From contig JAIPFP010000002.1 of assembly GCA_021736575.1 (NCBI GenBank), positions 6,433 through 70,432 of the forward strand: a stretch of 64,000 bases of DNA, given 5' to 3'. Position numbers and translations under genes: made by a program. Below the pieces are notes generated by a model. That model saw nothing but the letters and a program-made list of their open reading frames with translations, had not been told where the DNA came from and made no database searches. This DNA is from Pirellula sp. Its GTDB lineage: Bacteria > Planctomycetota > Planctomycetia > Pirellulales > Pirellulaceae. Below, one piece after another: positions 1 to 64,000 of this stretch (positions are counted from its first letter, which is position 1; each line of letters begins with the position of its first letter).

Positions 1-3000
1 GTTGGGCAACATTGTCACGATCGCGCCCAAGGAGCTGGTCGCTTGAAACGTGCTGACCGAAAGGGCGTCGTTTGGTAAATCGACATCGCGATCATTTGTT
101 AGTACGCCCGGCGCACTGACCGTCAAAACAATGTCTTCACCCGTTGCATAAGAATCGTTAACGGCCACTGGAGCATCGTTGGCGGGTCGAATCACAACCG
201 TGATCAATTGAGGAGTCGACTGATTGACGTTTGGAGAAGTACTTGATCCATTGTCCCTAGCGAAGACACTTACGATAGCTGTGCCAAAAGCATCTTGAGC
301 TGGAACGAATTCCAAAACACCCGTGCCGCTAATGGTCGGTTGTACGGAGAACAGGCTTGGATTGTTGTTCGAGGTAAAGATCGAAACCGACTGTCCCGCT
401 TCGTCTAGCCCCGTTGGCGGCGTACTGTTCATGCCAGCAGCAGGAACAATGTTTCGGATCGCTGGAGCAGAGTATCGGTTCGAGTCTTCTGCTACCGATA
501 CATCGCCGATAACGATGAACCCCGGAGCATCATTCACAGGATTGGCTACGATCGTCAACTTGGAAGTGATCGAACGGTTTTGGTTTGGTGGGTTGCTTGC
601 GCCACTATCGACCGCAGTGACATCGACGATGGCTCGCCCGACCGCATCTTTTGCAAGAGAGAACGTCAGCACGCCAGTTGTGCTCACCGATGGCAGAACC
701 GAAAACAATGCGTCGTTATCTGTCGGTGTTTCGAAACGTAGAATCGTTTGTGTCGCGAGTTCGTCAAGCGCGCTTGGAGGTCCAGGCAGAATGCCCGTTG
801 CCCAATTGGCCGAGTAGGACGTAGTATCCTCGAGAACCGTGACATCGCTGCCAGGGATGAACTGGGGTGGGTTATTGATTGGGCCAACAGTAATGGTAAT
901 CGTCCCCGTCGCACTCTGTTGCGGCAGACCATTGTCGGAAACAACATATCGAATCAAATCGTTGCCCGAGAAATTGAGCGGGGTCTGATATCGGAACGAT
1001 ACAATTCGATCTCCAATAAAGACCGGCGTTACAATCCCGCCGTTGTCCGTTGTTCGTTCGACTTGGGTTATGCGAACGCGTTGACCCGCCGCGACTTCGT
1101 CGGCTGGACCGGCTACATCACCCGCCAGAACCACCGCTTCGGTTGCGTCAACAAATCCATTCTCAACTCCTTGCAATGTCAACGCATCCGGAATGGGCGG
1201 GTCATTTACGGGGTTGATGTTGACAGTGAATACTTGTTCAGCCGACATATTGACGTTGGGTGAGGGAGTGCCGAGCCCATTGTCGCGGAGAGAAACAAAC
1301 ACACGTCTCTGAATTCCAACCGTGTTATTATTAACGTCCTTGGCTGTTTGGAAAATCAAAGTCCCATCGCTTTGAAGCGTTGGCTGTACCAGGAAGGCAC
1401 TTGGGTTTTCCGCACGTACGTCAAAAGTTAGAACTTGAGTATTTTCATCGATAGCTGTGCCAGGGCCAGGTCGGATGCCCGTTGCAAACCCAGGGAGCGA
1501 AATCACGCCTTGGTCTTCATTCACAGTCGTCGAGGCTGGAATGGTGAACTCGGGTGCGTCATTGATTGCATTCAACGTAATCGTGAATGTGGCCGTTCTA
1601 CCCAAACTGTTATTGGGTGGTGGACCCGCTCGACCGTTGTCGCTCAGTCGAACAACCACCACGGCCGAACCGTTGCGATCCGGTGCAGTCTTGAACGAGA
1701 GTTTGCCCGTTCCATCGATGGTTGGTAGCTGAGAGAATAGCGTTGGATTGGATACCGAGATATTTACAAACGTGAGCACCTGTGCAGGCGTCGTCGGCGC
1801 AAAACTTCCGAACTCATCCAGCGCCGTTATGGGTCCAGGGAGCAAGTTGGATGCAAAACCCGGCACTTCAGTCAGTGTCGTGCCAGACAGGAATTCCTCG
1901 TCTTCCCTGGCTACGATATTGGTTGAATTTAGAACAAAGGTTGGCTGGTCGTTGATATCGGCGGCTGTGATCGTCAACGTCTTGGTAGTCGAAGCGGCCG
2001 TCGGTAGTCCATCATCGACAACCGTGATCAAGATATCCAAGCTACCCGAGAACAAACTATTCACGTCTGGAGCGAGTTGGAACTCCAGATCACCAGCCCC
2101 TGTCAACCTTGGTTGAAACGAGAAGTAGGCTGGATTGGCAGCAACGATCGTCGTGGTTAAGTTTTGGTTGATCTCGTCCACGGCGGTGACTGGACCCGGT
2201 GTCGGTGCAGACATAAAGCCCGGGATAATCGTCCTTGGAGCATCTTCTGTCGTGCTAAATGTGCTCGTCGACAGCGTGAACTCCGGTGGATCATTCACTG
2301 GAACCACATTGATCGTGATAAACTGCTTCGGCGATTGGAATTGATTGATGCCGCCTTGGGGTCCCAAGTCTTCCAAGTAGACCTCAACGACAATTGGGCC
2401 CGAGTTGAGGGCATTGACGTCAGGAGCAAGCCGGAACGTGAAGTCCCTACTGCTACCTGTTCCAACCACCCTTGGCTGCGTCGTGAAACTAGCCGGATTG
2501 AGAGCCCTTACCAAGAACCTCAGTCCCTGTCCGGTTACGCCTGGCACATTCCCAAGCTCGTCATCTGCACCCGTCGGTCCAGCTGCGATTTCAGTCACGA
2601 AATTGGTATACACTTGATCGGCCGGAGTCGGATCCTCCAAGAGCCCAATATTGGTTACCGGCAACGTGAACAGAGGTCGATCATTGACCGGGTTGATGTT
2701 CACCGTCAGGGTACTGAAGCTGGATTTCGGATCGGAGGAGGTTGGGAATCCACTCATGCCGTTGTCCTGGATCTCCAAAAGAATGAAGACAGGACCCTCG
2801 GTAAATTGGTTGTTGTAATGGGTGCCAGGCGTGTAGTTGACAATATTGCCCGTGACCGGTGGCAATAATTCGCCACTTCTGGGTGCTCGCACCGCACCTG
2901 TCGAATCAATCAACTGAGCCGACTTGACAATCAACGTTTGGCCCGACTCGTTGCCGGGACCTGGAAGATCATTGGCTGTAAACCGAACGCCTGCCCATGA

Positions 3001-5100
3001 TTGTGGGATATCCTCGTTGATGGTCTCGGTATCATTGGCAACCACGGGATTGTCATTGACCGGGTCAATGTTGATCGTGATGGTTTGAACCACGGTTTCA
3101 AACAAGTTGAGTCCACCCTGTGGGCCAGAATCTTGAGCAATGACCTCGACGAACAGACTGCCGTTCGGATTGGTGGCTGTGACGTAGTCCAGTCGATTGA
3201 CTTCTGGCTTGAGCTTGAATGTCAGGTCTCGACTGCTACCCGTGGCACCAATACTTGGCAGCGTCGCAAACGCGGTGTTGTACGGAGCGGGAGTGTTTAG
3301 GATGAACCTAACGGTCTGAGCTGGGACGGCTGGCGTAGGCAACATACTGCCCAAAAGCTCGTCGTCCGCAGAGCCTACTAGTCCAGGAATCAAAATCGGA
3401 CCTGCCGATACATTCGAAACGAAGTTAGGCACGACCACATCTTGACCTGCAGGGACAGGGTCTTCCAGCAACGAAACGGTCTGGGTCAACGGAAAGTCAA
3501 ACAACGGTCGATCGTTGACCGGCCGAATGTTGACCGTCAACGTACTGAACGAACTCTTCGGTGTCACAACGGGTGGGAACCCACTGACCCCATTGTCCTC
3601 AATTTCCAGTCGAATCAGCACAGGACCAGCAATGTCTTGGTTGTAATTGCTGCCTGGGGTGTAATTGACGACATTTCCGGAAACGGTTGGTAGCATTTCG
3701 CCAATTCTAGGTAAACGCACGGCGCCCGTCGAATCGATTAACTGGGCTGACTTGACGATCAACAATTGAGCGCGAGGGTCCGGCGAAAGGACGGACTCGT
3801 TGCCGGGACCCGGAACATCATTGGCAGTAAACCGAATGCCAGGCCATGATTGAACGATATCTTCGTCGATGGTCTCGGAATCATTGGTAACAACCGGATT
3901 GTCATTGATAGGGTCAATGTTGATCGTGATGGTTTGCACCACCGTTCTAAACAAATTGAGTCCCCCCTGAGGGCCGTTATCTTCCGCGATGACTTCGACG
4001 AAAAGACTGCCGCTTGGATTCGTGGCCGTCACGTAGTCCAAACGATTGACATCGGGCTTAAGCTTGAATGTCAGGTCGCGACTGCTGCCCATTGTGCCGA
4101 TACTTGGCAGCGTCTCAAACGCACTAGTGAAAGGAGCAAGCGTATTTAGGATGAACCTAACGGTCTGGGCTGGGACGATTGGCGTAGGCAATGTGCTGCC
4201 CAAAAGCTCGTCGTCCGCAGAGCCTACTAGTCCAGGAATCAAGATCGGACCTGCCGATACATTCGAAACGAAGTTAGGCACGACCACATCTTGACCTGCA
4301 GGGACAGGGTCTTCCAGCAAGGAAACGGTCTGGGTCAACGGAAAGTCAAACAACGGTCGATCGTTGACTGGCCGGATATTGACCGTCAACGTACTAAAGG
4401 CTGTCTTCGGATCAAGGGTTTGCGAGAAACCAGTGACTCCATTGTCTTCAATCTCAAGGCGAATAAAGACCCGACCAGCGATATCCTGGTTGTAATTGCT
4501 GCCTGGAGTGTAGCTGACGGTATTGCCAACCACGGCAGGAAGGAGTTCTCCAATCCCAGCTGCTCTTGGATTACCCGAGGCGTCGACAAGCTGGGCGGAT
4601 TTGACAATCAACGCCTGCGGATTTTCATTCGGAATCGCAGAGCCTGGCAATGGCAATGTAATTCCCTTGATGTCGTTTCCAGTAAACAGCGCACCAGGCC
4701 AACTTTGGACAATATCTTCGTCGATGGTTTGCGAGTCGTCGTTGGCAAACGGAACATCATTCACTGGGTTGACCGTAATCGTTACCGTTGCGGGTTGATT
4801 TCCGAGCAAGCGACGATCAGTCACTCGGTAGACAAACGTATCGGTCCCGAAGAAATTCGGAGCCGGCGTATAGGTAAACGAACCGTCCGCAAGCAGAACA
4901 AGCGTTCCATTTTGAGTGCTTGTCAGCGGCTGAATTCCGGACGCAAACGGATCCTCATCAAAGACGGATACGAGTGGCGGTGTCGTCGAAGGTGCAACGG
5001 GCGGATTGTCGGCATCTAGGTCATTGGTCAATACTCCATTTGCCGCCGTGACGAGAAGAACATTGTCTTCGTCAACACGATAGAGAGCTGCTTTGCTAGG
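1..5100 (-). repeat. Array of >=13 cadherin-like (VNDxP-delimited) domains in gene B, continuing beyond the window
   Basis: VND/IND/INN-x-P boundaries read on the minus strand near 190 (RPANDAPVAV), 540 (NPVNDAPGF), 885, 1215, 1565, 1955, 2300, 2690, 3060 (DPVNDNPVV), 3530, 3905, 4375 and 4765. Spacing is ~350-470 nt. Confidence 0.7.
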
Positions 5101-8100
5101 GTCTGGGTCATTGACAGCGACGGGTGGAATTCCAGCCAAAACTTCAATCACATGATCTTCGACTTCTCCACCGATAGCCAAACCGTAAGTAAACAATCCG
5201 CCCGTTGCGCTGAGTCTAAATCGAGCTGTGGTGTATCCCACGGTCGCGTTGAGTGGCGTGCTGATCAAGAAGGTGTTTTCGCCCGCGTTAACAGGCTCCG
5301 ACGACAGAATCTTTTCGCCTGCGTCCTCGAAATCATTATCTTGATTCCAGTCGACCCAAGCATCGATAAAGCCCGTATCGGTGGATGTGATGACAACGGG
5401 AACAGGCGGGATCAGAGGATTGAACAATCCATCAAATCGAACACCATCTTCGTCGTCGGCATTCACATTGACCGTGCCGCCCACCACCGTAGCCGTTGGC
5501 AGAGCAAGCGTGCCCTTCTGAATCTCACCATTGATTGCTTTGGCGACGTCGGCCGCAAAGCTGGCCTGCGTTGCGGTTGCGAAATTGATCACCAGCGGTA
5601 CGTTTCCAGCGATCAATGCCGACTGCACAGCTTGGTCGATAATTTGGAACGTAACCGAATTTCCTGAACCATCTTGAATGGTCAATACTTGACCGGCTGC
5701 GAGTCCAGTCAAGGTTGGGTTGACCGAAAGCCCTATCGATCCCTTCGGCACTCTTTGGACGAATCCGCCACTTTGACTCAAATCGAATGTGTGCCCAAAA
5801 GTACCACCAAGTGAAACAACGTTACCATTGACGATCGCGTAAATCTTAGTGATAGTACCGGCCAAGATGGACTTAAATATCTCGGACTGCAAGGCGGCGG
5901 CGGCACCATTGGCAGTTGTGACCAAGTTCAGGTCCACTCCAACAATGCCTGTCGGAACCGCACTCGCTGGAACGCTGCTGTCCCAAAACTGGTAAGTCAC
6001 CGTCCTATTGACGGTATCCGAAATCGTCACTCGCGTTCCCAACATTGCCGGCGCCGGAGCCGACACACTCAGTTGGGCAGGTCCCTTTGGCGACAGCGTC
6101 AATGGCATGCCAGCGGTAAACGCAAAACTGGAGCTGAAATCGTCGCCGTCCGCTGAGGTACTTGGCATACCGTCGACATCCCCATCCGCGAATTGCCCAA
6201 GGGCAAGGACCGGAACACCGGTCGGATAAAGTCCATGTCGAACACCATTATTGACAAGCAATGTGTTGCTGGTCGAACCTGTATTGGGCCGCTCCATCGC
6301 ATCGCCATAATCGACACTCACCTCAGGCATCAAGATGGTGAACTGAGTGAGTGAGTTGACCCGATTCGGCAACAGCCAATTCCCGGCTAAGTCACTAACG
6401 GGTCCAATCGAAGTAGTAGCCACTCCCGTAATACTCGTGACTCCTTCGACAATAAACGTGCCATAGCCAAGTGCATAGGCATTGACCCCTAGGCCAATAC
6501 TGCTGAAGGCTTTGACGAGTTGTGCCGAAACGCTGTTGTTGTTGAAACTGGATACAAACGGAACCGAAATCGCGCCGCCGGAAACCCCCGTTAAGAGTAG
6601 CCCTGAAGTCAACACATTTACGATGGAGCCTCTCGGTTCATTGAGCCTAATGAATCGAGTGGTCGTGGTTGGAGTTATTCCCAGTCCTGATCCAGCGATC
6701 GAAGTGCTTATTGCAACTGCGATTTGATCTGCGGTGTCCGTGTTGCGGATCGAGATGCCGCGATTGCCAGGGGTGATCGTCCCGTCCTTGTCAAATTCGA
6801 AGACAACGGTTTGACCAGCTGCGTTTCGAATCGAGAATCGCGTTGCGTCGGCGATGGCCGTACCACCCGCTGCAGGAACGGCCAACTCAAAGGAACCCGT
6901 CACACCCGGCGTGCCTATCACTCCCAACTGTGAACCTGTTACTGTCAACAAATCGCCAACTTGGCCACCGATTTGAACGGTGCCATCTTTCAGATCTTCG
7001 ACCGGTGCAAATCCTTTTGGAACCACGGTCGCCATCACGGCAGCAATCTTGCCCGCCAAGTCGATGTAGGTATCCGTTCGATCAAATGTTATGAGTCTAT
7101 TACCAGCCCCGAACGCAGTATCTCCCGTCAAGTTGAATTCAAGCGTGATGGCAGGTCCATTGGCGGGATCGAACATAAATGTCTGGCCGTCGGCAACTCC
7201 GGATGCCACCCCTTGCCTTGTCAGTCTAGAGGTCCCGACTGAGGCGTTATGGACTGCAAGCGTTCCCAAATGAATGAGATCTGTTCCATAACCTTTGACC
7301 CCCAGATTGAGATCGGCATTCGTGGCCGATCTGAGCGCCGCCACAATAGCGTCTCGGACTTGGGTTGCCGTTTGGTCCGCGATGATCGCGATGGGGCGAT
7401 TACCGGCTGTTACCAAATTGTTGGTGTCAAACTCAAAGGTCACATTGAGAGCGCCGTTCGAGATTTGGAATGTTTGGCCATCGGTAATGCCAGCGGAGGC
7501 CGAGCCTGCGGCTGGCACTTTAAACGTGAGCGTTTGCGGCACAGTGAGCTTAAAGCCGCTATCGAATTCCAAAACGGCTTGTGCACCGTTGCTGGCGTTG
7601 ACCATAACGCGGGCACCATCCAAGATCGTTGCACCGCTGGTTGGATCAACGCGCAGGGTCGGCTTATTGATCAGCGTCATTTCATAAATGCTGTCGCGCC
7701 TCCAGAAGCCAGCAAGTGGTGTAAGGCGAATGGTACGGCTGTTGGCACTAAAACCAAAAATGTAGTCCACACCTTGTACCAAAGGTCTGCCGTTCTCGGT
7801 CAAGATCAACGAATCCGCGGTGATCGTGTTTGGGTCCGTTCCCGTTCCGGTCCGTTCATCCAGCAGAATTTCAAAGAAATCGTAGTTACCGGTTCTGAGC
7901 CGAACATACGTATTGAATGGATCGGTGTCGAGCTGATTGGAATCATTGTCCAACGGCCGTTGTAAAACGGCAATCGGCCCGACAAAGTCCACGCGATCCG
8001 TGGCACCTCTGTCGATGAAGACGTTCTGACCGAGCCCGAATGGAGGGCTCACCGCAGGATCGTCGCTGCGTCGCAGGCCATTGACATCAAAGGCTGGGGC

Positions 8101-11100
8101 AAGGATTGGGCTTGTTGGCAGCCCGATAGCATTCTTCACTTCTTCGATGTTCGCTCGGTTTTCCAACGATGAAAAAGACGAATCGATAGCTTGAGATAGC
8201 GCTCTCAGATAGAAGCGACCATTCGGTCCATCGACGAACAACGGATCGCCGGCTGCAAGCAGGATTGGGAACGATTCGCTGCTGCCAACCGATGCTGGGG
8301 TTACCGTCGTCGCATTGCTCTGATAAAGGTTTGCACCGAGAATGGTTCCGCCCAAACTTGGCGCTCCCACAACGTTGATACCGGTCCCAAAATTGGCGAT
8401 GATATTGTTTAACAGGCTCGGACTGGCCCCCTCGGTGACATTGATCCCGATGTCGCCTCGACGTCCGTAGAGCGTGTTATTGATCACGCGAGCTACCGTC
8501 TGTGGTGGTATGCCAGTGGCTGTAGTCCCTCCCGTGTCACCGCTGATGTTGATGCCACCGGCTAGATTGCCGGAAAGGACATTGTTCATCACCACGACAC
8601 CTGGCGCGACGTTGGACGAATTTAATGTAACAAGGTTTCGAACGACTCCAGGATAAGGCCGATTTCCGGTATTTGCCGCGATTTGCGTTTGAGACTGCGG
8701 AGCAGCATCGATGTTCAAACCAAAGCCAGAGGATCTCGATATCGAATTGGAAGAAACGATAAATTGTCCTTGATCGCGCCTGATATTGGCATCGCCAAGA
8801 TCTTCTCCAAACGCAGACTCGGATCCAAAGCTCACGAGGGTCAACGGAACTCCGCCAGCCGAAAACAATGCTGAGCTCGCATTGCCAAGCTCATCGTTGG
8901 CAACAGGACCATGCAAGTCGATCGCGATAGCCCGTCCGTTGGCCGGCCTATCGGCAGTACCAACCTTCATGTCGCCATTGGTCGATGCGGTAATTTTGAT
9001 GACGGCTTGTGCTGCAGTGCTGTTGATCGCATCGCGGATCTTTCTTGCGATTTGCTCGCGAGTCTCACTCGGCAAAATTGTGATAGGGACATTGCCCGGT
9101 GTTGTTCCGGCTGCACGGTCCGCAGCCGAAGTCGCAACGTCGAACTCGAACGTAGCAGTATTCACGCCATCGCTGAGTTTGAAGGTCGCTCCATCCGCAA
9201 TAGCGCTTGGCGCGTTGAAAATCAACCGGCTCGATTTGGTCAGCCGATCATTGGTGTCATACGTTCGCCCCAGTGGCGGTGGTGGAAAGGAATCCAAACG
9301 CAGTGCCGTACCGGCGGTCGTCCCGTAGTCAGCCGCTTCTCGAATTTCGAGCTGGTATGTACCACCCTCGATTTCATCAATCGGTTCGCCAGGAACCGCC
9401 GAACCACCTGTCAGTTGATAACCACCTGTCGGATTGAAGGTCGGGGCCGCCGATGGCGTGGCACCGATGACTTTTTCGCCTCGTTCCGCAAACCCGATGA
9501 CAATATCGTCAATGTGAACGCTGCCCGCTTTGTTGCTCTGCGTTCGTAGACCTGCACCAAAGAATCCCCCTTCTGTAAAGTCATCTCCGGCTCGTGCGGT
9601 CGTCGCACCTAGCGGTCCAGGATTCGTAACGATCATTCCAGTGCCGTGCAGCAGAATCACGTTACCACGGGTTCGATAGACGCTCGTATTTGCCGTCTGT
9701 CCCGCGACGTTCAATGCGCCGGCCAAGGATACAACGATACTATCTCGAACTTGGATGGCGGTCATCGCGTTGGTCACAGGAACCGCCGTTCGACCAGCCA
9801 CAACACCTGGCCGCCCAATGATGATGGCTGGGTCGGCACCGAGTATGGAATACGTTCCGGCTGCCGGAAGACCAGATACATTCAAGATATCGGGTGATTG
9901 AGTACTGGTTGCCACCGTTCGACCATCGAGCGTCAGCGCGGTTCGGACACTATTCGCAAGCTGCGTTGGCGTGAAGTTACTTGCAAAGCCAATCTCTCTT
10001 GCAGCGGGTGCACCAGTGAGCTTGAAGGTGTACAGAGTTCCATTGATCGAAATCTGGTCCCCATCGACAACGCTGGCACCGCTTGGAAGCTGCATAACCA
10101 GTCCAAGATCAAATTCGAACGTGGTGCCGGCCACGACAAACGTATTGCCGTCCGTCAATCGATCGCCTGGTATTGCTACCAATTCTTGGCCACCTCGCAA
10201 TGGATCACCCGTGCGGAAATCGCCGCCCGTATTGAACTCGAATCGAATGCGAACATCTCGCTGTCCAGCGAGTGCCCCCATATTGATTCGGGCCTGTCTC
10301 CAACCCGCATTGTCGAATACTTCCGAAGAAATTCGCGTCCTACCAAACGCATCCTGATTTTGCGAAATCGAAATATCGAACTCGTCCTGTCCAGCCATGT
10401 CGGTATAGCTACGGTTATCGATGGAATTGTTGGTACCGAGCAGCACCCAATTCCCACTCTCACCGGCGCCATACACACGGAACGTATCCAGCGCAGGTCG
10501 ATTGTCACCCAAAGCCGTACCATCGTTGTTGGCCGCGCTGTTTTGAGTCGGCAACGTGTAATTGAAATACAACATCGGTTGATCATCGGCGGAATAGCTC
10601 CGCAGATCGATCAGATCGCTTTCCAAAGCACCCATGGCACCACCAGCCGCTGCGACATTGTCGCCGGCTGCATTCGACACATAGGTGTTGTAAATCCCGG
10701 ACCAAATTCCGGGCTGTTTGTTAGGACTATTCGGATCCGCAAATCCAAATTTCGCGGAGCGATTGCCGTTGAAAGTGTCCCGCGAATTGTTGAAGTCGGC
10801 GGGTCGACCGTGACCTGCTGTCCCATTTTCACGATCGCTTGCATGCCATAAATTTACGTCAAGCGATGAGAAGTCGATCCCGGCGATGTTGCCTAATCCG
10901 GTGCCTTGGACGAACCTTTCTCCGCGCGGAAAAATGGGCTGAAGCGTTCCAGCGGGGCCAAGTGTAGGCGAGGCAAACGGATTAAATGCATAGATGCGTC
11001 CCGCAGCCGTGATACCGAACAGTAAATTTGCGTAGCGACCACCCTCGACGTTGCGTGGACCCGCAGTCATACCAGTAAAATTGATCGCAGCATTGGTTTG

Positions 11101-14100
11101 TGGATCGCGAATCGTGGTGACGACAGTTCCCGTTCCAGGGGCTCCAATAAAGCTAGGGGTCACCAATTCACCTTGGTTTGACACTCCAAAAAACTGAGAA
11201 TTGATCGATGCGAACCCGGTTATCAATCCGGTGGCAGCGTCAAAATAGCCGAATTCCCATTGGCTGCCTCCGGCACCGAAAAGCCTATTACCATCATTGG
11301 CCGTCTTGGATTGTAGACCGTTTTGGAAGTCAATTACGGCACCGGTGAGGGGATTCAGGCGATAAATAACGTTTCGCGTGATGGGAGTGTTGATTGGTGT
11401 TTCATTGAATGAGCCATCGCCTCTCCGGCTTCCCACTCCGTAAAACGCAGCGCTGGCAGGATTGTTTCCCGCGTCGGGGTCAATGTTGGTGTAGGTCAGA
11501 GCGGTAAAAACATAACCGTCGCCGACCGCGGTCGTACCGATTTGGCTCTGGCGTACAACAGGTGTGCCGCCTGGAACCGGGTACAAACCAAAAGTAGTCA
11601 AACCTGGGCCAACGCCGGCTCCAATCGCATCACTCGCGTCCCCGATATCAATTCCAAACATACTGCCACTATTGGCATCGGTAATCGCACCGGCGTCTGG
11701 GGAGCGTGTGCCAAAGGCGCGTCCGCCCGGCGATACCGCGATATCGTTCACCGTTCGCGAGTTGTTGTTCAAATTGATTGGATTGACACCGTCGTTGCTT
11801 GCTTCTGCCTCTTTTGCGCCTGTCAACGCATTGGCATATTGCATTCGCGATTGTCCACCAGCGCTCGTCGCAACAAAGAAAGTGACATCCGACAGATTGA
11901 ATGGTACCGCGTTTGGAAGCGCCGTTGGATCCGTGTTCGGTACGGCTGGCGACATCGCAGCCCCTAGCCCACCGAACGCTTGCATGACAGGTACTGCCGT
12001 TGTCGTTGGCCGACCAGGATTACCCGTGTCAAATCGATCTTCCGAAATTCGCCGAACGGACTCAAGTGGTTCCAATCGAACACTGGTGGTCGTGCTTCCA
12101 CCCACCACGGTGTACGCATCAAGCGAACTATCCGAAATGGCTCGATTGGAAACCGCTACGACGTAATTGCCTTGCGGCAGTTCGAATGGGCCAACGTAGG
12201 CATCGCGTCTGCCGTTTGAACCTCGCGTTAGATCGGTAAGGTTGCTACCCAGAAGAGGAGCGGGCTGGTCGTCCTGAATATTCGAATCATCGCCCGTTGC
12301 AACGAGCGTTAGATTGTTTCCGACCTTCTGATAGATCCATAGTTGGGTATTGGGGCGTCCAAAACCGTCGGCGTAGTCCAAGTCGAAAACGACCGATTGA
12401 TGCCACCGAGTCGCGTCGCTCACTTCGTTCGGTTGTTCGACAGAATCTCGAAATACTTGGAAATCAAAGTAGTCGATGTTGTCTCCGGTTACCAACGAAG
12501 TTGGGTTATTCGGATCTGGGGCAAGTCTACCCGCAACCGAGATCCCTGCCCGATCCGTGTTGAAGATGTTGCCGAGAAGTATTGGGTTCGCGGAATTATA
12601 AACGTTGGAGCGTTCGGTCGGGTCTGGCTCTCCGGCTTCGCCTACCAGTTGTGAATGCAGAGGCTGACCCTTGGCATCAATTCCATTGGCTGCGAATCGA
12701 ATGTCCGCAAAACGCACAGTCGAGCCGGCAACTTCGTCCGTTTGCTGAAGTCGCAATTGCAATTTGTACTCACCAACGGTGATACCTTGGCGCACTGCGG
12801 CCACATCCAACAAGCGAGCGAGCGATGCCGCAGCGCCACTGTTGGTAATCGCAGGAGTAACGTTGCTGCTGCGAACGCGCACGAAGTAATTGTTAACACT
12901 GCCCGCTACGCCGGGAAGGACTGCTCGAAAGCCTGCATCGAGAGGATTCACACCCAGGAAATCGACCGGCGTTTGGTTCGCACTATTTCGTCGCGTAAAT
13001 GCACTCTGATCCATTGGCCAAGCGCGAATGGTCGATACCAAATTGGTGTCGGAATAAACCGATCCTGCAGTCGATTCATCGATCGAATTATTGCTCAAGG
13101 CAATGATCTGGCCGTTCCCATCCACCAACTCAATCACGGAATCCAATGATCCAGACGTTTGATCTACATCGAACCAAACCATCGACCCAGCGGTTCCAGT
13201 AAATCGATAAATATCAATGTCGCTAGGGGACGCGATCGAACCGGTTATGGTCATTCCCAATCGCAAATTTTCATCGCCGCCGCTCAGCGACGTGGCCAAT
13301 GAGCCGAGGTCTTGTGCATTAGACGGAAAATCATTGAATCCCTGGGAAGCAATCTGGTCAGGCTCCCTCTCGTACGACGCGTCGACATTGCGATCATTAC
13401 TAAAAGGATCGAACAAAAGCGATCGCCAATTTCCTGGTGCGGCGGATGTAGCGTTGCCATTGCCATTCGTATCGAGCAGAGACTTCCCGGAAAAATCAAA
13501 TCCGGCACCGATCGAATCGTCATTGAGACTGGTTAACACGACAGGGAAGCCGGGCGAACCCAAAACTTGCAAAGAGCCGCCGATGCGATCCTTGATGTCC
13601 AAAGGACGACCCGTGGCGGTAAAGCCCGCTGTGTTGCCTAACAACTTGATAACCAGACTTTCGTCCGACTTGCTCGTCAATCGCAGTCCGCCGTACGTGT
13701 GGAAGTCAACGACAACGATCTCACTTTGCAACATGTGAACGATATCCGTGTCGTCCCATACGCCTTCGGTCGTCAGAGTCGCACCGCGAACTCGCATACC
13801 GTTTAACGCGTTACCGCCTAACTGATTGTTGTTGATCAATGGACCAAAGTTCCCAATGCCAACGTTTTCGCGTTGGTTGGTACCCGTCTGACGTCCGAAG
13901 TCTCGCACGCTTTCCGAATTAAGCGAATTGCCATCGATACTGATGGCAGCCGTGTCGTTGACGAAGTTGGCAGTGCTGGCATCTCGAACGGAATTGTTCC
14001 TAATGACATTATTCAAAAGAACGGGCTGGCTGCCGACGATAAAGATGGCTGCGGCGTCGTTCACTCCACGCGAATCCCGATTGGTCGTTCCACGGTTCGT

Positions 14101-17100
14101 TGTTCCCGATGAGTTGGTCTCCAGGACTGAATTCGAAACGCGAGCGGTAGACTGATGGATTTCGATCGCATTGAAGGATGCGAAACCGCCAGGTACTCGG
14201 GAGTTGCCACCGCCAAACGTTATCAACGCGTTGTCGATACTGAGTTCGCCCAAATGACGCGACACAATACCGGCCCAGTTACCGGCTGTAGGGGTTCCGA
14301 ACCCATCATTGTTGGTATCAAAGTTTCCACCAGCTCCGTAGCGATCGTCGAGTCTCGATGTAAAGACAATCGGCTTCGACTCCGTTCCCTCAGCCAACAT
14401 GGTTGCACTGATGCCAACTTCGATCCGTCCACCTAAGCTCTTGATAACAACACCCGGATCGACGACTAAACTCGCATCGCGACGCGCTCGCTGCACGCTC
14501 GTTAGGCCTTGCGTTTGCAATTGGCCGCTAAGTGTAAACCCGTTGTCGACGAAGGTTACATCATCTCGATTCTGGACCGCTGCTAACCGGAACGGTCCTG
14601 AATTGTTTTCTTGACGCCAGATTTTACGCGACACATAGTCAAGCGTAGCGGGCGCCAGATTCGTCAATCGAACCGACTGCCCTGCGACCGTAACGGTCGA
14701 TCTTTGCGGGCTTGGCAAACTCTCTTGCCCAAATCGATCCATATAGGTGACGAGATAGTTCACGGCAACCGAAGCAGCGAAACCCGATCCAGCCGTCGGA
14801 GGGACAATGCTCATCGAGATAAGGGACGAGTCCGGCAACGCCAGTTCTCGACCGGAACCTCCCGGTGTCCCCTCTATGATCAAATTTTCTCCAAGAACGA
14901 TCGTGATTTCAGAATCATTCATGCGACCAGGTACGCTCAGCGGCTTCAGATTTTGGCCTGCCAGCGTGTCGATTCGAACGAACAGTCCATTTATCGAATT
15001 GTTAAGCAACGAATTGGAGCGGATGTCCGGTCCGATTCGGGAGTAGTCAGGGATAAAGGAACCAACGTTTTGATAGCGTGATTCGGTGAACAATGTTTCT
15101 TCGAAACTGTTCGGATCGGCTGTGATGGCCGCATCCGCGCTACGCGAAATGACATTGTTTAATATAAACGGCCTGACTTCCGTCAAATCGATCGGGCTAA
15201 CAACTTTGGAAAGTGCGCCCACACCGACTTGCCCACCACCCCATCGCATGTCCGCGTTGGAGATGGTATTTAGGAAAATACCATCTCGCTCACGATCGAC
15301 GCGACCTTGCGATCGGTCGAAATCGTTTCGGATTTCGATGCCGCCCCAATTGCCGGCTGCGGGATTGGTCAACAATGGGTTGGTGTCACGTCCCAACGAT
15401 TCATCGTCATAACTGGTGAAATAGACTGGGCGATTTGGCAATCCCAGGACTTGAATCGCGGCGTTGCTACGATTGGTTGTACTGTCATTGCTACCTACAA
15501 GAATTTTGCTTCCGCCAAATTTCAGTATCGCACCCGCGTCGATCATCAACGTAACGCCGCGCGGCACATCGAGGGTTGCTCCGTCGGAAAGCGATCCGCC
15601 AGAAGCACCACCGGTTCCAATTTCGTATGCTGCATCATCGAGAAGGCTAGTGGTCCTCGTGTCGCCAACCAATCGGATGATGTCACCCGGACGCGAGGCT
15701 GCAGCCGCAGCGTCGATTCGATTGAACGGATTTGTCAATGAACCATCTCGCGTCGTACCTGTAAAAGCCTTGTCGACGAATAGAGTCCGAACCGGTGGGT
15801 TACCTGCTACGGTATAGGGTGTTGCGGCTCGGAACCAAAAATCAAAATTGCCGCCTGCAATACCGTCTCCATCACCGTCCAGCGCGCTTCCTTTGGCTGT
15901 CGATCCCCGAACCTCTTCCGAAATCTGGTTGGCAACGTTACTCTTAAAATCAAGTCGCAATTGATAGAGCCCTTGGCTCACCGCTCCGCTTCCTGAGTTG
16001 AGGGTCAAGGGATTGTTATCTTCGTTGCCACTGGCGGTAACCGACAAGTAGTATTCACCTGGAACGAGGTCGGCTCGCACCAGCGAGTCGTCGCTGAAGT
16101 AGTTGTCGTTTGCGGCAACCGTCTCAAGCGTTCCGTCGGCATTCTTTCGAAACAACGTCAAGTGCGTATCCAAGTTGCTTGAATAGTTCAGTCGTTCGGC
16201 AATCGTTTCCGCTCTCAATTGCCCTTGAGCACCGGGTGCAACCACAAACTTGTAAAGGTCGACATCGCGATTATCGGGACGGAAAAGATGCTGTCCGTGA
16301 ACAACATCATTGTTTCCTGGATAGATTTGCTCGAGCCCAGTTGCTCGTCGGGCAGCAAGATCATTCCGCATGATCGTACCGATCGGTAGATCGAACGCAT
16401 TATCCAGCCCAAGCGATTGACCGATTTCATGCATGGCGGTCTTAAAGAAACTCTCCGTCCCTGGAATATTGGACCCGTTGCCGAACCCATTGTCCCATGC
16501 TTCCGAACCGTCCAAAATCACTAAACTTAGAGCAGGCACGGCTCCGATTGGAGCCCTGTTAATGGAGCTGATAATGTCGCCGGGACCGCTAATGCGCCCG
16601 TTCGGCGTCATATCACCAACCACAATTCTTTTGGTCGCGGGGTCGACGCCAGCGGCCGCGAGCGACCCAAGTTGCTCGACGAAATCGACGCCAAGTTGAG
16701 CCGAATACAACTCCAAGACTTCTCGCACTCTTTGCTTTTGGTCAGGCGTGATCGAAGTAAAAAGCGGCCTTCCCGCCGAGTCAATTCCGTAGGACTCGGT
16801 CTCCATAAAACTATAAAAAATCGTCGTGATGCCGTTGACGGTGTCGGCACCGCCCGCCAAGTGACTAATGTCTTGGATCTCGCGATGCCCCGGCTCAAAA
16901 TCGGAGCCTGGGAAATCGGCCAGCAATGGGTTGCTGACGGTACGAATCTCTTGATTGATCAGGGTCGAGAATGTTCCCGAAATGGTCCCAAGGTCGGCTT
17001 GCCCAGTGACTCCAGTCAAGAATCCGGCTGGATCCGTCGGCGGCGAGATCGAGTTGACGCTGAGCGGATTGGCTGCCGATGCAACCGCCTCGTTCGAACC

Positions 17101-17973
17101 AACTCTCAATCGAAATGTTCCTGCTCCACCAGCGATTTGATCGATATCGGTCGCAAAGCTGAGCGTTGCCCTTTTTGCGACTGGGTCGAATGTAATCGAC
17201 TGAGGGTTCGTCACGACATCATCATTTGGACTAACGGTGTCCTTAGTCAGTATCAGCGAGTAAAACGCAGGATCGACCACGGTTGGGTTGGGCGCAGCGC
17301 CCGTCGTGATGGATGCATTAGGGAACTGGCTATCGTAGAACAGCTCGTTATCGTTGAAGTAGATCTCGATATCTTTGTTTCGCTGCGTCAAGGCACCATT
17401 GCTCGCGCGGTCGATGGGTTGTGGGACAACCGCGATGATTTTGGTGCCGAGCTCCAAATTGAAGTCATACGTATCGCGATCCGTCTTGTCGCGTCGCGGT
17501 TGCAAAGTGAGTCCCTGCAAATCCTTAATGGCACCGGGCACTGTCAAACCCAACACTTCAATCCGATACAAATCGTCAGGAAGAGGTTGCGAAAAACGTG
17601 CAACAACGATGAGGTTGCTTTCCCCAAAATTTTGAAACGCAGGCTGAACCGTTACGTCCGCCAATGGTGAAGCTGTTCCAAAACTGGCATCCCCACCAGC
17701 ACGCGTAATCCGGATACCACTCCCAATCGTCGTTGCATCTAACGCTTCACTGAACCGAAATACCAATTCGCGAGGCGATTCAAGCAGACTGTTTGCCCGT
17801 GTTGTCGAAAGAATCTCTCCCGAATTTGAGGCAACAGAAAGGAGTCGCGGCGAATCCGCAGCCATCAGGTCTCGTCGTTCGAGATTCTCGCAGATCAGTG
17901 TGCGAAATTCCTTCCTACGCGACTTCACCGAGGACCGAGAGCGGTTGGCAGATTTGGATGCGTCAATTCCCAT
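1..17973 (-). CDS. Giant secreted mosaic repeat protein, paralog B (start at 17973; 3' end beyond the left window edge; >=5991 codons visible)
   Basis: Not in the ORF track (edge-truncated). ATG is at 17973-17971. Manual translation gives MGIDASKSANRSRSSVKSRRKEFRTLICENLERRDLMAADSPRLLSV..., collinear with the N-terminus of the 18083..36553 protein. I translated scattered segments (17973-16081, 15840-15661, 14100-13981, 13221-13141, 11340-11041, 10860-10561, 10140-10021, 9204-9000, 8520-8341, 8094-8001, 7494-7300, 7200-7141, 6870-6720, 6320-6240, 5700-5530, 5400-5150, 3090-3040, 60-1). All are in one frame, have no stops and show sensible motifs. Every >=60-aa minus-strand ORF listed by the track in 1-18000 lies in a single other frame. 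Confidence 0.9.
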   Translation of the reverse strand, partial: MGIDASKSANRSRSSVKSRRKEFRTLICENLERRDLMAADSPRLLSVASNSGEILSTTRANSLLESPRELVFRFSEALDATTIGSGIRITRAGGDASFGTASPLADVTVQPAFQNFGESNLIVVARFSQPLPDDLYRIEVLGLTVPGAIKDLQGLTLQPRRDKTDRDTYDFNLELGTKIIAVVPQPIDRASNGALTQRNKDIEIYFNDNELFYDSQFPNASITTGAAPNPTVVDPAFYSLILTKDTVSPNDDVVTNPQSITFDPVAKRATLSFATDIDQIAGGAGTFRLRVGSNEAVASAANPLSVNSISPPTDPAGFLTGVTGQADLGTISGTFSTLINQEIRTVSNPLLADFPGSDFEPGHREIQDISHLAGGADTVNGITTIFYSFMETESYGIDSAGRPLFTSITPDQKQRVREVLELYSAQLGVDFVEQLGSLAAAGVDPATKRIVVGDMTPNGRISGPGDIISSINRAPIGAVPALSLVILDGSEAWDNGFGNGSNIPGTESFFKTAMHEIGQSLGLDNAFDLPIGTIMRNDLAARRATGLEQIYPGNNDVVHGQHLFRPDNRDVDLYKFVVAPGAQGQLRAETIAERLNYSSNLDTHLTLFRKNADGTLETVAANDNYFSDDSLVRADLVPGEYYLSVTASGNEDNNPLTLNSGSGAVSQGLYQLRLDFKSNVANQISEEVRGSTAKGSALDGDGDGIAGGNFDFWFRAATPYTVAGNPPVRTLFVDKAFTGTTRDGSLTNPFNRIDAAAAASRPGDIIRLVGDTRTTSLLDDAAYEIGTGGASGGSLSDGATLDVPRGVTLMIDAGAILKFGGSKILVGSNDSTTNRSNAAIQVLGLPNRPVYFTSYDDESLGRDTNPLLTNPAAGNWGGIEIRNDFDRSQGRVDRERDGIFLNTISNADMRWGGGQVGVGALSKVVSPIDLTEVRPFILNNVISRSADAAITADPNSFEETLFTESRYQNVGSFIPDYSRIGPDIRSNSLLNNSINGLFVRIDTLAGQNLKPLSVPGRMNDSEITIVLGENLIIEGTPGGSGRELALPDSSLISMSIVPPTAGSGFAASVAVNYLVTYMDRFGQESLPSPQRSTVTVAGQSVRLTNLAPATLDYVSRKIWRQENNSGPFRLAAVQNRDDVTFVDNGFTLSGQLQTQGLTSVQRARRDASLVVDPGVVIKSLGGRIEVGISATMLAEGTESKPIVFTSRLDDRYGAGGNFDTNNDGFGTPTAGNWAGIVSRHLGELSIDNALITFGGGNSRVPGGFASFNAIEIHQSTARVSNSVLETNSSGTTNRGTTNRDSRGVNDAAAIFIVGSQPVLLNNVIRNNSVRDASTANFVNDTAAISIDGNSLNSESVRDFGRQTGTNQRENVGIGNFGPLINNNQLGGNALNGMRVRGATLTTEGVWDDTDIVHMLQSEIVVVDFHTYGGLRLTSKSDESLVIKLLGNTAGFTATGRPLDIKDRIGGSLQVLGSPGFPVVLTSLNDDSIGAGFDFSGKSLLDTNGNGNATSAAPGNWRSLLFDPFSNDRNVDASYEREPDQIASQGFNDFPSNAQDLGSLATSLSGGDENLRLGMTITGSIASPSDIDIYRFTGTAGSMVWFDVDQTSGSLDSVIELVDGNGQIIALSNNSIDESTAGSVYSDTNLVSTIRAWPMDQSAFTRRNSANQTPVDFLGVNPLDAGFRAVLPGVAGSVNNYFVRVRSSNVTPAITNSGAAASLARLLDVAAVRQGITVGEYKLQLRLQQTDEVAGSTVRFADIRFAANGIDAKGQPLHSQLVGEAGEPDPTERSNVYNSANPILLGNIFNTDRAGISVAGRLAPDPNNPTSLVTGDNIDYFDFQVFRDSVEQPNEVSDATRWHQSVVFDLDYADGFGRPNTQLWIYQKVGNNLTLVATGDDSNIQDDQPAPLLGSNLTDLTRGSNGRRDAYVGPFELPQGNYVVAVSNRAISDSSLDAYTVVGGSTTTSVRLEPLESVRRISEDRFDTGNPGRPTTTAVPVMQAFGGLGAAMSPAVPNTDPTALPNAVPFNLSDVTFFVATSAGGQSRMQYANALTGAKEAEASNDGVNPINLNNNSRTVNDIAVSPGGRAFGTRSPDAGAITDANSGSMFGIDIGDASDAIGAGVGPGLTTFGLYPVPGGTPVVRQSQIGTTAVGDGYVFTALTYTNIDPDAGNNPASAAFYGVGSRRGDGSFNETPINTPITRNVIYRLNPLTGAVIDFQNGLQSKTANDGNRLFGAGGSQWEFGYFDAATGLITGFASINSQFFGVSNQGELVTPSFIGAPGTGTVVTTIRDPQTNAAINFTGMTAGPRNVEGGRYANLLFGITAAGRIYAFNPFASPTLGPAGTLQPIFPRGERFVQGTGLGNIAGIDFSSLDVNLWHASDRENGTAGHGRPADFNNSRDTFNGNRSAKFGFADPNSPNKQPGIWSGIYNTYVSNAAGDNVAAAGGAMGALESDLIDLRSYSADDQPMLYFNYTLPTQNSAANNDGTALGDNRPALDTFRVYGAGESGNWVLLGTNNSIDNRSYTDMAGQDEFDISISQNQDAFGRTRISSEVFDNAGWRQARINMGALAGQRDVRIRFEFNTGGDFRTGDPLRGGQELVAIPGDRLTDGNTFVVAGTTFEFDLGLVMQLPSGASVVDGDQISINGTLYTFKLTGAPAAREIGFASNFTPTQLANSVRTALTLDGRTVATSTQSPDILNVSGLPAAGTYSILGADPAIIIGRPGVVAGRTAVPVTNAMTAIQVRDSIVVSLAGALNVAGQTANTSVYRTRGNVILLHGTGMIVTNPGPLGATTARAGDDFTEGGFFGAGLRTQSNKAGSVHIDDIVIGFAERGEKVIGATPSAAPTFNPTGGYQLTGGSAVPGEPIDEIEGGTYQLEIREAADYGTTAGTALRLDSFPPPPLGRTYDTNDRLTKSSRLIFNAPSAIADGATFKLSDGVNTATFEFDVATSAADRAAGTTPGNVPITILPSETREQIARKIRDAINSTAAQAVIKITASTNGDMKVGTADRPANGRAIAIDLHGPVANDELGNASSALFSAGGVPLTLVSFGSESAFGEDLGDANIRRDQGQFIVSSNSISRSSGFGLNIDAAPQSQTQIAANTGNRPYPGVVRNLVTLNSSNVAPGVVVMNNVLSGNLAGGINISGDTGGTTATGIPPQTVARVINNTLYGRRGDIGINVTEGASPSLLNNIIANFGTGINVVGAPSLGGTILGANLYQSNATTVTPASVGSSESFPILLAAGDPLFVDGPNGRFYLRALSQAIDSSFSSLENRANIEEVKNAIGLPTSPILAPAFDVNGLRRSDDPAVSPPFGLGQNVFIDRGATDRVDFVGPIAVLQRPLDNDSNQLDTDPFNTYVRLRTGNYDFFEILLDERTGTGTDPNTITADSLILTENGRPLVQGVDYIFGFSANSRTIRLTPLAGFWRRDSIYEMTLINKPTLRVDPTSGATILDGARVMVNASNGAQAVLEFDSGFKLTVPQTLTFKVPAAGSASAGITDGQTFQISNGALNVTFEFDTNNLVTAGNRPIAIIADQTATQVRDAIVAALRSATNADLNLGVKGYGTDLIHLGTLAVHNASVGTSRLTRQGVASGVADGQTFMFDPANGPAITLEFNLTGDTAFGAGNRLITFDRTDTYIDLAGKIAAVMATVVPKGFAPVEDLKDGTVQIGGQVGDLLTVTGSQLGVIGTPGVTGSFELAVPAAGGTAIADATRFSIRNAAGQTVVFEFDKDGTITPGNRGISIRNTDTADQIAVAISTSIAGSGLGITPTTTTRFIRLNEPRGSIVNVLTSGLLLTGVSGGAISVPFVSSFNNNSVSAQLVKAFSSIGLGVNAYALGYGTFIVEGVTSITGVATTSIGPVSDLAGNWLLPNRVNSLTQFTILMPEVSVDYGDAMERPNTGSTSNTLLVNNGVRHGLYPTGVPVLALGQFADGDVDGMPSTSADGDDFSSSFAFTAGMPLTLSPKGPAQLSVSAPAPAMLGTRVTISDTVNRTVTYQFWDSSVPASAVPTGIVGVDLNLVTTANGAAAALQSEIFKSILAGTITKIYAIVNGNVVSLGGTFGHTFDLSQSGGFVQRVPKGSIGLSVNPTLTGLAAGQVLTIQDGSGNSVTFQIIDQAVQSALIAGNVPLVINFATATQASFAADVAKAINGEIQKGTLALPTATVVGGTVNVNADDEDGVRFDGLFNPLIPPVPVVITSTDTGFIDAWVDWNQDNDFEDAGEKILSSEPVNAGENTFLISTPLNATVGYTTARFRLSATGGLFTYGLAIGGEVEDHVIEVLAGIPPVAVNDPDPSKAALYRVDEDNVLLVTAANGVLTNDLDADNPPVAPSTTPPLVSVFDEDPFASGIQPLTSTQNGTLVLLADGSFTYTPAPNFFGTDTFVYRVTDRRLLGNQPATVTITVNPVNDVPFANDDSQTIDEDIVQSWPGALFTGNDIKGITLPLPGSAIPNENPQALIVKSAQLVDASGNPRAAGIGELLPAVVGNTVSYTPGSNYNQDIAGRVFIRLEIEDNGVTGFSQTLDPKTAFSTLTVNIRPVNDRPLFDFPLTQTVSLLEDPVPAGQDVVVPNFVSNVSAGPILIPGLVGSADDELLGSTLPTPIVPAQTVRFILNTLAPFTSAFETLPSIGTMGSSRDLTFKLKPDVNRLDYVTATNPSGSLFVEVIAEDNGPQGGLNLFRTVVQTITINIDPINDNPVVTNDSETIDEDIVQSWPGIRFTANDVPGPGNESVLSPDPRAQLLIVKSAQLIDSTGAVRLPRIGEMLPTVSGNVVNYTPGSNYNQDIAGPVLIRLEIEDNGVSGFPPVVTPKSSFSTLTVNIRPVNDRPLFDFPLTQTVSLLEDPVPAGQDVVVPNFVSNVSAGPILIPGLVGSADDELLGSMLPTPAVPAQTVRFILNTPAPYNTAFATLPSIGATGSSRDLTFKLKPEVNRLDYVTATNPNGSLFVEVIAQDSGPQGGLNLFETVVQTITINIDPVNDNPVVANDTETINEDIPQSWAGVRFTANDLPGPGNESGQTLIVKSAQLIDSTGAVRAPRSGELLPPVTGNIVNYTPGTHYNNQFTEGPVFILLEIQDNGMSGFPTSSDPKSSFSTLTVNINPVNDRPLFTLPVTNIGLLEDPTPADQVYTNFVTEIAAGPTGADDELGNVPGVTGQGLRFLVRALNPASFTTQPRVVGTGSSRDFTFRLAPDVNALNSGPIVVEVYLEDLGPQGGINQFQSPKQFITINVVPVNDPPEFTLSTSTFSTTEDAPRTIIPGFMSAPTPGPVTAVDEINQNLTTTIVAANPAYFSFQPRLTGAGDLEFQLAPDVNSLFSGSLDILITVVDDGLPTAASTTKTLTITAADINDQPTFVLNSTNIVAREDEEFLSGTTLTEVPGFASNLLPGPITALDEFGSFAPTTPAQVLTFVNISVSNPTLFSQLPTIDGTGKLSFKTAPDRNGSAVVVVRLSDNGRAGPPPNNSLGRTATFTITLNAINDAPEFTIPASTTVNEDQGVISLPGFATGIRPGPGTAIDENTQVLTFDVRAENPSAFLVQPTLQSDGTLIFQTAKDVNNNTVGIQRRVFVSLRDNGLGTPSPNVNMSAEQVFTVNINPVNDPPIPDALTLQGVENGFVDATEAVVLAGDVAGPADEVAAGQRVRITQVERTTDNGGIVTPVFIGDRIVSFRYQTPLNFSGNDLIRYVVSDNGLPQQSATGTITITVGPINNPPQFIPGSDVTVLEDTTSYSANWATGILPGPPSALDELATQTILRFETPTDNDALFSVLPSVSTTGVLTFSLAKDAVGRAIVDVTAVDSGASNPPNQNRSITSKLTIVANPVNDAPGFIVIGDVSVAEDSNRYSAPAIRNIVPAAGMNSTPPTGLDEAGQSVSIFTSNNNPSLFSVQPTISGTGVLEFVPAQDAFGTAIVSVFARDNGSSTSPNVNQSTPQLITVVIRPANDAPVAVNDSYATGEDIVLTVSAPGVLTNDRDVDLPNDALSVSTFQATSSLGAIVTMLPN
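2612..4800. repeat. Tandem ~830-849 bp coding repeat (about 2.6 units; each unit is two cadherin-like domains) within gene B
   Basis: 3300-3550 versus 4149-4400 are ~95 percent identical by eye (offset 849). The rest of each unit is much more diverged. A third, more diverged unit starts near 2612. The track's antisense ORFs 3001..3300/3850..4149 and 3442..3693/4291.. mirror the repeat. Confidence 0.85.
5150..6320 (-). other. GEVED-type domain of gene B, apparently split by a ~0.7 kb insertion
   Basis: The ends were translated: MPEVSVDYGDAMERPNTGS...NNGV (6320-6240) and FIDAWVDWNQDND...ARFRLSATGGLFTYGLAIGGEVEDHVI (5400-5150). The distance between them is about twice that in gene A, and the FEF copy at 5530-5700 lies inside. 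The middle is only partly translated. Confidence 0.5.
5530..10140 (-). repeat. Region of gene B with dispersed copies of the same FEF module (6 copies verified by translation)
   Basis: Translated: VVAGTTFEFDLG..VVDGDQISINGTLYTFK (10140-10021); IADGATFKLSDGVNTATFEFD..GNVPITI..REQIARKIRDAIN (9204-9000); ITDGQTFQISNGALNVTFEFD..GNRPIAI..QVRDAIVAAL (7494-7300); VADGQTFMFDPANGPAITL (7200-7141); IADATRFSIRNAAGQTVVFEFD..GNRGISI (6870-6720); LTIQDGSGNSVTFQI..GNVPLVINF..ADVAKAING (5700-5530). Confidence 0.7.
13700..15780 (-). other. Parallel beta-helix (PbH1-like) block of gene B
   Basis: Translated FVDKAFTGTTRDGSLTNPFNRIDAAAAASRPGDIIRLVGD (15780-15661) and IVGSQPVLLNNVIRNNSVRD (14040-13981). Both are collinear with the gene A beta-helix region. 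The extent is approximate and mostly not translated. Confidence 0.5.
16380..16900 (-). other. Serralysin/matrixin (M10)-like domain of gene B with a partly degenerate zinc-binding motif
   Basis: Manual translation: ...QKQRVREVLELYSAQLGVDFVEQ... then FFKTAMHEIGQSLGLDNAFD (HEIGQSLGLDN at 16431-16399). H-E is kept, the second His is Gln, and the third ligand position is D-N. Confidence 0.55.
17860..17892 (-). other. N-terminal LExRxLxA-type motif of gene B (CENLERRDLMA)
   Basis: Manual translation, residues 28-38 after a basic stretch (NRSRSSVKSRRKEFR). Same position as in gene A. Confidence 0.6.
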
Positions 17974-18082
17974 GTTGGATAAACCTTGGAGACTTTGCAG
18001 ACTTAAAAATGAAAATGGGGTTGATTTAGAATTAATTGGAGCGGGCACCTCTGTCGAGATGCCACTCCGTATTAGTTTGGAT

Positions 18083-21000
18083 CTATTGGCCAAAGACTTC
18101 CGCAAAGAACGAATCTAACGATTCGTGGTCTTCTTTGGAGCTCTTGGCAGTTGAAAGTACAGCCAGTTGTTCGGCCTCGTCTTCGGCGTCATTTCCAAAG
18201 CTTGAGAGGTATTCTCCTAGGCTCGCGCCTTGTGCGGCGATCGCATCCTGTCGTGCCGGTTGTACCGCGTTTTCCATCCGATTACGGGATGGTACGTCCA
18301 CCATAGTTGTACCAGTATTGGGCGTATTTCGCATGACATCCGTGCTCCAAGTCATCGGAGCCCCTAGGTTCCCGCTAACATACGAAACACTCGATCCATC
18401 GCCCTCTCCCTCGCCTCCAGCACTGCCACCACTAGAACGACGGTTGATATAGTTGATAACTTCAAGCACATCCAACGGACTGATGAAATAGTCGCCGTTC
18501 ACGTCCCGATAGGGCGGTGGATCAGGCAGACCAACGATGGAAACAGACGGTTCACCCCGGAAATTCAGGAAATTGATGATCAGCAACACATCGATCGGCG
18601 AAATAAAACCGTCCGCATCCACATCCAACTTCTGAATCGGATTTTGATGCTTCGATGCAGGTGGAGTGGTAATTGTAATCTTAACGGTCGCCTCATTGCT
18701 CACTGCACCTAGCGAATCCACCGCTTGGTATTTGAACGTATCGACCGCACCCACAAGTGTGTTCGAATTTGGAATGTAACTGAAAGTCCCATCCAAGTTG
18801 AGGGTCAATTGGCCCAAAGTCGGTGCGCGAGTCACACGGGCTGTAAACGTGTTCCCCTCAATGTCCCGATCGTTCGCCAAGACGCCGTCGTCATAGATTG
18901 ACGGTGTCGCAGTACCGCGGGCATCGGTGGTTCGCAACTCGACTCCCTGCGGAGTGAGATAGAACAAGTCGTCTACAGCGCGAGGCGCATCGTTCACAGG
19001 CGAAACCGAAATGTCGAAGCTATCTTCGATGGCATTGCCCGCCTTGTCGACCGCACGTACTGTAATCGTCGCGACTCCAGAAGCATCCGGAACCAAAACG
19101 AGCCTCAACGATCCGTTGACAATCGACGCAGTCACCACATCCGTATTCGAATTGGTCACGGTGAAGGTCAACACATCCCCATTGAGGATCACGTCCGGGT
19201 CGTAGAAGTAAGTCGGTGACAAAACCGTGTCAGGAATGATGGCATCCTCTGCAACACTCAGATTTGGCAACGGTGCAACCAATCGCGGACTGTCGCCAAC
19301 CGGTGCAACGATCAACGTCATCGTATTGGTAACTGTGTTCCCGGCTCGGTCGGTTGCTTCGAAAACAATAATGGCTGTACCGTTTTGGTCGGGCTTGGGC
19401 CGGACGAAGATGTCGTTGGCACCAAACGTCGGTTCAACCAGCGAGCTATTGCTGTTGCTGACAACTTTGTAAGTGAGCTTGTCATCATTAGGAATCACAT
19501 CCGGATCAAAGAAATAATTCGCTAGCGGGAAGGCGCGTTCGGGGTCATCCTCTAACATGTTGACAGTACCAAACTGTGCAACAACACGTGGAGCGTCATC
19601 GACCGCTGTAACCGTAACCGTAACTGTGCCCCGCGATGTCAGCGGATCGGATATACCCTGGCTCGTTCCATTGTCGGTAACAAAGTAAAAGAACCGATCG
19701 ACTCCGTTGAAATCGGGAGCGGGACGATAGGTTACATTACCGTTCGCAAACGAAACCGTTCCGCCAAACTCGCTGGTAGCGACCACACCCGAGAATGTGA
19801 GTGTTTGTGCGTTGGGTCCAGTGATTTCCGATGGTGGTCCGGCAACATCCCCCGCAAGAAAGAACGAGCTCGGCTTCGTATCCGTTCCATCCTCGATCAT
19901 CGTGAATGACTTCGGAGTCGTAATCGGTGCATCATTCTTGTCTCGCACGGTGACCGTGACGGTACGTGTCACGCTTAACGGATCCGCTAGATCACCTGTC
20001 ACTCCATTGTCGGTCAACGTGAATGCGAACGTATCGACGCCACTAAAATCGGCCCGTGGCGTATAGATCACACCTCCGTTCAAAAGGCTCACACTGCCAC
20101 CCTGGCCAGTGACATTGTTAGGCAATGAAACCCGCAGCGTCTGTTCGAACTCGTTGGCTGGCCCCGCCAAAGCTTGGCTCAACGTGACAATGTTCGGTTG
20201 GGTCAGGATCAACGGCACATCTTCATCCGTGTCGCGGGAGAAGTTCGATGCCGTTGGCACGTCGTTCACTGGTCGAATGGTGATGGTGACGGTTGTCGGA
20301 ACCAGCGATTCCAAAATTTCATTCTCGTTCACATCAAGATTGACGTAATTCAGATAAACAAATGTGTCCGTGCCAAAGTAGTCCGCCGTTGGCTGGTAGC
20401 TAAATGTCCCATCCGAGTTGAATACAAAGGAATTGCCAGACACATGTTGTGGAGGGGTCAAGAGTCTCGCAAATAGCGCCCGTCCATCCGGACTGGTATC
20501 GTTAGCCAGCACGCCGTCGTCGACCACAAATCCCGGAGTCGCTTGGCCCGTCGGATCCGACGTAACAAGTCCGCCTACCTGATCCTCATTCATGGCATAG
20601 GCATCCGACACGCCGATGGGTGGAACACCGGGCACTACCCGAACTAAGTAATCCTCAACTTCCCCATCCAAAGCTAAACCGGTAGGCAAGAGTTCGCCTG
20701 CGGAGGAAGTCCTGAACCGAGCGAACGAATTGGTGCTAACTGCCGGTACTGGCGAGGTGGTTGGAACCCGGATGCTGAACGTCTGCGTTAGCGACGAGGG
20801 ATCGAAAATAACTCCATTCAAGACATTCTCGCCTGGATCGGTCCAGTCCCCGTCTGCATTGAAGTCGATCCATCCATCTACAATACCGGGTGCCGACAAG
20901 GTCACCGTTACAAGTGTGTCGACATTGCGATTGAAAAGAGGTTTGTCCAGTCCTTGGAACTTGAATGTAACCCCATCGTCTCCACTGTCGCCATCGGCCT

Positions 21001-24000
21001 TAGGAGTCGGATTCCCATCTTGCTCCGCACTGATATCGGTACCAAGCCGCAAAGCCGTTGCATTGGAAACATGGCGTGCTCCATCAAATGCTTGCGAGGT
21101 TGGGTAACGCCCCGGAGTTGTCGAAACAGGATCTGGTGCATCGCCGAAGTCCAACTGCGCACCTGGCATCAAGATCGAAAACTGCGTTTCATTATTGATT
21201 CGATTGGGTTGTAAATCATTCCCTGCCAAATCCTCGATGGCTCGTTGGAAGAAATTCGGGACCGGCGAATCGATGGAGATCGCATTCTCAACAAACAGCG
21301 TGCTACCGCCGCGTTTCTTAGCAAACAAGGATGTGTTGGGTGCCGAGTTGATCGCCTTGATAATCGAATCTCGCATCAATTCTGCCGTGAAAACAACATC
21401 CTGCAGGAACAGGATCGGTGTCGCACCACCCGGTACGCCTGAAACCTCAATGCTAGTCCCGTTGTTCACCAAGGTGTACTGCGGATTATCCAATAACTTG
21501 AGCACCGAGTCCGAAATAACCTGTGTTTGCAATCCAAGTCCCGATGCTTCAATCGCGGCCTTCATCGCGTCAATGACTTCTCTTCTCGTGCTCGACGAGC
21601 GGAAGAATATGGGCACGCGACCAGCCGTAAAACCATTGTTGTTCGTTGCGTTCTCGAACTCAAAGGTCACTGTTGTCGTCCCATTGTTGATCGAGAAGTA
21701 CTGTCCATCGTCGACGCTGCTACGCGACTGCCTAATCGCCGAAGTGTTGCTGACAACCGTAGAATCTGGAACCGGGCCCAGATCTATGAAAGGCCCTCCA
21801 ACGCTCTTCGCAACAAGTCCGAGACCGGACGCGTTGATGACATTGATCATTGCCTGCACGATATTCGGAACCGTGCTTGAGGGGTTGAACCGGACCACAA
21901 CACTGTTCGGCACAGTCGACCCGCTGGAGTTGCCATCAAACTCGATCAGCAACGTCACGCCATTGTTAGTCAAGGTTAGAAAAGTATTGTCCTGTAAATC
22001 TTGTCCAACAATCGGTGGCACCTCTAACAACAACGAACCGACGATCGTCAACGTCGTGTTGGTCGCCACGCCTGGCTTTCCAAACAATCCGATACTCGGA
22101 GCGGTCGTTGCATTGATGGAATGCTGTTCCGTTCCACCGATGGCGATGTTGCCGTCGTCAATGTGCTTTGGGTCCAAATTCAAGCCAGCGTTCTTGATGG
22201 TCAGCGCGACCAAAGCCCCCAACTGATCTTGGGTGTCCGTCTGTTTGAACGAAATGGGGATGTTGCCAGGCTTTACATTCGTGTCCGGATCAAGCGTAAA
22301 TTCAAACGTCTTGGTGATGCCGCCAAAAGAGATTGTAAATTGTTCGCCGTCAGCAATCGTGCGTGAAACTCCCACTAGGCTTAGTTTGGAATTCAAAAGA
22401 TTAACGGAGCCCGAGGGTGACAGGCCAAGATGCACCACGTCTGAACCCATGATTCGCGGCTGCAATTTAAGACCACTAGCGACAATCGATTGAACCAAAA
22501 GATTGGCAATGTCGTTTGCGTTGCTGGCTTGCGAGGAATCAATTCGGAAGTTGGCTGGATCGAACCTACCATCGGTATCAAATTCAAACACAATCGCGAC
22601 GCGACCGTCACTGATCGAAACGAGCTGTCCATCCGTAACACCTCCCACGCCCGCACCCAAATTCGGAACCAGCAACCCATCCGTTTGAATCGGTTGTGTC
22701 AGGGCGGAAAGAGCGGTGTTGACGCGTGTGTTCGCAGCCGCACCCAGGTAAACATTGCCACCTGGTTGGACGACAGGCTTGACCGCGAGCGCGGTCTTTT
22801 GAATGGCTGCCGCAATCGTATTGGCAATTTCCTCACGCGAGGATGTTTTGCTGAAAACGACGGGGATATTTCCAGCGAGGAAATTGGAATTGTTGTCCAG
22901 TTCGAAGGTCACTTGGAGGGTGCCCTGCGTAATCGTGAATCGATCGCCATCCACAACACCGCCAGCTTGTCCACCTGCCAAGGGCACCTGTATTTTCAGA
23001 CCCTGCGGAATCTGCAATCGGTAGCCACTTTCGAACTCGAAGTTGACATTGCCACCCAGGCTATCTCGAATAACCATGCGATCGCCATCCTGGATCGTGT
23101 CGCCGGATGGAGCGACCAAAACGAAGCGGTCCTTGTTGTTCAAAAGAATATCATAGACGCGATCGTTCTTCCAAACACCCGCCAGTGGAGTGAGGATGAT
23201 TTCGTTGCGTGTCGTATCGTACGCAAATCGGTAATCGATCCCCTCCACAAGTAATCGTCCGTTTTCGAACAAGACCACCGAAGCTCCAACAGCTCGAACG
23301 CCACTTACCTCCGGAGTTACTACCGAATCATCGTTGACACCAATGCCTCCGAAGGTCTCATCGGAATCACGTAATTGAATGCGAAACTCAGAATAAACAC
23401 CACTCGTCAGCTGGACAACCGACACGGCGGAATCTTTATCAACACCGAGGGCATCATTGTCCAGAGGATTGACCAACACGGCCGTTGGGCCAAGGAAGTC
23501 TGCCCGATCCAATGCTCCGCGATCCTTAAACACATTTTGCCCCAAACCGCTTGGTGGCGACACGGTTGGATCATCCACTCTCAATTGGCCAACAGCATCA
23601 CGGTCTGGCGCGATCACCGGCGAAACCGAAATCCCAACGGATTTCTTGACGTTCGCAAACAAAGGTCGCTCAGGCAACGAATCGATACCGCTATCGATCA
23701 AGATCGAACCAGCTGCTGGCAGGTATTGCCCCGCCTGTGCGTTGACAAAAAGTCTCGCACTGTCCGCCACGTCGAAATTGAAGTCCAACGCAGTATTCGG
23801 AATGTTCGTCGGGACTTTCTCGATTCCAGTGGTGAACCGTACTTTGGAAGCAGCCGGTTCATCAAACTGGTAGACCGATCCGCCCAATATCACTTCGCTC
23901 GGCTTCGAAACGACCGTCTCACCGTCGAAGCCATAAGGTGCAAAACCACCTGTGAACGGCCCAACCACTGGATAACGTCGCGATTCCTCTTTGATGACTG

Positions 24001-27000
24001 GAGATTGAAGGTTAAAGAAGACGTTGTTCAGAATCGTGGGACTCGCCCCGCGTGACGCGAGAATTCCCGTTTCTGGCAACAGCGAATCCAAGTTATTCCC
24101 TTCGTTTTCATCTGGACTAACGATCACAGTATTGTTGCCCGTAATCCAGGCCGCGTTCTTGACCACCACGAACTTTTCCGAAGTTCCATCGCCAATCGAC
24201 GTAAGAGAGATCGGAGTTGTCGACAATCGATCGTGACCAAACCCCATATTGGACAAGCTGGTCACACTGAGGAACGGAGGCAAATTGTTGACGACAGTCG
24301 TCGTGAAAGTGATGAACCCATCCAGGCGTCGCGTGAATACCCGAAGGCCCTGGTTGACTTCCGTATAGTCTCCACCCAATTGCCGACGAATTTCACGAGG
24401 GCTGACCGCATCGGTCCCTAGTTCGTCCAGTTGACCCAAACGTTCAATCAGTGGAGCCTTATCGCCCACAATGGAATTGAAATCAGCATCCACAATGTTC
24501 GCTAAGCCGCCCATTGCACGAGCATGCACAGCCGGCAACGGACTGGCCGTTCCAAACTGGCCATTCGGCAATCGCTGTGCATTGCTGACGGCTGGACCGC
24601 CTGCTAGCCCCTCATTGATCGCCTTAGCGATCGCTCGGGCAACGTCCGGGAATCGCCAGCCCGGGTTGAGATTAATTGGGATGTTACCCTGTGCAACTTG
24701 GCCACCGATACCGAAGGTGAATTCGAAGGTGCGCCCAGTGGTCACTTGGCCGTCAAGATCCGGCACGCCATGGATCGTAAATGTTTCACCCGCTCGGTAT
24801 GCAGATGCATCTTCTGCAGTGATTACGAAGTCCTGCTGGTGCCGAGCACTCAGCGTAACTCGATAGGCACCGGTCGTTTTTCCAGCCTTTCGATTGGCTA
24901 ACGAAAGTGGATCATAAGTTGAGTTACCGACCGAACTCACGGCAGCATAGTAAACCCCCGGTGCAGTCGCGGTGAAGTCTGCGTAGGAATCCAAGCTCAC
25001 TAACTCGCCTGGTGCAGCATCGTTATCACTTGCCAATAACGAAATTCCGTTGGCATTCAAGAACGTTTGCGGAACGCCACGGCTATCGAAAATTTGCAAG
25101 ACTGAATCAAGTCCACTGTTGGCCGAATCGATGTCGATAATCGCTCGTTCGCCAATTCCAAGTTTGAATTGATAGATGTCAACATCCGAGGTTGACAGCA
25201 GTTTGCCTAGCCCAGCGTTCAACACGAAAACCGACTTGGCCGCATTCAAACGCGCCCCAGAAAGGACAACGCCGGTCAAGTTAGGCAGTGGATGCGCACC
25301 AAGCAAGACAGCCGACTTCAACTGAGCAACGCTTGCCCCCGGAAGGGAACTTGCCAAGAGCGCAACTACGCCAGCCACGTGCGGCGACGCCATGGATGTT
25401 CCGCTCTGGAGTCCATAACCACCACCGAGGGTCGTGCTCAAGATGTTCACACCGGGAGCTGCGATATCGACAGTCGTCACGCCAAAATTCGAGAAGTTCG
25501 CCAATTGATCTCGGTCATCGGTGGCTGCAACCGCAATAATTCCATCGAGCGGGAAACCAACCGGATAAAATGGTTGCTGATCGTTATTTGTCCCGTTGTT
25601 TCCAGCCGCCGCCACGAATGCAATGCCGACGTCAATGGTCGCTTGAACTGCATCTTGGAAGGCTTGCGAAAATCCTGGTCCGCCGTAACTGTTATTGCTG
25701 ACAACAATATTGATGCCATACTTGGTCTTCATCGTAACCAAATAGTTCAAGGATTCGATCGCGGCCAAGAACGAAACGCTCGGACCAGCAGCACCGATCT
25801 TGAGCGCCATGATCTTGGAGTTCCAGTTGACCCCGGTGACTCCTCTACCGTTGTTCCCAACCGCCGCCGTCGTACCCGCGACGTGCGTGCCGTGACCGTT
25901 CTGATCCAACGGATCCGAATCGCCCGAGAATGGGTCAATACCGTAAATGTCATCGATGTAACCGTTGGCATCGTTGTCAATTCCATCCCCAGCGATCTCG
26001 CCTGGGTTGACCCACATGTTGGCACGCAGATCCGTGTGATTGTAGTCAACTCCTGAGTCGATAATTGCAATCACAGTCTGAGTCGAACCAGTGACCAAAT
26101 CCCATGCCTCTGGCGCATCGATGTCTGCATCGATTTTTCCGCCCGTTTGACCTTGATTATCGTACTGCCACTGTTGCGGGTACTGTGGATCGTTTGGTAC
26201 ACGATCAAACTGCATATCCATATCCGGCTCGGCGTACCGAATTTCTGGCATCGCGACTAATCGCTGCAGTCCATCTACTGTTAAAACATTCTTTGTTTTT
26301 CGCACCAGCAAGGCATTAATAAAATCATAACGCTGAATGATTTCAAGCCCTTCGGCCGCCATGATCGCTGCTTGACGCTCAGGGGTCACCCCATCCTCAA
26401 ATCTCATGACGAACCGATTGGAACTGAGATTTGCTAACGTGAAGTTGAAACTGCCGCCCGTTCCTCCGCCGCCGTTCCCTGTCGCCGGATTGTTTCCGGC
26501 GATACCCACGCCAGAGTCACCGATGATTCCAACATCGCTATAGAACAACGGGTTGTGCGAGGTTCCTTGCCACGTTTGCACTGCTGTGTCCAAAGTGTCG
26601 TTGGTTTCGGCTGCCGCCGCTCCACCGTTGAAACTTGCGCGACCGTCCTTGCCGATGATCGTGTTGTTCACGATTCGGGTTTGTGGTTGCGGCGATTCGC
26701 CCAATGGAAGTCGACGGATATCTAATCTGTTTGAAAATCCGCCAGGTCCATCCACGAACTCCAGCGCCGTGGGGCCTTCTAGATACAAAGATGCTCGATT
26801 GAAATACTCGGGATAAAAATTTCCCGCGCTCGATGGCGGAGCGCCTGGATCAGGACCAAGCAAACTCTGAGCAATGGTCGCTTGAATGATCTGAGTGGTT
26901 CCATTGGAAACAAAGATGCTTCCCAAGATAGAATCTCGCAAGGCATGCATTGTCTCAAATGCATTGGTCGCAAATGGCTGGCAGTTGGTGCAAGTCAGTC

Positions 27001-30000
27001 GTTGATAGAAGCTTCCACCCAGGTCGCGATACCATGCGATGGTACTGTCAAGGGCAACTCCGTTGCCCTCCACTTGAGTGCTACCTCCAGCGCCGGCTGG
27101 ACCTCCAGCAAGATCGTCGAATTCGAATCGCAACCGTGTTCGGTCGGAATCGATGACCAGCACATCACCATCATCGATATAAGTGCCAAAGTGCGTGACT
27201 GGCGCATCGCTGTTGACAAGTGGGTTGTTATCTGCGGTCGGGATCAGTTGTGGCGTGATCATCCATATTGGATTCTCCCCGTTGATCTTGACTCCTCCGA
27301 GTCCACCTTCTTCAAGAACGTTGTTTTGAATCACAACACCCGATACTAAACCACCTGGAACGCTATTGTTGAGCGCGGGTAGATTGCGCACCGCTTGAGT
27401 CCCTGCGAGCGAGGGCTTCGCTTGAATGTCGTCGACTAAGTTAAATCCGCCGAAATTGCCCCCGTTAAAGCCAAACGTGTTGCCCGCGTCTTCCGTGTCG
27501 CGAGGATCCGCCATCCTTGCCGCTGGCTCGGACCAAATCGCATAGTCGCGAGAATTGCGAATGAAGCTATTCTGAACGATCAACTGCCCTTGATCACGCG
27601 TGACGTTGCGGTCGCCGATGCCTGAATACGAAATCACTTGAACCATGCCAGCTGGCTTGGCGGACGTGACCTGCTTGACGGCCGCGTTGCCAATCAAGTT
27701 GATACGCGTATCTCTGCCCGTTGTCCCGGTTGCAATGCCACTGGATGTGGCTGCGCTGACTCGCAATCGCGATTGAACGTTCGGGTTGTTGATTGCGTCG
27801 CGAATCGCTCTCGCCACTACGTAAGCCGGATCCGCAGGTGTGAATCGAACCGGTACATTTCCGGACGCTACGACGTTGTCAACAGAAAACTCAAAACCAA
27901 TTCGCGTACCACCGTCGGAAATCTCAAAGACATCTCCATCCGTTAGATTGGTACCAGCGGGTGCAACAATCGAAATCTGTTCCGTAAATCGATCGTTGGT
28001 ATCAAAAGTCTTGGTGAGCGTTGGTGTCCCACTTGAATTGGACGTAAAGAAATTTTCCCCAAGTCGTACTTCCAACTGATAGGCACCGCGCGTAATCGTG
28101 GTGGACGGAACCGGCACGTTCACAAACGTTGGATTCGGCTCGCCTGAGAAGATTCGGGACCCATCGGCCAGTTCCATGGTTACCGCCCCGATTCGCACGC
28201 GACCATTGGCGTCACCGCGTGAACGGAAAACGACAGACAGCCCAGCTTGGCCAGCATACTGGGACACATCAATGGAGGCTCGTTGTGGTGAGCCGGCAGT
28301 CAGCAAAACGACGTTCCCTGGTCGATTGACATTGTCGGTCGTCGCAATTCTTTGCAGGCCGAACGGCGACTGCATAAATACGTCCAACTGTCCTGTAAAG
28401 ACTTCGTAGTCAAACGCCACTCTCGGTCCATCGGCAAACGTATAAGTCGCCAAGGAGAACGTCCGAGTTGAATTCTGCGACAATGGGCCCGGTGGAGTCG
28501 CATTGAAATCACCAAACAAGTTCATGCCAGGTGACAAAACAGGTTCGTCTGGCGTTCCCACTCTCTCACCGCGTTCGGCGAAACCGATAATGACATTGGT
28601 GATCGTTGTCGCAGCTTGTGTGCTGCGGAAAATCATAGTCAGCCCATCTTGTCCCGCGAACTGATTGAGAGGGATCTTCAGCGAATTAGTCCCTGTTTGA
28701 AGCGTTCCTCCAAATTGGGATCTCGCGACCTCAGTCTCGACTCCCGCTGAATCCCTAATGGAAATGCTGAAGTTCCCACCTGGGAAATCATAGTCGATGT
28801 AGGTTGCCGGTTGGTCGGCAGCGGAATAAGCACCCAGGTTAAAGACCTTGGAGATCAACTCACCGGTCGGTCCAATGCTCGCATTTGGCTGCGGCAAAAA
28901 GTTACGGATCACTGGCGGCAACGCGGTGGTCGCCCCAGCTACGAAATCCTCGTCGACAATTCGGAGTATCGAGCTGATGGGCTCCGTATTGAATTGGTTG
29001 ATGATCCGAGTGCGCGGTTGATACCCTGCCGACGAAATCGCGACCAAATACGTCCCTTCGGCCAGCGCCACAGGTCCGATCGAGGCATCTTTCGTTCCCA
29101 AGGAACCACGCGAAAGATCCGAAGCGTCGTTGACCAACAACGGTCGTGCTTGATCGTCGGCGATATTGCTCGAATCACCTGAGTAGATCAACCGATACTG
29201 TTTTCCAAATCGAAGCGAATTTTCTTCGATGAAAACATTGATCGACGTATCGGGTCGGTTCAGTCCATCCGCGTAATCCATATCAAACATGACCGAAGCA
29301 AAACCTCCGCTCATGCTGCCGACGATATCTTGCTGACGAATATCAAGTCGATAAAAATCCACATCGGTATTTGTACTGAGCGAGCCTGCTAGGCTGATTC
29401 CGCCATTGGCAGTGTTCAATAGATTGCCAATGTACTGCGGACGATTGCCGACCGTGAGTTGGCCAACCGCCGTTCCATTGTATGCCGTCAGTTCTGCATT
29501 GCTGTTGGTGCGGAAATTGTTCGCTGAGTCGACATACTCAACACTCTCATCTTCGGCCGCTTCTCCAATCAAAGGGGAAGACGTTGGCAACCCTCGCAGG
29601 TGCACTCCGTTGGTGGAGTAACGAATATCCGTATAACTAACTAACGAGCCGGCAAATTCTTGTTGTTCTCGCAGTCGAAGCTGAGCTTGATAGGGTCCAG
29701 AACTCAGTCCAGCCTTTTCGTTAGCGATGTCGGTTCCCGCACTGCGCAATCGGAAATAGAATGTTCCGCGAGCACCAATCGAGCCCGGCAAAACGATCCG
29801 CATCCCCGCGTCTCGAACATTCGTCGTCCCATCTTCCTTAACCAACCCGCTTCGATTCGTTCGCACATTCGTGGTACGCACGGGCAACGGATTGACACTG
29901 CTCGGATCGATCAGCGGAGACCGGACGAGCAACGCTGGAACAAGCGTTTCTTCGGTGCTGTTATCGCTGCGGGCCAAAAGAGTGCCATTCGCATCAAGGA

Positions 30001-33000
30001 GCTCGATAACCGTGTCTAGATTTGTCTTGGTATAGTCGACATCCAGCCAAACCTCAGTCCCTGCTTCGGCCGAAAAACTGTAGATATCCACGTCCTCATC
30101 TTGGCTCAGCACACCCTGGATCACGAAGCCCAGCCGGAGGTTTTCGCTACCCGACGAGGCGGTGGCAGCCAAGCTTCCAAGGCCTTGCGCCGTGCGAATC
30201 GAACCATTCGTGCCAGGGGCCGCAGCCGAAATATCCTCGGTTTCCAATACGAGTCCAACATTGCGATCGTTGGAGTACTGATCAAGCAATACACCGCGCC
30301 AATCGGAACTGCTTGGAACAGAACCAATACCATCATTATTCGTGTCGTTTTGCGATCGTCCGTCCGGACGCAAGCCTGCTCCGACGGTATCATCCTTCAA
30401 GCTCGTCAAGATCACCGGGAAGCCTGGTTGGCCCACCAGGTGCAACGTGCCGCCGACTCGATTGTTGCCCGGCATCAACTGGCCATTGCCGGTGATTCCC
30501 GCGCCCATGTTGCGATTGTAGTTCGAACCATATCCATCGAACTTGACGACCAGCGATTCATCGGTGGCGCTCTGCAAGCGCAAGCCCCCCTCGTGCTGAT
30601 AGTCCCCAACAAAGATCCCATCATACACAGCGTGAACAATGTCGGTATCGTCCCATACGCTGGCGTTGGTCAAGGTATCTCCGCGGATCTTCAAACCGTT
30701 AAGGCCGTTATTCGCGAATCGGTTTTCGCGAATCAATGGACCTTGGTTCGTAGAATAAATTGGATTGATGTCAACATCTCCAGTCTGCCTTCCCGAATCC
30801 GGCATCACATGATCATTCATGCTGTTCGCATCGATATCAATCGCAGCGCCGATGTTGTTCCGGAACACATTGCCAAGGATCGTTGGCTGCGTCCCACGGA
30901 CGAATATCGTAGCTGGCTCGTTGAGCAATCGACCGAATCGAGTTCCCGGCCCCTGACCACCAAAACCATCGGCGTTGTTTTCGAAAACCGAATGCGCGAT
31001 GCGTGCATCGGCTTGTTGAAGTTCAATTGTATTAAAGGCTCGGAACGTACCGTCCAACCTGGTCACACCTCCAGCGAAAGCAAAAGTCGAATGGTCGACG
31101 CTCAGAGATGCAGTTGGCGCGACGTAAATGCCACCCCAATCGCGTGCTGCCGGAAGAGTGCTCGTCCCGTTATTGTTGGTGTCAAACGTACCGCCAGCAC
31201 CGTACCGATCATCCAACTTGCTAGTAAAGATAATCGGCAAATCCTCGGTACCTTCGGCGATGATGCGAGTACCAAAGGTAGCCTCAATACGCGAGCCTTC
31301 CAACTTCAAAACGCTACCCGGATCGATCACCAAGGATGAATTTAAACGAGGTCGCTTGACAGCCAGTGACTCAGGCGAAAGCGCGGCACCCGTAACGAAA
31401 CCATTGTCCGTCAGCGAGGCGAGGTTGGACATCGTTGCGTTCGGCAACTCGGCGATCAACGAATAAGGTCCCGAGCCATTGTTCGCGCTTCGATAGACGC
31501 GTCGGGCCACATAACCCGGAATAGGTTGCGGCAGTTGCGTTAACACAACCGATTGACCAATTGGTATGACAATGTCGTTGGTCGGATTGGATGCAAGCCC
31601 TTCTTGTCCAGCCGCGTCGACCATTACGAAGCGGTAATTGTATCGGCCGGCGGCCAATGTCCCACCCGCGGAATTTGCAAGCAAAACCCCAGACACATCC
31701 AAGCGATCACGAGCCAGCGTGCCCCCCAAGGACTTGCCAATATCCAAGTATGTCGATGTTGCCTTGTCCAGCAACGCAATCAATTCGTACGCTCCCGTTA
31801 AGCTTACACTGCTGCGGTACAATCGGCGAGTCACAAAATCGCCTGTTGCAGACGGCAAACTGGATAACGCAATCGCGGTCTGATTCCCAACCAGAGTGAT
31901 GCTTCCCGTGGCATTGGAAGGAACGCTCTCGCTTCCATTTCGGTCGACAAACGTGAGCTTATAATTATAGATGTCTGGCAAAAGCGTTCCGCCGACCCCA
32001 GGTGCCACGGAGACCAAATCCGAAGCGGGCGTGAAACCGTCAAGAATCGAACCACCTGGCGCACCAGAGAGAATCAAGTTATCGGCAAAAACATGAACGA
32101 TGTCGATGTCGTCGAATCGCCCCGGAACAGTAAGTGTCTTCGGTGACCCGTCTACGGGCGTATCGACGCGGATGAACAACCCATTGAGCGAGTTATTGGT
32201 CAACGTGTTATGGTGGATATCTGGTCCCACTCGATCATAATCGCTGGTAAACGCGCCGCTCAGTTGGAATCTCGGTTCGTTGAAATTCGTTTCTTCGAAA
32301 CTGTTTGGAAGCGCGCTCATCGCAGCATCGGCGCTACGTGTGATTCGATTGTAAGTAATCGTTGGACGCGTTTCGAACATTTGGATTGCGTTGATGGTTT
32401 GAGCAACCCCGTCAACCACAACGCTGCCGCCGCCGTATCGTATGTCGGCATTATTGACATACTGAAGGAAAATCCCTTCGTCCTCACCATCGCGCCGACC
32501 CGAAGCGACGTCGACATCCCGTCGAAACGAAATCCCACCCCAATCCCCTGCACCGGGGATCGTTCTTGGTCCATACGTATCGAGGCCAATCGTTTCATCC
32601 AGCCAAGAGGTGAAGTAAACGCTTCCGGGGGCAACACCACCCGTAGCTTGCTTAAGCATGTTTCCGCTAGCGTCGAGCAAAGACGGCGCACCCAGAACTT
32701 GCAATGCAGCCCCGGATCGATTGACGTTCAAGCTAGAGCTACCGACACCCAGCCTCGCACTTCTAATTTTGAAAATTGCCCCCGCATCGATCATCGTGGT
32801 GACCCCCATCGGGACATCCATCGTCAAACCATCTGCGAGAACGGCTCCCGGCAAGAGACCAATTCCAATCTCGTACGCAACGTTGTCGCCAATTGTTTCC
32901 AGTCTGCCGTCGCTACCTCCGTTGCCGGCGATTCGCACGATATCACCTGGCAAGGCCGAGGCAAACGCGTTGGGGACTCCAGCCCCAGCAATATTGTTAA

Positions 33001-36000
33001 ACGGACGTTGCAAGCTGCCGTCCGCGTTCGGACCTGCGGATTTGTCAACGAAAATGTTCTTGCCGACCACGTCAATCAAACGCAACGCGGGATCGACGGT
33101 TATCGATCGCTCGCCTTGCAATACGATGCCGCTGCCATTCACTGTTGCACTGACTCCCAACGCGGCTTGAGAGGCAATCGCACTGGCTAACGCGTTCGCC
33201 AAATCAGTCGAAGTATTGCCGTTCACGTAGGGGATTCGGATGCGTCCAGGACTGACGAAGTTGTCGCTCGAGAACTCGAAAACGCGTGTAACTCCATTCG
33301 AGCCCACGACGGTAACGATCCTGCTCTCGATTGCCGCAGATCCTCCCGCGTTGAAGTTCAGTGTTCGATTGAGCGGACGGGTTTCGAACCAGAAATTATA
33401 GGTTCCACCCGCGACTCCATCCCCGTCGCCATCGAATCCGACCGATGGGTCGCTCTGCGCGTTCGTCGAAACGTCTTGAATCGCGTCATTGACGCCGACT
33501 TGCCCACGGAACGTGAGCCGCATTTCGTATTTGCCTTGCGATTGACCGCCGAAACCGGTCCCAGGAATGGCCGCGTTGTAGTCGTCATTGCCGCTAGCGC
33601 TTACACCAACAAAATAGACCCCGCTGGTAAGCGATACTTTGATCAGCGAATCGCGGCTGAAGTAGTCATCGTTCCGTGAAACCAAATCCATCTTTCCGCC
33701 CGAAAGAATGATCGGATTTTGGGTCAACAGATTTCCGCCAACCTTGGTGCTACCCATTCCCTTGGCCAATTTGACTGTGACCAAATGGCTTGCCTCGCTC
33801 GAACTCTGAATCGCCGCGATGATCTCATCGACCGTGCTCTCACTGCCAGGCGTCGCGTTCAGATCGATCCCGATCGCATTCGGATACACCGAAATCGATG
33901 GTGCTCCATCTCGCACGCTTTGAGTCAGGTAAATTTGAAACTGATTTCCCTGGCTACCTGGTCGTACTGCGGTGAACTCAACCGACAATAGATTGCTTAC
34001 ACCAAAGTTGGTAGAACCCGTTGCTTGTGTTTGTTTGTACAGCTGCAGATTCGTGTCCAACTCGCTGCTGTTGGCGAGACGCTGCGCGTACGTTTCAAGT
34101 GTGAACAAGCCCGCTCGACTGGGGTCACCCAAATCCACTTCGAAACGATACAAATCGATATCCGAACCGTCCGGTCGATGCAAGTACTGACCGTGGAGGA
34201 CGTCTTGATTGCCTGGAAAAATTGGCTCAAAACGTTCTTCACTTGCAACCAGTTGTGCGTCGTTCGGATTGATCGTTGGACCGGTACCAGCAAAGAACGT
34301 CGGATCCAATCGCATGAGCGTACTTTGAGGTAGATCGCCTGCATGCTCAAGGCCGAGAACCATGCCAATGCATGCCATCGTCGATCGGAAATAATCCTCT
34401 CCGTACGAATTATTCCATGCGCGAGTGGCTTCCAAAATGATCAATGAGCTGGCAAACGTCTTGTCGATCCGCACACCGAAATTAATCGTATCGTTGAGTC
34501 CGACTTGAATCGCTTCCGTCTGAATCTGAGTGGCTGCGACCGGCGTCAACCCACTCAACGAGCCCAACGCGATCGTCACACCTTGATCCGCCGTTTCCAC
34601 GAACTGAACTCCGATCTTGTAAGCCCATAAATTGAGGGCTTCACGCGTTCGGCCTTTTTGCTCTTCGGTGATCGAGTTAACTAAGGGATTGTTTAAGTTG
34701 TCGTTCGAGTAAATCGTCTTGAAGTTGTAATAGATCGTTGTGATTCCAGCCGTCGGATCTGCTCCGAAGGCTGCGTTGACGTGATTCTCGAAACTGCCTT
34801 GTAGATTCTGAGGCAACGTTCGATGAGCCGGGTCATCACTGGCACCCTCCAAGTCGAGCGCGAACGGCTCTGCATCGATCGAGGACGATAGAATCAGACT
34901 GCTCTGAAGCAGATTCGTAGACCCAATCAACCCCAAATTGGTTGCTGTGTTGAACGAACTCCCCAGCCCAAACAAAGTGACCGGCGAATAGCTCAGCAAT
35001 CGATCGCCAATAACCGTCAACGGGTCACTGCCTGGCTCGTAGTCGATGCTCACCAAACTTGTTGCGGCCGGCACGAGCAGGATGGCATCCACCACCTCTT
35101 TCGCCGTAACAGTTGACGTCCCTAAATCCACTGTGATCTTACGACCAACGACCGAGACAGCCGGCGAACTTCCATTGAGCGAGTTCACGAACTCGACCTG
35201 TACTCCACTGCCCGCTTCACCGATTTGATTGGCTGTGAATCGAACTTTGACTGCACCTGCCGTGTTGAAATCCGTGATGGCGTTGGCGGCCGCTTCGTTC
35301 CTGGTCGGCGCAAGAGGCTGCGTCTCGCGAGTCCCGATTCGCAAACGGTACGTGACTGGACCAGCACCGGAACCCGGAAGCGTATCCAAGTCGCTAGCAA
35401 AGACAAGAGTTGCCGTGTTGGAGGCTGCATTGTAGCGCACCGAAATGGGCTTGAACGCCGCTCCATCATCCGTGTTTCGGATTGTATCCCTTGTGAAGAT
35501 CAATTGATAGAAATCTGGGTTCTCAACCGATCGTGACGTCGGACGACCTTGAGCGTCATTTTCAACCAACAGCTTTTCTTTGTCGAAGTAGACGACGATG
35601 GTGTCGCGTTGCTGACTCAACTGTCCATTCTGACGCACAACCGGTTGAGGTACGACCGAAATCACTTGCGGTCCGAGATCCAACCGGAAATCAATCGTAT
35701 CGGATCGGGTATTGGGCTTCGACGGAATCAGCAGGTTTCCTGGCAGACCATTCTCACCCACATTTCGCAACCCAACGATACCTAATGTCGGGTCGTCAAA
35801 ACCAAAGACTTCGATGCGATATTGATCATCGATCAAATTCTCTGCGAACCGTACTGTGACTTCGTTCTCGTCTGGATTTTCGCCAACACTTCGTGCGCCC
35901 GGTTGGACGATGATGTCGTTGGTTTGCGTTAATCGAATGGGCGAGTAAGAGGTAGGATTCCCAGAGCTCAGCAGCGTAGCCTCCAGCCCCCCGTTTATCT

Positions 36001-36553
36001 TGGCCCGGATCTGAGTATTGATCGCAGGTGTGGTATTAATTGCATCTACCAATTGCTTCGCGGTAGTGCTTGGCGCTAAAGTCACCGAGATAATGCTGTT
36101 CGTGATCGAGAGAGCAAAACTTGCGCCTCGAGTCACGTTCACATCGAAGGCGGCTCCCTGGGCAACCGAACTGAGCTGTATGTCGACTTTCCCAAGCGTT
36201 CCAAAATCGCTCGAAGCGCTAGCTAAACCGAAGGAGCCGTCACCTCCGGACCGCGTGATGCGAATGCCGCTGAGTGTATTTGCATCGATGATCTGAGAAT
36301 CATCGAACCGGAACGTGAGCTCCCTCGGAGCGATGCTGCGCACCACGCCATTCTCAATCAAATCACTATTATTCGGCTGAATTCCAATCAACCGAGGACC
36401 TACACCTGTAGCCAACATTTGCCGAGACTCTAGGGTTTCAAGCAGGCAGCGACGGAGTTTGGCCCGTTTTGCTTCGCTTGATACAGCGTCTTGAGGAGCA
36501 ATGGATCTGATGGAAAAACTCTTGTTGCGAAGCCGGCGGATGGTCATCACCAA
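18083..36553 (-). CDS. Giant secreted mosaic protein, paralog A (6156 codons): export motif, M10-like pseudo-peptidase, PPC domains, beta-helix blocks, embedded I9-S8 subtilisin, FEF-module array, GEVED, cadherin-like array, dockerin
   Basis: Single uninterrupted ORF in the track. The track start is TTG at 36553. An in-frame ATG at 36547 has GAGGG 6 nt upstream and is the more likely start. Motifs are listed in the sub-features below. Confidence 0.95.
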   Translation of the reverse strand: MVMTIRRLRNKSFSIRSIAPQDAVSSEAKRAKLRRCLLETLESRQMLATGVGPRLIGIQPNNSDLIENGVVRSIAPRELTFRFDDSQIIDANTLSGIRITRSGGDGSFGLASASSDFGTLGKVDIQLSSVAQGAAFDVNVTRGASFALSITNSIISVTLAPSTTAKQLVDAINTTPAINTQIRAKINGGLEATLLSSGNPTSYSPIRLTQTNDIIVQPGARSVGENPDENEVTVRFAENLIDDQYRIEVFGFDDPTLGIVGLRNVGENGLPGNLLIPSKPNTRSDTIDFRLDLGPQVISVVPQPVVRQNGQLSQQRDTIVVYFDKEKLLVENDAQGRPTSRSVENPDFYQLIFTRDTIRNTDDGAAFKPISVRYNAASNTATLVFASDLDTLPGSGAGPVTYRLRIGTRETQPLAPTRNEAAANAITDFNTAGAVKVRFTANQIGEAGSGVQVEFVNSLNGSSPAVSVVGRKITVDLGTSTVTAKEVVDAILLVPAATSLVSIDYEPGSDPLTVIGDRLLSYSPVTLFGLGSSFNTATNLGLIGSTNLLQSSLILSSSIDAEPFALDLEGASDDPAHRTLPQNLQGSFENHVNAAFGADPTAGITTIYYNFKTIYSNDNLNNPLVNSITEEQKGRTREALNLWAYKIGVQFVETADQGVTIALGSLSGLTPVAATQIQTEAIQVGLNDTINFGVRIDKTFASSLIILEATRAWNNSYGEDYFRSTMACIGMVLGLEHAGDLPQSTLMRLDPTFFAGTGPTINPNDAQLVASEERFEPIFPGNQDVLHGQYLHRPDGSDIDLYRFEVDLGDPSRAGLFTLETYAQRLANSSELDTNLQLYKQTQATGSTNFGVSNLLSVEFTAVRPGSQGNQFQIYLTQSVRDGAPSISVYPNAIGIDLNATPGSESTVDEIIAAIQSSSEASHLVTVKLAKGMGSTKVGGNLLTQNPIILSGGKMDLVSRNDDYFSRDSLIKVSLTSGVYFVGVSASGNDDYNAAIPGTGFGGQSQGKYEMRLTFRGQVGVNDAIQDVSTNAQSDPSVGFDGDGDGVAGGTYNFWFETRPLNRTLNFNAGGSAAIESRIVTVVGSNGVTRVFEFSSDNFVSPGRIRIPYVNGNTSTDLANALASAIASQAALGVSATVNGSGIVLQGERSITVDPALRLIDVVGKNIFVDKSAGPNADGSLQRPFNNIAGAGVPNAFASALPGDIVRIAGNGGSDGRLETIGDNVAYEIGIGLLPGAVLADGLTMDVPMGVTTMIDAGAIFKIRSARLGVGSSSLNVNRSGAALQVLGAPSLLDASGNMLKQATGGVAPGSVYFTSWLDETIGLDTYGPRTIPGAGDWGGISFRRDVDVASGRRDGEDEGIFLQYVNNADIRYGGGSVVVDGVAQTINAIQMFETRPTITYNRITRSADAAMSALPNSFEETNFNEPRFQLSGAFTSDYDRVGPDIHHNTLTNNSLNGLFIRVDTPVDGSPKTLTVPGRFDDIDIVHVFADNLILSGAPGGSILDGFTPASDLVSVAPGVGGTLLPDIYNYKLTFVDRNGSESVPSNATGSITLVGNQTAIALSSLPSATGDFVTRRLYRSSVSLTGAYELIALLDKATSTYLDIGKSLGGTLARDRLDVSGVLLANSAGGTLAAGRYNYRFVMVDAAGQEGLASNPTNDIVIPIGQSVVLTQLPQPIPGYVARRVYRSANNGSGPYSLIAELPNATMSNLASLTDNGFVTGAALSPESLAVKRPRLNSSLVIDPGSVLKLEGSRIEATFGTRIIAEGTEDLPIIFTSKLDDRYGAGGTFDTNNNGTSTLPAARDWGGIYVAPTASLSVDHSTFAFAGGVTRLDGTFRAFNTIELQQADARIAHSVFENNADGFGGQGPGTRFGRLLNEPATIFVRGTQPTILGNVFRNNIGAAIDIDANSMNDHVMPDSGRQTGDVDINPIYSTNQGPLIRENRFANNGLNGLKIRGDTLTNASVWDDTDIVHAVYDGIFVGDYQHEGGLRLQSATDESLVVKFDGYGSNYNRNMGAGITGNGQLMPGNNRVGGTLHLVGQPGFPVILTSLKDDTVGAGLRPDGRSQNDTNNDGIGSVPSSSDWRGVLLDQYSNDRNVGLVLETEDISAAAPGTNGSIRTAQGLGSLAATASSGSENLRLGFVIQGVLSQDEDVDIYSFSAEAGTEVWLDVDYTKTNLDTVIELLDANGTLLARSDNSTEETLVPALLVRSPLIDPSSVNPLPVRTTNVRTNRSGLVKEDGTTNVRDAGMRIVLPGSIGARGTFYFRLRSAGTDIANEKAGLSSGPYQAQLRLREQQEFAGSLVSYTDIRYSTNGVHLRGLPTSSPLIGEAAEDESVEYVDSANNFRTNSNAELTAYNGTAVGQLTVGNRPQYIGNLLNTANGGISLAGSLSTNTDVDFYRLDIRQQDIVGSMSGGFASVMFDMDYADGLNRPDTSINVFIEENSLRFGKQYRLIYSGDSSNIADDQARPLLVNDASDLSRGSLGTKDASIGPVALAEGTYLVAISSAGYQPRTRIINQFNTEPISSILRIVDEDFVAGATTALPPVIRNFLPQPNASIGPTGELISKVFNLGAYSAADQPATYIDYDFPGGNFSISIRDSAGVETEVARSQFGGTLQTGTNSLKIPLNQFAGQDGLTMIFRSTQAATTITNVIIGFAERGERVGTPDEPVLSPGMNLFGDFNATPPGPLSQNSTRTFSLATYTFADGPRVAFDYEVFTGQLDVFMQSPFGLQRIATTDNVNRPGNVVLLTAGSPQRASIDVSQYAGQAGLSVVFRSRGDANGRVRIGAVTMELADGSRIFSGEPNPTFVNVPVPSTTITRGAYQLEVRLGENFFTSNSSGTPTLTKTFDTNDRFTEQISIVAPAGTNLTDGDVFEISDGGTRIGFEFSVDNVVASGNVPVRFTPADPAYVVARAIRDAINNPNVQSRLRVSAATSSGIATGTTGRDTRINLIGNAAVKQVTSAKPAGMVQVISYSGIGDRNVTRDQGQLIVQNSFIRNSRDYAIWSEPAARMADPRDTEDAGNTFGFNGGNFGGFNLVDDIQAKPSLAGTQAVRNLPALNNSVPGGLVSGVVIQNNVLEEGGLGGVKINGENPIWMITPQLIPTADNNPLVNSDAPVTHFGTYIDDGDVLVIDSDRTRLRFEFDDLAGGPAGAGGSTQVEGNGVALDSTIAWYRDLGGSFYQRLTCTNCQPFATNAFETMHALRDSILGSIFVSNGTTQIIQATIAQSLLGPDPGAPPSSAGNFYPEYFNRASLYLEGPTALEFVDGPGGFSNRLDIRRLPLGESPQPQTRIVNNTIIGKDGRASFNGGAAAAETNDTLDTAVQTWQGTSHNPLFYSDVGIIGDSGVGIAGNNPATGNGGGGTGGSFNFTLANLSSNRFVMRFEDGVTPERQAAIMAAEGLEIIQRYDFINALLVRKTKNVLTVDGLQRLVAMPEIRYAEPDMDMQFDRVPNDPQYPQQWQYDNQGQTGGKIDADIDAPEAWDLVTGSTQTVIAIIDSGVDYNHTDLRANMWVNPGEIAGDGIDNDANGYIDDIYGIDPFSGDSDPLDQNGHGTHVAGTTAAVGNNGRGVTGVNWNSKIMALKIGAAGPSVSFLAAIESLNYLVTMKTKYGINIVVSNNSYGGPGFSQAFQDAVQATIDVGIAFVAAAGNNGTNNDQQPFYPVGFPLDGIIAVAATDDRDQLANFSNFGVTTVDIAAPGVNILSTTLGGGYGLQSGTSMASPHVAGVVALLASSLPGASVAQLKSAVLLGAHPLPNLTGVVLSGARLNAAKSVFVLNAGLGKLLSTSDVDIYQFKLGIGERAIIDIDSANSGLDSVLQIFDSRGVPQTFLNANGISLLASDNDAAPGELVSLDSYADFTATAPGVYYAAVSSVGNSTYDPLSLANRKAGKTTGAYRVTLSARHQQDFVITAEDASAYRAGETFTIHGVPDLDGQVTTGRTFEFTFGIGGQVAQGNIPINLNPGWRFPDVARAIAKAINEGLAGGPAVSNAQRLPNGQFGTASPLPAVHARAMGGLANIVDADFNSIVGDKAPLIERLGQLDELGTDAVSPREIRRQLGGDYTEVNQGLRVFTRRLDGFITFTTTVVNNLPPFLSVTSLSNMGFGHDRLSTTPISLTSIGDGTSEKFVVVKNAAWITGNNTVIVSPDENEGNNLDSLLPETGILASRGASPTILNNVFFNLQSPVIKEESRRYPVVGPFTGGFAPYGFDGETVVSKPSEVILGGSVYQFDEPAASKVRFTTGIEKVPTNIPNTALDFNFDVADSARLFVNAQAGQYLPAAGSILIDSGIDSLPERPLFANVKKSVGISVSPVIAPDRDAVGQLRVDDPTVSPPSGLGQNVFKDRGALDRADFLGPTAVLVNPLDNDALGVDKDSAVSVVQLTSGVYSEFRIQLRDSDETFGGIGVNDDSVVTPEVSGVRAVGASVVLFENGRLLVEGIDYRFAYDTTRNEIILTPLAGVWKNDRVYDILLNNKDRFVLVAPSGDTIQDGDRMVIRDSLGGNVNFEFESGYRLQIPQGLKIQVPLAGGQAGGVVDGDRFTITQGTLQVTFELDNNSNFLAGNIPVVFSKTSSREEIANTIAAAIQKTALAVKPVVQPGGNVYLGAAANTRVNTALSALTQPIQTDGLLVPNLGAGVGGVTDGQLVSISDGRVAIVFEFDTDGRFDPANFRIDSSQASNANDIANLLVQSIVASGLKLQPRIMGSDVVHLGLSPSGSVNLLNSKLSLVGVSRTIADGEQFTISFGGITKTFEFTLDPDTNVKPGNIPISFKQTDTQDQLGALVALTIKNAGLNLDPKHIDDGNIAIGGTEQHSINATTAPSIGLFGKPGVATNTTLTIVGSLLLEVPPIVGQDLQDNTFLTLTNNGVTLLIEFDGNSSGSTVPNSVVVRFNPSSTVPNIVQAMINVINASGLGLVAKSVGGPFIDLGPVPDSTVVSNTSAIRQSRSSVDDGQYFSINNGTTTVTFEFENATNNNGFTAGRVPIFFRSSSTRREVIDAMKAAIEASGLGLQTQVISDSVLKLLDNPQYTLVNNGTSIEVSGVPGGATPILFLQDVVFTAELMRDSIIKAINSAPNTSLFAKKRGGSTLFVENAISIDSPVPNFFQRAIEDLAGNDLQPNRINNETQFSILMPGAQLDFGDAPDPVSTTPGRYPTSQAFDGARHVSNATALRLGTDISAEQDGNPTPKADGDSGDDGVTFKFQGLDKPLFNRNVDTLVTVTLSAPGIVDGWIDFNADGDWTDPGENVLNGVIFDPSSLTQTFSIRVPTTSPVPAVSTNSFARFRTSSAGELLPTGLALDGEVEDYLVRVVPGVPPIGVSDAYAMNEDQVGGLVTSDPTGQATPGFVVDDGVLANDTSPDGRALFARLLTPPQHVSGNSFVFNSDGTFSYQPTADYFGTDTFVYLNYVNLDVNENEILESLVPTTVTITIRPVNDVPTASNFSRDTDEDVPLILTQPNIVTLSQALAGPANEFEQTLRVSLPNNVTGQGGSVSLLNGGVIYTPRADFSGVDTFAFTLTDNGVTGDLADPLSVTRTVTVTVRDKNDAPITTPKSFTMIEDGTDTKPSSFFLAGDVAGPPSEITGPNAQTLTFSGVVATSEFGGTVSFANGNVTYRPAPDFNGVDRFFYFVTDNGTSQGISDPLTSRGTVTVTVTAVDDAPRVVAQFGTVNMLEDDPERAFPLANYFFDPDVIPNDDKLTYKVVSNSNSSLVEPTFGANDIFVRPKPDQNGTAIIVFEATDRAGNTVTNTMTLIVAPVGDSPRLVAPLPNLSVAEDAIIPDTVLSPTYFYDPDVILNGDVLTFTVTNSNTDVVTASIVNGSLRLVLVPDASGVATITVRAVDKAGNAIEDSFDISVSPVNDAPRAVDDLFYLTPQGVELRTTDARGTATPSIYDDGVLANDRDIEGNTFTARVTRAPTLGQLTLNLDGTFSYIPNSNTLVGAVDTFKYQAVDSLGAVSNEATVKITITTPPASKHQNPIQKLDVDADGFISPIDVLLIINFLNFRGEPSVSIVGLPDPPPYRDVNGDYFISPLDVLEVINYINRRSSGGSAGGEGEGDGSSVSYVSGNLGAPMTWSTDVMRNTPNTGTTMVDVPSRNRMENAVQPARQDAIAAQGASLGEYLSSFGNDAEDEAEQLAVLSTAKSSKEDHESLDSFFAEVFGQ
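18440..18635 (-). other. Type-I dockerin (two EF-hand-like repeats) near the C-terminus of gene A, followed by a ~115-aa Gly/acidic tail
   Basis: LDVDADGFISPIDVLLIINFLN and RDVNGDYFISPLDVLEVINYINR. The tail is SSGGSAGGEGEGDGSS...EDEAEQLAVL...DSFFAEVFGQ. Confidence 0.75.
18650..20560 (-). repeat. Five cadherin-like (VNDxP-delimited) ~105-aa domains at the C-terminal end of gene A
   Basis: Domain boundaries are RPVNDVPTA (~20270), DKNDAPIT (~19935), AVDDAPRV (~19600), PVGDSPRL (~19295) and PVNDAPRAVDD (~18985). Internal motifs include DGTFSYQPTADYFGTDTF and VLANDxD. Confidence 0.75.
20640..21160 (-). other. GEVED-type domain of gene A
   Basis: LDFGDAPDP...GRYPTS...DGARHV...GWIDFNADGDWTDPGE...ARFRTSS...GLALDGEVEDYLVRV (GEVED at about 20650-20665). 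Confidence 0.7.
21510..23110 (-). repeat. Contiguous array of ~6 copies of an uncharacterised ~95-110-aa 'FEF module' in gene A
   Basis: Cores: IQDGDRMVIRDSLGGNVNFEFE; VVDGDRFTITQGTLQVTFELD..GNIPVVF..EEIANTIAAAI; VTDGQLVSISDGRVAIVFEFD; IADGEQFTISFGGITKTFEFT..GNIPISF; LQDNTFLTLTNNGVTLLIEFD; VDDGQYFSINNGTTTVTFEFE..GRVPIFF..EVIDAMKAAI. Dispersed copies sit near 24600-24800, 27000-27180, 27700-27950 and 33150-33330. Confidence 0.75.
24880..25230 (-). other. Pre-peptidase C-terminal (PPC) domain following the S8 domain
   Basis: SDVDIYQFKLGIGERAIIDIDSANSGLDSVLQIFDSRG...ASDNDAAPGE...GVYYAAVSS...GAYRVTLSA. Similar PPC-type signatures in gene A sit near 34160 (DIDLYRFEV), 30100 (DVDIYSFSAEAGTEVWLDVDY) and 29370 (DVDFYRLDI). 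Gene B has them near 16260 (DLYKFVV) and 13220 (DIDIYRFTGTAGSMVWFDVD). Confidence 0.65.
25290..26090 (-). other. Peptidase S8 (subtilisin) domain inside gene A with an intact catalytic triad
   Basis: VIAIIDSGVD (Asp3499, codon 26057-26059); DQNGHGTHVAGT (His3554, codon 25892-25894); GTSMASPHVAG (Ser3720, codon 25394-25396). There is also an NNSYGG oxyanion-region motif. Numbering follows the track protein. Confidence 0.9.
26215..26425 (-). other. Inhibitor I9-like subtilisin propeptide inside gene A
   Basis: SSNRFVMRFEDGVTPERQAAIMAAEGLEIIQRYDFINALLVRKTKNVLTVDGLQRLVAMPEIRYAEPDMDM lies immediately upstream of the S8 domain. The call rests on position and pattern only. Confidence 0.55.
30450..33050 (-). 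other. Two parallel beta-helix (PbH1-like) blocks of gene A separated by two ~85-aa 'Y-N-Y...RR-x-YRS' modules
   Basis: Motifs GDIVRIAGNGG, DIHHNTLTNNSLNGLFIRVD, FENNADGFGG, FRNNIGAAIDIDANS and IRENRFANNGLNGLKIRGD. Between them lie LLPDIYNYKLTFVDRNG...RRLYRSS and LAAGRYNYRFVMVDAAG...RRVYRSAN. Coordinates are approximate. Confidence 0.6.
34270..34900 (-). other. Serralysin/matrixin (M10)-like domain of gene A with a degenerate zinc-binding motif
   Basis: ...ITEEQKGRTREALNLWAYKIGVQFVETADQGVTIALG... is followed by TMACIGMVLGLEHAGD (about 34334-34381), at the place where metzincins have HExxHxxGxxH. Only the last His is retained. Confidence 0.55.
36410..36442 (-). other. N-terminal LExRxLxA-type motif of gene A (LETLESRQMLA), Planctomycete extracellular / LEPR-XLL-type signature
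   Basis: Residues 38-48 of the track protein follow a basic stretch (RRLRNK...KRAKLRR). The pattern matches from memory the conserved N-terminal motif of Planctomycete exported giant proteins. Confidence 0.6.
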
Positions 36554-36930
36554 CCCTCAGTGCAAAGGTAGCCAGGAACTCCTTGCGAAATGAAATACCT
36601 CGCAAGGCTGTAAAATTGTGTCCCGACCAACCAAACATTAAGGCTAAAAAACAACCCTAAGAATCTGGCAGTCGGAATAACACTCAGTTTCGAGTATAGT
36701 TGGGCTGGATTTGGATGCAAACTTGTGCCCACCCCATACGCAACAACGAACATGGAATTCGAACCGAAACCACCCTAAAGAATGGGTCGGATCCTCCCCA
36801 GCACATCGAAAAACGATGAAGATTTTACCAAAACTAGCTAACTACACTGGTCAATTGCAGCTCAACGCGACGGATTTGCGGCCTTTGACGTCCCTTTGGA
36901 TGTTGAACGCTTGGAAAGGTTCCAAGCCTC

Positions 36931-37449
36931 ATGGGTGGAAATGAAAGTCTTGAAGAAAAAGGAATTTTTTTTAAACCATCTCATTTCGCGGTTTTGCTGC
37001 ACATTGTGCCGACCCATTCTCTGAGGGCGACCCACTGGGATCTCTTGCTCGAACACCCTCACCCAGGCAACGATTCCTTGCTTTGCTTTGAATTGCTCGT
37101 CCCTCCCGAAAAATGGTCCAATCCAACCGTCGCGACTCGCTTGCCTGACCATCGCCATAGGTACTTAACCTACGAAGGTCCAATCTCAAACAATCGCGGA
37201 CACGTAAAACGCGTCCTCCAAGGCTCCTTTGACTGGGTAAAAGCTACGGAATGCTCGCTAATTGTGCGACTGAAATGGGAAAAACTGGAAGAACACGCTG
37301 AGAACATAGAGGGTTGGTCGACGCGTCCATTTTCCGGAATGCTAGAACTTCATCGAAACCGAAATCTCCCAGAATTCGCCATCGGCTCTTGGCAGCTTAC
37401 CCTGTCCGAACACGCTGGATCGAACGATCCTAACGCCTGCGGCAGTTGA
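36931..37449 (+). CDS. Small protein with a LigD_N-like (DNA polymerase/ligase D 3'-phosphoesterase N-terminal type) domain
   Basis: 172-aa ORF. THWDLLLEH...LLCFELLVPP...ATRLPDHRHRYLTYEGPISNNRGHVKRVLQGSFDWV resembles from memory the HxDLxLE...DHRxxYLxYEG...RGxV pattern of that family. It is divergent from gene A. Confidence 0.5.
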   Translation: MGGNESLEEKGIFFKPSHFAVLLHIVPTHSLRATHWDLLLEHPHPGNDSLLCFELLVPPEKWSNPTVATRLPDHRHRYLTYEGPISNNRGHVKRVLQGSFDWVKATECSLIVRLKWEKLEEHAENIEGWSTRPFSGMLELHRNRNLPEFAIGSWQLTLSEHAGSNDPNACGS

Positions 37450-37485
37450 TTTACTGGACTGCGTCTGTCACGATGCATAGAAGCA

Positions 37486-37908
37486 ATGGATTCCATAGCA
37501 ACCACGATTTCTCACACATTCTTCCCGCGAACGCAAATGTCGAACTGGAACTCGAACTCGAACCTGGAATCTGGACCCTTCGCCGAATCGCGACGATCGC
37601 GAACGACGATTAGTCTTTGGATGTTAATGTTCTCCATGGTCGTTTTCGCGGGTGTCTCCATGGTGATCATGTTGGCGGCAAGGGTCCCGACGATCGCCAA
37701 CAGCATCAATGAATTTTTTGGATTACCTCAAACTGCCAAACAAGGCAAACCCGACAGAACAACGCATTTGATCTTTTTACTTTTTTGCTATTCCTCTCCG
37801 TTGATGTTTGCAATGTGGGTCGGAATTCTGCACTCGATCAACGTCCGTCTCAAGCATTTCTCTGCTGCAAAATCCGGACAAGATGACCCAGACAGCCCGT
37901 TCGTTTGA
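37486..37908 (+). CDS. Hypothetical membrane protein (two predicted hydrophobic helices)
   Basis: 140-aa ORF with LWMLMFSMVVFAGVSMVIMLAA and LIFLLFCYSSPLMFAMWVGIL. The start is uncertain (alternative ATG at MSNWN). Confidence 0.4.
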   Translation: MDSIATTISHTFFPRTQMSNWNSNSNLESGPFAESRRSRTTISLWMLMFSMVVFAGVSMVIMLAARVPTIANSINEFFGLPQTAKQGKPDRTTHLIFLLFCYSSPLMFAMWVGILHSINVRLKHFSAAKSGQDDPDSPFV

Positions 37909-37941
37909 TGAAGCGATAAAGCGATAATCGGAAAACCTAAC

Positions 37942-39534
37942 ATGACCAAGTTAACGCTGGCGATTGAAAAACACTTGCAACGCCGAATTGCCGAGCACGA
38001 TTTGAACCACTATCGCTTGCTGGGCATTTCGGAGGACGCACACGCGGATGAGATCAAGCGCGCCTTAAAAACAACGGCCGCCGCTTGGAATGCTTCCGAC
38101 ACAAAATCGAATCCGGAATCGGCACAACTGGTCGCCAAGCTTCTCAAGCAAGCCCAAACGACATTGCTGAACCCAGCTTCCAAGATCGAGTATGACAAGC
38201 AAATCGCGGCCGAATCTCTCGTTGCTGCAAACAACTTCTTTCCCGATCGAAATCCCTTTGAGTCATTCAACCCCGCAGCCTGTCTAGTCAGCGCAGCATC
38301 AGCCGACGCAAACGAAATTTGGGCTCACTCTCCAGGGAATGGCCAATTGCGATGGCGAGAGCTCCAGCGGTGCATCCCACCACTTTGCGAACTGGATTTG
38401 CTCGCTCCACTATCAACGGCAAAAACATTTACCAACCCAGGTTCTCGAGGTTCGCCTTCGCCTGCTATCGAACCAACACAGGCGTCCAATCGTCAGTCGA
38501 GTCTCGCTCGCATCGAACAGCTCAAACGTGCACGACGAAACAAGCAGAGATTGGTCTTAGCTGGTGTCTGTGCTATCGCGATTCTATTCCTGGGCTATTC
38601 CGGAGTGAGCTTTGCCTTAAATCGCAAACAAGTCGCTCAGCAACCCGCTCCAGGCCGAACAACCTCCGATCCAATCCCCTCAAATCTTGCGTCTGGTCCC
38701 AAGCCATTCAATGCGCCGAACAATTCAAAAGGTCGGTCGAACCAAGGATCTCCAGACTTTTCGTCCGGGCTGCCCAGCCTAACAAAAGAAACAAGCGATC
38801 CCGTTGAGACCCCGCCAGTCATGACGCCAGACATGCCCGACATGCCTGCCACGACTCCACCTGACACTCCACTGCCGGTAACTCCCCAGCCGGTAACTCC
38901 CCAGCCGGTAACTCCCTCGCCTGTAACTCAGCCGCCTGTAACTCAGCCGCCGGTAACTCAGCCAGCAATTCCAGCACCTGGTCCGGAAACGAACCCCAAC
39001 GCCATGTCCACCAAGAATTGGGCGTTGGCGATGACGAAATCCAGAGCAGCGCTCGACGCGGCGGACTTTGCTAATTTCCACCAACAAATGGAAATCGCGT
39101 TGCCGCTATCCTCGAACGACGAGATGCTTGCCAAGCGTGCGCGTTTGGATCAATTAGGGCAATTGTACGAGATCTTCACCAATTCGCTCGAGGAAGGAAA
39201 GACAAAGTTGAAACCAAACCACGTTCTCACGGTCGGAAAGAATAAGCTCAACATCGTCGAAATCAGCAGTTCGGAATTGACGATTCGCATCCAAGGTAAA
39301 AACGAGAAGTTCGCGTGGGATCGTTTACCGCCTGGAATCGCCCTGGCCATCGCTGACCAGACGCTTAGCCCGCAATCGCCGATCGACATTGCCGCTCGGG
39401 CGGTTTACTTTTCTCTTTCGCCGACCAGAAACGACATCTTTGACAAGAAAGTAAAGGACTGGTTCGAAAAATCGGTTGGGCAAGGTCAGGTTCGCGAGGA
39501 TTTACAAAAAGCTCTGACAGATCAATACGAATAA
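37942..39534 (+). CDS. J-domain-like membrane protein lacking the HPD motif, with a proline-rich PVTPQ repeat
   Basis: 530 aa. The N-terminus YRLLGISEDAHADEIKRALKTTAAAWNASDTKSNPE...LLNPASKIEYDKQI follows the J-domain pattern, but HPD is replaced by N-A-S-D. One TM segment (LVLAGVCAIAILFLGYSGVSFAL), then PVTPQPVTPQPVTPSPVTQPPVTQPPVTQP. Confidence 0.7.
   Translation: MTKLTLAIEKHLQRRIAEHDLNHYRLLGISEDAHADEIKRALKTTAAAWNASDTKSNPESAQLVAKLLKQAQTTLLNPASKIEYDKQIAAESLVAANNFFPDRNPFESFNPAACLVSAASADANEIWAHSPGNGQLRWRELQRCIPPLCELDLLAPLSTAKTFTNPGSRGSPSPAIEPTQASNRQSSLARIEQLKRARRNKQRLVLAGVCAIAILFLGYSGVSFALNRKQVAQQPAPGRTTSDPIPSNLASGPKPFNAPNNSKGRSNQGSPDFSSGLPSLTKETSDPVETPPVMTPDMPDMPATTPPDTPLPVTPQPVTPQPVTPSPVTQPPVTQPPVTQPAIPAPGPETNPNAMSTKNWALAMTKSRAALDAADFANFHQQMEIALPLSSNDEMLAKRARLDQLGQLYEIFTNSLEEGKTKLKPNHVLTVGKNKLNIVEISSSELTIRIQGKNEKFAWDRLPPGIALAIADQTLSPQSPIDIAARAVYFSLSPTRNDIFDKKVKDWFEKSVGQGQVREDLQKALTDQYE
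38875..38964. repeat. Six tandem 15-bp units (ccggtaactccccag-like) encoding the PVTPQ/PVTQP repeat
   Basis: Read directly: units at 38875, 38890, 38905, 38920, 38935 and 38950. In frame within 37942..39534. Confidence 0.9.
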
Positions 39535-39558
39535 CGTCAGCGTAGCCTGGGCTTTTAG

Positions 39559-40923
39559 CTAGGACGCAAGAAGCGTGCTAACAACTTTCCCTTGGCTCAA
39601 TACCAACGGTCGACCGATTGGGGTTTGAAGCTCTTTGGTAAAATCGACTCCAAAGGCGTGTAACAACGTCGCATGCAAGTCCTCCACTCGAACCGCATCT
39701 TGCACGCCCGTGAGAGGGTCTTTGCCGTTTTCGAGAAGCTCGTGTGTGGTTTGCCCATGAACATGACCTCGGCGAAATGGACCGCCTGCCAGAAGAGTAC
39801 TAAAGCCCGTTGGCCAATGGTCGCGGCCACCGGCTACGTTGATTCGCGGTGTTCGACCAAATTCGCCCGCGCACATCACAATCGTTTGGTCGAGAAGGTT
39901 GCGTTCGTCTAACTGCTCGATGAGGGCGTGTAGGGCTGCATCCAAGATCGCACAGCGATTGCTTTGCAGGGTATGGTTTTCCACATGCGAATCCCAACCG
40001 GACAATTCTACTTCGACGCATCGAACACCGTTTTCGATCAATCGGACCGCAGCCAAACACCCTCGCCCAAAGGGCGTATCCCCAAACGAGGACACGATCT
40101 TGGACGGCTCAAGTGCGATATCGAAAGCCTTGATCTGCTCGCTTGCCATCATCGTTGTGGCGCGTGAAGTCGATGACTCATGCAGCGTTTTGGTTTTGTC
40201 GAGATCGCGAATCCGTCCACGCCGAAACTCTTTCTCAAGCACTTCGTGGAGATCGCGAACTCGATTTTGAAAGACCTTAGGATCGGTGTAACTTTTTAAG
40301 TTGGGGAGCGGATTTCTTGGATCTCCAATCTTGAATGCATCAAGATCGCTTCCCATATAGCCTCCTCGCGATGGCCATTGGTCGCTCAGTATCGAGACGT
40401 GGCGTGGGATTTCGATATTGTTTTCCGACTGATGACAGATCACAGCTCCGATGGATGGATGGATCAATGTGGGGTCGGGCCTCCAACCCGTCTTCATGTT
40501 GTACGTCGCTCGCTCGTGGTCCCCTTCGCGAGAAATCATCGATCGAATGAGCGTAGCTTGATGCATGATTTCGGCTGTTCGAGGGAGCGAACTTGCAATT
40601 TGTAACCCAGCCGCCGATGTTCCGATGGCTTTGGTCTCGCCACCAATCATCGAACCAGCATGCGGATCGAACGTTTCAAGCTGGCTGGGCCCCCCTTGCA
40701 TCCAAAGTAGGATCAGACTCTTGGCAGAGATCTTATCAACCTGCTTCGATTCGGCGGCCAAGGCAAGTCGCTCCGCCAACCGCGTCAGCATGCCTTGACT
40801 TAGAAGCCCACCAGCAAGGGTTGCAGCCCCGTTCAGAAAACGCCGGCGATGAAACTGTCGCCAGGAGTCGCATCCGACGTTTTGTACTGCGGTAGGTATT
40901 CTGTCTGAATTTAGTGGTTCCAT
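39559..40923 (-). CDS. DUF1501 domain-containing protein (sulfatase-fold family, Tat-type signal)
   Basis: 454 aa. HRRRFLNGAATLAGG, LILLWMQGGPSQLETFDPH and GGRDHWP motifs. The start overlaps the upstream gene by 13 nt. Confidence 0.85.
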   Translation of the reverse strand: MEPLNSDRIPTAVQNVGCDSWRQFHRRRFLNGAATLAGGLLSQGMLTRLAERLALAAESKQVDKISAKSLILLWMQGGPSQLETFDPHAGSMIGGETKAIGTSAAGLQIASSLPRTAEIMHQATLIRSMISREGDHERATYNMKTGWRPDPTLIHPSIGAVICHQSENNIEIPRHVSILSDQWPSRGGYMGSDLDAFKIGDPRNPLPNLKSYTDPKVFQNRVRDLHEVLEKEFRRGRIRDLDKTKTLHESSTSRATTMMASEQIKAFDIALEPSKIVSSFGDTPFGRGCLAAVRLIENGVRCVEVELSGWDSHVENHTLQSNRCAILDAALHALIEQLDERNLLDQTIVMCAGEFGRTPRINVAGGRDHWPTGFSTLLAGGPFRRGHVHGQTTHELLENGKDPLTGVQDAVRVEDLHATLLHAFGVDFTKELQTPIGRPLVLSQGKVVSTLLAS

Positions 40924-42719
40924 TGGAATTCCGTGCTATTCATTAGTGCCCAAAAAATACTGCTCATTTCGGCCGACCTTGTAGGCCCTCGCGAATTGCC
41001 AAGTCGTGTTCCGAAAACACTGAGCTCCAACTCATTAGGAAGTCGATTCAATACCGACAAGTACGCCGTTTCGATGGCGGTACGGTCATCGGATGTCAAT
41101 TCGGCAATGCGTGTTGCGGCATTCATGACGGGATTATGCTTGATTCGTTCACTGACAAACGAACCGTTCATGACTAACAATCGCTGGGGAATCGTTACCG
41201 ACTGTTGGTTGAATTCGTCGTCACCTCGGTCGCCATATGCCTTGGTAAAGTCGTTGACGCCCGTAAACAATTCGAGCTGTGAAATGATGGAACTGTTTTC
41301 ATCGATGGCTTTGACCCTCGATGCTTGATGGATCGAAGCCGCAACTTGTTCGGGGCGGAGCTGGGTCAACGGAAAGATCGCCCAGTGCTGCTCGTAGCGT
41401 TCGTCGAGTTCCATTTCCTCGCTGGGGGATTCTTGGTCGATTCGCGAATCGCGATGATACACTTCGGTGCAAATAATTGTTCGGATTAGTCGTTTCAAGT
41501 TGTAGCCATTGGCGGCAAAGTCATCGGCTAAGCGTTCCAGGCCGGGCGGAAAGGGGCCTGAGAGGGGGATGCTATCGATAGGTTCTACCAACGGCTTCCC
41601 GAACAGGACGGCCCACATCCGATTGACGGTTGCTCTTGCGAAAGCTTTGTTTTCGGGGTGGGTCACCCAAACCGCCAACCGATGTCGGGCGTCTCCCGTT
41701 TCCGGCAACAGGTCGCGACGATACGGGACGGATGGTACAACCGCAGTCTCCGTCTCCTCGTTCAAATACTTTACGCGATATTCCTGATTCGAATTGCGAA
41801 GCCCAACGAACGGGTTCTCCAGCCTGATACCGGAGAAGAAGGCCGCCAATTGATGGAAGTCCGCTTGTTCTCCCATCCGCGAGCTAGGAGCTTCTGCGAC
41901 AGGGGCTTGTTCGTTCCCGGTTGCATTCGAATTTTCGCTGAAACTCACCTTGCCCAAGTAGTCTTGATGGCATTGCAAACAATCGATGCGCTGAGCCAAG
42001 AATGCACGCGAAGTGCGGCCAGCCAATCGGATGGCGTCCGGCTTTTTATTGTCCGCATCGTCCATGGTTGCGGTCAAGAAATTCACCTGTGGCGCATCGG
42101 TCCAGGAACCTTGTGCTTCAATGAGTTGTCGAGCGATGGCATCGTAGGGCGTACCTTTTTCGAATTGATCCGCCAACCAATCGACGTATTTGCGTCTTCG
42201 GAAAATCAAAAAGGGACCTTGATTGGTTCCCACGGTTGCCCGTGTCCAGCGTTCTGCCAAATAGTCCGCCGAACGGCGGTCTTGCAATAGATACTCTGTC
42301 CACCAATTCAAGCGTTGGGGCTCGGGGATTTGCCCGAGCACTCGCAATTCCTCTAGGGATAGACCGTTGCCGATCATTGCCAAACTGATGCGTCTTGCGA
42401 CGGTCCGCCAGTCCGCTGGTTGCGCTTTCACCAAATGCTGCTTTTCAATTTCTGAATCGATGGCCGCATCAATTTGTTGTGCCACAGCTTGGATCGTGGG
42501 ATCCAGAACGCCGGAAACGGACTCGGTCGATCGGGACAATTGAGTCCGGGGCGAAGTTTCCCAAAAAATAGCGGTGAGCAACGAAACCCCAACACCGATC
42601 GATAACGCCCGTTTCTTCCAAAGCGGGGGCTGTTTAATTGCATCCATCCGAAGCGGTGGTACAGCGACTGAATTCAGTAATGGAGGACTTAGTACAGGCG
42701 GTATGGGTTTTGGATTCAT
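40911..42719 (-). CDS. DUF1549/DUF1553 (PSCyt2/PSD1-like) protein without an N-terminal CxxCH cytochrome module
   Basis: 602 aa. N-terminal TM (ALSIGVGVSLLTAIFW), a DUF1549-like block IDAAIDSEIEK...WRTVARRISLAMIGNGLSLEEL, and CLQCHQD at the position of the DUF1553 CxxCH-like motif. Paired with the DUF1501 gene, as is typical in Planctomycetes. Confidence 0.7.
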   Translation of the reverse strand: MNPKPIPPVLSPPLLNSVAVPPLRMDAIKQPPLWKKRALSIGVGVSLLTAIFWETSPRTQLSRSTESVSGVLDPTIQAVAQQIDAAIDSEIEKQHLVKAQPADWRTVARRISLAMIGNGLSLEELRVLGQIPEPQRLNWWTEYLLQDRRSADYLAERWTRATVGTNQGPFLIFRRRKYVDWLADQFEKGTPYDAIARQLIEAQGSWTDAPQVNFLTATMDDADNKKPDAIRLAGRTSRAFLAQRIDCLQCHQDYLGKVSFSENSNATGNEQAPVAEAPSSRMGEQADFHQLAAFFSGIRLENPFVGLRNSNQEYRVKYLNEETETAVVPSVPYRRDLLPETGDARHRLAVWVTHPENKAFARATVNRMWAVLFGKPLVEPIDSIPLSGPFPPGLERLADDFAANGYNLKRLIRTIICTEVYHRDSRIDQESPSEEMELDERYEQHWAIFPLTQLRPEQVAASIHQASRVKAIDENSSIISQLELFTGVNDFTKAYGDRGDDEFNQQSVTIPQRLLVMNGSFVSERIKHNPVMNAATRIAELTSDDRTAIETAYLSVLNRLPNELELSVFGTRLGNSRGPTRSAEMSSIFWALMNSTEFQWNH

Positions 42720-42787
42720 CGCTTCTACAACCGTTCCGTGTTTTGCGTCTCAAGGCATCGCATCAGGGTTAATCGCTCGGTCCGATT

Positions 42788-44050
42788 CTACTTGAGGTCG
42801 AGGAAGACGACGCAGGATGGGTTACCGACGGGCGCGTAATGGCCTGTGAATTTGAGACTGCCGGTTGTGCGATTCACTTCGAAGATAGCGACGTTATCGG
42901 CTCGCTGATTGCAACAAGTCAGGAACCTCCCCGTCGGGTCGAAGCTGAAGCTGCGTGGGTAATTCCCTCGTGTCCATTCCTCTTCCAAAAAAGTCAGGTC
43001 GCCATTGGGACCAACCGCGAAAATCCCAATGCTATCGTGCAACCGATTCCCTGCATAAACAAATTTCCCATCGCTAGAAACCAAGATCTCAGAACAGAAA
43101 TTGCTACCAGCAAAACCAGGCGGGAGAGTCGAGATCGTCTGGCGCGATGCTAACTGCCCCGTTGCGGTATCGTAATCAAACAATACGATCGTCGACCCCT
43201 CTTCTTGAATCGAATAGAACCAGCGACCGTTGGGATGAAAATGGAAATGACGCGGTCCATCTCCAGCTGGCAACGAAACCGAGAATGGATCGTTCGGTGT
43301 TAGTACGCCCTTGTTTTCGTCGAACTTCCAAACGAAGATCAGATCCAAGCCCAAGTCGACATGAAGCACGAACCGACCCGTCGGATCGGCCTGAATCATG
43401 TGCGCGTGCGTTCGATCGTGACCGCTGAACGCAAAGCTACCAGGGGGCGCGTTGGTCGCTTTCGTTGGACCAAGTTTTCCCGCATCATTACGAATGTCCG
43501 TTGCGTCCCCTAAACGTCCATCGGATAGGATTGGTAGTACCGCCACCGAGCCGCCGAAATAGTTGGCGACAAACAAAAAACGCCCCGAGGGATGGATGCT
43601 GATATACGTAGGACCAGCCCCGCCGGCACTCACCGTGTTCCTCAACGTCAAATGCCCATCCGATCGATCGATGGCAAAGGCACTAACGGTTCCTTCTTTG
43701 TTCTCACCGACCCTGTCTGTTTCGTTGGCAGAATAGAGAGTTGAGCCGGATGCGTTGATTGCCAAGCAGCTAGGACTCGTACCCATTTCGTAAATGCCTG
43801 CCGCCGACATGGCTCCGCTCCTGCGATCGACCTGGAAGAGGTGAATGCCGCGCCCATTCCCAGGCGGTAGATCCACTTGCGTTGGCAACATGTCTCGCAG
43901 CGGAGAACTAAATGTTCCCACATAAGCCATGAGAGGGCCACCAGCTTGGTTCGATTGCGCCCGAAGCGAACCCGATAGCAGCGAGGCTGTCCCCACCCAA
44001 CCTAACGAGTTCGTGAGAAACGATCTTCTGGACCAATCAAAACTCATCAT
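42788..44050 (-). CDS. Lactonase family 7-bladed beta-propeller protein (6-phosphogluconolactonase-like), Tat signal
   Basis: 420 aa. SRRSFLTNSLGWVGTASLL is twin-arginine type. GPTYISIHPSGRFLFVANYFGGSVAVLPI and GPRHFHFHPNGRWFYS are typical of the PF10282-type lactonase family. ATGA overlap with the upstream gene. Confidence 0.8.
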   Translation of the reverse strand: MMSFDWSRRSFLTNSLGWVGTASLLSGSLRAQSNQAGGPLMAYVGTFSSPLRDMLPTQVDLPPGNGRGIHLFQVDRRSGAMSAAGIYEMGTSPSCLAINASGSTLYSANETDRVGENKEGTVSAFAIDRSDGHLTLRNTVSAGGAGPTYISIHPSGRFLFVANYFGGSVAVLPILSDGRLGDATDIRNDAGKLGPTKATNAPPGSFAFSGHDRTHAHMIQADPTGRFVLHVDLGLDLIFVWKFDENKGVLTPNDPFSVSLPAGDGPRHFHFHPNGRWFYSIQEEGSTIVLFDYDTATGQLASRQTISTLPPGFAGSNFCSEILVSSDGKFVYAGNRLHDSIGIFAVGPNGDLTFLEEEWTRGNYPRSFSFDPTGRFLTCCNQRADNVAIFEVNRTTGSLKFTGHYAPVGNPSCVVFLDLK

Positions 44051-45741
44051 GATTTTTCGTCTCCTGCTACTCTATCTGCCATCGCCCGATCGAATTCATC
44101 GACTTGACTTTGAAAATCCGCGACCTTCGAAACCAACGTGGGATAACGCTGGCCAGTCGCATCCAAGTGACTGGTCAAAAGTCGCTTTGCAACTTCGCGC
44201 TGCGACGGTTCGCTTTGACAGTATTCTCGGAATGAAACGTTCAGTTTCTTGATCAGTTCGTTCGGTGCGGAAGCGGATTCCAGATCCGAAATGATCTCGG
44301 TCAGCCTAAACGCCAACTTCATTTGACCGAATCGATCGCCCGGCAATGGTCCATCCAACATTGGACTCGACCAAGCCGATGCGAACTCGTCTTGCTCCGT
44401 TTCGCCGGCCGCCTCGCGAGCCTCGCGTTCCGCCCACTTGCGATCCATTTCACTAGACATCTCCGCCCATTCCGCTTGCTGCTCTTCCCATTCCTCGTAC
44501 GATTCGCGTGTTGAAAACGCAAACTCTTCGTCAAGTTCAAGATGATGGCCATCCAAAGAAGTAAAACCCACGCCGAACATCCCCGACGCCATCATGTTGC
44601 ACAGCGGGCAATCGCAATCCGGAATGTGTTGTTCCTGTTCTCGCCCCATCATGCCTGCAATGGACACACCTGCCCCGCGCGGCACACGGCGGCGGCTGCA
44701 TTCGATGATAAAGCTTGGTGGCGAACCACCTTCAAAAGGTTGTTGCAACCAATCATCGCGTACTGCTGATAAAAATGTACAAAGCTCCAAAATCAGTTGC
44801 GCTCTTTCATGGCTCAGTGACAACCGGGCTGCATCGACCTCTTTCTGACACCAAAACCATCCACCCCGGATGACTTCACGACATAGATCAAAGTAAATGA
44901 TCATTTCTTCGCGACCCATCGGTGCATCTTCATAACCGTCGACATCATCTGGTGCCGCAACCATCGGCGCACCATCCTCAAATCGCAATCGCTGCCCATC
45001 AATCACGCGGTCGCTCCAATCATGCGCACCGAACAACAAAACTCGCGGGGTTCGTCCCTGCAAATCTTGTCGCGGCGTCATCAACCAATCGCGGTGAACG
45101 TCGACGGTCAAACGATACAATGCGTTACTTGCCTCAGGATCGTCAACCTCCTGGGGCGATGACAATTCCCTCGGTAACAGTCCATCTCCAGCAACGCTAA
45201 TTATCCGCGAGGCGAGATAATCGATCATGGCCGATCCATATAGAAATTCGCGATTCGTTCGCGGAACAACGATAGGCATATCTCGCGGTTTTTTTACCAC
45301 ATACGGTTCGACCTGTTCCTTGAGTTCCCACCAAGGCGGCAAATGCACGCTCATCGGACAATGCTGATTGCCCTTCTCATCCGTCACCATTGCAAAGACG
45401 GCATCGCGATCGACTTTCATGACGTCTCGACCGGTACAAATTCGTTTCTGCACCAAATCAATGACGCACCAGCTTTCCTTTTCGTCGATTGCGTCGATTG
45501 CGCCGATTGCGGTCGCCCAATCGACCTCCTGCAATGGCAACCCGTCGGCGAACTCACTCATCTCTGGCGTTCGGTACCGTGGCCAATAGGAAACAATCTC
45601 GTCCCAGGAACTTGGATCCTCCGATGCAACCGCGATCAAAGTGACCGCCGAATCGGCATCCAAGCTGGCCGCTAAACGACAGCTTCGTTCGTCCAAAAGA
45701 ACAACAACAACCGGCAACTCTTCGAATTCGTGATCAGCCAT
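44047..45741 (-). CDS. Hypothetical 564-aa protein (no recognisable domain; acidic C-terminal half, CDCPLC motif)
   Basis: Long uninterrupted ORF. Its stop overlaps the lactonase start (ATGA at 44047-44050). I recognise no family. Confidence 0.75.
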   Translation of the reverse strand: MADHEFEELPVVVVLLDERSCRLAASLDADSAVTLIAVASEDPSSWDEIVSYWPRYRTPEMSEFADGLPLQEVDWATAIGAIDAIDEKESWCVIDLVQKRICTGRDVMKVDRDAVFAMVTDEKGNQHCPMSVHLPPWWELKEQVEPYVVKKPRDMPIVVPRTNREFLYGSAMIDYLASRIISVAGDGLLPRELSSPQEVDDPEASNALYRLTVDVHRDWLMTPRQDLQGRTPRVLLFGAHDWSDRVIDGQRLRFEDGAPMVAAPDDVDGYEDAPMGREEMIIYFDLCREVIRGGWFWCQKEVDAARLSLSHERAQLILELCTFLSAVRDDWLQQPFEGGSPPSFIIECSRRRVPRGAGVSIAGMMGREQEQHIPDCDCPLCNMMASGMFGVGFTSLDGHHLELDEEFAFSTRESYEEWEEQQAEWAEMSSEMDRKWAEREAREAAGETEQDEFASAWSSPMLDGPLPGDRFGQMKLAFRLTEIISDLESASAPNELIKKLNVSFREYCQSEPSQREVAKRLLTSHLDATGQRYPTLVSKVADFQSQVDEFDRAMADRVAGDEKS

Positions 45742-45827
45742 TCAACCTTTCCTTTCCTTCAGCGACGCACTTGATCTCCTGCCGCATTGTACAACAACGC
45801 GTTATCCGCCGTGCGTACGCAAGCTCC

Positions 45828-45886
45828 CGTGGGATAGGCTTCCAGCCTGTCATTTTCAGATTGACAGGTTGGCAGCCTATCCCACG
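45828..45886. repeat. 25-bp-arm imperfect palindrome (REP-like stem-loop) in the 186-bp gap between 45928 and 45741
   Basis: cgtgggataggcttccagcctgtca (45828-45852), loop ttttcagat, tgacaggttggcagcctatcccacg (45862-45886). 23 Watson-Crick pairs, 1 G-T and 1 mismatch, counted by hand. Confidence 0.85.
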
Positions 45887-45927
45887 AATTGATCAAGCAA
45901 CCCTCAAGCCTCGGTGAGCTTGCTTCC

Positions 45928-46476
45928 TTATTGCGACGCAACGGATGCTTGAATCTGACGAACGAGTTCTTGCGAAACCAAACCACTCAAGGCTAGATCC
46001 CGGATCAGTTTCGCGGCAAATTTCTCACGTGATCCTAGGGAAACATCTCCCGCCGCTTCCATTTGACGGTCACAACTGGCAACCACCTCGCCAAACTGCT
46101 TTTGATCGGGGAGCTGGCACATGGCCTTGATTACGATCTGCGAGGTGTTGGAAACCACCTCGTACAACTCCGATTCCGATTCAATCCTTTTCACGCGCTC
46201 CATCCAATAGGCGTTCCAAGCAATTCCACCCATCGAATAAATGCTGGCAACCATGGTTAGCATGCTCAGAACGCTCAGCGACAGAATGGTTCGTGCTGCG
46301 TCTCCCACCACCCTATTTGCCCAGAGGAGATAGACGCAAACGACCATCAGAGCCGCAGAGACGGTGAAAATCAGGGCTACCGTTCTTAATCGATGAAGCA
46401 AAATCCTAGCGGTGCTTCTGCCGCTGTTCACATGCATCGCAATTCTCAAAGACTCTTCTGCGGTAAGCGTACTCAT
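45928..46476 (-). CDS. Membrane protein co-transcribed with the ECF sigma factor (candidate anti-sigma factor)
   Basis: 182 aa with two hydrophobic helices (VALIFTVSAALMVVCVYLLW; ILSLSVLSMLTMVASIYSMGGIAW). ATGA overlap with the sigma gene. No zinc-finger anti-sigma motif was seen, so the function is positional inference. Confidence 0.55.
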   Translation of the reverse strand: MSTLTAEESLRIAMHVNSGRSTARILLHRLRTVALIFTVSAALMVVCVYLLWANRVVGDAARTILSLSVLSMLTMVASIYSMGGIAWNAYWMERVKRIESESELYEVVSNTSQIVIKAMCQLPDQKQFGEVVASCDRQMEAAGDVSLGSREKFAAKLIRDLALSGLVSQELVRQIQASVASQ

Positions 46477-47009
46477 TCTATTCCACTCCTGTCTTCGTAT
46501 TCCAAAACCTTTGCCTCGATGACCGCCAAAGCAAATCGCTTTAAACTCCTCACGGTCGTCGGCATGATACTCAAAGCCTTTGCAATGTTTGCCGACGTCT
46601 CGCCGGCACTAAAACGTTCGAGCACCTCGCGTTGTCGCGTAGGCAATTGCTCCACCGCATCACGAATAACCTGGTTCAACGGGCTAACCTGGTTCAACGG
46701 GCTCTCAACGAACTCGTTCGCAGAATCTCTCGACACCAAATCATCTCTCGACACCAAATCAGAACCGTCACCTAAAAAAAGAGGCATGCCGGCCAACTGG
46801 TCCAACGAGCGAAATCGAACTACCTTTTGTGCCCATCGCATCAAATGCACTTGATCCTCAAAAGTGGATAGTTTGGCAATCGCTTCGATGGCAACGTCCT
46901 GGACGATGTCTTCTGCCGTCGACTGATCGAGCCCGAACGACTTCGCCTTCCGAACAAGAACCCCAAAGAGCCGCTCCCACTCAATTGAAAACTCCGCTAA
47001 AGTAACCAC
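46473..47009 (-). CDS. ECF-type sigma-70 family RNA polymerase sigma factor
   Basis: 178 aa. Region-2-like STAEDIVQDVAIEAI...HLMRWAQKVVRFRSLDQL and region-4 HTH LPTRQREVLERFSAGETSANIAKALSIMPTTVRSLKRFAL. Confidence 0.8.
   Translation of the reverse strand: MVTLAEFSIEWERLFGVLVRKAKSFGLDQSTAEDIVQDVAIEAIAKLSTFEDQVHLMRWAQKVVRFRSLDQLAGMPLFLGDGSDLVSRDDLVSRDSANEFVESPLNQVSPLNQVIRDAVEQLPTRQREVLERFSAGETSANIAKALSIMPTTVRSLKRFALAVIEAKVLEYEDRSGIE
46667..46760. repeat. Two separate perfect 18-bp tandem duplications inside the sigma-factor linker
   Basis: taacctggttcaacgggc x2 (46667-46702, encodes SPLNQV x2) and atctctcgacaccaaatc x2 (46725-46760, encodes DLVSRD x2). Both are in frame. Confidence 0.9.
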
Positions 47010-47223
47010 GTTGATTTGACTTTTCTAGGCGGGAATCCCTAAATCATTGCACCTAAATCTAGTTGCTACCGGTGATTTTAGTGTGTAGAACCATGCTGGA
47101 TTGTCCGCTCCTAACTTATTTACTCGAAAGCGTGCAAAGCCAACAGGAAAATCTCCATTCTTTCTGTTGAACCCCGAAGCTGCCAGCCAGATCTCAGAAG
47201 AATTAGTGAACACGGTGTCGTTT

Positions 47224-47550
47224 ATGTGGCCAACGATTGCCCTGATTGGGTTGATGTTATTCCTGCTTGCGCTGGTTTACCTTTGGAAGGAAACTCCATC
47301 TACTCCTTGGGTTACGTACGAAAAGCTTCTGGAGTTTTTTGAAAAACACGATTTGCCCAGATGGCTTTTGCTTCCTTTGGTCGTTGTGAGTTTCGCTTTC
47401 CGGCCCCAAGGCAAAACATTTCTCCTCAGTTCCTTGGGGTTTGCGGGGTTCGGGGCAATTGCAGCCATTTGGGGAAGCGGCATTTTGGATTTCTTCCTCG
47501 ACCTGATCCGTTTTTTCTTCGGTCAGCCGTCTGGAAAGAGTAGTTCTTAG
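47224..47550 (+). CDS. Small hypothetical membrane protein
   Basis: The track ORF 47101..47550 starts at TTG. The first ATG (47224) gives 108 aa with three hydrophobic segments (WPTIALIGLMLFLLALVYLW, WLLLPLVVVSFAF, LSSLGFAGFGAIAAIWGSGILDFFL). Weak support. Confidence 0.35.
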   Translation: MWPTIALIGLMLFLLALVYLWKETPSTPWVTYEKLLEFFEKHDLPRWLLLPLVVVSFAFRPQGKTFLLSSLGFAGFGAIAAIWGSGILDFFLDLIRFFFGQPSGKSSS

Positions 47551-47659
47551 TTCTTAGTTCTTAACGGATCGGGACATTGGTCCCAATCTACCTTTGGTAG
47601 TTTCCAATCTGCCGCTCGCGTTCGTTCTTGGGCAGCAGGCAGTTTTCGATGCCCAGCGA

Positions 47660-49078
47660 CTACGCCCAGATTTCATGGACAACATTTCCATGCACATCGG
47701 TCAATCGAAAGTCGCGACCTGCATAGCGGTATGTCAATCGCTTGTGGTCAATGCCTAAGCCGTACAGAAGTGTTGCATGCAAATCATGCATATGGACCGG
47801 CTTTTCGACAGGTCGAAATCCAAAGTCGTCTGTTGCGCCGTACGTCAAACCGCCTCGGACTCCGCCACCCGCCATCCACATCGTGAACGCTTGAGGATGA
47901 TGGTTGCGTCCATCCTTGTTTTCTGCCGTCGGGGTTCGACCAAACTCTGCCCCCCAAAGGACAAGCGTATCTTCGAGCAACCCGCGTCTTGCTAGATCTT
48001 CGAGCAAGCCTGCAATGGGTCGATCGACTTTGGCGGACTCTGCAACGATACCGCTCTTCAACTGTTTGTGGTGATCCCAGGTGTAGTCGGTGGAAACTTG
48101 GATGTATCGCACACCCGATTCCGCCAATTTTCGAGCCAGCAAACATTGCCGCCCAAAATTGTCCGTGGGTGTACTGCCGATTCCGTACAAATCTTTCGTC
48201 TCTTGTGTCTCGTCATCGATATTCATCACGGTTGGAATACTGGATTGCATCCTAAATGCAAGCTCATAATTGGCGATAAGACCTTCGATTCCTTGGTCGG
48301 AGTTTGCGCTTTTCAAATGATCTCTGTTCAACATCTGAATAAGATCCAACTGCTCGCGTTGCAATCGACTATCGATTCTCGCGTTACCTAGGTTCGAAAC
48401 CCGAGCCTTGGCTACAGGCAGCTCGGCAGATCCAATGGCTGTACCCTGATGGCTAGCAGGCAAAAATGCGTTGCCGTAGTTTTGGACCCCTCCATGCCCA
48501 CGCGGCGGGGAAATCGTGACGAAAGCTGGCAAGTTCTCGTTTTCGGATCCCAATCCGTAACTGACCCACGCCCCAACACTGGGACGCACTAAATTCGCTT
48601 GCCCTGTATGCAATCGCAAAAGGGCTTCTCCATGGTCGCTCCCCTCAGTATGCATGGATCGAATCACGCAAATCTTGTCCGCATGCCTAGCGAGATTGGG
48701 TAGCAGCTCGCTAATCCATACGCCGCTTTCGCCATGCTGCGAAAATTGAAATGGGGACGCGAGCAGAGTGCCTAATTCACTTTTGTTGCTTCCTACCGAC
48801 TGAGGAGAAAGTGCTTTGCCGTCCTCCTTAATGAGTTGCGGCTTTGGATCGAATAGATCGACATGACTTGGACCGCCCCACATGAACAGGAAGATGATCC
48901 GTTTGGCCTTAGGACGAAAGTGCGGCAACATGGGGGCGAGCCGATTGGTATCCTCGGTTGCGAGGACCGACGAGTGATTTGCCAGGAGACCACTCATGGC
49001 GAGGTATCCAAAACCACAGGCGCTGGACTTGAGCAACGCTCGTCGCGTGGATTGCGGTTCAAATTGGAAACAGGCCAT
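47660..49078 (-). CDS. DUF1501 domain-containing protein (sulfatase-fold family, Tat-type signal)
   Basis: 472 aa. STRRALLKSSACGFG, RIIFLFMWGGPSHVDLFDPKP and KDGRNHHP motifs. It starts 9 nt after the stop of the upstream gene. Confidence 0.85.
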   Translation of the reverse strand: MACFQFEPQSTRRALLKSSACGFGYLAMSGLLANHSSVLATEDTNRLAPMLPHFRPKAKRIIFLFMWGGPSHVDLFDPKPQLIKEDGKALSPQSVGSNKSELGTLLASPFQFSQHGESGVWISELLPNLARHADKICVIRSMHTEGSDHGEALLRLHTGQANLVRPSVGAWVSYGLGSENENLPAFVTISPPRGHGGVQNYGNAFLPASHQGTAIGSAELPVAKARVSNLGNARIDSRLQREQLDLIQMLNRDHLKSANSDQGIEGLIANYELAFRMQSSIPTVMNIDDETQETKDLYGIGSTPTDNFGRQCLLARKLAESGVRYIQVSTDYTWDHHKQLKSGIVAESAKVDRPIAGLLEDLARRGLLEDTLVLWGAEFGRTPTAENKDGRNHHPQAFTMWMAGGGVRGGLTYGATDDFGFRPVEKPVHMHDLHATLLYGLGIDHKRLTYRYAGRDFRLTDVHGNVVHEIWA

Positions 49079-49087
49079 ACTTGAAAC

Positions 49088-51625
49088 TCACTCCAGGAAT
49101 TGAAACCGACTCGAAGCGAACAAGGCATGACAAACGATTGCCAATGCTCTTAGCTCAGGCTCTTCCACTTTTTCCGAAATCAAACGCGTCTCGGTTTGGA
49201 TCAAAAAGGCTTGAAGCGCCTTCTGCTCATCCTCGTTTGCGTTCTTATTCAAAATCCATTCGAACATGCGATCGACTCTTGCCCGATTATCCTTAGAGTC
49301 GATTTCCCTGGTAATTCGTCGGGCCGTCAAGTTCGCTGTCTCCATCACCATTTCATCATTGAGCAGAAACAGCGACTGCGTTGGAACGATTGTGTTGGTC
49401 CGCGCCCCAGTGGTTTCATGCGGGTTTGCGAAATCGAAGACACTGAACAGCTCTGGCAAGTCATTTCGGATAACCGGCAAGTATACGCTGCGGCAAGGAA
49501 AATCGATCCGCCGTCGAACCTTGTTTTCACCTACTGCGGTTGCTTGATCGCCTAAGTAATAAACCGACGACTCCATAGGCCTCAAGTCGAGTTGATTTGC
49601 GGCAGACAACATGGCGTCGCGGAGAGACTCCGGATCCAATCGTCGACGGTGAGATCTCCAGTACGATCGGTTGTCGGGGTCGATGGCGGCGTTGGCTGTA
49701 TCGTACCTACTGCTGAGCGCAAAGGTTCGGCTCAAAACGATTTCACGCACCAAGGCTTTGACAGACCAGCCCGATTCGATAAAAAAGCTTGCCAAGTGAT
49801 CCAGCAATTCCGGATGGGTTGGTTGTTCGCCCGTTCGGCCAAAGTTATCGACGGTTCGCACAAGGCCAACTCCCATCAGATGGTGCCAAATACGATTGGC
49901 TTGAACACGCGCGACCAATTGACCCGCTCGATTCTTCGGATCGACCAACCATTGGCTCAGCTCCATGCGACCGCTTTGCTTGACTGGCATCGCGATTCGT
50001 TCGTCGTCGACGAGCACCTTTAAGAATCCTCGCGGGACTTGCTCACCCAACCGATCAAACTGCCCGGCCAATCGAATGTGTTCATCGGCTGGCTGTTCTA
50101 CATCTTCTGGAATCATAGCGCGAGGCGGGATCTTGGGCGGATTGGAAATTGCGGCCGTCAAACCTCGAATCAATTCTTCTTGGGCAACGATTCGAGCTTC
50201 GTTTGGTTTTCCAATCTCCTTCGCCCCTTCGGCGATCGCGTTAGGCTTTTTATCAAGAAGAACGGCGAAAGCATCCGCGTTGTTTTCTTTCATCGCTTGC
50301 AGCGCCGATTCCGCATCCTTCTTTTGTTCTTTCAATTTCGGTTGTGTGCGCCAGTACACTTCGTACGCATCATCGGACTCCTTGCCGTCAGGCCCTAGTC
50401 CGATGAGCCGCTCCATTACACGCTGCTCCCCGAGCATATAACGGGACTTCATCACGCTTGTCGACGCAAATATTCCCGCCATCGAGTAATAGTCGGCGGT
50501 TGGAATGGGATCGAACTTGTGGTCGTGACAACGGGCGCAGCCCAGGGTTTGACCGAGAAGCGCCTTTCCGATCGTGTCGAGCTGCTCGTCTGCAACCTCC
50601 ATACGCTGATTGATGGCGTTGTTTCCCAAGAGCACCTTGGGACCAATCACCAGGAATCCGGCCGCAATACGCTGCTGATCGCGTTGATCGACCGAATCAA
50701 AAGGGAGCAGATCGCCAGCAAGTTGCTCAATGACAAACCGATCAAACGGCAGATCTGTGTTGAGTGCATCGATGACCCAATTGCGATATCGCCACGCTTC
50801 ACGGAATAGAAAGTTCTCGTCGAGTCCATTCGAATCGGAGTACCTAGCAAGATCGAGCCAATGCCGCCCCCAGCGTTTTCCAAATTCAGGTGATGCGAGC
50901 AAACGATCGACCAATCTCGAAATCGCTTGAGATGGTTCGTCAGAAATAAATTCGTTGATTTCTTGCTGGGTAGGCGGGAGACCGATGAGCTGAAAGAAAA
51001 TGCGTCTCGCGAGATCCACAGAGTCCGCGTCCGATACCGGGTGCAGCCCCTTGCTTTCAAGTTGAGCGACGACATACCGATCAACGCTGGATCGTGACCA
51101 TTCGGATTTGTCGCTCGCAAGCGGATCGTGACTTAGCGGCTGAAAAGCCCAATGACTCTTGCCTGCAATGGGATCCGACGCTTCGACCATCGAAATCGCG
51201 GCGTCGTCACTTGGCCCTGGCGCTCCGATCCGAACCCAATGCTCAAGCTTTGCAATGTCTTCCGCCGCAAGCGGTGCGGTCGGCGGCATCTGCAGGTCCG
51301 GATCGTTGTATCGGACAGCGCGGAGTAACGAACTGGATTCAGGCGCCACCGTCATCACGCTTGGCCCGTTCTGACCGCTTTTCATCCAACCATCTCGCGA
51401 ATCAAGCAGCAGTTCTGCTTGTAGATCTTTGGCACGCTTGGAATGGCATTGATAGCAATGTCGAGCGAGCAACGGACGGATGTTCGTCTCGTAAAAGGCG
51501 ACGCCAACGTCGCTCGACTCGTCCTCGGCTAGAGCGACTGGAAGCCATACCTGGGTCGCGCTCACGAGCAAAAGGAGGAAAAGGAGGAATCGAATGGTGA
51601 AAATCTGGATCGATCGCACGGTCAC
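49088..51625 (-). CDS. Planctomycete cytochrome c (PSCyt1) + DUF1549 (PSCyt2) + DUF1553 (PSD1) protein
   Basis: 845 aa. Signal peptide, heme-binding CYQCH (about 51445-51459), DUF1549-like VDRYVVAQLESKGLHPVSDADSVDLARRIFFQLIGLPPT, and CARCHDHKFDPIPTADYYSMAGIF (about 50500-50560). Confidence 0.85.
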   Translation of the reverse strand: MTVRSIQIFTIRFLLFLLLLVSATQVWLPVALAEDESSDVGVAFYETNIRPLLARHCYQCHSKRAKDLQAELLLDSRDGWMKSGQNGPSVMTVAPESSSLLRAVRYNDPDLQMPPTAPLAAEDIAKLEHWVRIGAPGPSDDAAISMVEASDPIAGKSHWAFQPLSHDPLASDKSEWSRSSVDRYVVAQLESKGLHPVSDADSVDLARRIFFQLIGLPPTQQEINEFISDEPSQAISRLVDRLLASPEFGKRWGRHWLDLARYSDSNGLDENFLFREAWRYRNWVIDALNTDLPFDRFVIEQLAGDLLPFDSVDQRDQQRIAAGFLVIGPKVLLGNNAINQRMEVADEQLDTIGKALLGQTLGCARCHDHKFDPIPTADYYSMAGIFASTSVMKSRYMLGEQRVMERLIGLGPDGKESDDAYEVYWRTQPKLKEQKKDAESALQAMKENNADAFAVLLDKKPNAIAEGAKEIGKPNEARIVAQEELIRGLTAAISNPPKIPPRAMIPEDVEQPADEHIRLAGQFDRLGEQVPRGFLKVLVDDERIAMPVKQSGRMELSQWLVDPKNRAGQLVARVQANRIWHHLMGVGLVRTVDNFGRTGEQPTHPELLDHLASFFIESGWSVKALVREIVLSRTFALSSRYDTANAAIDPDNRSYWRSHRRRLDPESLRDAMLSAANQLDLRPMESSVYYLGDQATAVGENKVRRRIDFPCRSVYLPVIRNDLPELFSVFDFANPHETTGARTNTIVPTQSLFLLNDEMVMETANLTARRITREIDSKDNRARVDRMFEWILNKNANEDEQKALQAFLIQTETRLISEKVEEPELRALAIVCHALFASSRFQFLE

Positions 51626-51883
51626 AAGCCGGGTGGTAGAGATAACGGATGGGAAAGCTTCACTTATGGCCCTATCGTATCCGCATAACTCTCAAAATGC
51701 AGCTTGAGACCGACAGAAAAATCGTATTCACTTTCGGTTCGAACCCTTGTTATCGCGGAGCAGCCCGGGCCGCCAGTCGCCGGTAGTAGGTCCCTTTTCG
51801 ATCTTGATTATCTTGCACACCTTTGCTAATCAACAGGTTGACGCCGAATCCCGCTTCTACCCTCGAGCCATCGACTTCCGCGG

Positions 51884-53242
51884 ATGCCCTCTAAACCATG
51901 GAGAAAACGAATCCGAATCCATGAATCGACACAGCGCGAGTTGTGCCGAGTCATTTTCCTTGTTCTTGCGTTGATTCCACTTGTTTTTGTCGCTTGCTAT
52001 AGCTTCGTTCGAATCACGCCATGGTATCAAAGCTATCAAAAGGAACTCTGGCAACAGAGGATTAGCGACAATTTAGGTGTTAACGTTCGTTTTTCATCGA
52101 TCGAGTTTCCAAGTCCCGAACGCTTCCGAGCGCACAATTTTGTTTGTTTGCATCCAGAAACGGGCAAACAGATTTTGAAGGTGGACAAAATCAATGCGGC
52201 CATGGATCGCTCGGGGTGGACGGTGGATCTTGTCTCCCCAGAGCTAAATGGGCCGCAGATTCAAAGCGCAATGCAGGTGATCCACGATTGGTTTCTTTGC
52301 CGCCCGCAGAAGTCGGCAAGCCTACTCAGGTTGTCGGTACCGGAAATGCTCGTTTTCGATGGGGTGGAAAACACAAAATTTCAAAATGTTGAGGTTGGGC
52401 TTCAGCCGACCGAAACAGCCTCCAGTCTCTATCTCAAATTCTCAATTGCTGGTCAGAACTTCTCGGAATCCAGCACTCTCGTCATCAAGCGACACCACGC
52501 ATTGGCTTGCCCAACGACCCATTTGGAACTTATCTCGAACGATATCTCAATCCCCTGCCGACTATTGGCAAAGCGATTTCCAACTCTTCACGAGTTAGGC
52601 AATGATGCTGGTTTTCGCGGCACAATGGCTTGGACACAAAATGACCAAAACTGGGACGCAAACATCACTGGCGTCTTCGAATCCGTTGACTTGGGAATTG
52701 TGACCGCCCCAATTGGTTCTCCGATCCGTGGAATCGCAAATCTGCTCATCGACCAAGCATTGATTGCAGACGACCGGTTGCTCGTCGCCAAAGGTTCGCT
52801 CGATTTAAGCGGTACCAATGGAACTGCGGAAACAGAATGGGTACATCGAACGAGAGATGCCTTTCGTTTGCATGCCCAGGAGAGTCTTTGGAAATTGGAA
52901 AACAAAACCGCCCGCATCGACCGCTTGGCCATTCAATTCGAACTTGCCCCCAACGGACTCAAGTTAGAGGGGAAAATACGACCTGCGGATCCTGGTTGGC
53001 CGAACAACATCGCCATGATCGTCGACAAAAGTGCGATTATTGGGAGCAGCACCCGCATACCGCTCAAAACCGTCTCCGACTGGCTGCTATCTACTTCGGA
53101 GAGAATCAAGTTGCCCAGCGGAGACGAATCGCAGATTTCCGCGCAAAACTCGGAGATGGGTCGGTACTTGGCGCGTCATCTGCCATGGCCCAGGAATAAT
53201 GCGACCGCACTCGCACCGTTCATCGCTAACGATCAACGGTAA
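51884..53242 (+). CDS. Hypothetical N-terminally membrane-anchored protein
   Basis: 452-aa ORF starting at ATG. TM segment VIFLVLALIPLVFVACYSFV. No family recognised. Confidence 0.6.
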   Translation: MPSKPWRKRIRIHESTQRELCRVIFLVLALIPLVFVACYSFVRITPWYQSYQKELWQQRISDNLGVNVRFSSIEFPSPERFRAHNFVCLHPETGKQILKVDKINAAMDRSGWTVDLVSPELNGPQIQSAMQVIHDWFLCRPQKSASLLRLSVPEMLVFDGVENTKFQNVEVGLQPTETASSLYLKFSIAGQNFSESSTLVIKRHHALACPTTHLELISNDISIPCRLLAKRFPTLHELGNDAGFRGTMAWTQNDQNWDANITGVFESVDLGIVTAPIGSPIRGIANLLIDQALIADDRLLVAKGSLDLSGTNGTAETEWVHRTRDAFRLHAQESLWKLENKTARIDRLAIQFELAPNGLKLEGKIRPADPGWPNNIAMIVDKSAIIGSSTRIPLKTVSDWLLSTSERIKLPSGDESQISAQNSEMGRYLARHLPWPRNNATALAPFIANDQR

Positions 53243-53581
53243 TGAACTGTCACGCCATGTCGCCTTTTGTGCCGCCTTATGCTCAGCAAAAGGTGCGATT
53301 CCCCACGCAACTTTCGCGGACAGTCTGTGACGGCATCGCACGGCAGAACTGCTTCTTGAGAAAGTCAATTATCTTTGCTGGAAGATTTTTGGAGGTCTCG
53401 GTCGTCGAATCCGGCAAATTCGAATCATTTGACCTAAAAATGGTCTTAGTTAGCCTTGTAGTTTGGGAATCGGCACTTCGACCTAGTTAAGATTGAGGGA
53501 GGCACCCCAAACAATGCGTTCGGGGATAGCTCCACCGCTGAGGCACCCATTCTTAGATTTTTCCACTTTTGACGTTCCGAC

Positions 53582-55858
53582 ATGATTACTGCGATTCGGA
53601 CTTTTGCGAAGTTATTGCTGTTGCTGCCGGTTTGGGCGGACCCTTTATTGCCGCTTGCGTTTGGACAAGATCCGTTTGAAGTGAACGGGGCTGTCGGAAA
53701 TCAAGAAAGCGATGACGTTTTAACAGCCAAGACAACCGCAAATTCCGGCGACCAAGGCTTATTGGATAGCCAAGGGCTCAACCCAAACGAGCGCAGTGCC
53801 GTTGTTCGTTCGATACGGTCATCCATGCCAAGTACGGCAACGGAGCTTGCCCGCGCCATTCAGTTGATGACGAAAATTCGCCGATGGGATGAAGTTCAAC
53901 ATTGGTTGGACGAAGTCGTTCGATTGGGAATCGACGAGACCAAAGCAACTCAAATGGTTCAAACGGCGGGAACACAAACGTTTCTTAATCTGATGCAAGC
54001 GGATGTTGAAATATCTGCATCGCATCGAGCGAGTGTGAAACGAATTCTTGACTTGGCCAACGCCTCCGCGGTGGATCCCAAAAGGCTTCGGGCCAACGTC
54101 TTATTGTTGCAAAGCCCAAACAAATCGGATCGCATTCGAGCGTTTCGCACGTTGCAGTCGGCGGGCAATCGAGGCATTGCTGCACTCATCGACCATCAAC
54201 TTTCCGAACAAGCTTCTGCACCGAACGCGACGATGTCCGAAGCATTCTCATTGATGGGGAAATCTGCGTTGTCCGCTTGGCAGGCAGCTATGGTGACGCC
54301 ACATGAGGATGCTCGCGGGCGACTGGCATTGCTCGCAGCGCGTTTGGGGGAGCCATCCCTATCGATTCAGTTATGCTCCGCTGCCAACGATGTGCAAATG
54401 GACAATCAAATCAAGGACGAACTCAATCGTGTGGCTGCGGAACGCAATAAGTCGATTCCTTCAGGCTCAGTGATTCAACGATACGCTTTGGATCAAATGC
54501 AAAAGTCCCTAGACGAATTTCAGCGTTCGCGGTGGACCGATGACGCGGATGCGTTCACGACTTGGCGGTTAGCTCCCAATGGTCGATCCGTCCTTGAAAG
54601 ACCGGCTCGCGTCGCCGATTTGGCTTGGAACCGCGCGGTTCAACTGGCCCACTCCGCCTTGCGTTTAAGCGATTCTGCGGATATTGATTCGGCTCTTGCG
54701 ATGGCGGTTGTTCTTGAGGACACTGCCCGGCAATCGCCAGGTACCGCGAGTTTCGAAGATGTCGCTTCCATTTTGCCGATGGTGATAAAAGATAGCTTTG
54801 AATTCGGTGTTTTGGTTTGGGACGCTTCAGAAAAAGCCGAGCTTTCTTCCGCTCAGTTGCATGCGGTTCGAAATCTCTCGCGTTGGGTCCAGCCGAATGC
54901 GATGCCCAATCCGGTGCGCGATCGCCTTGCGCAAGCCCTTAGTTCAGGCTACGCTGCGGTGCGTTATGAAGCGGCGGAATCGCTTGTTCGCGCAATGGTG
55001 GTAGATCAAGAGGAAGGTTCCACAAAACTTGTCGACTTCGCTTTCGATGGCCGTAATCGTTTGGAGAGAATTCTCGCCGAGATGAGGGGCCTTGAAGGTC
55101 GACCGTTGGCCTTGATCGTCGGCGGGAGCACGGACTTGAGAGCACATACGAAGGGGCTTTTGGACGCTTTTTCATTTCGCGTGACCGAGGCGGCTTCCGC
55201 AACGCAGACGATGTCATTGTTGCGGGAAGGCTTGCCTATCGAGTCCATTTTTATTGTCGAGCGCGTCCTTGAGATGGACCTGGGTCAGCTTGTTCAACGC
55301 ATTCGTGCGAACCCGGCCACCGCACGGTGTCCAATCGCGATTCTTGCTGCTTCCTTGAGCAGGGGTGAGCATTCCGTTGCAGCTGCGGACCCTCGGGTCG
55401 TATTGGGAAGCATACCGCCCGACGAAGCCGGCTTTGCGGATATTTTGCGCCGAATGAACATCGTGACTCAATCCCCGAAATTGGAATCGGCTAATCGAAT
55501 TGCATGGAACGAGATATCGTGGTCCTATTGGAACGACCGTCAAGGACAGTTCATTTCGACCCAGCCCAAGTTAAGTTTTGAAACGGTTGTGGAGAGCCCG
55601 GCCGGCCAAATGAACCTAATCGCGATTGTGTCAGATAAATCGCAACCTTTGCCTAAACGCGAGCAGGCAAGCCAAATTTTTGTGCAATCGGTTAAGCGAT
55701 TTGGGCTTTTGATATCTACCGAGACCGCAAACGCTCAGTACGATGAGTATAACACGCGTGGACCCGATGAACTGGATCTGCGTGTTGTTCTAGGGCGCGT
55801 CCTGGATGCGATTGAGGCAAGCAAGTCTGCAAAACCTTGGTCTGAGGTAGCGCCTTAG
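53582..55858 (+). CDS. Hypothetical exported 758-aa protein with a possible degenerate receiver-like segment
   Basis: Signal-peptide-like MITAIRTFAKLLLLLPVWADPLLPLAFG. The helical-repeat-like body is an impression only. Residues about 500-600 (RPLALIVGGSTDLR...FRVTEAASATQTMSLLREG..IESIFIVERVLEMDLGQLVQRIRANPATARCPIAILAAS) have a beta-alpha pattern like a CheY-type receiver but lack the acidic pocket and the phospho-Asp. Confidence 0.65.
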   Translation: MITAIRTFAKLLLLLPVWADPLLPLAFGQDPFEVNGAVGNQESDDVLTAKTTANSGDQGLLDSQGLNPNERSAVVRSIRSSMPSTATELARAIQLMTKIRRWDEVQHWLDEVVRLGIDETKATQMVQTAGTQTFLNLMQADVEISASHRASVKRILDLANASAVDPKRLRANVLLLQSPNKSDRIRAFRTLQSAGNRGIAALIDHQLSEQASAPNATMSEAFSLMGKSALSAWQAAMVTPHEDARGRLALLAARLGEPSLSIQLCSAANDVQMDNQIKDELNRVAAERNKSIPSGSVIQRYALDQMQKSLDEFQRSRWTDDADAFTTWRLAPNGRSVLERPARVADLAWNRAVQLAHSALRLSDSADIDSALAMAVVLEDTARQSPGTASFEDVASILPMVIKDSFEFGVLVWDASEKAELSSAQLHAVRNLSRWVQPNAMPNPVRDRLAQALSSGYAAVRYEAAESLVRAMVVDQEEGSTKLVDFAFDGRNRLERILAEMRGLEGRPLALIVGGSTDLRAHTKGLLDAFSFRVTEAASATQTMSLLREGLPIESIFIVERVLEMDLGQLVQRIRANPATARCPIAILAASLSRGEHSVAAADPRVVLGSIPPDEAGFADILRRMNIVTQSPKLESANRIAWNEISWSYWNDRQGQFISTQPKLSFETVVESPAGQMNLIAIVSDKSQPLPKREQASQIFVQSVKRFGLLISTETANAQYDEYNTRGPDELDLRVVLGRVLDAIEASKSAKPWSEVAP

Positions 55859-55919
55859 GATTCGTCGTGCGTGCGGACGCCGACTCGATTTTTTGGCGTT
55901 TACCACAAGCTGCGGATCA

Positions 55920-57014
55920 ATGACCAGTTACGGACTGGAAAACGAAGGGAACTATCGATTTACCGGTGGTGGAGAATTGCCCGGTGTGATCGGCACCAGC
56001 CCCGCCATGCAGGACATCTACCGCATTACGCGGCGAGTGGCGATGAGCAATGCGTCGGTCCTGCTCCTGGGCGAGACGGGCACGGGCAAAGAAGTGATCG
56101 CAAATGCCATCCATCAATTGAGCAATCGCAACGGTGGCCCCTTTGTCAAAGTCAACTGTGGTGCTTTGAGCGAGAGTTTGCTTGAAAGCGAACTGTTTGG
56201 TCACGTTCGAGGTGCGTTCACAGGTGCCGTAGGCAATCGAGCCGGACGTTTCGAGGCAGCCCACTCGGGCACCATCTTTCTAGACGAAATCAACAGCACG
56301 TCGCTCCATTTGCAAGTCAAACTTTTGCGAGTATTGCAGCAGAAGGAATTTGAACGCGTCGGAGATACCGAGACCGTAACGGTCGATACGCGGGTGATCG
56401 CAGCCAGCAACCGCGACCTTGCGGGCGAGATTGCGCAAGAGAAATTTCGCGAGGATCTCTACTGGCGCCTCAACGTGGTCCCGATCGAGTTGCCGCCTCT
56501 CCGCAAGCGACGCGAGGATGTTCCCGCTCTCATCGCCCATTTCTTGCAACACTACAGCGCACTTAATGATCGCTATGTGGTTCACATTCAGCGAGAAGCC
56601 ATGCAGGCTTTGCAAGACTATCACTGGCCGGGAAACGTGCGAGAACTACAGAACTACATCGAGCGATCCGTGGTCATGGCGGAGTCGGACGAGTTAACAC
56701 TGCAACTATTGCCCGGTTGCGTAACTGGTGCTACCAAGCTATCGTCGCTTTCCGTCGCACGCGCCCTCGATTTTGATTCTTTGGTTGGTGAAGTTGTGCA
56801 AGAAGGAGTTCGAATCTGCGATCCAGAACAGACGGACTTGCACAGCAGAGTGGTTGATAGGGTTGAAAAGGAATTGATTGCCCAAGTTCTCGCGGCTTGC
56901 AATTTCGTCCAGACCAAGGCAGCTACGCGACTGGGTATCAATCGCAACACGCTTCACAAAAAAATGAAGGATTACAACTTGGAGGGGCAGGATTCCGGCG
57001 AATCTGGGTCGTAG
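55920..57014 (+). CDS. Sigma-54-dependent transcriptional activator (AAA+ enhancer-binding protein) with no N-terminal sensory domain
   Basis: Walker A GETGTGKE, GAFTGA loop intact, Walker B GTIFLDEI, C-terminal Fis-type HTH TKAATRLGINRNTLHKKMKDYNL. Only about 23 residues precede the AAA+ core. The track start (TTG 55893) is probably too early; the ATG is at 55920. Confidence 0.88.
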   Translation: MTSYGLENEGNYRFTGGGELPGVIGTSPAMQDIYRITRRVAMSNASVLLLGETGTGKEVIANAIHQLSNRNGGPFVKVNCGALSESLLESELFGHVRGAFTGAVGNRAGRFEAAHSGTIFLDEINSTSLHLQVKLLRVLQQKEFERVGDTETVTVDTRVIAASNRDLAGEIAQEKFREDLYWRLNVVPIELPPLRKRREDVPALIAHFLQHYSALNDRYVVHIQREAMQALQDYHWPGNVRELQNYIERSVVMAESDELTLQLLPGCVTGATKLSSLSVARALDFDSLVGEVVQEGVRICDPEQTDLHSRVVDRVEKELIAQVLAACNFVQTKAATRLGINRNTLHKKMKDYNLEGQDSGESGS

Positions 57015-57097
57015 TTACTTTTGATTTCCAATCCACCGTTCGCCAAAGAGATGGAACACTCTGCCGACAATCGCCCTCAATTTTGACAAGAAACAAA

Positions 57098-58312
57098 ATG
57101 ACCAAAACAAACGCGTTCAGTTCTGTTCAAGATGCTGTGTCTGCAATTGCCCGCGGAGCGGTCGTGATTGTGCTCGACGACGAAGATCGCGAAAACGAAG
57201 GGGACTTTGTATGCGCGGCCCAGGGGGTAACGACAGAAACAATCAACTTCATGCTGCAGGGGCACGGTCAGTTGTGTGCTTCGGTGCTGCCATCTGTTTG
57301 TGAACGACTTGAGCTGCGTCCCCTTGTCGAGTTGAACACATCGCCACTGACCACCGCATTCATGACCCCTGTCGATCATGCGGGCTGCAAAACAGGCATC
57401 ACGGCCAGTGAACGCGCTGAAACGATTCGACGATTGGCAGCCGATTCCTCGCAAGCTTCGGATTTCGTCAAACCCGGCCACGTGTATCCCCTCGTCGCTA
57501 AAGAGGGGGGCGTTCTACGGCGGGCCGGACATACCGAAGCGGCCGTCGATTTGGCTCGCATGGCAGGGTTGGTTCCGGCGGGAGTGCTTTGCGAAATCCT
57601 CAATCGCGAGGGAGATCGAGCGACCCGCGATGAGCTGATGGAGATGGCCACCAAGTTGGGTCTAGAGATCATCACCGTGGAACAACTGATCGCCCACCGC
57701 CGAGTCAACGAAAAGCTAGTGTCGCGAACGGCCACTGCCAAATTGCCAACGCGTTACGGGACTTTTGATATCATGGCCTACAGCGTTCAGTATGAAACGC
57801 AAGAACCCATCGCATTGGTATTTGGAAATGTGCAAGACGAAAGCGATCCAGCCACGTTAGTTCGCATGCACAGCAGTTGCTTTACCGGCGACTTGCTTGC
57901 ATCGTTGCGATGCGATTGCGGTGACCAATTGCACCAAGCACTCGAAGCCATCACGCGCGAAGGGCGCGGTGTATTGGTCTATCTCCCGCAAGAAGGGCGA
58001 GGCATCGGCCTAGCTCAAAAAATACGCGCCTACGCCTTGCAAGAACAAGGCATGGACACCGTGGAAGCCAATCATGCGTTGGGATTTAAAGCCGACATGC
58101 GCGACTACGGAGTGGGAATCCAGATCTTGAAGGACCTGGGATTGCGCCGCATTCGATTGTTGACCAACAACCCAAAAAAGACGGAAGCCTTCAACCTTCG
58201 CGGCTTCGACTTGACGGTAACGGATCAAGTTCCAATCATCCCAACCGTCAACGAACACAACGCGAATTATCTTGCGACCAAACGGGACAAGATGGGACAC
58301 CGCTTACCGTAG
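57098..58312 (+). CDS. ribBA: Bifunctional 3,4-dihydroxy-2-butanone-4-phosphate synthase / GTP cyclohydrolase II
   Basis: MTKTNAFSSVQDAVSAIARGAVVIVLDDEDRENEGDFV (DHBPS) and RMHSSCFTGDLLASLRCDCGDQL...LPQEGRGIGL (GCH II). The track ORF begins upstream at 56897 and overlaps the EBP gene; ATG at 57098 fits the family N-terminus. Confidence 0.92.
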   Translation: MTKTNAFSSVQDAVSAIARGAVVIVLDDEDRENEGDFVCAAQGVTTETINFMLQGHGQLCASVLPSVCERLELRPLVELNTSPLTTAFMTPVDHAGCKTGITASERAETIRRLAADSSQASDFVKPGHVYPLVAKEGGVLRRAGHTEAAVDLARMAGLVPAGVLCEILNREGDRATRDELMEMATKLGLEIITVEQLIAHRRVNEKLVSRTATAKLPTRYGTFDIMAYSVQYETQEPIALVFGNVQDESDPATLVRMHSSCFTGDLLASLRCDCGDQLHQALEAITREGRGVLVYLPQEGRGIGLAQKIRAYALQEQGMDTVEANHALGFKADMRDYGVGIQILKDLGLRRIRLLTNNPKKTEAFNLRGFDLTVTDQVPIIPTVNEHNANYLATKRDKMGHRLP

Positions 58313-58405
58313 TGGAGATGATAAGTGGGAGAAGGCGATAGCCGCCACTTATCGACCGCAGCGGAGGTATCTTGCTCTGGGGTCCAGGGGTGGTAACCCC
58401 TTGAC

Positions 58406-58484
58406 ACGACAGAAAAATTTAGCGACAGGAAAATCTACAGGTTCCGTTTGTCTTTATCTTCCTGTCGTAAAATCTTCCTGTCAC
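58406..58484. repeat. 79-bp element (left copy) with internal dyad symmetry built from GACAGGAARAT motifs; covers the 3' end of the GxxExxY-type gene
   Basis: acgacagaaaaatttagcgacaggaaaatctacaggttccgtttgtctttatcttcctgtcgtaaaatcttcctgtcac. Two forward and two inverted motif copies. Confidence 0.85.
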
Positions 58485-59268
58485 GTTCAATCGTCGTTAC
58501 GGTGACGTGGTGGTGATAAACATTGACCCATTGCAACCGCTTGAGCGGACTGGCCATGATCAGCTTTTGAAACTCTTGACTGTTTTCTGGAATCAACTTG
58601 GGGTACGTTGTCACGCCCAACGCTGTATCGGGGGAAAGTAGATGGAATCGCTGATGACCAATCGATTGACCTCCTGAAACCATTGGCAACTGTTGCTCGG
58701 ACTCAGCCCGCTCCAACATGCAACCGAGAATGGCTCGACGATACACGGACGCGCTCAAACCTGTCCCCCAATCTTCGACCAACTCTCGAACTAAAGTTGG
58801 CAGAAACCTATCTCCAGAATAGCCCTGCTCATCGAGCTGAAACATTTGCCTTTCGATCCGTTGAAAGGTTGTATTCACGAATCGGGATTCGACAGACTTC
58901 GTTCGAAAGTTAACGAGTTTTCCACGAGTCGAATTGGTCAAGTAAAGATACTCAAGCAATTGCCCTTCGTGCGATTTCATGAGCTCTGAAACCGCCTTAA
59001 GTTCATAGATTACTCGATTGGCAATGACTAGGTCGAGTGAACGACCGATAGAGAACTCGCGAAACGACAGCCTGATCGGGACTTCCATTGAAACTTCATA
59101 ACCGGCGAGCCGTAATCGTCTAACGAGTTCGAGTTGATAGACAGATTCATCGCATAGACGCCCTAGTTCATTGTGGGTGTCAAACGCATGCCGCATTACC
59201 GTAAAGTCTACTGTCCTCATCTCCTCTTCGGATAGTCTCGGAAACTCGAAGGGGCAATGGATCGGCAT
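58435..59268 (-). CDS. GxxExxY-family (PD-(D/E)XK-like) protein, unusually long (277 aa), possibly a tandem double domain
   Basis: N-terminal half: HNELGRLCDESVYQLELVRRLRLAGYEV...DLVIANRVIYELKAV...HEGQLLEYLYLTNSTRGKLVNF matches the family pattern from memory (ExxY, ELKAV, QLxxYL, LxNF). The C-terminal half repeats a weaker version (GTGLSASVYRRAIL...LQWVNV). Confidence 0.65.
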   Translation of the reverse strand: MPIHCPFEFPRLSEEEMRTVDFTVMRHAFDTHNELGRLCDESVYQLELVRRLRLAGYEVSMEVPIRLSFREFSIGRSLDLVIANRVIYELKAVSELMKSHEGQLLEYLYLTNSTRGKLVNFRTKSVESRFVNTTFQRIERQMFQLDEQGYSGDRFLPTLVRELVEDWGTGLSASVYRRAILGCMLERAESEQQLPMVSGGQSIGHQRFHLLSPDTALGVTTYPKLIPENSQEFQKLIMASPLKRLQWVNVYHHHVTVTTIERDRKILRQEDKDKRNL

Positions 59269-59280
59269 AACGGACTCGAT

Positions 59281-59359
59281 ACGACAAGAAAATTAGACGA
59301 CAGGAAAATTTTTAGGTTCAAGGTCCAGATCATCTTCCTGTCACAAAATCTTCCTGTCG
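59281..59359. repeat. 79-bp element (right copy, direct orientation), 13 bp upstream of the GxxExxY-type gene start
   Basis: acgacaagaaaattagacgacaggaaaatttttaggttcaaggtccagatcatcttcctgtcacaaaatcttcctgtcg. The arms match the left copy closely and the central ~12 nt differ. Confidence 0.85.
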
Positions 59360-59370
59360 ATCCCCGAGTT

Positions 59371-60318
59371 TCAGAAACGATAGTTCGGATTTTTCGTATC
59401 GAAGTCGGCATCGGTCAGGCCTACGTTCAGTAATAGGTCTTCGTACGTATACTCCTCCTCCAGTTCAGGTGCTCCATCCTTGGTCTTGGGCCATGTGTAG
59501 CTCGCGTACTTGAGTGGCACCAAGCGTTCTTCATCGATGTAAATCTGAGCCAAGTAAAATTCGAACTCAACTTGCTTCCCTTCGATCTCGACGGTCGGTT
59601 CCTCATGAATCACTTCCAATAACGTGCATTGCAACTTTCCAAGTGTGACGTTTTCTGTACGACGAACCGTAACCGGGCCAAGCAACCGATCGCGTTCTCC
59701 TTTTTCAATCAACTTGCGAAGCAATTTTTCGATCCCGATTTCCGTGATGGGGTAGCGGTTGCCAAGCATGGCCAAACTACTTTGAGGCGACAACTCGACT
59801 GTGACCAATCCCATCAAGCCCGCCTCGTGCGCGGTTAGCTTGTTATTGTTCTTATTTTGAATCCAAATAATCTCCCGTCCTGCTTGTGATTTAGGTTCGA
59901 TGCCTTTCAAGTAAACGGATACAGTGCGTTCTGCTACGGTGCGTTCTGCTACGGTGCGTTCTGCGGTAGGATCCTCAGAACCATACCGAAGCTTCATTTC
60001 CATTTTGGATGCCGGCAGAAGCTTGCCGGCAACGCGTTCGCGTTTAGTCAGGTTCGCAGTAAAGTCCCGATGTTCACTGCAATGATGGGCCAGGGCACGG
60101 CGAGCAAACTCGAGCAACGGATCGATCGCATGCGGATTTGAGTTTGTCGATTCCACTTCTGCTTTGGGGGAAACGAGGTCCTTTGATGTGACCGGTCGCA
60201 ACGTTTCATCGGCCCACCGATTCCAGATCATCCGCCAACCAACCCCGAACACGCCCAGCAAGATACAACCGCACAGGGTCAATCGTGTAAGCCAAACTCG
60301 GTACCCTTGTCGAGCCAC
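59371..60318 (-). CDS. Hypothetical membrane-anchored protein (possibly DUF1571-like) with an AERTV x3 repeat
   Basis: 315 aa with a GTG start. TM LTLCGCILLGVFGVGW. The C-terminal ...YTYEDLLLNVGLTDADFDTKNPNYRF resembles my recollection of the Planctomycete DUF1571 family (unverified). The 15-bp x3 tandem repeat sits at 59921-59965. Confidence 0.6.
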   Translation of the reverse strand: MARQGYRVWLTRLTLCGCILLGVFGVGWRMIWNRWADETLRPVTSKDLVSPKAEVESTNSNPHAIDPLLEFARRALAHHCSEHRDFTANLTKRERVAGKLLPASKMEMKLRYGSEDPTAERTVAERTVAERTVSVYLKGIEPKSQAGREIIWIQNKNNNKLTAHEAGLMGLVTVELSPQSSLAMLGNRYPITEIGIEKLLRKLIEKGERDRLLGPVTVRRTENVTLGKLQCTLLEVIHEEPTVEIEGKQVEFEFYLAQIYIDEERLVPLKYASYTWPKTKDGAPELEEEYTYEDLLLNVGLTDADFDTKNPNYRF

Positions 60319-60806
60319 GGTTGCACCTCTTGTTGTGAAATAGTTCTAGCAAGCTCGAATCCGCGACTTGTGAGTGAAAAATCGCGATGAATGTGGTGCA
60401 TCACGAGCCCATGCGTGCACAAAAGCCGGAATCCTTCCAGAAATCGAACCGTTACTTCCGGATCATTTGCGTCGCGAAAAGCAACGGTTTGGACTTCGTC
60501 GAGCTCAACATACACCGCTAGCATTCGCGACGGAGCCTCGAAAGCTGCGTTCACCGCCTTGATTTCGATGACACCTCGATTGCGTGCGGCAACCAGGATC
60601 GCTTTTGATTCGGGCAGAAGATGATCAATAGACGCTGCCCCTGTGGCGTCCAAATTAACCATAGCGTCGCTACTTAGTTGTGCTAACGCAACCAAAACAG
60701 GGGCGCCCGCTCCGAGCGCGTCCCAACTGCCACTAAGATAGTTGTCCAGAGGCTGCAGTTTTGCAACGCTTCGAATGGGTTTAGAAAAGTCTGGGTCCAT
60801 GGTCAC
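60279..60806 (-). CDS. Hypothetical 175-aa protein
   Basis: ORF with GTG at 60806 / ATG at 60800. Its 3' end overlaps the next gene by 40 nt. No family recognised. Confidence 0.5.
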   Translation of the reverse strand: MTMDPDFSKPIRSVAKLQPLDNYLSGSWDALGAGAPVLVALAQLSSDAMVNLDATGAASIDHLLPESKAILVAARNRGVIEIKAVNAAFEAPSRMLAVYVELDEVQTVAFRDANDPEVTVRFLEGFRLLCTHGLVMHHIHRDFSLTSRGFELARTISQQEVQPWLDKGTEFGLHD

Positions 60807-60950
60807 GCCAAGCGGTTGCTGTGGGAATTACGGATTGTCGCGGGTGTCGAATAGACCCATAATCCTACGTATTCTCGTTTGATAAGACAGAGCGCATTGT
60901 TTTTTGTCGTCACAATCGACCCGATTTGTTCCTTTCCGGAGAGTTTTCAC

Positions 60951-61952
60951 ATGGCCTTGGTTCCGCTTCGCAAAGTACTTGATCACGCGGCAGAAAACGG
61001 CTACGGAGTGGCCGCCTTCAATGTCAATAATATGGAGCAAATCCAGTCGATCATGGAAGCGGCCCAAGAAACCGACTCCCCCGCCATTATTCAAGCATCC
61101 AGAGGCGCTCGCACCTATTCCCAAGATGCGTTTTTGCGACATCTGATGTTGGCCGCTGTCGAACTCTATCCCAAGATCCCAATCGTGATGCACCAAGATC
61201 ACGGTAACTCTCCCAAAACCTGCATATCGGCCATCGAAAACGGCTTCACCTCCGTCATGATGGATGGCTCATTGCAAGAGGATGGCAAAACACCTGCTTC
61301 CTATGAGTACAACGTGGCTGTGACCAAGGAAGTTGTCAAACTTGCGCATGCACGCAATGTCTCGGTGGAGGGCGAGCTTGGCTGCTTGGGCTCGCTTGAA
61401 TCCGGCAGTGGCGAAGCCGAGGATGGACATGGTGCCGAAGGCGTCTTGAGTCACGATCAATTGCTAACCGATCCCGAAGAAGCCGCACGATTCGTCGCCG
61501 AAACCAACGTCGATGCGCTGGCGGTTGCCATCGGAACCAGTCATGGTGCCTATAAATTCACACGGAAGCCGGACGGAGAGGTTTTGGCCATGTCCCGCAT
61601 CGAAGCGATCCATAAACTACTGCCGAACACCCACTTGGTCATGCACGGTAGCAGCAGCGTTCCACAAGAACTTCAAGACATCATCAACAAGTTTGGTGGT
61701 AAGATGAAGCAGACATGGGGCGTTCCGGTCGAAGAGATACAACGCGGGATCAAGAGCGGTGTTCGCAAGATCAATGTCGACACGGATTGCCGAATGGCGA
61801 TCACCGGTGCGATTCGCAAAGTACTAGCCGAACATCCCGACAAATTCGATCCTCGCGATTATTTGAAGCCTGCTCGCGCTGCCATGAAGCAAGTCTGCAT
61901 GGACCGAATGATCTCCTTTGGACAAGCTGGCAACGCCAGCAAGATCAAGTAG
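60951..61952 (+). CDS. fba: Class II fructose-bisphosphate aldolase
   Basis: [30 protein letters not shown]..., [40 protein letters not shown]. The track ORF starts upstream at 60879; ATG at 60951 fits the family N-terminus. Confidence 0.92.
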
Positions 61953-62028
61953 TTAATAGCGGATCTTGTGTAAGTTCCTGTGCTCGCGTGTCACCCAAGC
62001 TTTTCCAACCCTCTCGGAGCTTCGAACT

Positions 62029-62973
62029 ATGCGTCATCTTTTACTATCGGTCTCATTGATTTTTCTGTCGGGTTTAGCGACTCCGGACCAAACGTCCGCC
62101 CAAGAGTTCCCTGGTGCCGGGAAAGTCTCCAAGGTTCACGGCGGGTTCAAGTTTACCGAGGGCCCAGCCTTTGATGGCAAGCACCTGTACTTCACCGACA
62201 TCCCCAACAACCGAATCCTGCGAACAGACCTCAAGGGAACGCTCGAGACCTTCTTGGAGAATTCGGGAAACTGCAACGGCCTCATGTTCGATGGCAAAAA
62301 CAGCCTCATTGCCTGCAGGATGGGCCGCCTCGAGAATCCGATCGCAGATGCTGAGTTGATTGCGATCGACGCAGCTACAAAACAAGTCAAATCGCTTTCG
62401 TCCAAGTACGACGGCAAGCGTTATAACGCATGCAACGATCTGGTCATCGACAAGTCCGGCGGTATCTACTTTACGGACCCTCGCTACGGAGCACCCGAAC
62501 CTTGGCCGCAAGTCAAAGAGGCTTTTTACTATCGATCCAGCAAAGGCGAAGTGACCAAACTGGGCGACGACATTTCGGCACCCAACGGTATCATTCTGTC
62601 GCCAGATGAATCCACGCTTTATGTTGTCCCATCCATGCAAAAGCAAGTTTATGCCTTCAGTGTTAAGTCTCCAGGAATCTTGACCGACAAACGCGTTCTT
62701 TTCGAAATTAAGCAACCGACCGACAAGGAAAACTCAGGGGGCGACGGCTTATCCGTCGACGTTCAAGGCAACTTATACATCACGACCGACCTGGGTGTCC
62801 AAGTGGTATCGAAGGACGGAAAATTGCTCGGGATTATTGCGTTTCCGGAGCAGCCAGCCAATTGTTCGTTTGGTGGCCCTGACATGAAGACCCTGTTCGC
62901 AACCTGCCGAACCGGACTCTATTCTGTCGAAATGCCGACAGCAGGTCACAAATTTTCGGGGAAAGTTGAGTAA
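62029..62973 (+). CDS. SMP-30/gluconolactonase/LRE-like beta-propeller protein with a signal peptide
   Basis: MRHLLLSVSLIFLSGLATPDQTSAQ, then GPAFDGKHLYFTDIPNNRILR, NDLVIDKSGGIYFTDP, PNGIILSPDESTLYV, DGLSVDVQGNLYIT and NCSFGGPDMKTLFAT. Confidence 0.85.
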   Translation: MRHLLLSVSLIFLSGLATPDQTSAQEFPGAGKVSKVHGGFKFTEGPAFDGKHLYFTDIPNNRILRTDLKGTLETFLENSGNCNGLMFDGKNSLIACRMGRLENPIADAELIAIDAATKQVKSLSSKYDGKRYNACNDLVIDKSGGIYFTDPRYGAPEPWPQVKEAFYYRSSKGEVTKLGDDISAPNGIILSPDESTLYVVPSMQKQVYAFSVKSPGILTDKRVLFEIKQPTDKENSGGDGLSVDVQGNLYITTDLGVQVVSKDGKLLGIIAFPEQPANCSFGGPDMKTLFATCRTGLYSVEMPTAGHKFSGKVE

Positions 62974-63112
62974 TCGGCTAGACGACTCAACATGTTCGTT
63001 CATTGCGTGCACGCACAATGCACATTGACGGGGCTGTTAACCTAGCCGAGAATTTAGCAGTTCAACAGAGATTCGAATCCTTTTTCACCTATCGCATACT
63101 AGTCGTTTTCCT

Positions 63113-64000
63113 ATGAGCATACTCCAGTTGCAGGATCCTGCGGTTTGGGCCGCGATCGAATCGGAAGCACTTCGACAACAAGAAGGGCTTGAGATGATCG
63201 CCAGCGAAAACTACACCAGCCCAGCCGTGATGCAAGCGGTCGGTAGCGTCCTCACCAACAAGTATGCCGAAGGTTATCCGGGAAAGCGATATTACGGTGG
63301 CTGCGAATTTGTCGATGTGGTTGAAGACTTAGCGATCGAGCGTGCTAAGCAATTGTTCGGTGCCGAACACGCCAACGTGCAGCCTCATTCAGGTTCCCAG
63401 GCCAACATGGCAGTCTATCTGTCCGCCTTGCTGCCGGGCGATTCGGTTCTCGGATTGGACCTAGCACAGGGTGGTCACCTCACACACGGAATGCCACTTA
63501 ACATCAGCGGTAAGCTGTACAAATTTCATTCCTATGGAGTCGATCCAGTCCACCATCGGATCGATTTCGATCAAGTTGCTAGGTTAGCCAAAGAGCACAA
63601 GCCTAAATTGATTGTCGCGGGTGCGAGTGCCTACCCCCGAGAGATCTTTCATGATCGTTTTGCAGAGATTGCAAACGATGTGGGAGCAAAGCTCATGGTC
63701 GACATGGCTCATTACGCGGGATTGGTTGCGGCTGGCGTCCATAACTCTCCCATCCCCTACGCTGACTACGTTACAACCACTACCCACAAAACACTGCGCG
63801 GACCTCGCAGCGGTTTGATCATGTGCCGCAGCCAATATGCAAAGGCCATCAACAGCGCGGTGTTTCCAGGAACGCAAGGTGGACCGTTGATGCACGTTGT
63901 CGCTGGCAAGGCTGTCTGCTTTGCCGAAGCTTTGTTGCCAAGCTTTCAAGAGTACGGAAAGCAGATCATCGAAAATTCTCGAGCGCTAGCGGAGTCCCTC
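63113..64000 (+). CDS. glyA: Serine hydroxymethyltransferase (5' part; continues beyond the window)
   Basis: Manual translation from ATG 63113: [68 protein letters not shown]...[17 protein letters not shown]...[12 protein letters not shown]. Not in the track because it is edge-truncated. Confidence 0.93.

What the first reader, a model, noticed from the sequence alone, without database searches (positions are those of the whole stretch)
1..17973. An ~18 kb giant ORF is invisible in the supplied ORF track
The track shows only short, mostly antisense ORFs across 1-18000, which makes the region look non-coding. The minus strand actually carries one continuous frame from ATG 17973 to base 1 (5991 codons) and beyond. 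Its N-terminus (…RKEFRTLICENLERRDLMA…GIRITRAGGDASFG…YRIEVLGL…) is collinear with the neighbouring 6156-aa protein. About 28 percent of the window is therefore one unlisted gene whose true size is unknown.
Basis: seen in the sequence. Interest (0 to 1): 0.7.

Follow-up and report, generated by a model that had tools for sequence, protein, structure and literature searches.

The report
Edge-truncated giant planctomycete surface-protein gene
The "empty" first 18 kb of the window is a real gene of about 19 kb that runs off the window edge and encodes a giant secreted or surface protein of a Pirellula-like planctomycete; such genes are common in this phylum, so the find is correct but ordinary.

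Summary
The minus-strand frame from ATG 17973 to base 1 has 5991 codons and no stop; the other five frames have 86-346 stops. It was invisible only because the ORF lister omits ORFs that run off the window.

It is a real gene. dN/dS is 0.11 over 3924 codons against a 91%-identical Pirellula MAG ortholog. Orthologs end about 415-418 codons beyond the window edge, so the full protein is about 6,400 aa.

Architecture of gene B:
- an N-terminal planctomycete export-type motif (RRLxxExLExRxLLA-like) with no classical signal peptide
- a conserved β-rich head
- an MMP-fold metzincin domain whose zinc site is degenerate (HEIGQSLGLDN)
- PPC domains
- a roughly 2,500-aa region with no family match
- a GEVED domain
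- 13 cadherin-like "tandem-95" repeats, plus about 3 more off-window
- by homology, a C-terminal dockerin and an acidic tail

B is a collinear paralog (25-45% identity) of upstream gene A (6156 aa). A additionally carries an intact deseasin-like subtilase. The A-then-B tandem is conserved in two other genomes.

The head module defines a large family: 579 cluster representatives at E≤1e-30, many of 4,000-7,700 aa. I call it a new member of a known kind, most likely a Ca-dependent surface or adhesion protein. Its function has not been tested.

The parts
1..17973 (-). Gene B, 5' part. Giant ORF of 5991 codons from ATG 17973, open to the window edge. Estimated full length is about 6,400 aa.
   Evidence: No stops in frame. 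dN/dS 0.11 against L001. Orthologs end 415-418 codons further on.
17860..17919 (-). N-terminal planctomycete export-type motif, aa 19-38 (RRKEFRTLICENLERRDLMA). There is no hydrophobic signal-peptide core.
   Evidence: Weak PF07595 Planc_extracel hit, 17.3 bits against a cutoff of 25.5. Matches the consensus RRLxxExLExRxLLA quoted in PMC8567305. Maximum hydropathy in the first 80 aa is 0.66. 82 of 104 large family members have an LExRxLLA-like motif.
16834..17853 (-). Conserved head region, aa 41-380, with no Pfam match. Shared with gene A and with the whole family.
   Evidence: Collinear HSPs with A. Conserved in 1147 library representatives. No Pfam hit at E≤1.
16279..16824 (-). Metzincin (MMP/karilysin-fold) domain, aa ~384-565. 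Likely catalytically dead.
   Evidence: Weak Pfam M10 hit, 14.2 bits. AF2 model with pLDDT mostly 75-90 in this part. Foldseek matches karilysin and MMP catalytic domains at TM-target ~0.7, E 4e-5.
16399..16431 (-). Degenerate zinc-binding motif, aa 515-525: HEIGQSLGLDN in place of HExxHxxGxxH. The second and third His ligands are lost.
   Evidence: Orthologs P0001/2/3/5/6/9 keep HExxHxxGxxH. Across the family, 91 are intact and 83 degenerate.
16036..16266 (-). PPC (pre-peptidase C-terminal, collagen-binding-like) domain, aa 570-646.
   Evidence: Pfam PF04151, 28.7 bits against a cutoff of 25.9. Foldseek matches ColG collagen-binding and PPC domains at TM-target 0.54-0.63.
14374..15786 (-). 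β-strand-rich region, aa ~730-1200, probably a β-helix or fibre-like stalk. The A/B homologous block continues to aa ~2000.
   Evidence: AF2 model is all-β with pLDDT 75-93 in most 10-residue blocks; there is one low-confidence dip at model residues ~630-710. Weak tail-fibre-like Foldseek matches. 38.7% identity to A over B aa 1052-2000.
13033..13218 (-). Second, weak PPC-like domain, aa ~1586-1647.
   Evidence: Pfam PF04151, 19.8 bits, below the cutoff.
5374..13026 (-). Central region, aa ~1650-4200, with no confident family or structure match. Non-repetitive.
   Evidence: Pfam and NCBIfam give nothing except a weak Beta_helix hit at aa ~3067-3152. PDB phmmer gives 0 hits. AF2 model of aa 2201-3400 has pLDDT 44. 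Only three short internal self-matches at 32-40% identity, none in tandem.
5146..5367 (-). GEVED domain, aa 4203-4276.
   Evidence: Pfam PF20009, 53.6 bits against a cutoff of 24.4.
1..5124 (-). Array of cadherin-like / Big_9 / 'tandem-95' repeats, aa ~4284-5991. There are 13 units in the window and the array continues off-window.
   Evidence: Pfam Cadherin_4 143.7 bits, Cadherin_5 and Big_9. NCBIfam NF012211 116 bits against a cutoff of 90. Iterated HMM finds 13 units at aa 4361-5949, and 3 more in the L001 tail. Self-BLAST repeats.
2743..4470 (-). Recent internal duplication within the repeat array: aa 4502-4800 against 4785-5077, 81% identical.
   Evidence: Chunked self-BLASTP.
17974..18082 (-). 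109-bp gap between the stop of gene A and the start of gene B, on the same strand. No terminator-like site on the minus strand within the gap.
   Evidence: Sequence and scan. The same tandem layout is seen in L023 and L024.
18083..36553 (-). Gene A, the giant collinear paralog (6156 aa from TTG 36553; the start is more likely ATG 36547).
   Evidence: the ORF listing. BLASTP against B. Pfam.
25232..26197 (-). Subtilase S8 catalytic domain embedded in gene A (A aa ~3453-3774). Absent from gene B.
   Evidence: Pfam S8, 163.7 bits. PDB 3vv3 deseasin MCP-01, E 9e-97. DSG 3499-3501, HGT 3554-3556 and GTSMASP 3718-3724 motifs are present. A aa 3112-4161 has no counterpart in B.
18428..18625 (-). Two dockerin type I repeats at the C-terminus of gene A (A aa 5977-6042), followed by an acidic tail. 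The equivalent module of B lies beyond the window edge.
   Evidence: Pfam Dockerin_1, 47.9 and 44.8 bits. The tail of the B ortholog in L001 has Dockerin_1 at 41 bits.

Best explanation
Bases 1-17973 (minus strand) are the first 5991 codons of an intact, selectively maintained gene of about 19.2 kb in a Pirellula-like planctomycete. It encodes a giant secreted or cell-surface protein of about 6,400 aa.

Shown here:
- the open frame and purifying selection
- the domain order: N-terminal RRLxxExLExRxLLA-type motif, conserved head, MMP-fold domain with a degenerate zinc site, PPC, β-rich stalk, a long unannotated core, GEVED, then at least 13 cadherin-like tandem-95 repeats
- paralogy and tandem linkage with gene A, which additionally carries an intact subtilase
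- membership of a large family of 4-7.7 k-aa proteins

Inferred:
- The protein is exported through the planctomycete-specific N-terminal motif rather than a classical Sec signal peptide.
- It forms an elongated fibre stiffened by Ca2+. The cadherin-like repeats and PPC/GEVED modules bind surfaces or polymers.
- Its off-window C-terminal dockerin tethers it to a partner.
- The metzincin-like domain of this copy acts as a binding or structural module, not a protease.
- Gene A, probably co-transcribed, supplies a real protease activity.

The gene's absence from the ORF track is purely an artefact, because edge-running ORFs are not listed.
For: Open frame: 5991 codons with 0 stops against 86-346 stops in the other frames.

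Selection: dN/dS is 0.11 overall and 0.05-0.15 in every 400-codon window, over 3924 codons against L001. Orthologous frames of more than 4,000 codons are intact in L001, L003, L005, L006, L007, L008, L010, L012 and L013.

Length: L001 continues 418 aa and P0059 415 aa beyond the window edge.

Domains: Pfam and NCBIfam, repeat HMM, and AF2 plus Foldseek showing an MMP fold and PPC. The degenerate HExxH motif contrasts with intact orthologs. The ortholog tail carries a dockerin.

Export and location: no TM segment or signal-peptide hydrophobic core. The motif consensus and its proposed export role are taken from PMC8567305.

Paralogy and tandem conservation. Subtilase in A.

Family size: 579 representatives at E≤1e-30; 87 of 138 listed are at least 4000 aa.

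Host: Pirellula MAG hits and planctomycete-specific neighbours, namely DUF1501, PSCyt1/2, PSD1 and DUF1571. GC is flat at 51-54% across the window.

Background: giant genes were found in all 29 planctomycete genomes analysed, and more than 90% of bacterial giant genes encode surface proteins or PKS/NRPS (PMC5177795).
Against: There is no expression or localisation data.

The 3' end and stop codon of this exact gene are not in the window, so intactness of the last ~415 codons is inferred from relatives.

The Planc_extracel Pfam hit is below the gathering score (17.3 against 25.5 bits), and the export role of the motif is only a hypothesis in the literature.

About 2,500 aa of the protein have no assignable fold; the second AF2 model failed with pLDDT 44. 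An enzymatic activity could be hidden there.

No cohesin partner was seen in the window.

In two public assemblies (L023, L024) the orthologs are split over several frames. This could be sequencing error or real decay.
Confidence: 0.85

Rival explanations
1. The open frame is a decaying pseudogene or an assembly chimera of repeats, not a functional gene.
For: Orthologs in L023 and L024 are split across several reading frames. A public short-read contig carrying this locus breaks inside gene A. The metzincin zinc site is degenerate.
Against: There are no stops in 5991 codons. dN/dS is 0.11 in all sub-windows. Only the last ~1,700 aa are repetitive, and no DNA tandem repeats are detected in the gene. 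Nine other genomes keep intact frames of 4,063-4,615 codons. Loss of the zinc site is common in full-length family members.
Confidence: 0.04
2. B is an active secreted metalloprotease or a polymer-degrading enzyme complex. On this view it is a 'planctosome'-type dockerin-tethered peptidase, and its main role is degradation, not adhesion.
For: The family head has an MMP-fold domain, intact in about half of the members. PPC domains typically accompany secreted peptidases. Paralog A carries an intact deseasin-like subtilase. Dockerins occur at the C-termini. A cohesin-dockerin peptidase complex has been hypothesised for freshwater planctomycetes (PMC6461901).
Against: In this copy two of the three zinc-binding His are replaced (HEIGQSLGLDN), and gene A's motif is ACIGMVLGLEH. 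B has no S8 module. No cohesin was detected in A, B or the neighbours. No glycoside hydrolase or other catalytic domain was found.
Confidence: 0.08
3. B is a type I-secreted RTX/LapA-like giant adhesin, exported by a C-terminal signal through an ABC/MFP/TolC system.
For: It is a giant repetitive protein with Ca-binding modules near the C-terminus and a conserved acidic C-terminal tail in orthologs. It lacks an N-terminal signal peptide.
Against: No RTX (HemolysinCabind) repeats or T1SS retention module appear in the Pfam or NCBIfam scans. No ABC, MFP or TolC genes lie in the 27 kb beyond gene A. A conserved planctomycete N-terminal motif is present instead.
Confidence: 0.03

Closest known systems
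Planctomycete 'giant genes' (Reva & Tümmler 2008; Kohn et al. 2016, PMC5177795)
   Same: Gene of more than 5 kb (here about 19 kb) in a Pirellulaceae genome. It has adhesion-type domains and a large unannotated part. Kohn et al. found such genes in all 29 planctomycete genomes they analysed, and 15 strains had genes over 20 kb.
   Different: That class is defined by size only. The specific family seen here (export motif, metzincin-like head, PPC, cadherin-like repeats, dockerin) was not mentioned in the passages of those papers that I retrieved by keyword search; I did not read them in full. The tandem A/B pair is a locus-specific feature.
Proteins with the 'Planctomycete extracellular' N-terminal motif (PF07595; Studholme et al. 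2004, as cited in PMC8567305)
   Same: RRKEFRTLICENLERRDLMA in B and RRCLLETLESRQMLA in A fit the consensus RRLxxExLExRxLLA close to the N-terminus. There is no classical signal peptide.
   Different: Pfam scores are below the gathering threshold (17.3 and 17.5 bits against 25.5). The export function of the motif is itself only hypothesised.
Bacterial cadherin-like / tandem-95 repeat proteins (PF17803, PF17892, PF17963; NCBIfam NF012211)
   Same: The C-terminal ~1,700 aa score well above the curated cutoffs. There are 13 units of ~115-140 aa.
   Different: Here the repeats make up only the last quarter of the protein. They are fused to a metzincin-like head, PPC, GEVED and (off-window) a dockerin.
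Matrixin/karilysin-type metzincins (Pfam M10)
   Same: The predicted fold matches karilysin and MMP catalytic domains at TM ~0.7. Orthologs carry HExxHxxGxxH followed by a conserved ...GTIM that may be the Met-turn.
   Different: This copy has HEIGQSLGLDN: the second His is Gln and the third position reads Asn. It is therefore most likely a pseudo-protease. The Pfam score of 14.2 is below the cutoff of 24.
Dockerin-bearing proteins / the hypothetical 'planctosome' (Andrei et al. 2019, PMC6461901)
   Same: A has C-terminal type I dockerin repeats and B has them by homology, in both cases on a protein with peptidase-type domains. The hypothesis concerns the same phylum.
   Different: No cohesin partner was identified. 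The proteins are three or more times larger than those in the model. The planctosome was proposed for a different family (Nemodlikiaceae) and remains hypothetical.
Deseasin MCP-01-type subtilases (PDB 3vv3). Applies to paralog A only.
   Same: A aa 3453-3774 align at E 9e-97, with the Asp, His and Ser motifs present and a following PPC domain.
   Different: The module sits in the middle of a 6,156-aa protein and is entirely absent from gene B.

Membership tests
Bacterial giant gene (size criterion >5 kb, Reva & Tümmler 2008 as used in PMC5177795) | A single uninterrupted coding frame longer than 5 kb | tested here: met
   17,973 nt are open in the window. Relatives imply about 19.2 kb in total.
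Bacterial giant gene (size criterion >5 kb) | A real gene under selection, not a chance ORF | tested here: met
   dN/dS 0.11 over 3924 codons. The other frames have 86-346 stops.
Planctomycete extracellular-motif proteins (PF07595) | RRLxxExLExRxLLA-like motif near the N-terminus | tested here: inconclusive
   The motif is visible at aa 19-38 and fits the consensus. The Pfam score of 17.3 bits is below the gathering score of 25.5.
Planctomycete extracellular-motif proteins (PF07595) | Export to the cell surface or exterior | not testable with these tools
   Indirect only: adhesion-type domains, and no TM segment or signal peptide.
Metzincin / M10 matrixin peptidases | Metzincin catalytic-domain fold | tested here: met
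   Foldseek matches karilysin and MMP-11/8/12/13 at TM-target 0.63-0.72, E 4e-5 to 1e-3, using a model with pLDDT mostly 75-90 in that part.
Metzincin / M10 matrixin peptidases | Zinc-binding motif HExxHxxGxxH | tested here: not met
   B has HEIGQSLGLDN and A has ACIGMVLGLEH, while orthologs P0001/2/3/5/6/9 are intact.
Metzincin / M10 matrixin peptidases | Pfam PF00413 score above the gathering threshold | tested here: not met
   14.2 bits against 24.
Tandem-95 / bacterial cadherin-like repeat proteins | Repeats scoring above the curated cutoffs of NF012211, PF17803, PF17892 and PF17963 | tested here: met
   NF012211 116.2 against 90. Cadherin_4 143.7 against 25.1. Cadherin_5 48.1 against 26.5. 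Big_9 47.7 against 23.6. There are 13 units.
Dockerin-cohesin systems (cellulosome-like / 'planctosome') | Type I dockerin on the protein | tested here: inconclusive
   B's C-terminus is off-window. The ortholog tail in L001 has Dockerin_1 at 41 bits and paralog A at 47.9 bits, against a cutoff of 22.9.
Dockerin-cohesin systems (cellulosome-like / 'planctosome') | A cohesin-bearing partner encoded in the genome | not testable with these tools
   No cohesin hit in A, B or the 20 neighbouring ORFs scanned. The rest of the genome is not available.
T1SS RTX/LapA-type giant adhesins | C-terminal RTX nonapeptide repeats | tested here: not met
   No HemolysinCabind or RTX family in any Pfam or NCBIfam scan of B, A or the L001 tail.
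T1SS RTX/LapA-type giant adhesins | Adjacent ABC transporter, MFP and TolC genes | tested here: inconclusive
   None among the genes at 36.9-63 kb. The side downstream of B is off-window.
NRPS/PKS megasynthases (the other main class of giant genes) | Condensation, adenylation, KS, AT or carrier-protein domains | tested here: not met
   No such Pfam or NCBIfam hits.
Subtilase S8 | S8 catalytic domain with the Asp/His/Ser triad | tested here: not met
   Absent from B. Present and intact only in paralog A. A aa 3112-4161 has no counterpart in B.

The most novel reading that the evidence does not exclude
The conserved A-then-B tandem may be a functional two-protein surface machine. Both giants would be exported through the still uncharacterised RRLxxExLExRxLLA route. 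They would be tethered through their C-terminal dockerin and acidic tail to an unknown, non-cellulosomal partner.

A's embedded deseasin-like subtilase would process substrates, or the giants themselves. The repeatedly inactivated metzincin-fold head (83 of 174 family members degenerate) would have been repurposed as a substrate- or ligand-binding pseudo-protease.

This would make the family a tractable model for planctomycete surface-fibre biogenesis and for the function of the orphan export motif.
Probability: 0.12. Interest if true: 0.55.

Novelty: new member of a known kind. Interest (0 to 1): 0.25.

Why it matters
For the scan, the main lesson is practical. ORF tracks that drop edge-running ORFs can hide more than a quarter of a window, so such "non-coding" stretches should be re-checked with partial ORFs allowed. 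With gene A included, 57% of this window is two giant genes.

Biologically the gene is one more member of a very large family of planctomycete giant surface proteins whose function has not been tested. Three modest points of interest emerged:
- The A/B tandem is conserved.
- The metzincin zinc site has been lost frequently and in many different ways across the family.
- The proteins combine an orphan N-terminal export motif with C-terminal dockerins, which bears on how planctomycetes build their surface structures.

Tried and rejected
I used 1200-aa pieces instead. The hits those two searches returned were almost all fragments of about 2,000 aa or less, so they did not give B's full length.

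2. phmmer of B aa 1-5000 against PDB sequences gave 0 hits.

3. The AF2 model of the unannotated core (aa 2201-3400, only 9 aligned sequences) gave pLDDT 44. I judged it unusable and ran no fold search on it.

4. Whole-protein self-BLASTP returned only the identity hit. I replaced it with chunked BLAST.

5. I tried to locate the window's own contig so as to extend it leftwards. The only exact match to a window protein was a 31-kb Logan contig that ends inside gene A. The stop codon of this exact gene could therefore not be read.

6. TRF found no DNA-level tandem repeats in the gene, so repeat-collapse misassembly is unlikely.

7. The tRNA and Rfam scans of the window were empty.

8. The NRPS/PKS, RTX/T1SS and pseudogene readings were rejected; see the rival explanations and the membership test.
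Full report
**1. Observation**

Translating the reverse complement of window 1..17973 gives 5991 codons that begin with ATG (17973-17971) and contain no stop. Over the same stretch the other two minus frames contain 228 and 256 stops, and the three plus frames contain 86, 152 and 346. An open frame of this length cannot be chance.

The nearest upstream in-frame stop is at 18115-18117, inside the end of the neighbouring gene. Family members align from their own residue 1 to residue 1 of this translation (MGIDASKS...). ATG 17973 is therefore the likely start.

The ORF listing returns only 23 ORFs of at least 100 aa in 1..18000. Of these, 22 lie on the opposite strand and the longest is 332 aa. 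The tool description states that ORFs running off an end are not listed. The "invisibility" is a listing artefact, and the antisense ORFs are shadows of the real frame.

**2. It is a real gene, and its size can be estimated**

A scan of one genome per species found 13 close relatives, all labelled Pirellula or Pirellulaceae. The closest is L001, a MAG labelled Pirellula staleyi. It is 91.5% identical at the protein level over B residues 2048-5991.

Nei-Gojobori dN/dS over 3924 aligned codons is 0.11 (dN 0.045, dS 0.40). Every 400-codon sub-window lies between 0.05 and 0.15. That is clear purifying selection along the whole compared length, including the parts covered by the long antisense ORFs.

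In nine related loci the homologous frame stays open for 4,063-4,615 codons up to the locus edge. It ends at a stop shortly after the point that matches window base 1. L001 continues 418 codons beyond that point. The 6,504-aa family member P0059, collinear with B throughout, continues 415 residues. The full protein is therefore about 6,400 aa and the gene about 19.2 kb.

GC content is flat at 51-54% across the window, and no DNA-level tandem repeats occur in the gene. Nothing points to recent foreign origin or to repeat-collapse misassembly.

**3. Anatomy of gene B** (protein coordinates; window coordinates are in the parts list)

- **aa 19-38:** RRKEFRTLICENLERRDLMA fits the planctomycete N-terminal consensus RRLxxExLExRxLLA (PF07595). 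This motif is thought to be a novel export signal (Studholme 2004, as quoted in PMC8567305). The Pfam hit is sub-threshold at 17.3 bits against 25.5. There is no hydrophobic signal-peptide core and no TM-like segment anywhere in the protein.
- **aa 41-380:** a conserved head with no Pfam match.
- **aa ~384-565:** a metzincin-like domain. Pfam M10 is only a weak hit. An AlphaFold model of aa 330-1200, built with 27 homologs (mean pLDDT 73, mostly 75-90 in this part), matches karilysin and MMP catalytic domains at TM-target ~0.7, E 4e-5. The zinc motif reads HEIGQSLGLDN instead of HExxHxxGxxH.
- **aa 570-646:** a PPC domain (Pfam 28.7 bits). The model matches ColG collagen-binding and PPC domains.
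- **aa ~730-1200 and onward:** a confidently predicted all-β region with weak tail-fibre-like matches. There is a second, weak PPC at aa ~1586-1647.
- **aa ~1650-4200:** no family or PDB match. A second AF2 model here failed with pLDDT 44.
- **aa 4203-4276:** a GEVED domain.
- **aa ~4284-5991:** cadherin-like / Big_9 / tandem-95 repeats, all above curated cutoffs. An iterated HMM finds 13 units. One stretch was recently duplicated: aa 4502-4800 against 4785-5077, 81% identical.
- **Off-window, by homology:** the L001 tail carries three more repeat units, two dockerin type I repeats (41 bits), and an acidic tail ending LDSVFADEDWM.

**4. Neighbour and conservation**

Gene A (18083..36553, minus strand, 6156 aa) is a collinear paralog at 25-45% identity. 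It has the same N-terminal motif, a degenerate metzincin motif (ACIGMVLGLEH), PPC, GEVED, six cadherin-like units, and a C-terminal dockerin with an acidic tail.

A contains about 1,000 aa that B lacks (A aa 3112-4161). This insert includes a complete subtilase, which matches deseasin MCP-01 (3vv3) at E 9e-97 with the DSG, HGT and GTSMASP motifs all present.

A's stop and B's start are 109 bp apart on the same strand, with no terminator-like site on that strand within the gap. Co-transcription is therefore plausible, though this is an inference.

The same order, an A-like gene ending in a dockerin followed about 100 bp later by a B-like gene, is present in two other assemblies at 64% and 50% identity (L023, L024). 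The duplication is therefore old and the linkage is maintained. In those two assemblies the genes are split over several frames. I cannot tell sequencing error from decay there.

**5. Family**

An exhaustive HMMER search with B aa 1-700 found 1,147 cluster representatives at E≤1e-3 and 579 at E≤1e-30. Of the 138 newly listed, 87 are at least 4,000 aa, 37 are at least 6,000 aa, and the longest is 7,699 aa.

Among 104 members of at least 3,000 aa, 82 have an LExRxLLA-like N-terminal motif. At least 43 have a strict dockerin-like motif in the last 400 aa.

The zinc motif is intact in 91 and degenerate in 83 of 174 members where it could be aligned. The degenerate forms are highly varied, which indicates many independent losses. 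This count depends on BLAST alignment of a short motif and should be taken as approximate.

Sources name these proteins only generically: hypothetical, large repetitive protein, matrixin family metalloprotease, PPC domain-containing protein.

**6. Host and context**

The remaining genes in the window are typical planctomycete genes:
- two DUF1501 + PSCyt/PSD1 pairs
- an ECF-type sigma factor
- a σ54 activator
- ribBA
- class II aldolase
- DUF1571

There is no secretion system, cohesin, or ABC/MFP/TolC set among them. No tRNA or Rfam hits were found.

**7. Interpretation**

Shown: gene B is an intact, conserved giant gene of the planctomycete surface-protein type, truncated by the window edge.

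Inferred: it is exported through the N-terminal motif and forms a long Ca-dependent fibre. The PPC, GEVED and cadherin-like modules bind surfaces or polymers. The C-terminal dockerin tethers it to a partner. In this copy the metzincin-fold domain is a pseudo-protease, while paralog A provides a real serine protease.

Rival readings are weakly supported. These are a pseudogene, an active degradative "planctosome"-type enzyme (PMC6461901), and a T1SS RTX-type adhesin. An NRPS/PKS reading is excluded, because none of its defining domains is present.

**8. Novelty and score**

Giant genes are a documented hallmark of the phylum. Kohn et al. found them in all 29 genomes they analysed, and 15 strains had genes over 20 kb (PMC5177795). 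Hundreds of relatives of this protein are already in public databases.

The finding is correct and useful for annotation: 28% of the window is this gene, and 57% with gene A. But it is a new member of a known kind, not a new kind of system. I score interest at 0.25. The side observations (conserved tandem pair, recurrent loss of the zinc site, orphan export motif combined with a dockerin) give the novel reading a probability of about 0.12.

Noticed in passing
window 25232-26197 (-), within gene A 18083-36553: Gene A has a complete deseasin MCP-01-like subtilase embedded mid-protein. It matches PDB 3vv3 at E 9e-97, with the DSG (3499-3501), HGT (3554-3556) and GTSMASP (3718-3724) motifs present and a pro-domain-like stretch before it. 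The roughly 1,000-aa insert that carries it is missing from gene B.
   Followed up: partly
family-wide (P0001-P0193); window 16399-16431 and gene A aa ~706-720: The metzincin zinc motif HExxHxxGxxH is intact in 91 and degenerate in 83 of 174 family members, in many different ways. Both window copies are degenerate, whereas the closest B orthologs (P0001/2/3/5/6/9) are intact. This suggests repeated conversion to pseudo-proteases.
   Followed up: partly
L023 1-23399 and L024 1-25328: The tandem order is conserved at 64% and 50% identity: an A-like giant gene ending in a dockerin, then a B-like giant gene. In both assemblies the giant genes are broken over several reading frames, either by sequencing error or by decay.
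   Followed up: partly
window 2743-4470 (-): Recent internal duplication of about 290 aa in the cadherin-like array (aa 4502-4800 against 4785-5077, 81% identical). The other repeat pairs are mostly 25-40% identical, with two neighbouring register pairs at 51-61%.
   Followed up: no
window 9898-10851 (+) and 16672-17670 (+): Long antisense 'shadow' ORFs of 317 and 332 aa lie inside gene B. One plus frame has only 86 stops in 18 kb. They fall within stretches where the B frame shows dN/dS ~0.1, so they are very unlikely to be genes.
   Followed up: partly
L025 (Logan SRR12088353 contig, 31 kb): The only public contig carrying an exact copy of a window protein (the DnaJ-like 530-aa ORF, 37942-39534) ends 3.6 kb into gene A. 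Short-read assemblies evidently break in these giant genes.
   Followed up: no
window 39559-42719 (-), 45928-47009 (-), 47660-51625 (-): Two DUF1501 + PSCyt/PSD1 gene pairs flank an ECF-type sigma factor (46473-47009) and an overlapping 182-aa ORF with no family match (45928-46476), which may be an anti-sigma factor.
   Followed up: no
window 44047-45741 (-), 51884-53242 (+), 53582-55858 (+): Three sizeable ORFs (564, 452 and 758 aa) have no Pfam match at E≤0.001.
   Followed up: no
family members P0080, P0093, P0099, P0111, P0113 (C-termini): Some giant family members end in a short hydrophobic stretch followed by an Arg/Lys cluster (e.g. ...GWLAGLAMLTPALRRRRSKSDDE) instead of the acidic ...LDSxFAxExW tail. 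This suggests alternative C-terminal anchoring or sorting signals within one family.
   Followed up: no
It may describe part of the head or stalk region, but I could not examine it.
   Followed up: no

Follow-up and report, generated by a model that had tools for sequence, protein, structure and literature searches.

Two giant genes of a freshwater Pirellula, here called A and B, are old duplicates that have been kept side by side, and the comparison of their products supports their being true paralogs of mosaic build that belong with the giant surface proteins of Planctomycetes. They lie in a window of 64,000 nucleotides, by which we mean the whole stretch of DNA that was analysed. With moderate confidence, and reading from sequence, we favour the explanation that A and B are ancient tandem paralogs which would be co-expressed as giant surface fibre or adhesin proteins, the subtilase (S8) domain of A being an optional addition. 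The two frames and the spacer between them are as follows.

18083..36553 (-), gene A, ~6,155 aa, 650 kDa; listed start TTG 36553, likelier start ATG 36547
1..17973 (-), gene B, first 5,991 codons from ATG 17973, cut by the left window edge
17974..18082 (-), A-B spacer, 109 bp, without a terminator-like hairpin on the minus strand

Gene A is a single ORF of 6,156 codons when counted from the listed TTG; the ATG is the likelier start since the ortholog P0268 opens with MTIRRLRNK. The frame of gene B is open from its ATG to base 1 of the window, with 0 stops in 5,991 codons. Its closest ortholog, L003 (identity 92% for the protein, 89% for the DNA), extends 1,257 nt (~418 aa) beyond the window end, which gives ~6,409 aa for the full B. 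The layout of two co-directional giant genes 109 bp apart is thus as originally described. Scanning the spacer for promoters and terminators told us little, except that the coding strand lacks a terminator, and neither Rfam nor a tRNA scan gave any match across the window. It is probable that A and B are transcribed together. We also asked whether the unit includes a third giant gene and decided against it, since a 1.4-kb gap and then a divergent DnaJ-like gene lie 5' of A, and in L003 and L011 the genes following B are convergent.

The original prediction held that the two proteins share one order of blocks, and the full pairwise comparison agrees. BLASTP of A against B returned 17 HSPs (best E 9e-174; 25-43% identity), ten of which are collinear through the non-cadherin regions, so that the collinearity exceeds what generic repeats would produce. 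The differences between A and B are whole-module insertions, some of them nested within other domains. HMM searches with Pfam recovered in both proteins the export motif (below threshold), PPC domains, a weak beta-helix, a GEVED-type domain and cadherin-like repeats, and in A they also confirmed the S8 domain and the dockerin that had been assigned to it. About two-thirds of each protein has no match to a curated family; ten unannotated segments compared with Pfam at E <= 1 returned next to nothing, and the first 5,000 aa of B, used as a query against PDB sequences, retrieved no relative. Both chains are acidic (pI 4.5 for A and 4.4 for B) and nearly free of cysteine, with 4 residues in the 6,156 aa of A and 1 in the 5,991 aa of B. 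Several of the modules that can be compared between the two chains are listed below.

35924..36184 (-), A, 'VxFTA' copy 1, aa 124-210
34967..35254 (-), A, 'VxFTA' copy 2, aa 434-529
33509..34162 (-), A, PPC domain hosting a nested third 'VxFTA' module (module 33698-33991, in a loop at aa 843-955, nt 33689-34027)
15946..16266 (-), B, first PPC domain, contiguous, without a nested module
30164..33106 (-), A, right-handed beta-helix region with two inserted ~90-aa YxYxV-type modules
33104-33319, 27713-27946 and 24578-24796 (-), A, single 'FEF' copies
21479..22957 (-), A, array of five 'FEF' modules, aa 4533-5025
20642..21154 (-), A, GEVED-type domain, contiguous (DFGDAP...GEVED)
5146..6315 (-), B, split GEVED-type domain (N-half 6130-6315, insert 5458-6129, C-half 5146-5457)
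10804..11916 (-), B, B-only segment, aa ~2020-2390, absent from A

There are three 'VxFTA' modules in A and none in B, as had been proposed, and the suggested nesting of one copy in a PPC loop of A was also found, the same loop being unbroken in B. The beta-helix region is the best conserved block between A and B (39-43% identity); it could be lyase-like and catalytic instead of structural. The GEVED domain of B is indeed split, by an insert of 224 aa that holds most of an FEF module (aa 4091-4175). The region of B at about 11040-11340 for which no counterpart in A had been noticed does lack one, and forms part of a ~400-aa module common to other family members. Two small modules without a Pfam family are predicted to fold confidently and are candidates for curation. 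Foldseek of both models against the PDB gave a best match no better than E = 0.9, and one of the two modules was counted in no fewer than 2,878 representative proteins, almost all giants.

Both proteins had been described as carrying an M10-like 'pseudo-peptidase', a reading that fits the degenerate sites seen in each.

34184..34786 (-), A, metzincin (M10)-like pseudo-peptidase, degenerate site ACIGMVLGLEH at 34343-34378
16294..16896 (-), B, metzincin-like pseudo-peptidase, site HEIGQSLGLDN at 16399-16434

Where homologs have an intact HEIGHLLGLGH, the sites of A and B are short of two or three zinc ligands, and the catalytic Glu is also gone in A. Degeneration of the site extends to each of the four A orthologs inspected there and to the L019 ortholog of B, and only 27 of the 82 sampled family members keep HExxHxxGxxH, ligands having been lost in about two-thirds. 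Searches of A and B against Pfam and NCBIfam found no match to M10 or NF038122 at E <= 1; the region aligns with homologs that bear matches to PF00413 (Peptidase_M10, metzincin/matrixin). As in many secreted peptidases, the metzincin-like domain is followed by a PPC domain. Since the zinc ligands are lost, the metzincin-like domain probably serves for binding or as a structural element rather than as a protease. NCBI calls relatives of A and B 'NF038122 family metalloprotease' and 'DVUA0089 family protein', and the 'metalloprotease' annotations of many of them are probably misleading, since the domain appears catalytically dead in about two-thirds of the sampled members.

Near the N-terminus, inside the first ~50 residues, both proteins have a motif of the RRLxxExLExRxLLA type.

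36410..36454 (-), A, export motif RRCLLETLESRQMLA, aa 34-48, PF07595 19.7 bits; motif described in PMC8567305
17860..17907 (-), B, export motif FRTLICENLERRDLMA, aa 23-38, PF07595 17.0 bits

The gathering threshold of PF07595 is 25.5 bits and both scores fall below it, so that the motif is visible but uncertified by Pfam. It has been proposed as an export signal and is present in eight of the ten longest T. immobilis proteins, and several motif-bearing proteins of that species were found only in the SDS-soluble envelope fraction (PMC8567305). Neither A nor B has a Sec-type hydrophobic N-terminal segment (maximum Kyte-Doolittle value 0.76 in both, 15-residue window, first 125 aa), and export would therefore most likely proceed via this motif. 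Both proteins are putatively exported and located at the cell surface, a location for which T. immobilis offers the sole precedent (PMC8567305).

The C-terminal part of each chain is a stalk of cadherin-like repeats that is followed in A by a dockerin and an acidic tail.

18650..20461 (-), A, six cadherin-like / tandem-95 repeats
1..4932 (-), B, thirteen cadherin-like repeats inside the window
18437..18631 (-), A, dockerin with two intact Ca-loop motifs, DVDADGFISPID and DVNGDYFISPLD
18086..18436 (-), A, acidic C-terminal tail, ending ...SLDSFFAEVFGQ

An in-house profile counted 6 repeats in A. For B it counted 13 within the window, and for the recovered portion of the L003 ortholog 16; the earlier count for B was therefore right and that of five for A was one too low. 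The C-terminal part of A scores 135 bits with NF012211 (cut-off 90), and A and B share multiple tandem repeats of ~95-110 aa with the tandem-95/bacterial cadherin-like proteins (NF012211, PF17803, PF17892, PF17963). Dockerin_1 (PF00404) matches A in two stretches at E = 5.6e-11. The claim that only A possesses a dockerin turned out to be an artefact of the window edge: ten B orthologs end in a dockerin and acidic tail as A does, among them L003, where it reaches to the left of the window. Family-wide, the C-terminus consists of a dockerin, GEGEG and an acidic tail ending in (S/A)(L/I/V)Dx(F/L)(F/L). Scans of A, B and ten of the larger neighbouring ORFs turned up neither a cohesin nor any other partner domain.

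The S8 domain of A belongs to a cassette that varies between orthologs.

25193..26521 (-), A, variable S8 cassette, aa 3345-3787: Gly-rich linker, propeptide-like segment and deseasin-like subtilase
26045-26062 (D), 25874-25894 (H) and 25382-25402 (S) (-), A, S8 triad motifs
24932..25186 (-), A, PPC domain after the S8 cassette, ancestral

The motifs IDSGVD (aa 3498), HGTHVAG (3554), NNSYGG (3620, oxyanion Asn) and GTSMASP (3718) are all present, and the domain matches Pfam S8 at E = 1.3e-43 and PDB entry 3vv3 at E = 6e-95 across the whole catalytic domain. The catalytic domain is preceded by a propeptide-like segment of ~70 aa (FVMRFEDG...EPDMDMQ), which has no Pfam match in A; the ortholog fragment P0124 gives a weak PF22148 match. 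Deseasin MCP-01-type subtilases (S8A; 3vv3) resemble it in the triad and oxyanion motifs and in the PPC domain that follows. However, deseasin is a free secreted protease and the S8 domain of A is internal to a 650-kDa protein, ~3,400 residues from its N-terminus. The PPC domain is part of the ancestral host protein and not of the cassette, since orthologs without S8 have it as well. S8 is missing from four A orthologs (L001, L002, L018 and P0268), with junctions of 2-14 residues, and is carried by two others, and in other family members a cassette of this type occupies three further positions. An apparently active protease had been attributed to A only; the triad is indeed intact and confined to A in this genome, but the domain is not a stable property of the A lineage. 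Judged from this distribution, S8 looks like an optional in-frame payload that is gained, lost and moved within the family and lies outside its conserved core. It may serve in fibre processing or in the digestion of substrates.

In the general protein database the relatives reach no more than ~2,600 aa, and hence the giant genes occur there as fragments only; full-length relatives of 5.7-6.8 kaa were found in the representative library. The A-then-B pair is present in at least two other Pirellulaceae genomes, and a second gene of the paralog type in two more. In L019 the second gene is a true B ortholog, with 41-46% identity to B as against 30-43% between A and B. On JAPLNL010000038.1 the A ortholog ends at ~101.4 kb and the B ortholog at 120.3 kb, so that only one gene fits between the two ends. 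A second family member lies 149 bp downstream of the A ortholog in L001 and ~670 bp after it in the frameshift-fragmented L020. The second gene was identified as a B ortholog for L019 and the L013/L018 contig only, and for L001 and L020 as a member of the family. The spacing is 104, 109 and 149 bp in three genomes, the genes flanking the pair vary between genomes, and the linkage spans lineages whose A orthologs are just 54-65% identical. Conservation in relatives had been left as a point to check, and the tandem pair proves to recur across genera. This cross-genus linkage argues for a functional couple. Gene B is under purifying selection, with a dN/dS of 0.11 over 4,052 codons and values of 0.07-0.12 in every 500-codon bin.

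Giant RTX or type I-secreted adhesins (LapA, MpIBP and SiiE type) are megadalton, acidic and nearly Cys-free proteins without a Sec signal, in which long Ca2+-dependent Ig-like or cadherin-like arrays are combined with a Ca2+-binding module and an acidic C-terminal tail. A and B resemble them in size, acidity, near-zero cysteine content, absence of a Sec signal, repeat arrays, Ca2+ module and acidic tail. However, the Ca2+ module of A and B is a dockerin and their N-terminal motif is planctomycete-specific; neither protein has a match to the RTX nonapeptide repeats (HemolysinCabind), and no T1SS genes (ABC, MFP, TolC) occur among the ten larger neighbouring ORFs scanned. Membership of the RTX/T1SS adhesins was rejected since the RTX repeats are absent. 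With cellulosomal cohesin-dockerin systems A and the B orthologs share a C-terminal type I dockerin with two Ca2+-loop motifs. Unlike in a cellulosome or 'planctosome', no cohesin was found in A, B or their scanned neighbours, and no carbohydrate-active module; unlike the cellulosomal dockerins, that of A is followed by a ~115-aa tail.

The original prediction placed the pair within the giant cadherin/dockerin proteins of Planctomycetes, and A and B do belong to this type. Like the giant planctomycetal surface proteins (PF07595 Planc_extracel; PMC8567305, PMC11573180, PMC7717043), they exceed 5,000 aa in a Planctomycetota host, have an N-terminal RRLxxExLExRxLLA-like motif without a hydrophobic segment, and carry Cadherin_4, Cadherin_5 and Big_9 repeats and a C-terminal dockerin. 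Huge Big_9/cadherin/dockerin proteins are mostly from Planctomycetota (PMC11573180), and for Stieleria varia adjacent giant genes have been tabulated (Pla52n_17480 to 17500), one of them annotated 'Matrixin' (PMC8567305, PMC11573180, PMC7717043). The class is thus already catalogued, its catalogued members being neither dissected nor characterised. What goes beyond those catalogues is the A-then-B pair, the inactivation of the metzincin in both lineages, the nested insertions and the movable S8 cassette.

The favoured reading has to be weighed against several others. It had been suggested that the pair divides its labour, with B as an inert scaffold or adhesin and A in charge of processing and anchoring, and this would fit the conserved tandem arrangement, the confinement of an S8 domain with intact triad to A in this genome, and the consistent lineage differences (three 'VxFTA' modules only in A, a module at aa 2000-2400 only in B). 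We nevertheless regard it as very unlikely, since B orthologs end in the same dockerin and tail as A, no cohesin was found in A, B or the neighbouring ORFs scanned, and S8 is unstable among the A orthologs. L001, L002 and the L018 contig have retained the tandem partner although S8 is missing (P0268 comes without genomic context), and in the NJ tree L001 is the nearest A ortholog of known S8 status. The proteins may instead be giant secreted or tethered degradative enzymes, in which the beta-helix would be lyase- or hydrolase-like, S8 would act where present, and the other modules would be substrate-binding units or spacers in a 'planctosome'-like arrangement. The weak Beta_helix matches in A and B, an S8 domain nearest to the collagenolytic deseasin MCP-01 and the dockerins are consistent with this, as are the glycosyl hydrolase or pectin-lyase roles guessed from InterPro for similar Stieleria giants (PMC7717043) and the hypothesis, made for other Planctomycetes, of a 'planctosome' that degrades peptides by means of cohesins and dockerins (PMC6461901). 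Yet no carbohydrate-active or lyase family reaches threshold in A or B, the sole ancestral peptidase domain has lost its active site in both lineages, S8 can be dispensed with, and no cohesin was found in A, B or ten of the larger neighbouring ORFs; this makes the enzymatic explanation unlikely.

Also unlikely, in our view, is that A and B are redundant or alternative adhesins that are not co-assembled, differ in binding specificity and are adjacent merely through tandem duplication. They have the same architecture at only 25-43% identity, their module sets differ, and the cadherin-like repeats number 6 versus 16. However, the linkage has been kept across A lineages that are 54-65% identical despite changed flanks, which outlasts the usual passive adjacency, and the spacing is short in the three genomes named above. 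That the genes are non-functional relics or artefacts of assembly or annotation is extremely improbable. Many database relatives are fragmented or labelled 'partial', but A and B are two uninterrupted ORFs of ~18 kb, dN/dS is 0.11 along B, and full-length relatives exist. A pseudogene with stops just beyond the window had been named as a possible fate of B; its open frame and its dN/dS speak against this, and the pseudogene reading was rejected.

According to the reading we favour, that of co-expressed surface proteins, A and B would belong to a planctomycete-specific family of megadalton cell-surface proteins, each exported via its N-terminal RRLxxExLExRxLLA-type motif. Each long, acidic and almost cysteine-free chain begins with Ig-like N-terminal domains, the dead metzincin-like domain, PPC domains and the long right-handed beta-helix, and continues through the small alpha/beta 'FEF' modules, the GEVED-type domain and the cadherin-like stalk to the dockerin with its two Ca2+ loops and the acidic tail. 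The products of A and B would then most likely act jointly as a Ca2+-dependent fibrillar adhesin or as components of a surface matrix, and the S8 domain of A would be an optional payload that could process the fibre or digest substrates. Co-transcription, adhesion and a joint function are what the sequences suggest. A stronger version, in which A and B would be obligate partners in one heteromeric fibre of megadalton size, exported by a non-Sec route that reads both the N-terminal motif and the C-terminus, and serving as a platform for in-frame payloads, some of them nested, seems to us quite unlikely.

The locus reveals no new kind of system. The S8 cassette, found at several positions with clean junctions, is a tidy case of in-frame domain shuffling in very long genes. 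Planctomycetes spend tens of kilobases on giant surface proteins, and the A/B locus offers a clean handle on their role: since the two-gene unit is kept across genera as its surroundings change, it is a sensible choice, in cultivable Pirellula or Rhodopirellula, for knockouts and localisation.

Two huge co-directional ORFs fill the leftmost 36.5 kb of the window:

36553 to 18083, minus strand: gene A, 6,156 codons when counted from the first TTG listed
17973 to window base 1, minus strand: gene B, 5,991 codons from an ATG, open to the window edge without a stop

Since the full-length ortholog P0268 begins MTIRRLRNK, gene A is more likely to start at the ATG at 36547. The spacer between the two genes is 109 bp, and no terminator-like hairpin was found on its coding strand. 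Comparison of A with B by BLASTP gave 17 HSPs (25-43% identity, E-values down to 9e-174), ten of them strictly collinear and outside the cadherin-like region. The original prediction of a tandem mosaic paralog pair was therefore borne out beyond the cadherin-like repeats.

Collinear HSPs between A and B (residues)
A32-116 / B22-106
A213-427 / B106-310
A541-841 / B321-610
A953-1019 / B614-680
A1165-1636 / B729-1187
A1620-2552 / B1052-2000
A2776-3112 / B2809-3168
A4161-4795 / B3174-3768
A5192-5555 / B4175-4555
A5421-5899 / B5462-5965

The pair was also looked for in relatives. A followed by B recurs in GCA_046349795.1 (L002/L019) with a spacer of 104 bp, and the second gene there is 41-46% identical to B, above the identity of B to A. 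The pair also recurs on contig JAPLNL010000038.1 (L018 and L013); there the A and B orthologs end near 101.4 kb and at 120.3 kb, respectively, an interval that can fit no more than one gene. In GCA_036704275.1 (L001; 149 bp downstream, with M10 and beta-helix matches) and in ERZ25039603 contig_27568 (L020), the gene after the A ortholog is a family member. The flanking genes are not the same across the genomes carrying the pair. Between window B and its ortholog in L003, dN/dS is 0.11 (4,052 codons) and stays at 0.07 to 0.12 in every 500-codon bin. Selection acts on linkage as well as on coding capacity, and the possibility that A and B are pseudogenes is excluded. Across window positions 1-12250, dS against L003 ranges from 0.21 to 0.76 per 500 codons, a more than threefold variation at a dN/dS of about 0.1, which may reflect recombination within the gene.

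Upstream of A lies a gap of 1.4 kb (36554-37941) with a G+C of about 0.50 vs 0.52-0.54 elsewhere. Neither an Rfam match nor a tRNA was found in it, and the two longest ORFs reach 172 and 140 aa; the promoter and regulatory sequences of the pair presumably lie here. Elsewhere in the window are two DUF1501 plus PSD1/PSCyt2 (DUF1553/DUF1549) gene pairs (39559-42719 and 47660-51625), of which one includes a planctomycete cytochrome c domain. Paralog pairs of this sort are typical of planctomycetes and have no relation to A and B.

Both products are large and acidic, A being of 650 kDa with four cysteines and a pI of 4.5, and B of at least 628 kDa with one cysteine and a pI of 4.4 over the 5,991 residues in the window. 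By hydropathy, neither has a hydrophobic N-terminal segment or a convincing transmembrane segment (top 19-residue value about 1.6); the maxima fall in the S8 core of A and directly after the FEF modules of B. Their N-termini (A RRCLLETLESRQMLA, B FRTLICENLERRDLMA) match the RRLxxExLExRxLLA consensus, a predicted export signal, with a Pfam score below threshold for the planctomycete N-terminal motif. This consensus has been proposed as an export signal specific to planctomycetes; it is found in eight of the ten longest proteins of Tuwongella immobilis, several motif-bearing proteins of which were recovered in the SDS-soluble envelope fraction only (PMC8567305). The only cysteine of B (Cys28, 17892-17894) and one of the four of A (Cys36, 36446-36448) lie within the motif.

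Pfam and NCBIfam searches with overlapping 700-aa pieces found PPC, GEVED, a weak right-handed beta-helix signal and Cadherin_4/Cadherin_5/Big_9/tandem-95 repeats in both proteins. Peptidase_S8 (E = 1.3e-43) and Dockerin_1 (E = 5.6e-11) were found in A only, with B as cut by the window. About two thirds of each protein has no curated family match even at E <= 1, and a PDB search with the first 5,000 residues of B found no sequence relative. Modules, including the FEF and VxFTA modules named after sequence patterns, were counted with profiles made from the window sequence itself:

Module counts and window coordinates
Cadherin-like repeats: A 6, B 13 within the window
FEF modules, about 80 aa, A 8: 21479-22957, 33104-33319, 27713-27946, 24578-24796
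FEF modules, B 5: 8950-9201, 7252-7488, 6958-7197, 6628-6855, 5449-5703
VxFTA modules, about 95 aa, A 3: 35924-36184, 34967-35254, 33698-33991
VxFTA modules, B 0

At least 13 cadherin-like domains had been predicted for B, as found, and five for A, where the profile gives six; the L003 B ortholog has 16 in the last 4,491 aa recovered. The predicted module differences held. The third VxFTA copy (aa 843-955, nt 33689-34027) sits inside a PPC loop that is uninterrupted in B; A has nothing that corresponds to the B segment around aa 2020-2390, which is common to the family members P0029, P0033, P0046, P0071 and P0088; and a 224-aa insert with most of one FEF module in it interrupts the GEVED-type domain of B. 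The beta-helix region of A (31300-32100, aa ~1490-1750) contains two inserted tandem modules of about 90 aa each (GGTLxxGxYxYxxxxVDxxGxES...RRxYRS), missing from some family members, e.g. P0050.

Neither FEF nor VxFTA has a Pfam family. AlphaFold2 models from the repeat alignments reached pLDDT 85 for FEF (a beta-hairpin, a strand, a helix and two short strands) and 84 for VxFTA, and Foldseek against the PDB gave nothing better than E = 0.9 for either. An exhaustive profile search for FEF, an alpha/beta unit with the consensus DGxxxxIxxxxGxxxxFEFDxxxxxxxGNxxIxxxxxxTxxxxAxxxxxAI, matched 2,878 representative proteins at E <= 1e-3, 336 of them at E <= 1e-30. The top-ranking matches are mostly proteins of 2-8 kaa with up to 25 copies each, and FEF is a candidate new domain family for curation. 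VxFTA has three conserved positions in A-lineage proteins, and a search of 240 proteins (family and S8 matches) detected it in 52.

The end of B could be read from its relatives. Its last 500 residues match Pirellula MAGs, the best being L003 (92% protein and 89% DNA identity), where the ortholog runs 1,257 nt beyond the position of window base 1. Its end consists of three further cadherin-like repeats and a homolog of the A dockerin, then a GEGEGEG linker and an acidic tail with ...LDSVFADEDWM as its last residues; the tail of A ends ...SLDSFFAEVFGQ. Nine more B orthologs have the same C-terminal ending. B would therefore be about 6,409 aa long and carry a dockerin, and the claim that only one member has this domain was an artefact of the window edge. 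Since convergent genes follow B, the unit is of two genes. Family-wide, the dockerin is followed by a GEGEG linker and a poorly conserved acidic tail of about 100 aa (A 18086-18436; L003 about 12950-13483; P0253, P0268, P0362, P0346, P0359, P0297 and others), whose last residues form a short amphipathic motif, for example SLDSFFAEVF, LDSIFADE, AIDEAFGDLI or ALDDLFG. Together these elements could form a putative C-terminal sorting or secretion signal.

Relatives of A aa 1100-2600 include Peptidase_M10-matching proteins with an intact HEIGHLLGLGH. Since the aligned position reads ACIGMVLGLEH in A and HEIGQSLGLDN in B, both domains are pseudo-metzincins. The site is also degenerate in the A orthologs of L001, L002, L018 and L020 and the B ortholog of L019. 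Among the 150 best giant proteins from the FEF profile search, HExxHxxGxxH is kept in 27 of 82 metzincin-like regions, and judging from these motifs catalytic loss appears to be the rule in the family. Some family fragments bear NCBI labels such as 'peptidase, partial' or 'matrixin family metalloprotease', and calling them metalloproteases is misleading wherever the site is degenerate. In public MAGs and assemblies from long reads (L001, L002, L020, L021), the giant orthologs are broken into 3-5 gene calls.

The S8 domain of A has all four subtilase motifs (IDSGVD aa 3498, HGTHVAG aa 3554, NNSYGG aa 3620, GTSMASP aa 3718), and its nearest PDB relative is the collagenolytic deseasin MCP-01 (3vv3, E = 6e-95). 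L001, L002, L018 and P0268 lack S8, the alignment skipping from A ~3339-3353 to ~3788-3790 with a junction of 2-14 residues. Since these orthologs keep the next PPC, the cassette comprises a Gly-rich linker, a propeptide-like segment and S8 (aa 3345-3787). L020 and P0253 carry it at the position of A. The A core gave the neighbour-joining tree ((window, L001), L020), L018, L002 (outgroup B), on which the history of the cassette calls for a minimum of one gain plus one loss, or else for two gains at one site. S8 domains of the same type (52-63% identical) lie elsewhere in other giant family members, giving four different positions:

Window A, 25193-26521
L021, 9944-11026, directly before an intact metzincin domain
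P0316, aa 2498-2881, between the equivalents of A2547 and A2846
P0276, aa 1846-2263, between the equivalents of A2075 and A2079

The pattern is one of in-frame domain shuffling inside very long genes, with clean removal from some A orthologs. It makes S8 an accessory that is shuffled, and no defining difference between A and B.

The original prediction had taken a protease and dockerin in A alone to suggest a functional division between the two proteins. This model is weakened, since B orthologs also carry the dockerin and S8 is optional and mobile. A and B could instead be giant degradative enzymes, but no catalytic family was detected besides the dispensable S8. That they are alternative adhesins which merely happen to be adjacent is hard to square with a linkage that is kept while the genomic context changes. 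On balance we lean towards A and B being co-expressed giant paralogs of the planctomycete class that serve as surface fibres or adhesins. They would be exported to the cell surface, co-transcribed, and act jointly in adhesion. The conserved core would be non-catalytic, with most of the length coming from the beta-helix, small alpha/beta modules and cadherin-like repeats. The C-terminus would be a Ca2+-binding dockerin followed by the acidic tail, and S8 an accessory payload in some lineages.

The locus belongs to an already catalogued kind of giant protein and is no new system. Planctomycetota are the main source of huge Big_9-, cadherin- and dockerin-rich proteins (PMC11573180), and three adjacent giant genes of Stieleria varia, one labelled 'Matrixin' (6,858 aa), have been tabulated without further analysis (PMC7717043). 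The interest of the locus lies in the conserved pair as an experimental entry point to such proteins, in how pervasive the pseudo-metzincin state is, in two domain families that await curation, and in an S8 cassette that can move.

Follow-up and report, generated by a model that had tools for sequence, protein, structure and literature searches.

Two giant genes, A and B, lie on the minus strand of the window, the whole 64,000-nucleotide stretch of Pirellula sp. DNA that was analysed (Table 1). By translation and Pfam, the product of gene A has an export-type motif of the planctomycete kind at its N-terminus, along with a degenerate M10-like domain, FEF modules and beta-helix-like repeats, and the Pfam scan of the whole gene places cadherin-like/Big_9 repeats, GEVED and a dockerin at the C-terminus. 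On this predicted layout, the product is a giant secreted or surface protein. For the part of gene B that lies outside the window, an ortholog of ~6398 aa (L046), 92.8% identical to gene B, was used as a proxy.

Table 1. Features of genes A and B in and around the protease-containing segment.
Feature	Position (nt)	Strand	Residues	Description and basis
Gene A	18083..36553	minus	6156 aa	one ORF; ORF list, translation
Gene B	ATG 17973, leaves window at left end	minus	5991 aa visible	
Separate FEF-type insert, one turn upstream	26693..27259	minus	A 3099-3287	B without it
N-side repeat turn	26636..26692	minus	A 3288-3306	PQPQTRIVNNTIIGKDGRA; matches B PPQTVARVINNTLYGRRGD; sub-threshold Beta_helix match across splice
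N-terminal part of split PPC	26495..26614	minus	A ~3314-3353	ETNDTLDTAVQTWQGTSHNPLFYSDVGIIGDSGVGIAG; ortholog contiguity
Gly/Asn-rich linker, start of nested unit	26420..26494	minus	A ~3354-3378	NNPATGNGGGGTGGSFNFTLANLSS
Subtilisin-type N-terminal prodomain	26207..26419	minus	A ~3379-3449	AlphaFold, Foldseek, weak Pfam
S8A subtilisin catalytic domain	25211..26206	minus	A ~3450-3781	Pfam, phmmer, Foldseek
Triad codon, Asp	26057-26059	minus	D3499	
Triad codon, His	25892-25894	minus	H3554	
Triad codon, Ser	25394-25396	minus	S3720	
C-terminal part of split PPC	24899..25210	minus	A ~3782-3885	from LGKLLSTSDVDIYQFKLGIGERAIIDID; Pfam, pLDDT 80-90
FEF module	24608..24898	minus	A ~3886-3982	...GETFTIHGVPDLDGQVTTGRTFEFTFG...ARAIAKAINEG; HMM from modules within A
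Closing stretch of older insert	24080..24607	minus	A 3983-4158	~176 aa
C-side repeat turn	24014..24079	minus	A 4159-4180	ETGILASRGASPTILNNVFFNL; matches B DIGINVTEGASPSLLNNIIANF
Uninterrupted equivalent site in gene B	8341..8520	minus	B ~3152-3211	PPQTVARVINNTLYGRRGDIGINVTEGASPSLLNNIIANF; alignment of 14 B-type loci

Comparison of the two products by blastp pairs A2776-3112 with B2809-3168 and A4161-4795 with B3174-3768. Gene A holds an extra ~852 residues (aa 3307-4158) where gene B has two short repeat turns side by side, and this segment and the FEF-type insert at aa 3099-3287 are two inserts at adjacent turns that set A apart from B. The flanks quoted in the preliminary description, PQPQTRIVNNTIIGKDGRA at aa 3288-3306 and ETGILASRGASPTILNNVFFN from aa 4159 (nt 24079 downwards), lie where it had placed them. 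Its main observation, that a complete S8 protease, prodomain included, stands in mid-chain in A and is absent from the same site in B, is borne out by Pfam, blastp and fold prediction. Neither tblastn nor Pfam finds an S8 domain in B as far as it is visible, and the suggestion that one might lie in the unseen part was checked by way of L046, from which the remainder of B would be ~400 aa made up of cadherin-like repeats, a dockerin and a tail, without S8.

The turns on either side of the inserts are putatively of beta-helix type. The Beta_helix family (PF13229) matches below its cut-off of 25.9 bits, with E 2.8e-4 in B and E 1.3e-3 in A when the inserts are spliced out in silico, and the match in spliced A spans both splice points. 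The assignment is drawn only from these sub-threshold Pfam matches and from the NNxI repeat pattern of the flanks. From NCBIfam, TIGR03804 gives a non-significant E of 0.57, and among PDB sequences the best hit of a profile built from 15 sequences of the uninterrupted B-type site is a GH110 enzyme at a likewise non-significant E of 0.49. The protein-database homologs retrieved for structure prediction were fragments of up to ~1700 aa only, giving shallow alignments. The AlphaFold model of A 3035-4230 (50 sequences) has a mean pLDDT of 59 and is confident only for the prodomain, the S8 domain and the C-terminal PPC part; the flanks, the FEF insert and the tail fall below 50, so that the model is uninformative on the beta-helix and on closure of the split PPC. 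For an S8-less ortholog, P0125 (17 sequences), mean pLDDT is 38.5 and only the PPC, at 65-80, is usable.

The catalytic domain is matched by Peptidase_S8 (PF00082) over aa 3492-3753 when Pfam is run on the insert, with E 6.8e-49 and 167.2 bits against a cut-off of 21.8. The earlier assignment of D3499, H3554 and S3720 as the catalytic triad proved exact, as these residues fall in canonical subtilisin motifs (IIDSGVDY, NGHGTHVA and GTSMASPH, respectively) in the order Asp-His-Ser. The oxyanion-hole motif SNNSYGG begins at aa 3619, and triad and oxyanion motifs are conserved in the aligned orthologs that carry S8. AlphaFold predicts a subtilisin alpha/beta fold for the domain with pLDDT of ~85-95. 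The domain is matched to deseasin MCP-01 (3VV3) by phmmer with E 2.9e-96 and by Foldseek with a TM-score of 0.89 and 49% identity, and the TM-score to both subtilisin BPN' and thermitase is 0.86. The P-domain (PF01483), a mark of the kexin and proprotein convertase group S8B, has no Pfam match in the insert, and the best relatives belong to S8A. The NCBIfam subtilase equivalogs (mycosin, dentilisin PrtP, PatA/G and EprS) all score far below cut-off, with mycosin at 102 bits versus 279. From its conserved motifs and predicted fold, the embedded S8A protease is complete and apparently working. In public annotation, fragments of gene A carry just the label "S8 family serine peptidase", and the giant protein around the domain is hidden from view.

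The prodomain lies directly N-terminal to the catalytic domain and is docked on it in the model. AlphaFold predicts a beta-alpha-beta-beta-alpha-beta fold (model residues 342-414, pLDDT 79-97), and Foldseek superposes prodomain and catalytic domain together on unautoprocessed pro-subtilisin E (3WHI) and pro-Tk-subtilisin (2E1P) over 409-461 columns. The preliminary description had named an I9-like propeptide; a prodomain fold is indeed present by AlphaFold and Foldseek, but Inhibitor_I9 itself (PF05922) has no match in the insert at E up to 10. Weak matches were obtained to the prodomain models PF22148 (Fervidolysin_NPro-like; E 0.056, 14.3 bits versus a cut-off of 21) and PF16361 (E 0.04), and PF22148 is recorded without the weak mark for a homologous unit in the protein P0008. 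The mature deseasin chain of 3VV3 can be aligned from aa ~3453, and an autocleavage site is predicted near F3449/D3450 (AEPDMDMQF before the cut, DRVPNDPQ after it). That autocleavage occurs at the prodomain junction can reasonably be inferred from subtilase biology.

The PPC domain (PF04151) is matched at aa 3790-3874 with E 1.5e-5 and 26.2 bits versus a cut-off of 25.9 when the isolated insert is the query, and at 22.7-23.9 bits, under the cut-off, in longer query pieces. Profile positions 1-70 align from D3790. This PPC is not one contiguous domain C-terminal to the peptidase, since its EPNDT...IGDG start precedes the prodomain and S8 domain and its remainder follows them; the part ETNDTLDTAVQTWQGTSHNPLFYSDVGIIGDSGVGIAG corresponds to EPNDT...A...xIGDG, with which PPC domains canonically begin. 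Nine S8-less orthologs carry the region unbroken, as ...NDTxxxAxQTWQGTxHNPLxYxxxGxIGDxxxxxxxxxDVDxYQFKLGxGE..., and in the model of an S8-lacking ortholog the N-terminal PPC part is predicted as a strand and the loop is flanked by predicted strands. A search of the PDB by sequence with the spliced PPC gave no significant match. The closest stand-alone S8-PPC proteases have a contiguous EPNDT...IGDG......DVDLF after the S8 domain. Simple fusion of such a stand-alone S8-PPC gene is ruled out as the origin of the arrangement in gene A, where the PPC already begins ahead of the prodomain.

Among 27 A-type Pirellulaceae loci that are readable at this site, 18 (17 and the window) have the S8 domain and nine do not. 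The nine lack exactly the Gly-linker, prodomain and S8 (aa ~3354-3781) and keep the rest of gene A and, where visible, the downstream giant gene. Because these loci retain an intact PPC, FEF module and tail, the linker-prodomain-S8 unit is nested in the PPC loop between the 'xIGDG' and 'DVDxYQF' strands, and the PPC is part of an older insert. The FEF module at aa ~3886-3982, one of ten in A found with an HMM built from A's own modules, is kept in all A-type orthologs. The stretch at aa 3983-4158 has no Pfam or NCBIfam match and low pLDDT, and is conserved in orthologs with and without S8. Judged by this conservation, PPC, FEF module and the ~176 residues are an older accessory insert that is present in all A-type orthologs. 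The single I9-S8-PPC cassette between two turns, as first proposed, is therefore not one unit; only linker, prodomain and S8 are variable. The linker NNPATGNGGGGTGGSFNFTLANLSS differs in length and composition between orthologs and has pLDDT <50.

In the 17 loci and the window, the S8 unit occupies the same site, in frame. Loci with and without it interleave in the tree with 100% bootstrap, as in the pair of L020 (without) and L023 (with) and in the group of L018 and L019 (both without) and L033 (with), and the interleaving is supported whether the insert itself or the sequence on its left or right side is used. A single loss or a single gain, by which each form would be monophyletic, is ruled out by this bootstrap support, which holds for the mixed groupings on either flank. 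Clean changes between presence and absence number at least four among the orthologs, and these may be losses, or gains by recombination. The two forms are also not separate paralogs, given that each genome bin has one A-type locus, paired with a B-type locus; A and B stand as a tandem pair on a shared contig in L002/L046, L004/L038, L010/L055, L008/L060 and L014/L064. A search at the two junctions for DNA direct repeats, as a mechanism of clean deletion, gave a longest shared word of 7 nt, which is not meaningful, and at the protein level only a two-residue 'AG' repeat is present. Whether a short motif beside the junction reads SD[VI]G or has polar residues instead is perfectly correlated with the presence of S8.

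The protease tree broadly tracks that of the host gene, with the major clades common to both and L023 placed differently, and inheritance of the unit with gene A is largely vertical. Relative to L002, dN/dS is 0.108 in the catalytic domain, 0.235 in the prodomain and 0.17 in the 25-codon Gly-rich linker, and 0.04-0.12 in the rest of gene A. These ratios indicate that the unit is under purifying selection. In some genomes the paralogous downstream giant has a copy of the same unit too, at a different site: in a 7532-aa counterpart of gene B, an intact M10 metalloprotease domain follows it. In P0008 and P0140, it has the same boundaries, shares 67% identity with A3377-3781, and lies between EPGHRDIPPE(T/S)HL and the M10-like domain, which has an intact HEIGHSLGLGH motif in both proteins and is degenerate in A and B. 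P0140 begins right after the A ortholog in L031. The prodomain-S8 module is mobile. Because related species have kept, lost or re-sited it, the protease is an optional add-on and not the core of the giant.

With moderate confidence, the unit is best read as an optional, selected protease displayed on a giant scaffold, in which self-cleavage of the prodomain would nick the chain. The unit is a self-contained zymogen, in which a deseasin-like S8A domain is preceded by the Gly-rich linker and a prodomain of the subtilisin type. The prodomain would chaperone folding and then be cut in cis near F3449/D3450, such that the 6156-aa chain is nicked into pieces of ~3449 and ~2707 aa. The two pieces would probably remain associated, given that the PPC sheet and the repeat stack are common to both. 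The freed catalytic domain would then be an extracellular protease that is held on the scaffold and degrades external protein substrates; S8 would not be an obligatory maturation enzyme, and the unit would be a payload that lineages keep or discard. The context is taken as extracellular from the export-type N-terminus, the cadherin-like repeats, the dockerin and the planctomycete neighbourhood. A surface-displayed protease had been offered earlier as the alternative to processing, and it now fits the data best.

Processing of the giant or its paralog, the role first suggested, is weakened. A dedicated maturation protease, by which the embedded S8 would cut giant A itself or the neighbouring B at specific sites, is an unlikely competitor. 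It would be an in-cis version of the maturation of FhaB, a giant beta-helical adhesin on the surface of Bordetella, by the subtilisin-like autotransporter SphB1 (PMC2193847, PMC8263021). The A- and B-type genes are kept in tandem in many genomes, removal of the prodomain would already cut the giant, and for giant Omnitrophota proteins a preprint has proposed that their S8 domains cleave them autocatalytically (West-Roberts et al., bioRxiv 10.1101/2023.11.21.568195). The role is made less likely by the repeated loss of the unit: nine of the 27 A-type loci have dispensed with exactly the protease, several independent times, with architecture otherwise unchanged, and at least one S8-less genome still has the tandem partner (L004/L038). 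In P0140, moreover, the unit adjoins a second, intact protease domain, which looks more like an accumulation of catalytic payloads than like a device tailored to processing.

Somewhat more doubtful is a single turnover, in which S8 would cut only its own prodomain junction and the bound prodomain would then block catalysis, as in PCSK9, which is among the Foldseek matches. The outcome, equally doubtful, would be a two-chain giant, its halves joined by the split PPC and separable by force or signal. The prodomain could not diffuse away, since it would stay in the N-terminal fragment, to which part of the PPC sheet belongs, and it is constrained at the dN/dS given above; tethered beside the active site after cleavage, it could keep the enzyme inhibited, which favours this account over a displayed degradative protease. 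Against it, the substrate-binding and oxyanion residues are conserved as well as the triad, the nearest relatives are ordinary secreted degradative proteases (the deseasin, 49% identical, and the many S8-PPC proteases that stand alone), and S8-less lineages give no sign of another nicking device. It is likewise no more than tentative that strand complementation in the split PPC, along with the repeat stack, would hold the fragments, and that lineages would switch such a joint by gain or loss of the unit. If true, the unit would give a bacterial surface fibre a joint that can separate, possibly in response to force or a signal, and would be a functional counterpart, built on a subtilase, of GAIN or SEA autoproteolysis. 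A decaying, inactive passenger or a chimeric join in one assembly might be suspected from the dispensability of the unit in nine lineages and from some public copies that are broken by frameshifts (L001/L022), but is highly improbable given the same in-frame site in 17 independent loci and the window, the conserved triad and oxyanion motifs in the aligned S8-carrying orthologs, the low dN/dS of the catalytic domain and the confident fold prediction.

Natural controls are available, as there are close orthologs with and without the unit and a paralog that has it elsewhere. The series could be used to study the insertion and clean removal of large domains in loops, giant planctomycetal surface proteins as scaffolds for catalytic payloads, and the cutting of giants after synthesis, a question that has been raised for the giant proteins of the PVC group.

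Deseasin MCP-01 and related secreted S8A subtilases that bear accessory domains at the C-terminus, among them the many stand-alone prodomain-S8-PPC proteases of Planctomycetota, are alike in having a subtilisin-type prodomain, an association with PPC and an extracellular setting. In gene A, by contrast, the zymogen is not a free protein but begins at residue ~3354 of 6156, the PPC wraps the S8 domain, which is inserted after the first PPC strands, instead of following it, and the unit has no PKD or P-domain. The giant Omnitrophota proteins resemble gene A in placing an S8 domain within a PVC-group bacterial protein of several thousand residues, but they belong to another phylum and are much larger, and their S8 domains are said to be N-terminal; the passages of that preprint drawn on here do not mention an S8 nested in a PPC loop, a series of orthologs that have or lack it, or a second site of insertion. 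SphB1 and NalP are separate autotransporters with a beta-barrel translocator, whereas the protease of gene A is embedded and dispensable among orthologs, and a Pfam scan of all of gene A detected no autotransporter domain. PCSK9 and the GAIN and SEA modules cleave themselves into two chains that stay non-covalently associated; GAIN and SEA differ from the gene A subtilase in chemistry and fold. In plant subtilases and C5a peptidase, a PA domain is inserted into the S8 catalytic domain, which is nested too, but there S8 is the host, whereas in gene A S8 and its prodomain are the guest in PPC. Subtilases are usually free enzymes or hosts of other domains; in gene A the whole zymogen is a guest in a small beta-sandwich domain, deep within a giant protein.

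A tandem pair of giant genes, A and B, fills the left 36.5 kb of the window on the minus strand. A planctomycete export-type motif forms the N-terminus of both, and their C-termini, where visible, carry cadherin-like/Big_9 repeats, with an additional dockerin in A. The locus falls in the Pirellulaceae by genome-collection scan, nearest to the Pirellula bin L002 (94% protein identity). A and B are colinear paralogs, with 25-45% identity within blocks aligned by blastp. The other genes of the window are the usual Planctomycetota set. They include two DUF1501 + PSD1/PSCyt pairs of unknown function at 39559-42719 and 47660-51625 (minus) and a sigma-54 activator at 55893-57014 (plus), with no obvious connection to the giants.

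Coordinates of the giant genes and their features
Feature	Residues (aa)	Window position	Strand	Remark
Gene A	6156	36553 to 18083	minus	
Gene B	5991 visible	ATG 17973, still open at base 1	minus	
FEF-type insert, gene A	3099-3287	26693-27259	minus	absent from B
Protease-bearing segment, gene A	3307-4158		minus	segment of the preliminary description
Metzincin (M10/serralysin-like) domain, gene A	~604-841	~34031-34744	minus	zinc motif degenerate
Metzincin (M10/serralysin-like) domain, gene B	~382-600	~16170-16830	minus	zinc motif degenerate
~55-60 aa module (FEF), gene A	e.g. 4533-4589, 4639-4695, 4733-4791			10 copies
~55-60 aa module (FEF), gene B	e.g. 3496-3550, 3593-3648, 3707-3764			5 copies

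The preliminary description placed a subtilisin cassette in A at a site where B is continuous, and this observation is correct, far beyond chance, on the combined evidence of blastp, Pfam, the catalytic triad, and an S8-free B and B ortholog. Blastp aligns A2776-3112 with B2809-3168 and A4161-4795 with B3174-3768, such that about 1050 residues of A stand opposite 6 of B. Reading of the sequence resolves two distinct inserts at neighboring repeat turns of A, the FEF-type insert and the protease-bearing segment, separated by one single turn, PQPQTRIVNNTIIGKDGRA. The protease segment is directly followed by ETGILASRGASPTILNNVFFN, and B runs uninterrupted through the equivalent site (...PPQTVARVINNTLYGRRGDIGINVTEGASPSLLNNIIANF...); across orthologs of gene B (B-type loci) the equivalent loop has 3-10 residues, with small insertions now and then. 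The FEF-type insert, one repeat turn upstream, contains the FEF-like motif LVIDSDRTRLRFEFDDLAGG, with no family match for its ~150 remaining residues, and is kept in all orthologs of gene A (A-type). Within the protease segment, Pfam matches Peptidase_S8 (E 6.8e-49), with D3499, H3554 and S3720 all in textbook motifs, and PPC (26.2 bits, cut-off 25.9). S8 is absent from the visible part of B, and the ~400 residues of B beyond the window, where an S8 domain would have counted against the description, are cadherin-like repeats, a dockerin and a tail as read from L046, a B ortholog of about 6398 aa (92.8% identical). Only the wording "beta-helix turns" is less secure. Against Pfam Beta_helix, the B site reaches E 2.8e-4, and A stripped of its two inserts in silico reaches E 1.3e-3 with a match that crosses both splice points; both values are below threshold, other tests for a beta-helix in the flanks gave nothing significant, and both structure models are of low confidence there.

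A and B differ by several block indels beyond the protease site alone, given a further length gap at A aa 2552-2776 versus B aa 2000-2809, where B is ~580 aa longer. Both giants also repeat the ~55-60 aa FEF module, DGxxFxIxxGxxxxTFEFDxxG...GNxxI...T...IAxxIxxAI, in tandem arrays and as lone copies within inserts; it has no family in Pfam or NCBIfam.

Presence of the segment was surveyed by querying 81 related Pirellulaceae loci with pieces of gene A. Among A-type orthologs (54-94% identity), the insert site is readable in 27 loci, window included. The full segment is found in 18, and in nine (L004, L005, L006, L018, L019, L020, L021, L026 and L028) it is ~440 residues shorter, lacking exactly the Gly-rich linker, prodomain and S8 and keeping all else in the alignment. 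An I9-S8-PPC unit inserted as one cassette, as first proposed, does not fit these short forms, which retain the PPC. They read unbroken as ...E(S/T)NDTxxxAxQTWQGTxHNPLxYxxxGxIGDxxxxxxxxxDVDxYQFKLGxGERxxIDxD.... In the nearest stand-alone S8-PPC proteases the PPC, located after their S8, starts LEPNDTLATATxV...AxIGDGxxxxxxDVDLFxVxLxAGE; the unbroken stretch is therefore a canonical PPC start. In gene A the PPC is split, its start (aa ~3314-3353) preceding the prodomain and its remainder (from aa ~3782) coming after S8, so that a loop of the PPC houses the entire protease unit (aa ~3354-3781). In an otherwise poor model of an S8-less ortholog, both loop-flanking segments are predicted strands, in a region of only moderate confidence (pLDDT 65-80). 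Remoter A-like loci (42% identity; L029, L030, L032, L034 and L075) have the PPC and lack S8, and none of 46 B-type and other paralog loci has S8, up to ±10 kb fetched.

One A ortholog (L001/L022; contig_27568, 276 kb, long-read) is broken into five ORFs by frame changes, and pieces of it are annotated as individual proteins, some of which match Pfam Peptidase_S8. Database entries for the A family can therefore conceal that they belong to a giant. The protein homolog search returned nothing longer than ~1700 aa, and giants A and B were not among its matches.

Among solved structures, deseasin MCP-01 has the nearest catalytic domain (3VV3; phmmer E 2.9e-96; Foldseek TM-score 0.89, 49% identity). 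AlphaFold confidently predicts a beta-alpha-beta-beta-alpha-beta prodomain at A 3376-3448 (pLDDT 79-97), followed by the catalytic domain (about 85-95) and the PPC remainder after S8 (80-90). Given this fold and the Foldseek alignment of prodomain plus catalytic domain to unautoprocessed pro-subtilisin E and pro-Tk-subtilisin over 409-461 columns, the prodomain is modeled as subtilisin type, docked in the usual manner. The proposed I9-like propeptide thus stands as a fold, but Inhibitor_I9 itself has no Pfam match to it; PF22148 and PF16361 match weakly. Since the alignment of the mature deseasin chain begins at ~aa 3453 of A, autocleavage is expected near F3449/D3450, between AEPDMDMQF and DRVPNDPQ. 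Three proteins from the homolog search (P0001-P0003, 1471-1478 aa) carry three tandem prodomain-S8 units per chain, further internal subtilase zymogens whose activation would have to cut the chain.

Bootstrapped neighbor-joining of 1589 ungapped columns of A-type loci joins, at 100% support, L020 (without S8) to L023 (with), and L018 and L019 (without) to L033 (with). Mixed sister groups recur when the left flank of the insert, its right flank and PPC + tail are each analyzed alone, and the major clades of the prodomain-S8 tree agree with those of the remaining gene. The most economical reading is a single old acquisition, after which the unit was cleanly lost at least four times. Recombination could instead have produced gains or exchanges: a short motif immediately before the junction tracks S8 perfectly, hydrophobic-(Y/F)-S-D-(V/I)-G with S8 and polar residues without, and the protease and host trees disagree on the position of L023. 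No DNA repeats accounting for clean deletions were found at the junctions.

Relative to L002, a 94% ortholog of gene A, the catalytic domain has a dN/dS of 0.108 and the prodomain one of 0.235; the remainder of the gene lies at 0.04-0.12, except for the 25-codon Gly-rich linker (0.17). Triad and oxyanion motifs are conserved among the S8-carrying orthologs aligned, and the protease is under selection wherever retained.

The unit is also found, with identical boundaries and 67% identity to A3377-3781, in the homologous protein P0008 and its full-length relative P0140 (7532 aa), between EPGHRDIPPE(T/S)HL and a metzincin (M10-like) domain. P0140 begins directly after the A ortholog in L031 (L031:15999 onward) and is therefore the positional counterpart of gene B. 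A protease tree that takes stand-alone enzymes as its outgroups puts the unit of P0008 inside the A-type clade (100% and 97% bootstrap), and at least 13 other B-type loci have the M10 region without a preceding S8. Given this second site, the unit behaves as an insertable module that has landed at least twice in this giant family.

In some related genomes the gene-B counterparts (P0140; also P0008/L082) have ~3000 extra N-terminal residues, and the unit directly before an intact M10 makes each a giant with two protease domains. The M10 motif HEIGHSLGLGH, intact in P0140, is kept by homologous giants of related Pirellula; the window has ACIGMVLGLEH in A and HEIGQSLGLDN in B, whose metzincin domains are probably pseudo-metalloproteases.

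A scaffold-displayed protease working on external substrates is modestly favored, given that its nearest relatives are ordinary secreted proteases with a degradative role. In subtilases generally, the prodomain helps folding and is then cleaved in cis. By analogy, the prodomain of A would aid S8 folding and be cut off in cis, and this cut would double as a cut in the giant to yield fragments of ~3449 and 2707 aa, which would probably stay together because they share the PPC sheet and repeat stack. A protease dedicated to maturing A or B is unlikely, as the unit was lost repeatedly with the rest unchanged, which argues against an obligatory maturation role. A single-turnover nick, after which the tethered prodomain stays inhibitory, is rather doubtful. 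An inactive remnant or artifact is very improbable; what is established for the unit is a complete zymogen, conserved, selected, loop-nested, optional among orthologs and also present beside another protease domain.

Planctomycetes are rich in uncharacterized giant genes (PMC5177795). Passages of a preprint on giant bacterial proteins of Omnitrophota describe S8 domains and propose that they cut those proteins (bioRxiv 10.1101/2023.11.21.568195), and with SphB1/FhaB a subtilisin-like protease is known to mature a giant beta-helical adhesin (PMC2193847, PMC8263021). Gene A differs from both in that its S8 zymogen is a guest domain within a PPC loop, its family naturally includes orthologs that have S8 alongside others that lack it, and a second insertion site exists in its giant family.
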